From the NCBI GenBank assembly GCA_964351635.1, contig CAYGOR010000001.1:9086-33085 (forward strand): DNA of 24,000 bases, in the 5' to 3' direction. The stretch comes from an uncultured Candidatus Saccharibacteria bacterium. Lineage in GTDB: Bacteria; Patescibacteriota; Saccharimonadia; Saccharimonadales; SZUA-47. Positions within the stretch are counted from its first letter, which is position 1. The number at the start of each line of letters is the position of its first letter. The position numbers were made by a program, and so were the translations under genes. The notes under the pieces were generated by a model. The model was not told the DNA's origin. It made no database searches and worked only from the letters and a program-made list of their open reading frames with translations. Positions 1 to 24,000 of this stretch are shown here, in pieces.

Positions 1-321
1 CTTACAACCGTTGAAGCAGCACAGTCCGCCAAATCACGCCTAACTGACTCAGGCCTACTAATCAGCAATGTCATCTCGAAATATCCGGAGGGATATTTAC
101 AAAATGTTGTCGCCACCCAGCTAGAAGTCTTTGAAGATGTGATTGTGTTAACAGACGGCGACGAATTAATAAACGGCAGCAAGCAAAATTTTATAGTTAT
201 CGCTGGTAACAAGAGTGAATTACTGGGGTTAAGAGAGAAATTTCAAGCTGAACTAGTAACAGTCACGCCCACGAAAGTCCTAACTGATGATTTCGCCCCT
301 GTTGAACGGCTAACCTATTAG
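1..321 (+). CDS. C-terminal end of a CDS entering from upstream of the window. Product not identified. The tail ...KVLTDDFAPVERLTY is weakly reminiscent of spermidine-synthase-like proteins.
   Basis: Frame 1 is open from base 1 to TAG 319-321. The ORF track shows it only from an internal GTG at 139. There is no in-window start. Confidence 0.5.
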   Translation, partial: LTTVEAAQSAKSRLTDSGLLISNVISKYPEGYLQNVVATQLEVFEDVIVLTDGDELINGSKQNFIVIAGNKSELLGLREKFQAELVTVTPTKVLTDDFAPVERLTY

Positions 322-323
322 TT

Positions 324-995
324 CTAAAGCTTTTGTGCATACACAAGGGCGTGCACTTCTTTAGCGCCCATTTTCTTAAGAGCTTTAGCGGCGGCGGCAA
401 GCGATGCACCGGTCGTCATAACATCATCAATTATCAGCACTCTTTTGCCTTTTAGATTGGCGTTCATGGGCACAAATTCACCTTCCATTTGACGAATTCT
501 CTCTTGCCGCGTGGAGCCCAGCTGGCGGACATTTGTCTGGCGGAGAAGTAGTGGTTTTGCGCGCAACTTTCCTTGGTTCCTAGATAGTTGTTCGGCGAGC
601 AGCCTCGCGTGATCAAATCCTCGCATCCGAATGCGCGCAGGGGCAGTAGGGACCCATGTCAGAACATCAAAGTCGCTGACGGTCAGTATTTGGCTCATAA
701 GCTTAGAGATTGGCGTGCAGCCCTGCCTCTGTAAATCGAACTTGTAGGAATGAAGTAGCCGCTCTTCGAGTCCATCAAGAGTCGTAGCTACCGTTATAGT
801 CTTTATACCAAGCCAGCTTTGGCAACTTTTGCAGGTTCTTGACTTGTCTGACAATTTCTTGCACCCAGCGCAGCGCGGCGGGGGAGGAGAGCCAGCAGAT
901 AGAAAACAATAGTCGCACAGCGGTGAACCATTTTTCTGACAAGCTAAACACTCGTATGGCGCAATCGTTCCTACTAACGAATCTAGTAGTGACAT
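324..995 (-). CDS. comFC: ComF-family phosphoribosyltransferase-like protein (ComFC type)
   Basis: N-terminal Cys pairs (CLAC, CDYC, CAGC, CKSC), an RGFDHA motif and the PRPP-binding loop VLIIDDVMTTGASL. Start set at Met17 (ATG 995-993) because a perfect TATAAT (minus strand, 1007-1002) lies 6 nt upstream. The open frame extends to 1043. Confidence 0.8.
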   Translation of the reverse strand: MSLLDSLVGTIAPYECLACQKNGSPLCDYCFLSAGSPPPPRCAGCKKLSDKSRTCKSCQSWLGIKTITVATTLDGLEERLLHSYKFDLQRQGCTPISKLMSQILTVSDFDVLTWVPTAPARIRMRGFDHARLLAEQLSRNQGKLRAKPLLLRQTNVRQLGSTRQERIRQMEGEFVPMNANLKGKRVLIIDDVMTTGASLAAAAKALKKMGAKEVHALVYAQKL

Positions 996-1106
996 GCCCA
1001 GATTATATGACAGCTTTATTGTCCAAGCTAACATTGCGAGCACAAAAATTATACGCTCTACCTCTGTATGTTGTATAAATTGTGTTGTAAATAACCCCTC
1101 CTACTG

Positions 1107-1136
1107 TTGCTTGGCTCTTTACATAACCGCTATACT
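1107..1136 (+). promoter_or_regulatory. Candidate sigma70-type promoter of hsp20: TTGCTT (1107-1112), 18-nt spacer, TATACT (1131-1136)
   Basis: Hexamers read directly. They predict a ~115-nt leader before ATG 1258. Confidence 0.45.
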
Positions 1137-1162
1137 ATGAAGTAACACAAAAAGGGCTAAAG

Positions 1163-1209
1163 GAAGGGCGCATGAGTGGCTTAGCTAAGGCTTAGCGCAT
1201 GAGCCCTTC
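1163..1209 (+). promoter_or_regulatory. Palindromic element / leader hairpin upstream of hsp20
   Basis: GAAGGGC (1163-1169) pairs with GCCCTTC (1203-1209). Inside are overlapping palindromes CTTAGCTAAG (1180-1189) and GCTAAG-G-CTTAGC (1184-1196), plus a direct repeat of GCGCATGAG. Confidence 0.35.
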
Positions 1210-1257
1210 TACCAAACACCGATTATTACATTTACTTATAAGAGAGGGAAATAACTG

Positions 1258-1752
1258 ATGGCACGACGCAATCGCGATGAGGATTTGCTACTAGAAGATG
1301 AATTAACGGCTGCGTTTTTGGGCGATGAGATGGAACAGCCTCAGCCCAATGTAGTTGATGATATGGCTGCAGAAGAACCAGCTCAAGAGACACCTGCTGC
1401 TGATGAGTGGGATGAAGATGAAGCTGTGCCTGGCCAACTTGCTGTTGATGTATATGAGACCAAGGAGAAGTTAGTAGTCAAAGCTCGGACTGCAGGCGTT
1501 AACAAGAACGATTTAGACGTCAGTATAGCCGACAACACTCTAAGTATCCGCGGAACCCTATCAGCTGGCGCAGAAGAAGGCGTCGAGAACTATTTTGTGC
1601 AGGAATGCTACTGGGGAGAATTCAGCCGCAGTATTGCACTTCCTGTGCCTGTCAAAGAAGATGAGATAGAAGCTATGCTCAAAGACGGAGTGCTGACCAT
1701 TAGCTTCAACAAGCTAAAGCAAGACACGGTCAAGAAGATTACTGTTAACTAA
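1258..1752 (+). CDS. hsp20: Hsp20/alpha-crystallin family small heat-shock protein with a ~60-aa acidic N-terminal extension
   Basis: Alpha-crystallin-domain pattern LAVDVYETKEKLVVKARTAGVNKNDLDVSI...LSIRG...YWGEFSRSIALPVPV...DGVLTISF. A purine-rich SD (AGAGAGGGAA) precedes the ATG. Confidence 0.9.
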   Translation: MARRNRDEDLLLEDELTAAFLGDEMEQPQPNVVDDMAAEEPAQETPAADEWDEDEAVPGQLAVDVYETKEKLVVKARTAGVNKNDLDVSIADNTLSIRGTLSAGAEEGVENYFVQECYWGEFSRSIALPVPVKEDEIEAMLKDGVLTISFNKLKQDTVKKITVN

Positions 1753-1770
1753 TAGCAGCAATCCTAAACA

Positions 1771-1802
1771 AAAAATCGGCCTATGCATCACGGCCGATTT
1801 TT
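1771..1802. terminator. Bidirectional intrinsic terminator after hsp20
   Basis: AAAAATCGGCC (1771-1781) and GGCCGATTTTT (1792-1802) form an 11-bp perfect stem with a 10-nt loop. An A-run and a T-run flank it on the two sides. Confidence 0.7.
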
Positions 1803-1838
1803 TATTTGATTGATTCCCGTTTTAGTATTAGAGGAAAT

Positions 1839-1872
1839 AAAAAAGCCACCATATAAAGTTAGGTGGCTTTTT
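1839..1872. terminator. Bidirectional intrinsic terminator at the 3' end of the minus-strand pilin-like operon
   Basis: AAAAAAGCCACC (1839-1850) and GGTGGCTTTTT (1862-1872): GC core GCCACC/GGTGGC with an 11-nt loop, flanked by A6 and T5 runs. It lies 13 nt from the stop of the 1885-2337 gene. Confidence 0.65.
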
Positions 1873-1884
1873 CTACTTGTTTTA

Positions 1885-2337
1885 CTACGGAGTTGTGTCA
1901 GCTTGATTAAGGCGTCCAGTAACGAACCTAACGATTATCTGCGCAAGCGCTACTATGACAAGTCCAACTATTGCGTAGAGGATTGTATTCTTGGCATTTG
2001 TAACGTTCCCTGAGTCACCGTTGGATGTGATGTACCGTAGACCACCGATGATAATCATGATAACAGCAACTATACCGACTATAAGTGAGATAATGTTTAC
2101 AATAGTGGTGATGATATTGTTGAGCGTTCCAGCAGCTCCATCATCGCCTGCATCGCTTTCACAAGTAGCATCATCCGCATTTAGTGTAAAGTCCAGGTTG
2201 GCACCAGCACATAACTGGTTGTTTATGTTATCCCCGGCATCATCGCCGGCCGCACTTGCAACCGCAGGTATCAACGCTGGCGCTGCAAAACCTAGTGAGA
2301 GCAACATACTGGCTAAAATTCTTTTAAGTCTTATCAT
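1885..2337 (-). CDS. VirB2/TrbC-like T4SS pilin paralogue P6 (distal copy, with its own promoter and terminator)
   Basis: Signal peptide MIRLKRILASMLLSLGFAAPALIPAVASA, Cys-x15-Cys acidic loop, and the conserved hairpin IIGGLRYITSNGDSGNVTNAKNTILYAIVGLVIVALAQIIVRFV. ATG 2337 is preceded by AAGGAAG. The track start at 2379 is a TTG that overlaps the predicted -10. Confidence 0.75.
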   Translation of the reverse strand: MIRLKRILASMLLSLGFAAPALIPAVASAAGDDAGDNINNQLCAGANLDFTLNADDATCESDAGDDGAAGTLNNIITTIVNIISLIVGIVAVIMIIIGGLRYITSNGDSGNVTNAKNTILYAIVGLVIVALAQIIVRFVTGRLNQADTTP

Positions 2338-2367
2338 AGTTTCTTCCTTGTTATTTTGTTTAGTTAC

Positions 2368-2396
2368 TTTATACCACAAGCCTGTTGATTGCTCAA
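2368..2396 (-). promoter_or_regulatory. Internal promoter for P6: TTGAGC (2396-2391), 17-nt spacer, TGg-TATAAA (2376-2368)
   Basis: Read on the minus strand. The -35 starts right after the stop codon of P5. There is an extended -10 TG, and the predicted TSS near 2361 gives a ~24-nt leader carrying the SD. Confidence 0.5.
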
Positions 2397-2849
2397 TTAA
2401 TTTTGGTTCTGACCAGCATTTGGATTGGCAGGAACGGACTGTTGGACAGGTGGGTCCTTAGAGACTGTTGATACTACGTAGCGCACAATTACTTGGGCTA
2501 GGGCAATAATAACCAATCCAACGAGGGCGTAAATTATTGTGTTTCGAGCACTAGCAGTTGAACTGCTATCGCCGCTTGAAGTTACGTAGCGTATACCACC
2601 AACTATTAGCATAATGACGGCAATTACAGCACCTATTAACGACAATATGTTGATAACAGTCTCTATTGTAGAGCCTACTTTATTGCTATCTTCGTCAGCG
2701 TTATCCCCACATTCCTCTCCAGCAGCACCTAAACCAGCACAAATAGCATCTTTAGCATCTACGGCCATTACAGGTTGAGGCCCATTAACAAAAGCTAGTA
2801 GTCCTGTTAATAGCGTAAGGCTAACAAAAAATGATGCGATTTTTCTCAT
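2397..2849 (-). CDS. VirB2/TrbC-like T4SS pilin paralogue P5
   Basis: Signal peptide MRKIASFFVSLTLLTGLLAFVNGPQPVMA, Cys-x9-Cys acidic loop, and hairpin LIVGGIRYVTSSGDSSSTASARNTIIYALVGLVIIALAQVIVRYV. Its ATGA start overlaps the stop of P4. Confidence 0.75.
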   Translation of the reverse strand: MRKIASFFVSLTLLTGLLAFVNGPQPVMAVDAKDAICAGLGAAGEECGDNADEDSNKVGSTIETVINILSLIGAVIAVIMLIVGGIRYVTSSGDSSSTASARNTIIYALVGLVIIALAQVIVRYVVSTVSKDPPVQQSVPANPNAGQNQN

Positions 2850-3256
2850 AGGCGGTTCACTACAAATACTACTATAGTTCGGGCTAATGCGACAATTACT
2901 AATCCGACGGCTGAGTAGATAATGGCATTGCGTGAGTTCTGGACTTTGGTCGAATCACCTCCAGACAACGTCATCGTTATACCAGCAATGACGATTATAA
3001 TCACAGCTATGACCGCAGTAACTATCGCCAGTATATTAGCTACTCTCTCGATAATCCCGGTGCTGCCGACAATTGGATCATCATCGTTTTGGCCTTTGCT
3101 TGTTTCCTCGCAGGCAGGCGACTCTTTACGTTGATCGTCAGTCAAATCGTCACACACGTTACCTATTGGATTAAAGCTTTCTGCAGAGATATGAGCAGGG
3201 GCTATTGCACCCAATGGCAGGAACAACAAAACAAGCATGGCTACAAACTTCTTCAT
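2846..3256 (-). CDS. VirB2/TrbC-like T4SS pilin paralogue P4
   Basis: Signal peptide MKKFVAMLVLLFLPLGAIAPAHISA, Cys-x13-Cys acidic loop, and hairpin VIAGITMTLSGGDSTKVQNSRNAIIYSAVGLVIVALARTIVVFV. Its start abuts the stop of P3. Confidence 0.75.
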   Translation of the reverse strand: MKKFVAMLVLLFLPLGAIAPAHISAESFNPIGNVCDDLTDDQRKESPACEETSKGQNDDDPIVGSTGIIERVANILAIVTAVIAVIIIVIAGITMTLSGGDSTKVQNSRNAIIYSAVGLVIVALARTIVVFVVNRL

Positions 3257-3547
3257 CTAGACGCTCCCCGCAATGTAACGAACCAGTGTGAAAGCAAGAA
3301 CCGCTAAAACTAGCCCGACAGCAGCATAAATAATAGTATTCTTTGCCTTTGCAGCTTTATCAGCTTCACCACGACTGAGGACATACTGCATGCCTGCAAT
3401 CACGATAACTAGGAAGGCTATCCCGCCCATAACACCAAAAGCGAGCTCAAGAAGTATTTGCACTGTACCGCTGTCAGCGTTTGTTTTTGGTATATCTAGA
3501 TCGTTTGGGTCTATGTTAACTTGGCTGAAAAATTCTAGTAACTTCAT
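3257..3547 (-). CDS. VirB2/TrbC-like paralogue P3: minimal 96-aa copy with no signal peptide and no Cys
   Basis: It has the same hairpin (VIAGMQYVLSRGEADKAAKAKNTIIYAAVGLVLAVLAFTLVRYI) but a hydrophilic N-terminus, MKLLEFFSQVNIDPNDLDIPK. It abuts both neighbouring genes. Confidence 0.7.
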   Translation of the reverse strand: MKLLEFFSQVNIDPNDLDIPKTNADSGTVQILLELAFGVMGGIAFLVIVIAGMQYVLSRGEADKAAKAKNTIIYAAVGLVLAVLAFTLVRYIAGSV

Positions 3548-4321
3548 TTATCCAGTTATCCTCTCTGCTATAAAAGACACTACGCGGGCGGCAATCATGA
3601 CGATAACCAGTCCAATAGCCGCGTTTATAACCGTTTTGCGGGCACTGGCCGCCTTATCAGACTCTCCCTGGGACACTAGATACAGGAATGCACCCCAGAA
3701 GATCATAACGACCGCAGCTAATCCTGCTATCACCATCATAGCCTCTAAGACCGCCAGCCCAATTGGTAAGAAAGACATTACATCTACTTCTCCGTCAGCA
3801 TTTCTGCCTAGCACTGGTGTACATTTACCAGGTTCGCTGTCAGAGAAAATCGTTTTGTCTCTTTCACCGTCTAGGTACTTATACCAGGTCGGGATACCGA
3901 GAATTGACCTATCGACATCATCACACGGTTCTTTCACGATAGTAAAAGCCGGAAGTGGACTGAAGCTACGAGCTTCTGCTTTGCGACAATTCGAACCACA
4001 ATCTTCGTTGTATTGTCCTGGGTCAAAAGATTCACAATCTCGTGAACTATATTCACCAACTACCGCTCCTTGATTGCTGACGCTAACAGGCGCGATATAG
4101 CAGGCGCCGTTTGTAACTGCTAAATTAAACTCATCAGGGCATGTCACATCAGATATTGTTGTTATTGTTTCCTCACCAGTTGTTGTGCCGTAAACCTGGT
4201 AGCAGCCTGGTGATGCAGCATTAGCGGTTTCGCTTACACCAAAAAGGCCGATTGCTGAAAACAACAAGGTAGCTGTTGCCAAGACAATTTTAACTAAGCT
4301 CGATATTCTCGAAAAAATCAT
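3548..4321 (-). CDS. VirB2/TrbC-like paralogue P2 with a ~150-aa, 8-Cys extracellular insertion
   Basis: Signal peptide ...GVSETANA, then an ectodomain with 8 Cys, then hairpin IFWGAFLYLVSQGESDKAASARKTVINAAIGLVIVMIAARVVSFI. Its ATGA start overlaps P1. Confidence 0.7.
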   Translation of the reverse strand: MIFSRISSLVKIVLATATLLFSAIGLFGVSETANAASPGCYQVYGTTTGEETITTISDVTCPDEFNLAVTNGACYIAPVSVSNQGAVVGEYSSRDCESFDPGQYNEDCGSNCRKAEARSFSPLPAFTIVKEPCDDVDRSILGIPTWYKYLDGERDKTIFSDSEPGKCTPVLGRNADGEVDVMSFLPIGLAVLEAMMVIAGLAAVVMIFWGAFLYLVSQGESDKAASARKTVINAAIGLVIVMIAARVVSFIAERITG

Positions 4322-4707
4322 AAAACGCCTCCCGGAACTAAGAAGTTCAGCCCTGCATACATTACGATCAGTGTCAGAAGGGCGATTAATGCCCAGACTA
4401 TCCGTTTTCTAGCTGCTTCAATCTGGCCAGAGTTGTCTCGAGCGGTCATGTACTGGAGACCCGCTATCATTATCGAAGCCACAATCGCGATTCCGGCTAC
4501 AGCAGTCAGTAGGTTGATGCCCGTTACGATATAACTGATAATCTTACAGTTACCTTGATCCAGCTCTTCAGAAGGCCCGACTTCACAGTCGCTAGCCAGC
4601 CCGTTGCTCGCTACAGTATTATGGACTGAATAACTGCTCGCTTGTCCACTAGCCAACATAGGTGTTATGAAAAGCAAGGAAATAAAGTATGCCTTTAGTA
4701 ATTTCAT
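4318..4707 (-). CDS. VirB2/TrbC-like paralogue P1 (most divergent; first gene of the operon)
   Basis: Signal peptide MKLLKAYFISLLFITPMLASGQA, Cys-x12-Cys acidic loop, and hairpin MIAGLQYMTARDNSGQIEAARKRIVWALIALLTLIVMYAGLNFL. Confidence 0.65.
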   Translation of the reverse strand: MKLLKAYFISLLFITPMLASGQASSYSVHNTVASNGLASDCEVGPSEELDQGNCKIISYIVTGINLLTAVAGIAIVASIMIAGLQYMTARDNSGQIEAARKRIVWALIALLTLIVMYAGLNFLVPGGVL

Positions 4708-4793
4708 GATCTTGATGAGAAGTATAACAAAGAAGTTTAATGAAAATAATTAAATACCCCTATTTCACTGTAAAAAATGCTACTATTTAGCAT
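4708..4793. promoter_or_regulatory. AT-rich 86-bp divergent promoter region between the pilin operon (-) and the T4SS core operon (+)
   Basis: Minus strand: TGt-TATACT (4729-4721), 13 nt before ATG 4707. Plus strand: TGc-TACTAT (4778-4786), 7 nt before ATG 4794. Neither start has an SD. Confidence 0.45.
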
Positions 4794-7700
4794 ATGCATT
4801 TAATGTCTAGCTTTCGGAAATCTCTAAGGCCTATTTCTTTATTGCTCACCACTGGTTTGTTTTTCGCTTTGCTTTCAGCTCCTTCGATAGTCCATGCTTT
4901 TTCACAAAGCTCTAGTTTTAATAGTGCGGCAGTGTTTACGATTGAGAGTCTATCCTTCACTGCGACGGACGTGAGCAATCACGTAATCCATAACGATAAT
5001 CTCGAGAAATTAACTGGAGAGGGCACTCTAGATGCTGGACTTGCCAGCTTGAACCAACGCCTATCTGATGCAATGCCTATCGTGCTAGTGGATACAGATA
5101 TCACAGACCCAACACCTGACCTAGAGGCTCCAGGGCTCGGCAATGGTTGTGACGGGGGGCAAACAATCAAGCTTGAAAGAAAAAACGGTGATGAATGGCT
5201 ACTTACTGATTTGCATGTCGGGGCTAACGGAAACTGTGTTGACCTTCTCCAGGACAAAAATATTAAATTCTACGATAGCTCGCCCGCTGAAGCCAATATC
5301 GCGTTTGCTTTTATAGATAGCGAAACTATATCAATGGTAGATTCCGTAGGAAGTAGTAGTTATGGATTATTCCAACAAAACGATCCTGCCTTTCCTAACA
5401 CCTTTTATTCTGAGAGAGAAGGTCAATCAATTGAAGTGCTCAACCCTGGTACTGGAGGAACCTCATCGTTGCAATTATCTGCGGGGCTAACTCTTGACTT
5501 TAGTGATTCATCAGTGGGATCAGATCCAAAAGTAGCATTACTGTCTAGCACAGGGGAGCCGACTGCGATTGTAGGATCTGTGGGAGGTCCAAATGGTGGC
5601 GCAACTGCAGGCAACGTTGATTCCGCTCGAACATGTGATTCTGAAGGAGGAGAGTTCAGCTTCCTATTGTGTCCTATCCTAAGAGGCATAAATGAAGGTA
5701 TAGAACAGCTTGACCAAGAAATTGTTCAGAGTCTCGAAGTTAAAGACGATTATTACGAGTCTGACCGAACCAGGGCTATATGGGGGCGCATCCGAGACAT
5801 AGCCTACATACTACTAATACCAATCTTGCTCATAATGGTTATATCGACTGCGCTCGGATTCCAGTTCGTAGATGCCTATACCGTTAAAAGAGCGATGCCG
5901 CGCCTGTTGGCGGCTGTCATTTTTATGGCTCTTTCTTATGACATAGGAGTCCTGCTGATAGAAATATCTAATGGAGTTGGGGCTGGAATAGGCGGTATTA
6001 TAGCTGCACCTTTCGGGGGAGTTGATAACCTTCAGCTGCAAGATATTTTTGAAGTCAGTGGAGAAAACGATGTAACCGCACTATTCATCGGAGGCCCGCT
6101 AGCTGCTATTGGCGCCCTGACTGCATTATCGGCAGGGATATTAGGATCTTACTTACTAGTCTTTGCCTTAACTCTTGTAATCATTTTTGCACTGCTTGCA
6201 ATGAGGGAGCTGCTAATTATCGCCTTGCTTATTCTTGGTCCCCTAGCAATCTTATCCTGGATATTCCCAGGGAACGATAAACTCTGGAAGCTATGGTGGG
6301 GATCATTCTCTAAGCTAGTAATGATATACCCAATTATTGTTGGGATGATCGTTACAGGTAGGGCCTTTGCAGCACTGGTTAATGAATCGGTCGCTAGCGT
6401 ACCTACTGGTCCTATTGAGGGGATGTTCTTCGTAATAGTGAAGCTAACCGCCTACATCGGTCCGTATTTCTTCATCCTAGCTCTATTTAAATTTGCTGGT
6501 GGAGCCTTCTCAAACCTCGCTGGCATGGTCAACGACCGCGGAAAAGGTGTCTTCGACCGCCAGAAAAAATACCGCTCAGAAAAGCGTGGCCAACTAAGAA
6601 AAGATACGTTGGCAGGGAATAGATTCAAAGGTGCTAGAAAAGGCAGCATAGGGGATAGAATTAACAAGCGCGGCCTAAATGCGGGTGCAAGGATAGATGC
6701 TGTGAAGGCTGGCGGCGTGAAGAATGCCTACGGCGTAGGAGCTAGGGGGGCAGTTGAGGCCGCTAAAGAACGCAAAGCCCGTGATGAGGCTAAGCATGCA
6801 GCCGAAAACTTACAGCTGCAAGCTGAACTTAAAAACGATGACTTCGCCACAATGTTACAAATGATAATGGCAGGTGAAGATGAGCAAACTGTAAAAGACT
6901 ACCTGCGTAGTAAAGATTATAGTGCACCCTCAGTGGAGAAAAGTTATGCCCAGGCAGATGCTTTCCAGCGTGAATATGGATCCCATGCACTAGCAGGCAT
7001 GACGGTAACGGCAAAAGCTGCATCAAAAACTTCATATACTGGCGGTATTTCTGAAATGCTAGAAGACATAAAAGCACTAGCAGATAACGATGAGGCGCTT
7101 GCTATGAAAATGCTGGGTGAAGCTTCGGCAGCCGCTGCAGCAGCTGGTCGAAACGACCTTGGCGGCGGTAGCTACGGCGAAAAGGCAGGAATGCTCAAGT
7201 CTCTAATGCGAGGGGGGTCTTCGGTAGAATATACAGACGAACAAGGAGAAACGGGCACTGTATCCTATCAATCTGCTCAATATGTTAACGACAGGCAAAA
7301 CCAAAAAGTGCTTGACAGTTTAACCACCTATGATATGGCTCGTCTACACCCAACGGCAGCAAAGAATATTTCTCAAAGCTACCAAACTATGACCACTAAC
7401 GCTGCTGCGGCTGTACAATCAGCAAAGACACCAGAAGAACGTGAAGCAGCTATGCGGGCGCTGGGTCAAGTTACAGCGTCGTTTCAGAAGTTTAAGATGG
7501 ATGCTGCAACTTCGGGTAGCTCAGAGGTCGCACGTGTTGTAGCTAACGCATCAAATGAAGAATTCAAAGACATTTCACTGGAAATTGACGGACAAAGAAT
7601 TCAGACCACTGACCAACTTGTTGAGTACGCACAACAAGCTTCTCAAGCCAGTCAGCCAAGGCCTAGTCGCGATGCAGAAGGTCGTATAGAATACGAGGTC

Positions 7701-7853
7701 GATGGAAGGGTTAAGATGACAAAATCTCAATTGCCTGATGACTCAGAAGCATTTGCTAAAGGCTTCGAATCAGTTAATCCGCGCGCAGCTTTAGGGCTTT
7801 CAACTGAAGACCAGATACGGATGAGGGAAGAGCAAGAAAATAATAATCAGTAG
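4794..7853 (+). CDS. VirB6/TrbL-like polytopic membrane protein with an N-terminal ectodomain and a long hydrophilic C-terminal tail
   Basis: Signal/anchor LLLTTGLFFALLSAPSIVHA, then a ~300-aa ectodomain (4 Cys). About 8 hydrophobic helices span aa ~333-575 (e.g. YLLVFALTLVIIFALLAMRELLIIALLILGPLAILSWIF). An A/K/E/Q-rich tail follows from aa 580 (nt 6531) to the end. Confidence 0.65.
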   Translation: MHLMSSFRKSLRPISLLLTTGLFFALLSAPSIVHAFSQSSSFNSAAVFTIESLSFTATDVSNHVIHNDNLEKLTGEGTLDAGLASLNQRLSDAMPIVLVDTDITDPTPDLEAPGLGNGCDGGQTIKLERKNGDEWLLTDLHVGANGNCVDLLQDKNIKFYDSSPAEANIAFAFIDSETISMVDSVGSSSYGLFQQNDPAFPNTFYSEREGQSIEVLNPGTGGTSSLQLSAGLTLDFSDSSVGSDPKVALLSSTGEPTAIVGSVGGPNGGATAGNVDSARTCDSEGGEFSFLLCPILRGINEGIEQLDQEIVQSLEVKDDYYESDRTRAIWGRIRDIAYILLIPILLIMVISTALGFQFVDAYTVKRAMPRLLAAVIFMALSYDIGVLLIEISNGVGAGIGGIIAAPFGGVDNLQLQDIFEVSGENDVTALFIGGPLAAIGALTALSAGILGSYLLVFALTLVIIFALLAMRELLIIALLILGPLAILSWIFPGNDKLWKLWWGSFSKLVMIYPIIVGMIVTGRAFAALVNESVASVPTGPIEGMFFVIVKLTAYIGPYFFILALFKFAGGAFSNLAGMVNDRGKGVFDRQKKYRSEKRGQLRKDTLAGNRFKGARKGSIGDRINKRGLNAGARIDAVKAGGVKNAYGVGARGAVEAAKERKARDEAKHAAENLQLQAELKNDDFATMLQMIMAGEDEQTVKDYLRSKDYSAPSVEKSYAQADAFQREYGSHALAGMTVTAKAASKTSYTGGISEMLEDIKALADNDEALAMKMLGEASAAAAAAGRNDLGGGSYGEKAGMLKSLMRGGSSVEYTDEQGETGTVSYQSAQYVNDRQNQKVLDSLTTYDMARLHPTAAKNISQSYQTMTTNAAAAVQSAKTPEEREAAMRALGQVTASFQKFKMDAATSGSSEVARVVANASNEEFKDISLEIDGQRIQTTDQLVEYAQQASQASQPRPSRDAEGRIEYEVDGRVKMTKSQLPDDSEAFAKGFESVNPRAALGLSTEDQIRMREEQENNNQ

Positions 7854-7867
7854 CAGTTCGTGATAGG

Positions 7868-7896
7868 TTGCATTTTCATTGTAATTATGCTAATAT
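7868..7896 (+). promoter_or_regulatory. Candidate internal promoter TTGCAT (7868-7873), 17-nt spacer, TGc-TAATAT (7888-7896), predicting a leaderless transcript starting at ATG 7903
   Basis: Hexamers and spacer read directly. Only 6 nt separate the -10 from the ATG, and there is no SD. Confidence 0.45.
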
Positions 7897-7902
7897 ATCT
7901 CT

Positions 7903-9300
7903 ATGGAACGCCCTAGCTTTCACCGTTCAGAGCATATGCTATCGACAAAAGAACACCTGTCGCGAACTCAGCATAGCCCTCACTCACTTGAAAACCATCC
8001 CTCCAACAATACTGACCTTGATGAACCGGGGGTAAATCCGAATCAAACCCCGATTGTCTCAAGCCTAGATGTCAGAGACGAGGAGGGTAATCTAGTATTC
8101 AGAACTAATGATCATGATCCTCGAAACAGGCCTGATGATCCCACTGGTGGGTCGCCGGACGCTATAGACTCAGGTAACAAGCCAAACTCACACACAAAAG
8201 CTTGGGGCGGACATAGTGAATCTGATGCGATTGTTCAAGATATGTTTACGAAGCTTGCGCCCGCAAGCTCAGCAGTTCCATCAAGGTTTAAATACAGTAA
8301 AGATACCTCAGCTAGCGACGGTGAGCAAGTCGCTAGATTTATTAATGAATACATCGAAAACTCTGGCGTTGGTCGTCTAGCTTTAACTGACGTGCAAGTT
8401 AGTGCTCTAGCAAGGTCAATTGATAGGGCACCAGCTATTAGTGAGCGGGGGCAACCCAGAAGAATCAAGCGATTAAGACGCGCTTTAAGCAATAGCGCTG
8501 GATCTGCCCATCAGGCATATAATGACAAGAAACTTGGATCAACTCCTGGAACCTTGAGAAATCCTGCATCAGACAGTCCCATTACTGTCGGGGTACAGAG
8601 AAATGCATATATCGCTCCAATATCTCGTCGACAGCTAAAGAAGAGGTTGAAAGCATCGTGGGCGGAATATGACCGCAGAGTAGCCCAGGTCGAAGCAAGT
8701 AAACTCTCTGGAAATTCCCGACCAGCTGACCCCGAAGGCAGCACAATTGGCCCAGCAAGCAGAGGACGTAAAAGGACCGCAAAATCTATCAATTATTACA
8801 AACACCATGAACATGTTGCGGCAGATGAAGTTGCGAAGCATACCTACGGTGTGGTCGACTTAGCCAAATATATTCCTTTCTACAGTGGACACATCAAGGC
8901 CGCATCACCTCTAAGCAATGTTAGAGGACTCCGAAAGTCAGCTCTTAGACTTGTGAAGGATGATGAAAAGAAAATGGAAAAGATGGAAAAACAAGCAGAC
9001 ATAGTAAATGAAATGATTAGAAAAGACGCATTCAGCCGTTACTTAATAGCCAAAAGTGAGGGTCGCTCAGACTCCGAAATCCGGGCACTTGAAGGCAAAC
9101 TAGGCATAATGCGTAACCTGCGCGACTACGAATTACCGCGCGCAGAAACAAGACGTGAAAAACGTCTAGCTAGACGGGTTGAAAAACGCCCTGGCAAAAT
9201 TCCTAGGGCGGTATCATCAGACAGAGTACGACGGAGACGCCTACGTAAGAAGAAAATAGCCGAGGGTGAAATTCACGTATTAAATGGTTCTGACACTTAG
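7903..9300 (+). CDS. Hypothetical protein: hydrophilic, strongly basic, apparently low-complexity, with no TM segment and no recognised domain
   Basis: A 465-aa ORF in operon context. It has R/K-rich tracts (RRIKRLRRAL, RRQLKKRLKAS, RRVEKRPGKIPRAVSSDRVRRRRLRKKKIAEGE) and an S/P/N/D-rich N-terminal third. Confidence 0.6.
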   Translation: MERPSFHRSEHMLSTKEHLSRTQHSPHSLENHPSNNTDLDEPGVNPNQTPIVSSLDVRDEEGNLVFRTNDHDPRNRPDDPTGGSPDAIDSGNKPNSHTKAWGGHSESDAIVQDMFTKLAPASSAVPSRFKYSKDTSASDGEQVARFINEYIENSGVGRLALTDVQVSALARSIDRAPAISERGQPRRIKRLRRALSNSAGSAHQAYNDKKLGSTPGTLRNPASDSPITVGVQRNAYIAPISRRQLKKRLKASWAEYDRRVAQVEASKLSGNSRPADPEGSTIGPASRGRKRTAKSINYYKHHEHVAADEVAKHTYGVVDLAKYIPFYSGHIKAASPLSNVRGLRKSALRLVKDDEKKMEKMEKQADIVNEMIRKDAFSRYLIAKSEGRSDSEIRALEGKLGIMRNLRDYELPRAETRREKRLARRVEKRPGKIPRAVSSDRVRRRRLRKKKIAEGEIHVLNGSDT

Positions 9301-9392
9301 CTCTTAAATCTAGTACCGTCATTTCCCAGGGGCTAAACTTAAGCCTCATAAACTTTTGAAGTTTTTAACTGTAAGTTATACTTATGGTTATC

Positions 9393-10466
9393 ATGGCGCA
9401 GTATAAAGTACCCCAAGACGTTGAGGCTGAGGATAAATTTCTCGGTCCGCTGACTTTTAAGCAGTTCTTATTTGGCGGCGCGACTGCAATTACAGGCTAT
9501 ATATCGTTCCTGATTCTTACCAGCCCAGTGCCATTTTTAGCTGTTATATTCTTACCGTTTTTCATAGTGTCGCTTGTCTTCACGATCCCATGGTCAAAGG
9601 ACCAGCCAACAGATATCTTTATAGCGTCACGCATAAGGTTTTTGCTCATGAAGCGCAAGCGTTTGTGGGATCAATCGGGATTAAAAGACCTGGTCACAAT
9701 AACTGTTCCGAAAAGGGAAGTTCACTATTATAGCGATGGCCTGTCGCAGGACGAGGTCCGTAGTCGTTTCACCGCTTTATCAAATGTGGTCGATTCTAGG
9801 GGATGGGCTGTAAAAAATGCTACGCGTCCAACGGAGGACTCAGACCGATTAGTAGCTCCGGCTGCGCCGCAGAAAAGTCCAGAGGAAGTTGTAGCCAAAC
9901 GAACACCGGACATGCTCGAAGAACGATCTGATCAAGTCGATCAAATGATAAAAAAGTCAGAGAATAATCACCGTAAAGAGACGCTAGATCTATTAGCAAG
10001 TGCGCGCAAAACTAGCTCCGACTCAAGCAGTCAGGCCTCCAAGATATCCAATAAGCCAGACACTCTGACCGGCAGCATCTCTTTACCTCAAGTCAGCCCA
10101 CAACATGCGTCCATGAAACCTAAAGCGCAAAAGACTAACAGTAAACCACTTACGGCAGAGGACGAGAAAAAGTTACTAGATGAGCTTCATAAGAAACAAG
10201 CTATTGAAAAGTCATTGCGCAACAATAGCCATGAAAAACGCATCCTCACCAGTGCAGAAAAACGAGCTGCAACCAAAAAAGAGGCTCAGGAACAGAGTGA
10301 GGCAAGGCAGCTCAAAGAAGACGCTCAAAATGCTAGTGCTACCCCAGTAAACCCTGGTATACTTAACTTAAGTCAAAACGATGATCGCTCTGTCGCGTCG
10401 CTTGCGCGTGAAGTGAATAATCAAAAACCTGATGACGATGGTGAGGTGGTCATATCACTCCATTAA
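9393..10466 (+). CDS. PrgI/VirB3-like small-membrane-protein module fused to a ~270-aa hydrophilic tail
   Basis: N-terminus MAQYKVPQDVEAEDKFLGPLTFKQFLFGG followed by two TM helices (ATAITGYISFLILTSPVPFLAVIFLPFFIVSLVFTI). This matches the PrgI-family pattern as I recall it. An alternative start is ATG 9384. TATACT at 9377-9382 favours 9393. Confidence 0.65.
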   Translation: MAQYKVPQDVEAEDKFLGPLTFKQFLFGGATAITGYISFLILTSPVPFLAVIFLPFFIVSLVFTIPWSKDQPTDIFIASRIRFLLMKRKRLWDQSGLKDLVTITVPKREVHYYSDGLSQDEVRSRFTALSNVVDSRGWAVKNATRPTEDSDRLVAPAAPQKSPEEVVAKRTPDMLEERSDQVDQMIKKSENNHRKETLDLLASARKTSSDSSSQASKISNKPDTLTGSISLPQVSPQHASMKPKAQKTNSKPLTAEDEKKLLDELHKKQAIEKSLRNNSHEKRILTSAEKRAATKKEAQEQSEARQLKEDAQNASATPVNPGILNLSQNDDRSVASLAREVNNQKPDDDGEVVISLH

Positions 10467-10502
10467 ATCTAATTCTAGGGTGGGAAGCAGCATAACTAAC
10501 TC

Positions 10503-11303
10503 GTGAATCCGAACCAGCAGCCACAATCAGTTCAACCTCAAGTGACAGCTCCGCAAGCAGGGCCACCACCGCCACGCCCTCAGGCAAACCCTACTAGCAC
10601 CCAAAATTCCCTAGAGATTGCTGAGATTCGCGACGGCATCGTCATAATGAACGACGGCTCTTTCCGCGCCGTGCTTATGTGCCAAAGCATAAACTTTGAC
10701 CTCATGAGTCCAAATGAAAGAGAAGCTGTTGAATTTTCTTATCAGGGTTTTTTAAACTCTTTGTATTTTCCGATACAAGTGTTTGTCCGCTCTCAGAAAA
10801 TTGATATTCGTCCCTACATAGAAAAGCTGGACAAAATTAGAACCGAACACGACAACATGCTGCTAGCACTGCTGATGGAAGACTATATCAACTACATGGA
10901 AGTTATTGCCCAGCAGACCAATATCATGGACAAGAAATTCTACGTTGTCATCCCATTTGAACCGAAGATTGATGCCCAAAAAGTAGTTCAAGCCTCGCGC
11001 GGCTTTTTCCAGACAATATTCGGCAAAAAAGAAGAAAAAGTCGTTATAAACGAAGCTGACCTGGAAAGGGCAAAAACCGAGTTAAAAAACCGTATCCAAG
11101 CGACCATGAATGGCCTGCTGCAATGCCAAGTGAAGTCTCTACCGCTAGATACTCAAGAACTAATAGAGCTTTACTATGACGCTTACAACCCCGACACTGC
11201 TACTCGCCAGCAGCTCAAAAACTTTAGTGATCTTACCGCCCCTATCGTCTCTAAAGGGCAAGGACAAGCGGCCAATCCAAACCTAGAAAGGGAAATGAAC
11301 TAA
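10503..11303 (+). CDS. VirB4 N-terminal-domain-like protein (apparently the detached first segment of a Gram-positive-type VirB4)
   Basis: GTG start, which is the first possible start after an in-frame TAA. A P/Q-rich N-terminus is followed by IAEIRDGIVIMNDGSFRAVLMCQSINFDLMSPNEREAVEFSYQGFLNSL..PIQVFV. This resembles the extreme N-terminus of Tn916 Orf16/PrgJ-type VirB4 proteins. Its stop overlaps the next ATG (TAATG). Confidence 0.6.
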   Translation: MNPNQQPQSVQPQVTAPQAGPPPPRPQANPTSTQNSLEIAEIRDGIVIMNDGSFRAVLMCQSINFDLMSPNEREAVEFSYQGFLNSLYFPIQVFVRSQKIDIRPYIEKLDKIRTEHDNMLLALLMEDYINYMEVIAQQTNIMDKKFYVVIPFEPKIDAQKVVQASRGFFQTIFGKKEEKVVINEADLERAKTELKNRIQATMNGLLQCQVKSLPLDTQELIELYYDAYNPDTATRQQLKNFSDLTAPIVSKGQGQAANPNLEREMN

Positions 11304-13222
11304 TGGGACTATTTGGCGGGAAAAACAACATACCTGATCCTATCGCTCAGGCTCAAGCGCAGTCTGCTCAAGAGCAGGCTGAAGTGCAAAACGCCTTCCA
11401 AAAAGGCATCACAGCTCTTCGCGACTTTATCGCGCCAGCGTCCTTGGAGTTCGAGAGCAGCCAATTCAAAATCGGCACTCGCATCGGAAGAACCTACTAC
11501 GTTTTTGGCTATCCTAGGCAAATCTACACTGGATGGCTATCAAGCATGGTTAACCTCGATGAGGTAATAGATTTGTCATTATTCGTTTATCCTGTTGAAA
11601 GCCAGGTCGTGTTAGAAAATCTAAAGAAAAAAGTTGGTCAACTGGAAGCAGGACTACAAATTGACGCTGAAAAGGGCCGCGCACGTGACCCAGGAAAGCA
11701 AGCAGCGATTCAAGATGCCGAAGAGCTGCGTGACAAACTTCAAGTCGGCGAAGAGCGCTTCTTTAGATTTGGATTTTACTTCACTGTCTATGCAAACGAC
11801 CCTGATGAAATGGAGTTTGTGTCTCACAAGGTTGAGAGTGTGCTCGCGCAGCAACTGGTCTACAGTAAGCCTGCCAGTGCACAGCAAGAACAAGGCCTCA
11901 ACTCGACCCTGCCACAGTTCACGGACCAGCTCCAAATTCGCCGCAACATGAATACAGGTGCAGTTTCTACCAGCTTCCCATTCACAAGTGCTGACCTCAC
12001 CCAGGATGATGGCGTGCTCTACGGAGTCAATATGCATAACTCTGGCCTGGTTATATTTGATCGATTTTCTTTAGAGAACGGCAACAGCGTTGTGTTCGCT
12101 AAATCAGGTGCTGGTAAAAGTTTCACAGTCAAACTCGAGGCGCTGCGCAGCATGATGTTTGGCACTGAAGTATTTATAATCGACCCAGAAAACGAGTACG
12201 AAAGACTGGCCGATGCAGTCGGTGGAGCCTATGTCCGCTTAAGCCTAAACAGCTCAACCCGTATTAACCCTTTTGATTTGCCAAGAGTTATCGAGGAAGA
12301 AGAGGGCGACAACGCCCTAAGAAGCAATCTAATAACCCTCCACGGACTATTAAGATTGATGATGGGCGGAGCGCAAGCCCAAATGGCCAACCAGGGTGGT
12401 CAAGTCGTAATGCCGGCCCTTAGCCCGGTCGAGGAATCGGATTTGGACGCAGCTCTGATAGAGACGTACTCTAAAGCTGGCATCACCAACGACCCTTTGA
12501 CTCACAATACGCCAGCCCCAACGATAAATGATCTCTACGACACACTCTTGCACATGGGCGGAACAGGGCCTGAACTAGCGCAAAGGCTGAGGAAATACAC
12601 GACAGGGACATTCGCCGGTATCTTCTCGCAGCAAAGCAACATCAATATCGACAACCCAATGGTTGTCTTCAACGTACGTGACCTGGAAGACGAACTGAGG
12701 CCAGTTGCGATGTATATCGTTTTGAATTATATCTGGAATAAAACTAAAACTGACCGAAAAAAGCGCATGTTAGTCGTCGATGAAGCTTGGCAGCTAATGA
12801 AGTATGAGGACTCAGCCAACTTCTTGTTCTCACTTGCGAAGCGGGCCAGAAAGTATAACCTTGGCATTACAACCATTACGCAAGATGTTGAGGACTTTAT
12901 GGACTCTAAAATGGGCAGGGCGATTGTAGCAAATGCCAGTATGCAGATACTGCTCAAGCAATCTGCTTCAGCCGTAGACGTGCTGGCTAATACATTTAAG
13001 CTAACCAGTGAAGAAAAGAAGCGCTTGAGTCAGTTCCCGGTCGGGCAGGGCCTATTCTTTGCGGGTGAAAATCATGTACACATACAGATTACTGCCTCGC
13101 CGACTGAAACCTCTCTCATTACTACGAACCCGGAAGAGGTTCAGCAACTAGAACAGCAACGCCAGCAACAGCAGGTGAATCTTGACCAATCGGGGTATAA
13201 TGAGTCGGTAAATCTGAGATGA
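11303..13222 (+). CDS. virB4: VirB4/TraE-family T4SS ATPase
   Basis: Motif LRDFIAPASLEF....FKIG....RTYYV.GYPR, Walker A SGAGKS (12104-12121, Lys272) and Walker B MLVVDEAW (Asp493/Glu494 at 12779-12784). Also ITTITQD and a Q-rich C-terminus. Confidence 0.85.
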   Translation: MGLFGGKNNIPDPIAQAQAQSAQEQAEVQNAFQKGITALRDFIAPASLEFESSQFKIGTRIGRTYYVFGYPRQIYTGWLSSMVNLDEVIDLSLFVYPVESQVVLENLKKKVGQLEAGLQIDAEKGRARDPGKQAAIQDAEELRDKLQVGEERFFRFGFYFTVYANDPDEMEFVSHKVESVLAQQLVYSKPASAQQEQGLNSTLPQFTDQLQIRRNMNTGAVSTSFPFTSADLTQDDGVLYGVNMHNSGLVIFDRFSLENGNSVVFAKSGAGKSFTVKLEALRSMMFGTEVFIIDPENEYERLADAVGGAYVRLSLNSSTRINPFDLPRVIEEEEGDNALRSNLITLHGLLRLMMGGAQAQMANQGGQVVMPALSPVEESDLDAALIETYSKAGITNDPLTHNTPAPTINDLYDTLLHMGGTGPELAQRLRKYTTGTFAGIFSQQSNINIDNPMVVFNVRDLEDELRPVAMYIVLNYIWNKTKTDRKKRMLVVDEAWQLMKYEDSANFLFSLAKRARKYNLGITTITQDVEDFMDSKMGRAIVANASMQILLKQSASAVDVLANTFKLTSEEKKRLSQFPVGQGLFFAGENHVHIQITASPTETSLITTNPEEVQQLEQQRQQQQVNLDQSGYNESVNLR

Positions 13223-13265
13223 TACTTAACCTAAACAAACACTAAACCATCGAGGGCGCAACAAG

Positions 13266-16200
13266 ATGGCAGAACCAGCAAGAAATTTAGCCGATGATGA
13301 GGGCGACAAAAGCCCTAAAAAAATCAAGGCTACCCTAAAGATAGTCCAGGGCGAAGGTAAGGGCGATGGAATTCCGGCTGGAAAGCTTTCGGCTGCGAAA
13401 GGACCAAGGCGCCGAAGACCGGCGAAAAAACCAGCTGGCGGATCTGGGTCTCGACCACGTCACTTATCTGTAGTGCCCGATGCGCCCGATGATTCAACTG
13501 GCAGTTCGGTAGGAAACGGGGGCCAAGCACCAGTTTTTGCCCCGCCGAACGCTAGTGATCGTATTGCTGACGGGAATATTGACGATGACGGCAATCCTAC
13601 CTTAGAGGATGAGGACTCAAAAGACGCCTCAGACAGCGAAGAAGCTAAGGAAAATTCAAATTCAGAGGCGCCTGATTCGTCGAACAGCGCCAATGAGATT
13701 CCCTTTAAAGAAAATGACGCCACACCAGAAGACGGGCAGGATAAAAGTGGTGTCAGCGACGATGAGTTAAACAAGTTTGGTTTCGCTAATGATCCCGATA
13801 AAGGCTCATGGGCAAATGCAACTGATCAAGCCAAGCGCAACGCCCAAATCAAAAAAAATAACAGCAAGAAAAAGAAGGGTATATATGCGCTAGTCGGAGG
13901 CATCGGCGTCACATTGGCGGTGGTAGGAGCGTTTCTAGCGATACCGCAGCTTGCCATGAACAACGCGCTAGACAAACTAACTAGTCGATTCTCCGACCGC
14001 ATGAGCTACGCTGTTGAAAAACGATTTGATAAATATGTCGGCAAGTATGTGACTAAAAACGTAGCCCCAAGTCTAAAAGATGGCCGCTGCGGTAAAACGT
14101 TAACTGCGAGCTGCATTAAAGTCAATGAGTCTACGGGATTAGTTAGAACTGCGATAACGGGCTGGAATGATGCAAGGCTGGAAAGTCGGCTGGAAAAGAG
14201 TGCTGGCGTAACATTTCAGCGCAGAGCAGATACAAATGAAATAGACCTTGTTGGCAGAGACGGCAAAGTGCTCACATCTTTCGGTCAAAGAATATCCTCT
14301 CGTCAGCTAGAGGACCTTATCAGGAAAGAGACCAATTATGAAGGTGTACTAAAACGAAGACATTTGAGGTCAGTCGGGAGCAGATATGGTGTAAAGTGGT
14401 GCCTGAGCTTCGTGGTGAATGAAAAAATCTGTGGGGCCCGTAATAAAGCGGACGAGCTGAACACTCGATTCTCGGCCTTTAAACGTAGGCAATTACTTAT
14501 GATAGCAAGGGTCGCGGAGCCAATAAGCACCAGGGGAGGGGCTGTCCTTTTTTGCATGCTTCAGTCTTCCTGTGACATAGATAAAAACACAGGATTAGAA
14601 GATTCTCTTAAACTCTTGGGGAAAGCCGACGACGAAGCATTCAGGAAGATCGTGGACGAAATAGGAGATAAGAAAGTGTCTCAATATCTGGTAGATAAAA
14701 TCTTAGACATCACTATACGGCAAGCTTTACCTAAGGTCGCTACAGCCATTTCGTCTGCGGCAACAGGAGTTGGAGCCATCTATGGAGCGGCGATTATTCT
14801 AGACCTAATTGATAGATTTGACACTGCCATTGATTCAGGAGCTCTCAAGGCATTCATCCTAGACCGTAACGCGCAAGCAGCTATGCTTTTCATGTCCACT
14901 ATTGTGTCGGGCATAGAAGAAGCTCAGGATTTCAGCGTAGGCATGCCCGAAATTAGTGCTACTTTCCAGCAACTAACTGGATTCAACGTGAGTCGGTTCT
15001 ATCAGTCGCTCGCAAGCGGCGAGCCTACTAGTGAATTGAGTTGCAACGATGGGTATTTAATCCCTAAAGACTCCCCAGAGCTTGTGTGCCCAGAAAACAG
15101 CCTGCAGCCCGATGTACCTGTGGAGGAGTTTTTGTCAGGTCCAGAGTTCCAATTCGCTACAGACCATCTCCTAAAAGAATGGCGAACTTGCTATATATTT
15201 TCCCTTAAAGGAGGTTGTGCTGAGACCGTTGGCGATACTGCTAGAAGAGGGCTGAAGGCGGTTGATGGAGTTTTTGGGGCGGTAGGTGGGCTCATTAGCT
15301 TTGCTATAAACAAAATCCCTGGCGTGAGTAGCTTTACCGAGTATCTAGGAACTCATTTCGCAAGCGTTCTTAACACAGTAATAAACAAAGGATTACCAAT
15401 TAGTGTTGATGCAACTGCGGTTGGCTGGAGGGCTTTTGATCAGATGGCAGCAGCATTTGATTATTCGTACAACCAGTTGTTAGGTGGCTATCAGGATGAG
15501 CAGGGCCAGTTCCAAGGTTTTGGGGCCGGCGAGATATCAGAAGAAGATGCCGAAGAGCTAGACGTAGCTATAGCCGACTGGAGAGGGGAGAAACTGCAGA
15601 GTCAATCTGTTTTTGCTCGCTATTTAGACGTTACTAATCCAGACTCATTAGCCGCCACGTCTTTAACCAGAGTTTCATTTGCACTGCCTTTTGCCGGACA
15701 AGCGTCCCAGCTGCCTAGCCCTGTGAACTTTGCTTCGCTTTTTGGTGGCCTATTTGGTAACAAGGCAAGTGCGGCCATACCTAGTAATGTTTACAGTGAA
15801 TCTAATTTTGGAGTTACCCAGCATGCATTCACTGTAGAACAGCTTGAAACTGACCCAGAAGAGCTAACAGAAGAATTCTGCGCCGAAGAAAAAGCAGCTT
15901 TTGCAGAAGCCAGGGAAAACGATAAAGCGGCGACGAGCCTATGCATGCTAGATGAGGCAATGGTCGACATGGTAACAAAAGCCTTCAGCCCTGACCCGCC
16001 CGGAACGTCAATAAGTACATTGGTCGGGACTCAAAGCTCGTTCACAGGATTGGATGGCCCGACCATACCCTATAACCAGCACGAAACACCTACTACTGTT
16101 GTCAGGACTGGTAGATACGCTGACTGGTCTGGCTTGACTCCTACAGGAGTATTAGGCCAGAACAGCGCTGGACAACCAATTAACGTATACGTCAGAAACG

Positions 16201-16844
16201 CAGCTCCAAATATTAGCGAACCCCGACGTGTCGTTATTGGTACGTCCATACACGGCTCAGAGAACGCAGGTCAGTTCCTGGTTCATGAACTTTTATACAA
16301 TACGGATTTGCCGGACGACGTAGAACTAATTGCAATACCTGAAATAAATAAGTCTGGAGTACCTTTTAGCAAGCGAAAAAATGCCACCGGAACTGACGAA
16401 TCTAATAGAAGTGATATCACGATAGGGGTAGACCTCAACAGGAACTGGGACTACAACTGGTCTAGCGCGGGGTCCACTGACCCAACCAACAAAAATTACC
16501 GAGGTACTGAACCTGAGAGCGAACCAGAAACAAAAGCTGTTGCTGACTTTTTACGTTCGCTCGGCAAGGTAGATTTGTTTGCTAGCTTTCACGCTAACCT
16601 AGACTATGTTGCCCCCGTCGGCAACACGCCAATAGAAGTAGCGGTTGCATACAGCAGTCGGTCTGGGATGAACGTAGGTAACGGACGAACGCAATATGTT
16701 GAACAGAGCGGCTCCATGGATGCTTGGTTTAATTCACTGACAGGCAGCCCGACTCTCTTGGTTGAGCTGTCTAGCTCAGACTCACGAGCCTATATTCACA
16801 AGCAAGTTAACTCAATGCTCGAGGCTATAGATGCTCTTCCTTAA
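13266..16844 (+). CDS. Large membrane-anchored protein: ~204-aa charged cytoplasmic low-complexity N-terminus, TM helix, ~750-aa unknown domain, and a C-terminal M14 zinc-carboxypeptidase-like domain
   Basis: TM GIYALVGGIGVTLAVVGAFLAIPQL (from nt 13878). M14 hallmarks: HGSE (His996 at 16251, Glu999), VDLNRNWDYNW, and SFHAN (His1109 at 16590). A GAGGG SD lies upstream of ATG 13266. Confidence 0.7.
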   Translation: MAEPARNLADDEGDKSPKKIKATLKIVQGEGKGDGIPAGKLSAAKGPRRRRPAKKPAGGSGSRPRHLSVVPDAPDDSTGSSVGNGGQAPVFAPPNASDRIADGNIDDDGNPTLEDEDSKDASDSEEAKENSNSEAPDSSNSANEIPFKENDATPEDGQDKSGVSDDELNKFGFANDPDKGSWANATDQAKRNAQIKKNNSKKKKGIYALVGGIGVTLAVVGAFLAIPQLAMNNALDKLTSRFSDRMSYAVEKRFDKYVGKYVTKNVAPSLKDGRCGKTLTASCIKVNESTGLVRTAITGWNDARLESRLEKSAGVTFQRRADTNEIDLVGRDGKVLTSFGQRISSRQLEDLIRKETNYEGVLKRRHLRSVGSRYGVKWCLSFVVNEKICGARNKADELNTRFSAFKRRQLLMIARVAEPISTRGGAVLFCMLQSSCDIDKNTGLEDSLKLLGKADDEAFRKIVDEIGDKKVSQYLVDKILDITIRQALPKVATAISSAATGVGAIYGAAIILDLIDRFDTAIDSGALKAFILDRNAQAAMLFMSTIVSGIEEAQDFSVGMPEISATFQQLTGFNVSRFYQSLASGEPTSELSCNDGYLIPKDSPELVCPENSLQPDVPVEEFLSGPEFQFATDHLLKEWRTCYIFSLKGGCAETVGDTARRGLKAVDGVFGAVGGLISFAINKIPGVSSFTEYLGTHFASVLNTVINKGLPISVDATAVGWRAFDQMAAAFDYSYNQLLGGYQDEQGQFQGFGAGEISEEDAEELDVAIADWRGEKLQSQSVFARYLDVTNPDSLAATSLTRVSFALPFAGQASQLPSPVNFASLFGGLFGNKASAAIPSNVYSESNFGVTQHAFTVEQLETDPEELTEEFCAEEKAAFAEARENDKAATSLCMLDEAMVDMVTKAFSPDPPGTSISTLVGTQSSFTGLDGPTIPYNQHETPTTVVRTGRYADWSGLTPTGVLGQNSAGQPINVYVRNAAPNISEPRRVVIGTSIHGSENAGQFLVHELLYNTDLPDDVELIAIPEINKSGVPFSKRKNATGTDESNRSDITIGVDLNRNWDYNWSSAGSTDPTNKNYRGTEPESEPETKAVADFLRSLGKVDLFASFHANLDYVAPVGNTPIEVAVAYSSRSGMNVGNGRTQYVEQSGSMDAWFNSLTGSPTLLVELSSSDSRAYIHKQVNSMLEAIDALP

Positions 16845-18186
16845 GGCAAAGCCGTTTGTTGTAATGCTAGCCGTAGTGATTCTGCTGTTTTCACAATCTA
16901 TCTCAGTGTCTGCAGAGCTACTGCCATTCACAACGGATGACTTAAATTCCGTAAATAGGTCAGAGAATTTTCGTGACCGCATATTCACTACCACCCAAGC
17001 CTGCAGTCTGGATATTTCAGCAGGCAACGCAACTAAAGAAGAGCTCTACCAGAACGCATGGAATTACTTAACTGACCCTGCTGGAATAGGGCTATCTCCT
17101 GAGGCTGCGGCCGGAATTATGGGTAACCTCGACAAAGAGTCAGCCGGAACAATGGATCCCCAAATTGTACAGTTTTCCGCAAACTTCCCAGACAACAGGA
17201 GCCCTGAGCTACCGATAGATGAAATACGGGGTAAGTATGGTTATGGTATTGCTCAGTGGACTTACGGCCCTCGACAGGACAACTTGATTGCATATGCAAG
17301 TGAGACAAATCGCTCTAGCGGTGACCTAGGGCTACAGCTTGACTTTCTATTGAAAGAATTAAGCGAGTCCTACGTGGGAGTTAAGGCAGTGATGGAAGAT
17401 CCTGATGTCACAATTGAGAGGGCGTCCGATGTATTTTTGCTTGAGTTCGAGCGGCCAGCAGCCGTCCTTCCTCCCCCTAGAGGCACAGCAGAATCAAAAG
17501 CCAACGAGATCGCTGACAGGCGAGAGCGTGGTGTTCGAATATTCAACACTTACTCAAACTTACCTGCAGGTTCATTCAAATCATCGACTTGTGCTGCCGG
17601 AATCAATGGTAGCGTTATTGTTGACATGGAGTCAGCTGACACAAGCGCTGTTCCTTGTGCACCCGGAACCGAAGACGCAGGAATTACTCAGGGGTACAGA
17701 AGAGGTGAAGAAACTACGATTCGCCTCTGTAACATTACCGTGAATGGCCGCACAAGTCGCGTTAATTCACAGTTATCGGGTCCTCTGCTGGCACTCTTCA
17801 ACACAGCGAGAGGAAGTGGCGTTCCTTTAGAGCTAAATGGAATATTTAGAGATATGGACGGTCAAATTGGAATATATACTAAATGGTGTAGTTCGGGCGG
17901 CATTACGCCGACGCCACCTCCTTATCCAAAAGCTTCGTATAGTGATTACACTCGTTGTCCTGGAGGAGCGCCACCAGGCTACTCGAATCATCAAATGGGG
18001 CTTGCGATAGATTTTAACTGTGACGGCTCACTAATCCCTCAGTCCTATTCATCCGCTCAGTTAAATGAGTGTTTCCAGTGGCTTGTCTCAAATGCAGGAG
18101 TTTTTGGATTATTTGAACTAGGAAAAGGAGAAAATCGTAATGGCTCAGGCTACGAAGGTTGGCACTGGTCAGTAGATGGAAGGTAA
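16831..18186 (+). CDS. Secreted two-domain peptidoglycan hydrolase: phage-tail-lysozyme-like N-domain plus M15 (VanY-like) C-domain
   Basis: Signal peptide ...LLFSQSISVSA. Lysozyme-like motifs AAAGIMGNLDKESAG and YGYGIAQWTYGPRQDNL. M15 motifs GYSNHQMGLAIDF (His387 at 17989) and EGWHWS. A GAGG SD lies 6 nt upstream. The gene overlaps the upstream gene by 14 nt. Confidence 0.75.
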   Translation: MLFLKAKPFVVMLAVVILLFSQSISVSAELLPFTTDDLNSVNRSENFRDRIFTTTQACSLDISAGNATKEELYQNAWNYLTDPAGIGLSPEAAAGIMGNLDKESAGTMDPQIVQFSANFPDNRSPELPIDEIRGKYGYGIAQWTYGPRQDNLIAYASETNRSSGDLGLQLDFLLKELSESYVGVKAVMEDPDVTIERASDVFLLEFERPAAVLPPPRGTAESKANEIADRRERGVRIFNTYSNLPAGSFKSSTCAAGINGSVIVDMESADTSAVPCAPGTEDAGITQGYRRGEETTIRLCNITVNGRTSRVNSQLSGPLLALFNTARGSGVPLELNGIFRDMDGQIGIYTKWCSSGGITPTPPPYPKASYSDYTRCPGGAPPGYSNHQMGLAIDFNCDGSLIPQSYSSAQLNECFQWLVSNAGVFGLFELGKGENRNGSGYEGWHWSVDGR

Positions 18187-18187
18187 T

Positions 18188-18928
18188 ATGAGAAAAAATA
18201 GATCAATATTAATTCTAGTGATTGTAGCGACAATTATTTTAGCTACTGTCATCGGACTTTACTTAGTTAACCAAAGTGGAGACATTGTAAACCCTAACGA
18301 GGATGAACTAATCGAAGGGGACGCGGCAGGTGTTAGCTACGCGGTTATATATAGTTCGAGTGAATTGTATAGCTTCTTAAACCAAAACGACGACACGTAT
18401 AGACTGATCGAGGAAGACTTAAGCCGTTTTGTACAAATAACAAATCCTAGTTTTACCGACCCAGATACTCTTTATGGCTTCACAATTACAAAATCCGCCA
18501 TAAATGGTGATACTGCTGAATTCGAAGGCAAGTTCTATGCCTTGAATGACAATATAAAACTTGAGGTACAAAAATTTAGCGGCGGTAAAATCAGTCTTTC
18601 AGTAACAAATCAAAGCACGGGAGAAAATGTTGACGAGCAGTTAAACTTAGGTGGCAAAAAGAACGAAGTTATAATATCTCTACCTATAGAAGAAGATAAT
18701 TACTCAATAAGATATTTAAACTCTGAAGACAAAATTGTAGTTAGCTTTCTGCCTGGTTATTCGCGCGAAGAAGCTGTAAAAACAAAAACAATACTGCAAA
18801 ACCTATTCGAGGGTCAGTATCCTGAGAGTGAGGTACTATTGGCTATAAACGGCATTGGTACATTCTCCTCAATAGAAGAAATAATATCTTTTGCAGACGA
18901 CCCAGACAATAAACCTTTCGAGCGGTAG
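18188..18928 (+). CDS. Bitopic membrane protein of unknown family; its VirB8/PrgL-like topology is the only link to T4SS
   Basis: MRKNRS followed by TM ILILVIVATIILATVIGLYLV, then a ~215-aa extracytoplasmic domain. GGAAGG SD at 18178-18183. ATG 18188 lies 1 nt after the upstream stop. The track start at 18176 is less likely. Confidence 0.6.
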   Translation: MRKNRSILILVIVATIILATVIGLYLVNQSGDIVNPNEDELIEGDAAGVSYAVIYSSSELYSFLNQNDDTYRLIEEDLSRFVQITNPSFTDPDTLYGFTITKSAINGDTAEFEGKFYALNDNIKLEVQKFSGGKISLSVTNQSTGENVDEQLNLGGKKNEVIISLPIEEDNYSIRYLNSEDKIVVSFLPGYSREEAVKTKTILQNLFEGQYPESEVLLAINGIGTFSSIEEIISFADDPDNKPFER

Positions 18929-18931
18929 AAA

Positions 18932-19972
18932 CTATGTTATTGGTATAACGTTGCTGTCAGAAAAGTGTTCGGCGGCAATGTCCGCGTCAGTGGTAGTTAT
19001 GAATGACTGGTATTGCTGGAGATTATCGGCTAGTGTTCGACGACGCTTTCCATCAAGCTCACTAAAAACGTCGTCTAGTAGAAATATTGGTTGAATGTCT
19101 GAAAGCTCGCTCAGCTGCTGCATTTCCGCTAGTTTGAGTGATAGGACAATGCTTCGGCTCTCACCGCGTGAAGCGCTGCTGCGTGCGTCATGGGCATTAA
19201 GAACAAAGCTAATGTCATCACGATGCGGACCATTTCCTGTATAGCCTCTAATTCTGTCTAAATCGAAAGAGTCTCTCAATTTTTTAGCAAGTGAATCTGC
19301 GTAGTTTTCAATCGGCAGTTTACTGTCTATAGAAATAGACAGCTTGTCCTCTGAGAGGCTAATCGATTGATAAGCTTCAGCTGCCTGCTGACCTAGAATA
19401 TTAATGTAGTAATCGCGCAGTCTGGTAATAATCCCTGCATGCTCACACAGTTGAACGTCCCAGACAAACATATGGTCGCTTTGCACCGAATCAGACTTGA
19501 GCAGTCTATTTCTTTGCTGCAAGGCTCGCCGGTATTTTCGCAAACTCTCGTCATATTTGGCGTCAACCTGAGCAATAAAATCATCCACATAGCGCCTCCG
19601 CCTCTCGGGGTCACCGCTTAAAAGCAGCAGGTGAGATGGGTCAAAAACAGATACAGGAAGCTTTAGTCTGTGTGGAAGTCTTTTGTATTCAACGTCAGCC
19701 ACCTCAAAACTTTTCTTTCCTCCAGCGGCTAACTTAACCGATCTGTTTTCACCAGCCACAGAACCGTCTATCCGGGCCCATTCATCATCGAACGAGATCA
19801 TCTCGCTATCACTACTGCGAAACGATTGGCCACTGTGTAACATATGAATCGCTTCGAGGGCGTTAGTCTTTCCGCTAGCATTAGGCCCAACAATAATGTT
19901 AACCCCGCTATTAAAAGAAAAAAGGCTGTTTTGGTGAGAGCGAACGTGTTGAAGCTGCAGGGACTGGATCAT
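18932..19972 (-). CDS. recF: DNA replication and repair protein RecF
   Basis: N-terminus MIQSLQLQHVRSHQNSLFSFNSGVNIIVGPNASGKTNALEAI (Walker A). C-terminal PIFLLDDVFSELD (Walker B/signature region). Synteny with dnaN-dnaA. Confidence 0.9.
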   Translation of the reverse strand: MIQSLQLQHVRSHQNSLFSFNSGVNIIVGPNASGKTNALEAIHMLHSGQSFRSSDSEMISFDDEWARIDGSVAGENRSVKLAAGGKKSFEVADVEYKRLPHRLKLPVSVFDPSHLLLLSGDPERRRRYVDDFIAQVDAKYDESLRKYRRALQQRNRLLKSDSVQSDHMFVWDVQLCEHAGIITRLRDYYINILGQQAAEAYQSISLSEDKLSISIDSKLPIENYADSLAKKLRDSFDLDRIRGYTGNGPHRDDISFVLNAHDARSSASRGESRSIVLSLKLAEMQQLSELSDIQPIFLLDDVFSELDGKRRRTLADNLQQYQSFITTTDADIAAEHFSDSNVIPIT

Positions 19973-20002
19973 ATTTATCAGTATAGCGTTATCTTACGCG
20001 TA

Positions 20003-21097
20003 CTAACTCTTGACTGGCATAATTACGTGAAGGTATGACTCATCTTGCGGGTCGGTGAATACACATGGATCAAGTTTGCCATTGATGTTTATCTTAATCT
20101 GTTTTCCGTTAAATGCATTGAGTGCGTCCATAATATACCGTGAGTTTAGAGTGATGACGGCGTCACCGTCTACCTCAGCTTCGGCTGATGCAGTATTTTC
20201 TCCAACCTGAGAGGCGATAGAATTAATGCTTACTTGTTTCTTCGCAGCATCTATATTCAGCGTGACGCTACCGGCTGACTCCCTTGCAAACAGGCTTGAA
20301 ACTTTTGTTATTTCTGTAATGGCGCTACGCTCAACTACAGCTGTAGTCTCGAATGAGCTAGGAAGCAGTCTGCCGTACTCTGGGTATTGTCCGTCTACAA
20401 GTCTCGTGACTATCTCTACCTCGTCTACCATAAACCTCGCTTGGTTATCGTCATAAGTCATGACAACATCGCTCGACTCATCTTTTATTGCCCTTGATAC
20501 CTCAGCTAATGAGCTAGCTGGAAGAAGCACGTTCAGCCCAGCTTCAGTTTTGTTGCTAAGACGCTTTTCTGCAAGACGGTAGGAGTCTGTTGCCGCGCAT
20601 ATCAAGTGTCCTTTCTGTTCCTGTAATGTTACGCCGGTAAGTACTGGCCGCGTTTCGTCAGTTGAGGCTGCAAATAAAACCTGGCTAAGAGTTTGTTTTA
20701 ACTCTGGAGCTGACCAGATCAGTTCTTTGGCGTTATCTATCGTAGGCATAGCAGGGAACTCGTCAGCAGGCATACCGTTGATAGTCGAACTAAACCGCTC
20801 GGCTTCTATGTGTAGTTTTACTCCATCAACATCTAGTTTTAATTGTCCTGGAGGTAAACTAGCTACAAAATCCTGCATTAATCTAGCTGGAACTGTAATC
20901 GCGCCTTGAGTGGTTACTTTAGCTCCAACGTGTTCTGTAATTGCAATATCAAGGTTAGTAGCTGCAACAGTCAGCCTGTTTCCGCTAGTTCTTAAAAGTA
21001 CGTTTGATAGAACTGGCAGACTAGCGCGGCTACTAGCCACTCTTGAAACACTAGCTAGGGCTTTTGCTAAATTTTCTTGATGAACTGTAAGTCGCAT
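20003..21097 (-). CDS. dnaN: DNA polymerase III beta sliding clamp
   Basis: 364 aa, with N-terminal pattern L..AL..V.RV.S.R...PVLSNVLL......L...ATNLDIAI. AGGGAG SD upstream. Located directly downstream of dnaA. Confidence 0.9.
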   Translation of the reverse strand: MRLTVHQENLAKALASVSRVASSRASLPVLSNVLLRTSGNRLTVAATNLDIAITEHVGAKVTTQGAITVPARLMQDFVASLPPGQLKLDVDGVKLHIEAERFSSTINGMPADEFPAMPTIDNAKELIWSAPELKQTLSQVLFAASTDETRPVLTGVTLQEQKGHLICAATDSYRLAEKRLSNKTEAGLNVLLPASSLAEVSRAIKDESSDVVMTYDDNQARFMVDEVEIVTRLVDGQYPEYGRLLPSSFETTAVVERSAITEITKVSSLFARESAGSVTLNIDAAKKQVSINSIASQVGENTASAEAEVDGDAVITLNSRYIMDALNAFNGKQIKININGKLDPCVFTDPQDESYLHVIMPVKS

Positions 21098-21366
21098 GTG
21101 CTCTGGTCTCCCTTTAAGTTATTTAAATGTAGTTATAGTTATAGGTGCAGTGGAGAAGTAGGAAAAGTAACCCGAACCATCTGTTATTTGACGGGAAAAA
21201 CGCAGTGGATTAGCGGTGGAGTTACCTAGGTTTATTGTGTGGATTAATGATGATCGAGAAAAAGTAGCTGTGGGTAAGGACATCTCTTTACTCATGTTTT
21301 GCACCGCTTCAGAAACTCTTGCGCACATTGCTTGCACAGCATTTCCACAGGTTTTAGGTAGAAAAT
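21098..21366. promoter_or_regulatory. dnaA-dnaN spacer: candidate second oriC segment / unwinding region
   Basis: AT-rich tract 21117-21146 including TAGTTATAGTTATAG (21130-21144). Purine-rich trinucleotide run AAG TAG GAA AAG TAA. Weak DnaA boxes TGTGGATTA (21238-21246, 1 mismatch) and AGTGGATTA (21204-21212, 2 mismatches). Confidence 0.35.
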
Positions 21367-22752
21367 TCATGAAACTCGGTCCTTTATGTCGCTAATTTGC
21401 TGCCTGAGAACGGGATTTATAGCTAATTCTTTGCTGATTTTGTCTACCGAGTGAATTGCTGTTGTATGGTCTTTGCGTCCGCATTCGTGGGCAATTTTAG
21501 GGAAGCTCAGGTGCAGCTCTTCACGCATTAAATACATTGCAATTTGCCTTGGAACAACGATCTCTTTATCTCTTTTTGGGCTCAATATGTCAGTAAGCGG
21601 CACAGAATAATAGTCAGCCACAGTCTCCAGCAGCTTCTTAGGAGTTATGTGCTTAGCGCGATTAGAACTATTTGCTAAAACTGCTTTTGCAACTGCTAGG
21701 TCCGGGTCCAAGCCTTTCATTTCACAGAAAGCCACTAATTGGTTTAGCGCTCCCTCGAGCTCTCGGATGTTTGTCTTTACATGATTTGCCAGGAACTCAA
21801 CTACGTCAGCAGGTAGATTTAAGTTTTGGGTTTCTGCTTTGGCCTGCACGATTGCAGCCCGTGTTTCGAATTCGGGTGTCCTCATATCAACAGACATCCC
21901 CATAGCAAAGCGGCTTTTTAATCGTTCTTCCAGGGTCGCTATTTCGTGCGGAGGTTTATCGCTGCTGATGATCACTTGTTTGTTTGCTTGGTGGAGCGCG
22001 TTAAACGTATGGAAAAATTCTTCCTGGGTTTTTTCTTTGCCTGTAATGAATTGGATGTCATCGATTATCAGCACATCTGCGCTTCGGTAGTGTCCAGCAA
22101 ACTCAGTATTCTTTTTGAAACGAATGGCGTCGAGAAATTCCTGAACGAATTGTTCTGTAGACACATAGACGACATGCGCACTGGGGTTTCTGCGCAGTAT
22201 TTCATTACCAACAGCTTGAATCAGATGAGTTTTACCAATACCTACGCCGCCGTATACAAACAAAGGATTATATTTTTCCCCAGGAGTTGCCGCAACGGCT
22301 TGGCAGGCTGCGTACGCTAGGTCGTTGGCTCCACCAACAATAAAAGAATCAAAAGTGTACTTGCTATTCAGACCTTGTCGATACTTGTGTGCCACACCCG
22401 AACTTGTCTCAGCGGGTTTTTTCTTCACTGACGGCACAGCTAAATCGGTGTTGAGTTCAATCGCATCAGTGTTACGGCGAGGTTTATTACCCCTGGTAGA
22501 CGGAGAGCTGTATATTTTAAACTCCATGGTTTTTGGTCTAACGCCGTTTTTATCCAGCAAATCCATTAGGGTGTCTTGATACCGTCTCTCGAGCTGCTGC
22601 TTTATAAAAACGTTAGGAACACCCACAACTGCCGACTCAGGGGAATATTCTAGTAGCTCAGTGTTTTTGAACCACGTTACGTATTGTCCGCGAGTCACGG
22701 TCAATTCAACCTCTCCTAGAACTGCTTGCCATATTCCGCCAGTTGCCTGCAC
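21367..22752 (-). CDS. dnaA: Chromosomal replication initiator DnaA
   Basis: Walker A GGVGIGKTH, Walker B LIIDDIQF, and C-terminal DNA-binding region (REIVVPRQIAMYLMRE...GRKDHTTAIHS). GTG start at 22752 with a GAGGGA SD. Confidence 0.95.
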   Translation of the reverse strand: MQATGGIWQAVLGEVELTVTRGQYVTWFKNTELLEYSPESAVVGVPNVFIKQQLERRYQDTLMDLLDKNGVRPKTMEFKIYSSPSTRGNKPRRNTDAIELNTDLAVPSVKKKPAETSSGVAHKYRQGLNSKYTFDSFIVGGANDLAYAACQAVAATPGEKYNPLFVYGGVGIGKTHLIQAVGNEILRRNPSAHVVYVSTEQFVQEFLDAIRFKKNTEFAGHYRSADVLIIDDIQFITGKEKTQEEFFHTFNALHQANKQVIISSDKPPHEIATLEERLKSRFAMGMSVDMRTPEFETRAAIVQAKAETQNLNLPADVVEFLANHVKTNIRELEGALNQLVAFCEMKGLDPDLAVAKAVLANSSNRAKHITPKKLLETVADYYSVPLTDILSPKRDKEIVVPRQIAMYLMREELHLSFPKIAHECGRKDHTTAIHSVDKISKELAINPVLRQQISDIKDRVS

Positions 22753-22815
22753 TGCTATCCCTCTTCATCACTTTTTATTAAGTCGCTTGTAAAAATAGTA
22801 GCAGAAATGAGTGGG

Positions 22816-22939
22816 TTTTCCACAGCCACTTTCACAACACCACAAAAACACCAAAAATGGCGACTTTAGAGGTATATTTATCCACAAGACGTTTTTACCC
22901 CTGTTAATTATGTGGACAATAACTGTGGATAGTGGATAA
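22816..22939. promoter_or_regulatory. DnaA-box cluster (oriC / dnaA autoregulatory region) between dnaA and rpmH
   Basis: TTATCCACA perfect at 22878-22886. One-mismatch boxes: TTTTCCACA 22816-22824, TGTGGACAA 22911-22919, TGTGGATAG 22924-22932 and AGTGGATAA 22931-22939. Confidence 0.75.
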
Positions 22940-23047
22940 GCCAACACATAATGCGAGGGTTTTGCAGAGTTTTCCAAACTATGAGCTAACATATCTTCTA
23001 CTTTCCACTACTACTTTAAGACCGCTAAACTAACAAGAGATGAGCCC

Positions 23048-23076
23048 TTGAAACTTTGCTGTAACAGTGGTACACT
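23048..23076 (+). promoter_or_regulatory. Candidate rpmH promoter TTGAAA (23048-23053), 17-nt spacer, TACACT (23071-23076)
   Basis: Read directly. Only 9 nt separate the -10 from ATG 23086, and there is no SD. Confidence 0.45.
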
Positions 23077-23085
23077 AGTCCAACT

Positions 23086-23223
23086 ATGCCGAAGAGAACA
23101 TTCCAACCAAAAAAGCGACATCGCTCCCGGGTACACGGATTCTTAAAAAGAATGTCTACCAGACAAGGGAAGTCAGTCGTTAAGCGCCGCCGTGAAAAGG
23201 GTCGCGCTAGACTAACTCATTAA
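23086..23223 (+). CDS. rpmH: 50S ribosomal protein L34
   Basis: 45-aa ORF, below the track cutoff: [45 protein letters not shown]. Canonical L34 sequence and canonical position upstream of rnpA. Confidence 0.95.
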
Positions 23224-23274
23224 AGCCAGCTCTAACCTTCGAACCTATATTCGTAGCTAGTAGGCTGGTTTTTT
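23222..23274 (+). terminator. Possible attenuator/terminator hairpin between rpmH and rnpA
   Basis: AAAGCCAGC (23222-23230) pairs with GCTGGTTTT (23264 onward). An inner stem CTTCGAA/TTCGTAG follows, then a T6 run (23269-23274). The long loop makes this weak. Confidence 0.3.
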
Positions 23275-23317
23275 GGTTGTCGCGCGCTATTGAGCAAAAA
23301 AGGCTACACTTATTATT

Positions 23318-23668
23318 ATGATTGCACAGAAAAATCGATTTCACGGTCCGCACGCCATTCGTAAGTTGAAAGGCTCTAACTTTCAGGCGAATGTCATCAG
23401 TGCCCGTGCGTGCAAGTGCAGTGGCAGCAATAACGATTATCGATTAGCGGTAGTTGTTAGCAAGAAGGTCGCTGCAAAAGCTGTAGACAGAAATAAGATA
23501 CGCCGCCGAATTTTTGAAGCTGTTCGACAGCAAAAGCGACTATCTGGCTTGCCCATTGATTGCATAATTTATGTTAAAGACGCATCTGTTGGCAGTATGC
23601 CCAGCAGTCAGTTAAGTGAAGAGATTGCAATGCTTACTAAGAAAGTAATTGCACGCGTGCTACACTAG
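23318..23668 (+). CDS. rnpA: Ribonuclease P protein component
   Basis: 116 aa, basic, with the RNR-type motif KAVDRNKIRRRIFEAVR. Synteny rpmH-rnpA-yidC. Confidence 0.9.
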   Translation: MIAQKNRFHGPHAIRKLKGSNFQANVISARACKCSGSNNDYRLAVVVSKKVAAKAVDRNKIRRRIFEAVRQQKRLSGLPIDCIIYVKDASVGSMPSSQLSEEIAMLTKKVIARVLH

Positions 23669-23685
23669 TATTAAGGAGTAATATC

Positions 23686-24000
23686 GTGCTAACGACACTA
23701 TTTGTGCAACCAATTTTTAATGTTCTCAGCCTAATATATGCAGTACTGCCAGGCCATAACTTCGGTATTGCCATAATTATCTTTACGATTATAGCCCGCT
23801 GGGCTATGTATCCACTTCTTCGCAAGCAGCTAAAACATACCCGGGCAATGAGAGAAATGGCCCCTGAAATCAAGAAAATCAAGAAGGCAGCTAAAGGAAA
23901 TCGTCAGCAAGAAAGCTTGATGATGATGGAGCTTTATAAAGAAAAAGAGATAAAACCGCTTAGTTTCATTGGCATGCTTGTGGTTCAAATCGTAATCTTC
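23686..24000 (+). CDS. yidC: YidC/Oxa1-family membrane protein insertase (N-terminal part; runs off the window)
   Basis: GTG 23686 is preceded by AAGGAG. Translation: VLTTLFVQPIFNVLSLIYAVLPGHNFGIAIIIFTIIARWAMYPLLRKQLKHTRAMREMAPEIKKIKK...QESLMMMELYKEKEIKP. This is the typical short (Gram-positive-type) YidC start. The frame is open to base 24000. Confidence 0.85.
   Translation, partial: MLTTLFVQPIFNVLSLIYAVLPGHNFGIAIIIFTIIARWAMYPLLRKQLKHTRAMREMAPEIKKIKKAAKGNRQQESLMMMELYKEKEIKPLSFIGMLVVQIVIF

Follow-up and report, generated by a model that had tools for sequence, protein, structure and literature searches.

A conserved chromosomal T4SS gene cluster with six pilin genes near the replication origin of a Saccharibacteria bacterium

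A chromosomal T4SS locus, SEML1_0004-0019, has been described in the epibiont Southlakia epibionticum ML1 (Wang et al. 2023, Cell, PMC10633639). It lies beside dnaA, contains six pilin genes and was annotated as a Gram-positive-like T4SS without a coupling or relaxase protein. Transposon sequencing (Tn-seq) found nearly the whole locus to be essential for epibiotic growth. A survey of 3,035 genomes detected a VirB4 homologue in more than 2,400 of them and described MPF-FATA ancestry, pilin arrays, the lack of a relaxase and proximity to dnaA (Quinonero-Coronel et al. 2025, PMC12102498). According to the phylum-wide survey, T4CP homologues occur at a distance from virB4 in many Patescibacteria, and one may also be encoded elsewhere in the genome analysed here. 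The published phylogeny gives vertical descent of the T4SS class by class. In a cultured Patescibacterium, tubes interpreted as T4SS pili have been seen entering the host. PrgF of the Gram-positive plasmid pCF10 is VirB2-like and essential, and has been modelled as a pilus (ter Beek et al. 2025 preprint). The premise of the initial annotation, that Gram-positive T4SSs lack VirB2-type pilins, is outdated in view of this preprint and of the PF18895 pilin genes found beside virB4 in Actinomycetota and Bacillota.

The window analysed here, 24,000 nucleotides of an uncultured Saccharibacteria bacterium, is 99.6-99.9% identical to contigs of GCA_030430405.1. Its central locus is the known chromosomal T4SS gene cluster of Saccharibacteria and other Patescibacteria, with six pilin genes near the replication origin; it is already published and hence not new. 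The description of the apparatus as uncharacterised is superseded by the Tn-seq study and the survey, in which every listed feature appears. The gene set spans 1885-18928, with the pilins on the minus strand (1885-4707) and the remaining genes, from the VirB6-like gene to the gene for a bitopic protein, on the plus strand (4794-18928). Pfam and NCBIfam profile searches upheld the gene content and coordinates almost gene for gene. The features are as follows.

324-1043, minus: comF/ComFC-like phosphoribosyltransferase, a flank gene outside the machine (Pfam Pribosyltran, 1.5e-11)
1258-1752, plus: Hsp20 small heat-shock protein (PF00011, 2.5e-18)
1766-1807: inverted repeat with flanking A/T runs (16-nt arms, 94% complementary, 10-nt spacer)
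1885-2379, minus: pilin 1, VirB2-like (PF18895, 7.4e-16; PF04956, 2.8e-6; NF045849 Mbov_0395 pilin-like, 7e-9)
2397-2849, minus: pilin 2 (PF18895, 2.3e-13; 41% identity to pilin 1)
2846-3256, minus: pilin 3 (PF18895, 7.3e-10)
3257-3547, minus: pilin 4, 96 aa (PF18895, 1.3e-12)
3548-4321, minus: pilin 5, 257 aa (PF18895, 1e-9, at residues 191-251)
4318-4707, minus: pilin 6, the most divergent (PF18895, 3.6e-5, 24.2 bits against a cut-off of 26.6)
4708-4793: divergent AT-rich control region, 86 bp, between the pilin 6 start (4707) and the ATG at 4794
4794-7853, plus: polytopic membrane protein of 1019 aa, extended and VirB6/TrbL-like (a copy with 99.9% identity has a precomputed PF19590 TrbL_3 match)
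7903-9300, plus: soluble, strongly basic protein, 465 aa, pI 10.1, no TM helix, no family match
9384-10466, plus: PrgI/VirB3-like protein (PF12666, 2e-11), present in 40/40 loci
10503-11303, plus: TrsD-like protein, equivalent to the VirB4 N-terminal domain (NF041427 TrsD, 8e-7; CD1110 model positions 2-119)
11303-13222, plus: VirB4-family ATPase, C-terminal two-thirds (NF045971 CD1110, 5.8e-109, 365 bits; PF19044/PF12846/PF01935)
13266-16844, plus: large bitopic protein of the envelope, 1192 aa; M14 (MpaA-like) peptidoglycan peptidase in its C-terminal part (PF00246, 3.6e-21, residues 961-1121)
16831-18186, plus: secreted lysozyme and VanY/M15 D-Ala-D-Ala carboxypeptidase (Phage_lysozyme2 PF18013, 7.4e-23; PF02557, 1.3e-13)
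18176-18928, plus: bitopic membrane protein, 250 aa, one TM helix at residues 10-28, then an ectodomain
18932-22752, minus: recF (18932-19972), dnaN (20003-21097) and dnaA (21367-22752), from translations and precomputed Pfam on locus L001
22753-23085: region between dnaA and rpmH; five DnaA-box-like sites lie at 22816-22939
23086-23223: rpmH; rnpA also lies in this origin flank

All six minus-strand ORFs match the T4SS_pilin family PF18895, five of them above the gathering score, and four also match TrbC/VirB2 (PF04956) more weakly, in agreement with their initial designation as small VirB2/TrbC-like proteins. They are divergent (24-41% identity to pilin 1); each contains a two-helix hairpin, and in most of them a signal peptide and a pair of Cys residues are present. 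In pilin 1 a signal peptide is combined with two hydrophobic helices, and the probable start is the ATG at 2337, giving a 150-aa form for which a database record exists. Pilin 4 lacks Cys residues and any obvious signal peptide. In pilin 5 a Cys-rich insert of about 150 aa (8 Cys) precedes the hairpin, and a role as a tip or adhesin-type subunit is possible. Pilin 6 aligns with the other pilins in the C-terminal hairpin despite its sub-cut-off score.

The control region is poorly conserved between species, and an TAAAAAATGCTA element is common to the window and locus L004. The sequence TGCTACTAT (4778-4786) lies 7 nt upstream of the ATG of the VirB6-like gene, ahead of which no Shine-Dalgarno sequence was found, and an TGCTAATAT element lies 6 nt upstream of the ATG of the basic-protein gene. 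Since promoter-like TGCTAnTAT elements directly precede both 4794 and 7903, the plus-strand genes probably form more than one transcription unit. Thus, of the proposal that two divergent operons share an 86-bp region, the gap is exact, but 'two operons' is an approximation. The inverted repeat at 1766-1807 is likely to be a bidirectional terminator between the convergent hsp20 gene and pilin operon.

VirB4, the PrgI/VirB3 anchor and the VirB6-like protein are, as judged from their sequences, the predicted parts of a monoderm (MPF-FATA type) cytoplasmic-membrane translocon. The VirB4 match exceeds the 325-bit cut-off of NF045971, an equivalog model for CD1110 VirB4, and covers model positions 174-735; the Walker A (AKSGAGKS, residue 266) and Walker B (MLVVDE, residue 489) motifs are intact. 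The preceding gene supplies the N-terminal portion, so that VirB4 is indeed split between adjacent genes, the TrsD-like stop overlapping the virB4 start by 1 nt. A 99.9%-identical copy of the TrsD-like protein has a precomputed match to PF26593 (TraC-like), the protein is 59-96% identical in 40/40 loci, and a profile of its orthologues matches the N-terminus of the full-length C. botulinum VirB4. The PrgI/VirB3-like protein, also recognised initially, has two N-terminal TM helices followed by a charged tail of about 290 aa. The VirB6-like protein consists of a signal or anchor, an ectodomain of about 300 aa, a TM core at about 330-565 and a helical C-terminal domain of about 400 aa, and its core family comprises 8245 cluster representatives. 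Its assignment depends on weaker, convergent evidence. The precomputed TrbL_3 match speaks for it, TrbL matches in 4/26 orthologues are sub-threshold, and the AF2 model (pLDDT 76 overall, above 90 in the TM core) found 7o3v_F in the PDB with a probability of 0.89 and TMt 0.43, with no match at E<=1e-3. The recognisable membrane-protein matches in the fold list are R388 TrwI/VirB6 chains, 7o3v_F among them, and one weaker Dot/Icm DotA-IcmX entry.

Both genes first noted as cell-wall hydrolases have Pfam domains and metal-binding motifs. The larger product, positional equivalent of SEML1_0007, has a TM helix at 208-226 and an HGSE zinc motif; the smaller carries SNHQMGLAID and EGWH motifs and is a functional analogue of VirB1. 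Three peptidoglycan-cutting activities are thus predicted: lysozyme, M15 and M14. The 'VirB8' call for the 250-aa protein derives from topology only. The single N-terminal TM helix and ectodomain were borne out, but not the fold: the AF2 model (pLDDT 63) matched no PDB entry at E<=1e-3 and gave no hit to VirB8, TraM or TcpC. Monoderm T4SSs usually have a VirB8-like scaffold; none was found in the window. The ML1 equivalent, SEML1_0004, is essential and was classed as prealbumin-like and BT0923-like, not NTF2-like; the NTF2-like gene SEML1_0012 is non-essential (Wang et al. 2023, PMC10633639) and has no counterpart in the window.

The locus is flanked by core genes, as first described: comF-like and hsp20 on one side, recF-dnaN-dnaA on the other, where rpmH and rnpA follow. 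The comF-like gene occupies the position of SEML1_0021 (K02242) in S. epibionticum, and SEML1_0020, the hsp20 equivalent, is essential in ML1 (Wang et al. 2023, PMC10633639). The window contains 12 DnaA-box-like sites against 4.8 expected, five of them clustered in the dnaA-rpmH intergenic region, which is probably oriC or a control region of dnaA. A close VirB4 relative is encoded in at least 578 GTDB species genomes, and VirB4 is 80-96% identical across 80 species loci. Synteny was counted in the 40 loci whose 10-kb flanks are complete. All of these have PrgI, TrsD and VirB4; the VirB6-like gene occurs in 38, as does recF/dnaN, pilins were found in 35-38 and dnaA in 35. Hsp20 (71-93% identity) adjoins the pilin operon in 25 of the 40. 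The layout is thus conserved in Saccharibacteria.

About half of 51 species have no gene in the slot between the VirB6-like gene and PrgI; in the others it is occupied by 18 unrelated sequence clusters. The slot proteins are soluble, fast-changing and often very basic, and many have positively charged C-termini, which recall the charged C-terminal signals of T4SSs. The 7903-9300 product has no Pfam or NCBIfam match, and its homologues are detectable in only two other species.

The locus is very probably a conserved, vertically inherited, non-conjugative T4SS that serves as an epibiotic contact organelle, a reading on which domain searches, synteny and literature agree with the initial annotation. 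VirB4 would power the extraction of pilins from the membrane, and the pilins would polymerise on the VirB6 platform into a short tube or pilus. This would pass through the wall of the epibiont itself, in which the hydrolases make an opening, to reach the host bacterium. Such an organelle would be required for epibiotic growth and would either import host macromolecules or send proteins into the host.

The machine is not a conjugation machine, because neither a relaxase nor a coupling protein is encoded with it and the locus is inherited vertically beside oriC. An ICE, or a decaying remnant of one that lies near oriC by chance, might be suspected from the conjugative CD1110/MPF-FATA family of its VirB4 and from the closest non-CPR relative, an Embleya plasmid with T4CP and Replic_Relax genes beside virB4. 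However, position and gene order are the same in 38/40 species loci with a highly similar VirB4, and since recF-dnaN stay beside the locus in these 38, it is not an ICE. As initially stated, the window is devoid of att-like flanking repeats and tRNA genes, and profile searches of its ORFs detected neither relaxase nor T4CP nor integrase domains; it has no Rfam family either, and no mobility gene, tRNA or att repeat lies in the 7.4 kb past its dnaA-side end. Every gene is intact with its catalytic motifs retained, the ML1 homologue of the locus is essential and the published descent is vertical; an ICE is effectively refuted. A ComB-like competence system for natural transformation, the DNA-acquisition role suggested initially, would fit the absence of relaxase and T4CP, as in ComB, and the adjacent comF-like gene, but it is most improbable. 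ComB is a diderm VirB2-4/6-10 system, and VirB7, VirB9 and VirB10 are all absent from the window; in ML1, transformation requires comEC together with type IV pili, whereas the T4SS is essential independently of comEC.

As to what the contact organelle carries, it may, tentatively, take up host RNA, DNA and other cytoplasmic macromolecules for a cell unable to make nucleotides. This concerns the substrate and is compatible with the contact-organelle reading. Import was proposed by Quinonero-Coronel et al. 2025 (PMC12102498) and in a FEMS review. The lack of nucleotide synthesis in Patescibacteria, the conserved comF-like neighbour and the VirB4 relatives that drive DNA import in archaeal Ced are in its favour, the window VirB4 matching CedB weakly (1.8e-14, far under the cut-off). 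Uptake of host RNA, and tubes that enter the host, are described in a 2026 preprint, which itself calls the uptake mechanism unresolved. Against import, no nucleic-acid-binding or nuclease component is identifiable within the locus, and the essential function must be other than classical DNA uptake, since loss of comEC in ML1 abolishes transformation and leaves growth unaffected. Export of effectors into or onto the host bacterium, manipulating or damaging it, appears rather unlikely. Protein export was suggested as an alternative by Wang et al. 2023 (PMC10633639). The variable slot proteins with their positive C-termini would suit it, the 7903-9300 product being a candidate substrate, and T4CP-free protein export is known in some T4SSs, e.g. 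Ptl and Brucella VirB. However, no effector has been identified, the slot gene is missing in about half of the species and the locus has no T4CP or other recognisable substrate receptor.

The cluster resembles Gram-positive conjugative T4SSs in its CD1110-type VirB4, PrgI, VirB6-like protein and multi-domain wall hydrolases, in a TrsD-like protein encoded by a separate gene, as in pGO1, and, as now reported (ter Beek et al. 2025 preprint), in VirB2-like subunits. Unlike them, it has no T4CP, relaxase, oriT-type accessory genes, surface adhesin or demonstrable VirB8-like protein, amplification has given it six divergent pilin genes and it is chromosomally fixed by oriC instead of residing on a mobile element. 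Outside the CPR, the PLSDB sequences that come closest to the window's VirB4, at 36-40% identity where classical CD1110 plasmids reach about 29%, are on the Embleya sp. NBC_00896 plasmid NZ_CP108778.1, Streptomyces sp. BHT-5-2 p1, Pontibacillus sp. ALD_SL1 NZ_CP062975.1 and Priestia megaterium pFDU301A, closeness being judged by identity and profile scores, not phylogeny. In all four a PF18895 pilin gene lies upstream of virB4, as in the window; VirB6-like and PrgI/VirB3-like genes were detected upstream of it in the first three but not in Priestia, and the TrsD-like sequence of these clusters is separate or fused to PrgI. They have one or two pilin genes and lie on plasmids or megaplasmids of free-living hosts. 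Pontibacillus resembles the window in that virB4 is followed by a large hydrolase and neither a T4CP nor a relaxase is nearby, whereas the Embleya cluster looks conjugative because it retains T4CP and Replic_Relax. Helicobacter pylori ComB and archaeal Ced share with the window a VirB4-driven machine without relaxase, repurposed from conjugation. ComB differs as a diderm system with VirB7/9/10 homologues, and Saccharibacteria competence is ComEC-dependent; Ced uses CedA/CedB, to which the window has only the sub-cut-off match. The ML1 locus differs in a second large 'T4SS protein' (0011) and the NTF2-like protein (0012) between VirB6 and PrgI, where the window has the single soluble basic protein, in an extra PEGA exported protein (0005) and in shuffled hydrolase domains: M14, lysozyme and VanY in the window, two lysozyme-like domains, a Cys protease and a DD-peptidase in ML1. 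Both lack a nearby relaxase and T4CP. In both, comFC lies beyond hsp20, which is followed by six PF18895 pilins, the VirB6-like gene and, after the slot, PrgI, TrsD-like and VirB4, and then by a large hydrolase-bearing protein, a lysozyme protein, a bitopic protein of about 250 aa and recF-dnaN-dnaA.

The locus carries the parts list of a T4SS with intact catalytic motifs and membrane topology, and the set has been inherited vertically. The ORF map and the profile searches agree with the gene content described in the initial annotation, including the six VirB2-like genes.

Features of the T4SS locus and its flanks, in window positions
Left flank: comF-like gene and hsp20
1766-1807, inverted repeat with 16-nt arms (94% complementary), a 10-nt spacer and A-run/T-run flanks, between the convergent hsp20 and pilin-1 genes
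1885-4707, minus strand, six tightly packed pilin genes, PF18895 (T4SS_pilin)
4708-4793, AT-rich gap of 86 bp between the pilins and the plus-strand genes
4778-4786, 7888-7896 and 22795-22803 (the last on the minus strand), TGCTAnTAT elements, each directly upstream of a gene
4794-7853, plus strand, VirB6-like polytopic protein, 1019 aa
7903-9300, plus strand, soluble basic protein, pI 10.1, no family match
9384-10466, plus strand, PrgI, PF12666 at 2e-11 and 44.7 bits against a cut-off of 27
10503-11303, plus strand, TrsD-like gene, 266 aa, NF041427 at 8e-7, directly upstream of virB4
11303-13222, plus strand, VirB4, 639 aa, NF045971 CD1110 at 365 bits
13266-16844, plus strand, large bitopic protein with an M14 peptidase at its end
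16831-18186, plus strand, lysozyme and VanY protein
18176-18928, plus strand, bitopic protein, 250 aa
Right flank: recF, dnaN, dnaA, rpmH (23086-23223) and rnpA

Conservation was surveyed with one genome per GTDB species. A close VirB4 relative is present in at least 578 genomes counted in this way. Eighty loci were kept, from MAGs labelled Saccharibacteria, Saccharimonadales, Patescibacteria or unclassified bacterium, and the 40 with full flanks were used for gene counts.

Occurrence of the genes in the 40 fully flanked loci
PrgI, TrsD and VirB4: 40/40
VirB6-like: 38/40
recF and dnaN: 38/40
pilins: 35-38/40
dnaA: 35/40
hsp20: 25/40
lysozyme protein: 22/40
M14 protein: 12/40
bitopic protein: 7/40
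basic protein: 1/40

The synteny that was to be checked across the group holds for recF and dnaN as well as for dnaA, and the chromosomal position near dnaA/oriC is conserved. The genes with low counts are conserved in position and fast-evolving in sequence. Two comparison loci from Saccharibacteria species, L038 and L047, have PrgI-TrsD-VirB4 in another neighbourhood from which recF and dnaN are absent and where no VirB6-like gene is adjacent; the pilin genes of L047 are about 10 kb away from this trio. Because these contexts differ, the locus has been rearranged in some lineages.

The VirB4 ATPase has intact Walker A and Walker B motifs. Its profile score, 365 bits against the curated cut-off of 325 for NF045971 CD1110, points to MPF-FATA ancestry, and the protein spans positions 174-735 of the 752-position model. 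Positions 2-119 of the same model are matched by the TrsD-like protein, which also matches the TrsD family NF041427 and has a near-identical copy that matches PF26593. The two genes share a 1-nt overlap and cover the N-terminal and C-terminal parts of one model, as the earlier reading of a split ATPase had it. The 120 VirB4 homologues listed, out of at least 8,000 with a score, all measure 615-665 aa and lack the N-terminal domain, the TrsD-like and VirB4 genes occur together in every one of the 40 fully flanked loci, and a profile of the TrsD orthologues matches the N-terminus of a full-length clostridial VirB4. These findings rule out a frameshift as the origin of the two genes, and the split is therefore a stable and ancient one of the pGO1 TrsD/TrsE type. 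The window VirB4 is 80-96% identical to that of the 80 Saccharibacteria species loci, and the motor is under strong purifying selection. The PF12666 match identifies the product of 9384-10466 as a PrgI/VirB3 homologue.

The protein encoded at 4794-7853 is accepted as an extended VirB6-like protein on the combined strength of family matches and a predicted fold, and is the weakest of the accepted component assignments. A precomputed match to PF19590 (TrbL_3) exists for a 99.9%-identical copy, but was not reproduced by hmmscan of the window protein; neither the protein nor its core matched a TrbL family in the local Pfam copy. TrbL is the commonest family among 26 orthologues, at sub-threshold scores in four of them. 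The AlphaFold model, built from 55 sequences, has a confident membrane core. The recognised membrane-protein matches in its fold list are R388 TrwI/VirB6 chains (best probability 0.89, TMt 0.43), with one weaker Dot/Icm DotA-IcmX entry; none of these matches reaches E<=1e-3, and a sequence-profile search of the PDB with the family returned noise only. The orthologue in Southlakia epibionticum ML1 was independently annotated as TrbL/VirB6 (Wang et al. 2023, PMC10633639).

The six minus-strand genes, which overlap by 4 nt or are separated by 0-59 nt, form an array of divergent VirB2-like pilin genes near virB4. All six products match PF18895: five exceed the gathering score, and the sixth reaches 24.2 of the required 26.6 bits. 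Four match TrbC/VirB2 more weakly. A C-terminal two-helix hairpin is common to all of them, and their identity to pilin 1 is 24-41%. Signal peptides are present in five and a single Cys pair in four; pilin 5 has an insert of about 150 residues with eight Cys. Next to the pilin operon, hsp20 shows unusually high conservation, with 71-93% identity in the 25 of 40 loci where it is adjacent, and its orthologue is essential in ML1. A functional link between hsp20 and the pilins, for example chaperoning, is conceivable. The inverted repeat between these convergent genes is probably a bidirectional intrinsic terminator.

The two divergent gene sets are separated by the 86-bp gap that had been described as a shared control region, and its length is as first given. 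No cross-species alignment of this region is possible, one short element excepted. The extended -10-like motif TGCTAnTAT has three copies in the window, where 1.0 is expected. One lies upstream of dnaA, the others 7 nt 5' of the ATG at 4794 and 6 nt 5' of that at 7903. The genes starting at 4794 and 7903 have no Shine-Dalgarno sequence; this pattern points to mRNAs without a leader and to at least two transcription units among the plus-strand genes. Similar -10-like boxes are found near the starts of recF, rnpA and comF. An exact 16-nt repeat, CTGTAAAAAATGCTAC, occurs at 4768-4783 in the control region, where it overlaps the TGCTACTAT element, and at 9808-9823 inside the PrgI gene; it could be due to chance (about 0.1 expected) or could be an internal promoter.

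The last gene of the plus-strand set was first described as encoding a protein of VirB8 topology. In functional conjugative MPF-FATA systems the VirB8-like scaffold (PrgL/TraM/TcpC) has an NTF2 fold. The bitopic topology stands, but it is the only VirB8 trait that fits, and comparison of the predicted model with known structures gave no VirB8, TraM or TcpC match. The family is fast-evolving, and word-indexed searches gathered four sequences, the protein itself and three relatives. The AF2 model was therefore built on a 4-sequence alignment; its confidence is mediocre (pLDDT 63), and its cystatin/NTF2-type matches are weak (E 0.04-0.4). The positional equivalent in ML1 was classed as prealbumin-like and BT0923-like (Wang et al. 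2023, PMC10633639).

The soluble basic protein occupies the place between the VirB6-like gene and PrgI. Of 51 Saccharibacteria species (comparison loci L002-L077), about half have no gene there. Where the place is filled, the proteins are soluble, devoid of TM segments and often very basic (pI 9-11.6), many with positively charged C-termini. The 23 that are 200 aa or longer form 18 sequence clusters with no relation to one another; they could be either very fast-evolving orthologues or true replacements. There is a slim chance that this is a lineage-specific place for cargo or adaptors, the proteins being translocated effectors or nucleic-acid-binding adaptors; if so, they would define what this essential machine moves between epibiont and host.

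Five DnaA-box-like sites are clustered at 22816-22939. If oriC is this cluster next to dnaA (22753-23085), the 14-kb core set is probably transcribed head-on to the replication fork and the pilin operon co-directionally with it. ML1 has this arrangement too. The head-on orientation goes unmentioned in the published argument from gene dosage for a place near the origin. GC skew within the 24 kb tracks the coding strand and is uninformative on fork direction. The 269-bp gap between dnaN and dnaA (21098-21366) contains an 83-aa ORF (21119-21370, minus strand) with no family match and no homologue detected in the 40 loci; the same gap in related loci holds small ORFs unrelated to it. Two DnaA-box-like sites (21238 and 21269) lie in the gap, so a gene is less likely there than non-coding DNA of the origin or of a control region.

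A functional conjugative MPF-FATA T4SS would have a relaxase and a T4CP (VirD4/TcpA) associated with its mating-pair genes. Profile searches found no integrase, relaxase or coupling-protein domain in any window ORF. Neither a relaxase nor a coupling protein is encoded in the 7.4 kb past the dnaA-side end, where a 99.6%-identical contig has yidC, jag, a glycosyltransferase, a GDSL lipase and a Wzy-like gene. The window also contains no tRNA and no Rfam family, and its flanking direct repeats are only chance 16-31-mers. The absence of a mobility module, as stated in the initial annotation, thus extends from the window into the accessible flank. An ICE, which a patchy distribution would have indicated, is rejected as well: the locus lies at the same site across species, and the window has no integrase, att repeats or tRNA boundary. 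DNA acquisition by a ComB-like system had been proposed as a function, but the ComB7/B9/B10 (VirB7/9/10) domains of the diderm core are absent from every ORF, and a role in transformation is unlikely. The machine may import host macromolecules or export proteins; a 2025 FEMS review, which restates the survey of Patescibacteria T4SSs, speculates on a conduit for uptake from the host. In the most likely mechanism, VirB4 and TrsD, anchored by PrgI, would energise pilin assembly on the VirB6 platform. This would yield a tube that crosses the wall of the epibiont, which the lysozyme, M15 and M14 enzymes would open, and contacts the host.

Outside the CPR, this VirB4 has its best PLSDB matches in Embleya (40% identity), Streptomyces (37%), Pontibacillus (37%) and Priestia (36%), compared with about 29% for classical CD1110 plasmids. 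PF18895 pilin genes (41.8-72 bits) are present in all four clusters, and VirB6-like and PrgI/VirB3-like genes in those of Embleya, Streptomyces and Pontibacillus. All four also have TrsD-like sequence, in some a gene of its own and in others joined to PrgI; in Embleya and Streptomyces the two are in one ORF. The Embleya plasmid cluster (NZ_CP108778.1, 7520-17384 of locus L085) also encodes a T4CP and a Replic_Relax protein. The Pontibacillus cluster (NZ_CP062975.1, 7483-17036 of locus L084) lies between chemotaxis and flagellar genes and has neither nearby. The plasmid pilins are found only by profiles, tblastn of pilin 1 against the plasmids giving no match, and the Embleya pilin ORF is absent from the PLSDB gene table. 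These relatives, whose closeness is judged by identity and profile scores and serves as a lead, bear on whether the original T4SS already had the pilins. Rather than a chimera with pilins of diderm type, the locus may be, as a whole, a pilin-bearing, TrsD-split module descended from a subclass that conjugative elements in Actinomycetota still carry. Actinomycetota is the host phylum of Saccharibacteria. In the published VirB4 phylogeny the non-Patescibacteria sequences are from conjugative plasmids, ICEs and archaeal systems. The earlier view that Gram-positive T4SSs do without VirB2-type pilins is outdated by these pilins next to non-CPR virB4 and by a December 2025 preprint of ter Beek et al., in which the VirB2-like PrgF is essential for pCF10 conjugation and VirB2-like proteins are predicted in almost all Gram-positive conjugative plasmids.

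The apparatus was first taken to be structurally and functionally uncharacterised, but it has already been described in two studies. In S. epibionticum ML1, Wang et al. (2023, PMC10633639) described an "apparent T4SS (SEML1_0006-0019)" and likened it to Gram-positive conjugative systems, although its pilin subunits are essential and coupling or relaxase proteins could not be recognised. Tn-seq, in ML1 only, found nearly all genes of the locus essential and required for epibiotic growth. Quinonero-Coronel et al. (2025, PMC12102498) surveyed 3,035 genomes and found a monophyletic VirB4 clade nested in MPF-FATA; the Patescibacteria systems have TrsD, PrgI, VirB6 and arrays of 2-11 VirB2-like genes (~25% identity), lack relaxases and lie near dnaA, dnaN and rnpA. 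As these two studies and the FEMS review describe every element named in the title of the initial annotation, the architecture is not new. This T4SS is the first reported to be essential to the bacterium carrying it, and is a leading candidate for the means by which ultrasmall Patescibacteria exploit their hosts. The window is one more instance of it, of comparative value. The gene order is that of the ML1 locus: dnaA, dnaN, recF, a 249-aa protein, hydrolases, VirB4, TrsD-like, PrgI, VirB6-like proteins, six PF18895 pilins, Hsp20 and comFC (Wang et al. 2023, PMC10633639). ML1 also has a genuine NTF2-like protein, SEML1_0012, located elsewhere than the bitopic protein and non-essential (Wang et al. 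2023, PMC10633639), whereas the window has no counterpart. Across the group the fixed parts are VirB4, TrsD, PrgI, the core of the VirB6-like protein and the hairpin of the pilins; those that turn over are the domains of the hydrolases, the final bitopic protein and the slot of the basic protein.

Follow-up and report, generated by a model that had tools for sequence, protein, structure and literature searches.

The window analyzed here, the whole 24,000-nucleotide stretch of DNA from an uncultured Candidatus Saccharibacteria bacterium, contains six tandem open reading frames on the minus strand that span positions 4707 to 1885 and that we label pilins A to F in the order of transcription (Table 1). 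Saccharibacteria are ultrasmall and live on other bacterial cells, and the cluster is biologically important. Our reading of the open reading frames agreed with the coordinates given in an initial annotation of this DNA, as well as with the close packing it had reported at four junctions; in particular, we found ATGA overlaps between A and B (4321–4318) and between D and E (2849–2846), and directly abutting stop and start codons between B and C (TAA/ATG, 3548/3547) and between C and D (TAG/ATG, 3257/3256). The genes for A to E are probably translationally coupled. The fifth junction, between E and F, is a gap of 59 nt, and tight packing therefore covers only five of the six genes. The start codon of F is most likely the ATG at 2337, rather than the TTG at 2379, because the former has a Shine-Dalgarno sequence (AAGGAAG), agrees with the 150-aa NCBI call, and is the codon from which orthologs align. 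In C, an in-frame stop codon lies directly 5′ of the start.

The E–F gap contains a promoter-like element that our scan for consensus promoters did not flag because its −10 ends in A. The motif TGnTATAA is present in the gap ahead of the last gene in 38 of 49 loci (0.9 expected), with its end positioned 31–35 nt 5′ of the start codon, and this motif match raises the possibility that the element ahead of F functions as a promoter. Following F is a terminator-like hairpin that went unflagged in a terminator scan because its loop exceeds 8 nt; the segment from 1825 to 1890 folds at −17.4 kcal/mol (z = −4.24), and none of 200 shuffles folded equally well. The divergent arrangement of the pilin A and VirB6-like genes is also present in those related loci that were inspected.

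Table 1 Features of the pilin array and of the adjoining T4SS genes in the window
Feature	Position	Strand	Description
Terminator-like hairpin after F	1839..1872	-	AAAAAGCCACC, 11-nt loop, GGUGGCUUUUUU
Pilin F, 150 aa	1885..2337	-	putative signal peptide, Cys pair C43/C59, most conserved hairpin
Promoter-like element and Shine-Dalgarno sequence	2368..2396; AAGGAAG 2349..2343	-	E–F gap; TTGAGC, 17 nt, extended −10 TGGTATAAA
Pilin E, 150 aa	2397..2849	-	putative signal peptide, Cys pair C37/C47, hairpin, Pro/Gln-rich C-terminal tail
Pilin D, 136 aa	2846..3256	-	putative signal peptide, Cys pair C35/C49, very acidic pre-hairpin region, hairpin
Pilin C, 96 aa	3257..3547	-	short acidic N-tail, then hairpin; no signal peptide, no Cys
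Pilin B, 257 aa, 8 Cys	3548..4321	-	putative signal peptide, Cys-rich insert, B-group motif, hairpin
Pilin A, 129 aa	4318..4707	-	putative signal peptide, Cys pair C41/C54, hairpin, C-terminal PGGVL tail
Intergenic, divergent, 86 bp	4708..4793	.	pilin A on one side, VirB6-like gene on the other
VirB6/TrbL-like polytopic membrane protein, 1019 aa	4794..7853	+	PF19590 TrbL_3 in precomputed annotation
PrgI-family (VirB3-like) protein	9384..10466	+	PF12666, 44.7 bits (cut-off 27)
Split VirB4	10503..13222	+	TrsD-like N-terminal protein 10503–11303, then CD1110-family VirB4 ATPase 11303–13222
Two envelope proteins with peptidoglycan-hydrolase domains	13266..18186	+	1192 aa and 451 aa

Genes adjoining the array

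The array diverges from the VirB6-like gene and lies 4.7–8.5 kb from the genes for PrgI and VirB4. The VirB6-like protein, the presumed assembly platform, did not return its PF19590 match in our local Pfam scan; it has 172 homologs at E ≤ 1e-10, which wherever named are Saccharibacteria, and its closest database homolog is 56% identical. The VirB4 ATPase matches NF045971 with 365 bits (cut-off 325) and also matches PF19044, and the TrsD-like protein matches NF041427 (TrsD) with 29 bits, which is under the cut-off of that family. The larger envelope protein has a C-terminal M14 peptidase domain (PF00246, 76.5 bits), and the smaller, with Phage_lysozyme2 (PF18013, 81.7 bits) and VanY (PF02557, 51.3 bits) domains, may have a VirB1-like role. 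The T4SS genes are followed in the window by recF-dnaN-dnaA. The VirB6-like, PrgI, TrsD-like and CD1110-type VirB4 proteins, together with the wall hydrolases, are as expected of the monoderm-type T4SS context that had been proposed; no VirB5, VirB7, VirB9 or VirB10, and no relaxase or coupling protein, was found in the window.

The hairpin module and its relatives

Every pilin carries a helix-loop-helix hairpin of about 68 aa that scores 91–103 bits with a hairpin HMM (91 for A). The C-terminal hairpin described in the initial annotation is thus common to all six, although it is longer than the ~45 aa claimed, and the two sequence motifs given for it are exact in C, E and F but deviate at one to three positions in A, B and D. 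An alignment of the six proteins has a single invariant column, and identity to F is 23–40%. In AF2 models, a two-helix hairpin is predicted with confidence for F (helices 68–104 and 109–148, pLDDT 80–90) and for B (helices 181–216 and 221–256, pLDDT 85–89), the two proteins for which structures were predicted, together with an N-terminal helix at residues 2–29; elsewhere in B, pLDDT is below 50 for residues 30–126 and about 70–76 for residues 130–180. AXA-type sites, judged by eye, suggest that the putative signal peptides of five pilins are cleaved.

Profile searches placed the hairpin in the T4SS-pilin/TrbC-VirB2 superfamily, consistent with the original assignment. In particular, five of the six pilins pass the gathering cut-off of PF18895 (T4SS_pilin; 26.6 bits), with scores of 58.4 (F), 50.4 (E), 48.1 (C), 39.2 (D) and 38.8 (B) bits; A, at 24.2 bits, falls slightly under it, and despite this its hairpin aligns with those of the other five and its orthologs are cleanly recovered. 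With PF04956 (TrbC/VirB2), F lands exactly on the gathering cut-off of 27.9 bits, whereas C (22.4), D (23.3) and E (24.2) fall short of it and A and B have no match; in precomputed annotation many F homologs bear PF04956, and many bear both PF18895 and PF04956. The best NCBIfam match of all six is NF045849, the Mycoplasma ICE Mbov_0395 family (E 4e-9 to 5e-3). None reaches its cut-off of 40 bits (16.5–36 bits; 32.6 for A), and on these scores the pilins are relatives, not members, of that family. VirB4 also matches the partner, Mbov_0397, which suggests that the pilin may have come together with the monoderm machinery. Unlike the six chromosomal genes here, the Mbov_0395 family is represented on each of its mobile elements by a single gene.

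All six proteins have the format of a VirB2-type pilin, in that a putative signal peptide or a short N-tail leads into two helices joined by a short charged loop. A signal peptide, a two-helix hairpin and a short polar loop are likewise found in the PF04956 conjugative pilins VirB2 (pTi), TrbC (RP4) and TraA (F); those proteins belong to diderm T4SSs, whereas here the host is monoderm, a putatively disulfide-bracketed acidic extension precedes helix 1, and there are six paralogs. None of the direct comparisons with solved or known pilins reached significance, which counts against the explanation we favor below: the best Foldseek match in the PDB had an E of 1.2, and the Aeropyrum conjugation pilus (8dfu) matched with E 5 and TM 0.62; a profile search of PDB sequences for solved pilins (VirB2, TraA, TrwL and archaeal CedA1) returned nothing, and hhalign with the F profile gave probabilities of 2.2% for pTi VirB2 and 8.7% for PrgF. 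Note that a two-helix hairpin holds little fold information.

Some JGI records name such proteins "cytochrome bd-type quinol oxidase subunit 2", as though they were unrelated small membrane proteins that merely lie beside a T4SS, and there are weak matches to the subunit II family in Pfam (E = 0.034) and to the PDB chain of cytochrome bd-I subunit 2 (E = 0.36). These matches are far under threshold and cover a single hydrophobic hairpin, whereas PF18895 is passed by five of the six pilins, adjacency to VirB6 is strict in about 55 loci, and T4SS and pilin genes are co-essential in the cultivated strain ML1 (see below). A cytochrome bd identity is effectively refuted by these findings, and we give the reading almost no credence.

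Regions ahead of the hairpin

According to the initial annotation, the regions ahead of the hairpin share little except a lone Cys pair and an excess of Asp, Glu and Gly. A lone pair with 9–15 intervening residues is indeed present in A, D, E and F, but B has eight cysteines and C has none. Cys positions are conserved among orthologs, and in a 55-locus set exactly two pre-hairpin cysteines are present in 79–89% of B, D, E and F group proteins (48/54 for D and 31/38 for E). The C group (median 97 aa) is devoid of cysteine ahead of the hairpin in 49 of 51 proteins, and no signal-peptide-like hydrophobic N-terminal segment was found in it. The Cys-rich insert of B (~95 aa) is an orphan, with no homologs found beyond the nearest relative; the group motif C133-x7-LGIPTWYKYL...GKC167 is invariant in 20 B-group proteins. 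The PGGVL tail of A is typical for its group. Compared with the 14 other open reading frames in the window (Fisher), the pre-hairpin regions are rich in Asp and Glu (19.3% versus 12.7%, p = 0.001) and in Cys (4.9% versus 0.7%, p = 2e-8) and poor in Lys and Arg (5.8% versus 11.1%, p = 0.002), so that the acidic excess stands, whereas that of Gly is marginal (9.8% versus 6.8%, p = 0.04).

The pre-hairpin regions have diverged almost completely between paralogs, and the non-hairpin region evolves about 2–3 times faster than the hairpin. For A to E, dN is 0.46–0.74 ahead of the hairpin and 0.18–0.28 within it, and across the groups, F included, mean ortholog identity is 0.23–0.33 and 0.42–0.68, respectively; the pre-hairpin regions are less conserved than the hairpins, as had been anticipated. 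Because dS has reached saturation already in the comparison with the nearest relative, a dN/dS above 1, as a sign of positive or diversifying selection, cannot be shown. The further proposal of hypervariable loops under diversifying selection is not supported, given this saturation, the ancient origin of the groups (see below), the conserved Cys positions and the invariant loop of B.

Conservation of the array in Saccharibacteria

About 55 independent loci from Saccharibacteria share this arrangement, which is therefore not due to chance; its adjacency to VirB6 is kept strictly among them, and the nearest relative (L080) has a gene order identical to that of the window. The array reads ABCDEF in 37 of 55 loci and ABCDEFF in 14. 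Although array size varies from five to nine members, 52 of the 55 consist of exactly five tightly packed non-F genes and one to three F-type genes, F being the sole duplicated type. The median gap is −1 nt 5′ of B to E and 70 nt 5′ of F-type genes, and F has the highest mean hairpin identity across orthologs (0.68, versus 0.42–0.56 for the other groups). In an unsupervised best-hit test, proteins at positions 1 to 6 returned the same position in 100%, 100%, 86%, 65%, 58% and 91% of cases, with the D, E and F groups separable only in part. Best matches were to the same array position elsewhere, not to neighbors in the same genome, a pattern that differs from recent lineage-specific amplification of the Anaplasma or Bartonella Trw type. 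Judged by these matches, the paralogs are ancient orthologous groups in the fixed order A-B-C-D-E-F.

The array is not new, and its counterpart in a cultivated relative has been scored essential. In Ca. Southlakia epibionticum ML1, Tn-seq scored six pilins (SEML1_0014–0019) as essential (Wang 2023, Cell; PMC10633639), with calls of GD/ES/ES for all six and with the T4SS genes co-essential; polar effects were not excluded (PMC10633639). Essentiality of A to E singly could accordingly stem from polarity on downstream genes, a point that counts against the explanation we favor below. In ML1, the order is likewise maintained from dnaA through to six PF18895 genes (132, 185, 103, 126, 127 and 138 aa), then Hsp20 and comFC, and a gap of 83 nt lies ahead of the last pilin gene (PMC10633639). 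The gene order of the window corresponds, gene for gene, to Table S1 of PMC10633639: here too, the set of six PF18895 genes is flanked on one side by a divergent VirB6-like gene and on the other by Hsp20/comFC, in the vicinity of dnaA, with the same series of sizes (short, long, ~100 aa, then three of ~130–150 aa) and a gap ahead of the last. The species differs, and B is 257 aa long, with a longer orphan Cys-rich insert, versus 185 aa in ML1. On the basis of synteny, sizes and Pfam matches, the pilins of the window are positional orthologs of SEML1_0014–0019.

A survey of Patescibacteria describes 441 arrays of 2–11 genes, with ~25% within-array identity and enrichment in Saccharimonadia (Quinonero-Coronel 2025, Microb Genom; PMC12102498), and, as in the arrays described there, tandem PF18895/PF04956 genes here are close to virB4 and dnaA, and a relaxase gene is absent from the vicinity. 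Such an array, thought unusual in the initial annotation, is the rule in Saccharibacteria; it has been described in Ca. S. epibionticum (PMC10633639) and cataloged throughout Patescibacteria (PMC12102498). Nor is its pairing with a monoderm core unusual, as VirB2-like proteins are now reported in Gram-positive T4SSs (10.64898/2025.12.18.695078).

The same survey likens the arrays to VirB2 paralogs that have been amplified and vary antigenically (PMC12102498), whereas the orthologous groups that we find in Saccharibacteria are fixed and follow a five-plus-F layout. Its reading would make the six genes alternative major pilins, kept diverse by selection because they match different host strains or permit antigenic or phage escape, following the precedent of Anaplasma and Bartonella Trw, and would accommodate both the almost wholly different, faster-evolving pre-hairpin regions and the length of the Cys-rich extension at array position 1 or 2, which ranges from 92 to 423 aa. 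We nevertheless consider interchangeable variants quite unlikely, because the groups are ancient, in fixed order and without recent amplification, spacing of −4 to +1 nt implies co-expression rather than alternative expression, all six pilins are depleted by Tn-seq in ML1 (PMC10633639), and the exposed loop of B is invariant, with dN/dS > 1 not demonstrable at saturated dS. Instead, the fixed order, the five-plus-F layout, the gap and motif ahead of F, and the conservation of F argue for a co-expressed hetero-oligomer.

Discussion

We think it probable that the six genes encode the VirB2-like pilin set of an origin-adjacent, chromosomal, monoderm-type (MPF-FATA-like) Saccharibacteria T4SS, in which non-interchangeable subunits would form a hetero-oligomeric tube with F as its bulk. 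In such a system, the products would insert in the membrane as N-out/C-out helical hairpins, five via a cleaved signal peptide and C, like PrgF, without one. The short acidic N-terminal region would face outward, held together by a single disulfide. The small polar loop (S-x-G-D/E-S ... A-R/K-N) would start out in the cytoplasm and, once the hairpin has left the membrane, would come to line the lumen. The split VirB4 would power hairpin extraction and stacking on the VirB6-like platform, and the stacked hairpins would form a tube across the cell envelope toward the host bacterium. A to E would be made together as minor, base or tip subunits, and F would be the bulk polymerizing subunit under its own promoter-like element. 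Our observations establish the protein family, the T4SS setting, the synteny with the ML1 array, the gene order, the Cys pair, and the gap with its motif ahead of F; we infer the topology, disulfide formation, tube formation, the role of F and the transported cargo. That F is the major subunit is likely; a major pilin with minor subunits, offered as an alternative in the initial annotation, fits three findings: conservation is highest in F, a conserved promoter-like element of its own precedes it, and no other type is duplicated.

A precedent is PrgF, a VirB2-like protein reported for 95% of the representative conjugative plasmids of Gram-positive bacteria (ter Beek 2025 preprint, 10.64898/2025.12.18.695078). 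Conjugation by pCF10 of Enterococcus requires PrgF, whose VirB2-like hairpin has been modeled as a pilus on a pentamer of the VirB6-like PrgH (10.64898/2025.12.18.695078). Like PrgF, the pilins here are small two-helix hairpins with a short charged loop, encoded beside a VirB6-like gene of a monoderm T4SS that also has PrgI and a CD1110-type VirB4, and C shares with PrgF the bare-hairpin format without a signal peptide. However, there is no significant sequence or profile similarity between them, and PrgF has no PF18895 match; the 16 multi-candidate examples among such plasmids have only one pilus-modeling candidate each (10.64898/2025.12.18.695078), versus six distinct pilins here; and PrgF serves conjugation, whereas the window has no relaxase or coupling protein.

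Single proteins with 4–17 tandem hairpins exist, some of them inside pilin arrays, and these fusions fit distinct hairpins that adjoin in one assembly. Covalently joined hairpins in such numbers are easier to picture as a closed ring in the membrane, and the constant five distinct subunits suggest a fixed stoichiometry. The hairpins might therefore stay in the membrane as a hetero-oligomeric translocon ring or lining around VirB6/VirB3, c-ring-like and with no extruded pilus. Filaments of the VirB2 type have yet to be observed in Patescibacteria, those isolated from the saccharibacterium Ca. M. amalyticus are by cryo-EM Pam pili with Ig-like folds rather than VirB2-type tubes, and no pilus or tube made of PF18895 proteins has been observed in any organism; these points count against the tube that we favor. 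Such a membrane-resident channel seems unlikely to us in view of the placement of the family beside conjugative pilins and of labeling data for PrgF that favor extrusion in a related monoderm system (10.64898/2025.12.18.695078); the putatively disulfide-bracketed acidic regions also point outside the membrane, yet are compatible with a channel as well.

Within the extruded hetero-oligomer that we prefer, a more specific arrangement can be imagined, about which we are doubtful, in which A to E contribute one copy each to a hetero-pentameric cap or base layer that takes the role of the absent VirB5, with a tube of separately expressed F-type subunits beneath. A pentameric layer of A to E would match the VirB6-like platform, for which five-fold symmetry is expected. 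If true, this layer together with F would make up a hetero-oligomeric T4SS pilus with a hard-wired "5 + n" stoichiometry, the first of its kind, and the multi-hairpin pilins that other lineages have fused covalently would extend the same idea.

A six-gene pilin array in a T4SS locus

The initial annotation had described six tandem VirB2-like paralogues, and six consecutive ORFs, labelled here pilins A to F in transcription order, are indeed present on the minus strand from 4707 to 1885. The four junctions that it had listed are exact, with ATGA overlaps at A–B and D–E and with ATG directly following the stop codon at B–C (TAA) and C–D (TAG); a fifth junction, E–F, is a 59-nt gap. An AAGGAAG Shine-Dalgarno sequence, the 150-aa NCBI call and orthologue alignments beginning at the same residue indicate ATG 2337 as the most probable start codon of F, with TTG 2379 being less likely. 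A scan for consensus promoters and terminators yielded no more sites than in shuffled sequences and, owing to its fixed rules, missed both an element in the E–F gap and the terminator after F. Instead, we used cross-locus conservation for the former (below) and folding for the latter, a terminator-like hairpin 3' of F at 1872..1839 (z = -4.2).

The array is divergent from a gene at 4794-7853 that encodes a VirB6/TrbL-like protein of 1019 aa. The genes 3' of the latter encode, in order, a 465-aa protein, PrgI (VirB3-like), a TrsD-like protein, VirB4, an M14 peptidase-domain protein and a lysozyme/VanY hydrolase, and these are followed by recF, dnaN, dnaA and rnpA. Neither a relaxase nor a coupling protein is encoded in the window, the 465-aa protein matched no Pfam or NCBIfam family, and those VirB6-like homologues that bear a name are from Saccharibacteria. 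According to Quinonero-Coronel et al. 2025 (PMC12102498), TrsD was the most abundant of the T4SS components retrieved in Patescibacteria. The TrsD-like and VirB4 ATPase genes overlap by one base (11303). The VirB4 protein is identical to one in NCBI assembly GCA_030430405.1; on the contig with this identical VirB4, the M14 protein is called at only 786 aa (L001:11964-14324), and the contig stops within the range of the window. Either the window derives from a longer or different assembly, or a frameshift or stop distinguishes the two. On its other side, the pilin array borders genes for Hsp20 and a comF-type phosphoribosyltransferase; this applies to the window, to the nearest relative (locus L080) and to Ca. 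Southlakia epibionticum ML1 (SEML1_0020/0021), in which Hsp20 has been called essential and comFC has not (PMC10633639).

Features of the pilin locus (window positions)
Feature	Position	Strand	Product or remark
Pilin A	4707..4318	-	129 aa
Pilin B	4321..3548	-	257 aa
Pilin C	3547..3257	-	96 aa
Pilin D	3256..2846	-	136 aa
Pilin E	2849..2397	-	150 aa
Pilin F	2337..1885	-	150 aa
Hsp20	1258-1752	+	flanks array
comF-type phosphoribosyltransferase	324-1043	-	flanks array, same side as Hsp20
465-aa protein	7903-9300	+	very basic; between VirB6-like gene and PrgI; looks low-complexity or disordered
Split VirB4	10503-13222	+	TrsD-like N-terminal protein (266 aa) and CD1110-type ATPase (639 aa)
M14 peptidase-domain protein	13266-16844	+	1192 aa

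The six proteins belong to the T4SS-pilin superfamily

All six proteins end in a common module, as had been claimed, although it is a helix-loop-helix hairpin of ~68 aa instead of ~45 aa; a profile built on it (the hairpin HMM) gives every one of the proteins a score of 91-103 bits. The two literal motifs proposed for this module are fully present in C, E and F but not in the other three, and an alignment of the six contains only one invariant column. Pilins A, D, E and F each carry the single Cys pair described previously, and B and C have eight and no Cys, respectively. With 14 further ORFs of the window as reference, the pre-hairpin regions are acidic as stated (D+E 19.3% versus 12.7%), with an excess of Gly that is marginal; they also contain little K+R and seven times as much Cys.

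The cut-off of PF18895 (T4SS_pilin) is passed by five of the six pilins, with A falling 2.4 bits below it, and the score of F is exactly the PF04956 (TrbC/VirB2) cut-off. For all six, the best NCBIfam match is a Mycoplasma ICE pilin-like protein, each time below threshold. AF2 gave a confident two-helix hairpin in F and in B, the latter within a low-confidence model; neither the short stretch of F that the Cys pair brackets nor B's Cys-rich insert was folded with confidence. Direct comparisons were uninformative: a Foldseek search of the PDB with the F model returned nothing at E<1 (all E >= 1.2), helical hairpins being information-poor; searching PDB sequences with a profile of 50 F sequences produced chance-level matches only; and hhalign assigned the F profile a probability of 2.2% against pTi VirB2 (the authentic sequence from pTi1D1609) and 8.7% against PrgF of the Enterococcus plasmid pCF10. 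Given these low values, only the Pfam models link the array to VirB2 and PrgF by homology, and the superfamily assignment draws on those models together with the genomic context, on which the T4SS-pilin reading holds. That the six are unrelated membrane proteins appears extremely improbable. The name cytochrome bd subunit II, found in some source records, was rejected as a spurious annotation.

Gene order and the number of non-F genes are nearly constant across Saccharibacteria

We retrieved 78 Saccharibacteria loci by VirB6-like alignment and searched them with the hairpin HMM in all six frames. Nearly all loci with enough flank contain 6-7 pilin genes (range 5-9), and the arrays are divergent from VirB6 in the loci inspected. 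When the proteins were assigned by BLAST to whichever window paralogue they matched best, the order A-B-C-D-E-F emerged almost everywhere. In an unsupervised comparison of six-gene arrays, the best match in another array lay at the same position, for positions 1-6 in turn, in 100%, 100%, 86%, 65%, 58% and 91% of cases. With HMMs of the orthologous groups, 37 loci had the array formula ABCDEF and 14 had ABCDEFF, and 52 of 55 arrays contained exactly five non-F genes; since the HMMs were built from position-defined groups, the formula is partly circular for six-gene arrays but independent of those groups for the extra genes of seven-gene arrays.

Conservation extends to the Cys pair: the share of proteins with exactly two pre-hairpin Cys is 79-89% in groups B, D, E and F, and the Cys count is even in 87% of 364 pilins. 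Other features belong to single groups. No group C protein has a signal peptide, and almost none has a pre-hairpin Cys; group B carries an invariant motif, C-x7-LGIPTWYKYL...GKC, adjoining helix 1. The Cys-rich extension usually borne by the position-1 pilin is long and variable in length (92-423 aa); in the window, L080 and one further locus (L004), the long extension is instead on B; the sizes of the first two pilins of ML1 (132/185 aa) suggest the same there. In the window, the B insert spans residues 36-130 (~95 aa, 6 Cys). A homologue search with the pre-hairpin region of B found only its C-terminal 40-48%, containing the LGIPTWYKYL module, to be conserved, and detected homologues of the insert no further than the nearest relative. 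The long extension thus appears to have changed carrier between A and B among lineages.

The F-type pilin has its own conserved upstream element

Genes B to E start at a median of -1 nt from the preceding gene, whereas for F-type genes the median distance is 70 nt. The intergenic stretch ahead of the last pilin gene contains a conserved extended -10-like box, TGnTATAA, in 38 of 49 loci (0.9 expected), and this box ends 31-35 nt upstream of the start codon; the corresponding E–F element of the window is TTGAGC-17-TGGTATAAA (2396..2368, minus strand). In several loci an intrinsic-terminator hairpin lies upstream of the box, and the two elements imply that the F-type pilin is a putative separate transcription unit. 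The F group also has the most conserved hairpin, with a mean identity across orthologues of 0.68 as compared with 0.42-0.56 in the other groups. Thus the alternative that had been offered, of a major pilin with minor subunits, stands.

At the first pilin gene of many loci, a promoter of the type TTGAC-N17-TA(T/G)AAT ends only ~7-13 nt before the start, and a Shine-Dalgarno sequence is lacking. In the window, TGTTATACT (within 4708-4793) ends 13 nt before ATG 4707. The proximity of the promoter to the start codon, together with the lack of a Shine-Dalgarno sequence, suggests that the predicted A-E mRNA is leaderless or has a very short leader.

Pre-hairpin regions evolve faster than hairpins

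Comparison of orthologues bore out the expectation that the region preceding the hairpin is the less conserved (identity 0.23-0.33 versus 0.42-0.68). Against L080, which is the closest relative found (through an F protein that is 77% identical), dN was 0.46-0.74 in the pre-hairpin regions and 0.18-0.28 in the hairpins of A-E, and 0.19 and 0.09, respectively, in F. The pre-hairpin region therefore evolves faster, but positive selection is undemonstrable on these genomes, as synonymous sites are already saturated in nearly every partition (pS 0.58-1.03). Quinonero-Coronel et al., in the sections used here, liken such arrays to antigenically varying VirB2 paralogues (PMC12102498), and the initial annotation had likewise spoken of hypervariable loops under diversifying selection. 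As a general reading this is countered by the invariant B loop and the fixed orthologous groups. The pilins behave as a fixed, co-expressed group of five distinct subunits with a sixth that is highly conserved and separately promoted, which argues against the published analogy, and interchangeable variants kept by diversifying selection are, in our judgement, quite unlikely.

The array is of a known kind

The gene order in the tables of Wang et al. 2023 (PMC10633639) for ML1 is that of the window, including an 83-nt gap ahead of the last pilin gene and then Hsp20 and comFC. Its six PF18895 genes, SEML1_0014-0019, encode proteins of 132/185/103/126/127/138 aa, all with the Tn-seq call GD/ES/ES. 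Few machines of Saccharibacteria have been shown to be essential to their epibiotic way of life, and the T4SS with its pilins is one of them. In PMC12102498, VirB2-like genes are reported in 1,948 assemblies; the arrays, 441 in number and 2-11 genes in size, are enriched in Saccharimonadia and lie near dnaA without a relaxase. Finally, a December 2025 preprint (10.64898/2025.12.18.695078) describes PrgF as a VirB2-like hairpin that is essential for conjugation, and reports VirB2-like hairpins of this sort in 95% of its representative set of Gram-positive conjugative plasmids. Considering these three sources, the array is already known, in its kind and even down to this type of locus, and the view that it is unusual for a monoderm-type core no longer holds. 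Overall, the original observation is confirmed and its interpretation partly supported. The window represents no new kind of system; our additions are modest, namely the constant layout of five genes plus F, the element conserved upstream of F and the fusion proteins described below.

Poly-pilins and a proposed model for assembly

The best-supported reading is that the array encodes a co-expressed, non-redundant set of VirB2-like hairpins. We propose that the pilins would insert N-out/C-out, be disulfide-stapled outside the membrane and be extracted by the VirB4 ATPase onto a VirB6-like platform, where they may build a conduit that could pass cargo towards the host cell; F would be the bulk subunit, and A-E minor, base or tip subunits. 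For pilins that behave as five fixed, co-expressed subunits and one that is separately promoted and highly conserved, a hetero-oligomeric tube whose tip or base is defined becomes a concrete, testable model.

A search of 1.84 billion cluster representatives with a six-pilin profile matched 71,287 at E<=1e-3, and in the top matches a lone signal peptide precedes 4-17 tandem hairpins within a single polypeptide. We term such covalently concatenated proteins "poly-pilins". Such linkage is topologically possible only with N-out/C-out hairpins, and it points to different hairpins lying side by side in the same assembly. The existence of these fusions also lends some plausibility to a membrane-resident ring that is never extruded, as does the fact that no VirB2-type filament has been observed in Patescibacteria, the filaments isolated from a Saccharibacterium being unrelated Pam pili. 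We nevertheless consider such a ring unlikely.

P0262, P0264, P0265 and P0269 have 4, 6, 11 or 17 tandem T4SS_pilin hairpins, with short and frequently Cys-containing linkers between them. Two multi-hairpin proteins lie within arrays of otherwise single-hairpin genes (L085:2861-4021 and L087:1777-3435), and the contig neighbours of the 17-hairpin protein (L086:10001-15328) are archaeal-type (ribosomal L39e, Cas4/Csa1).
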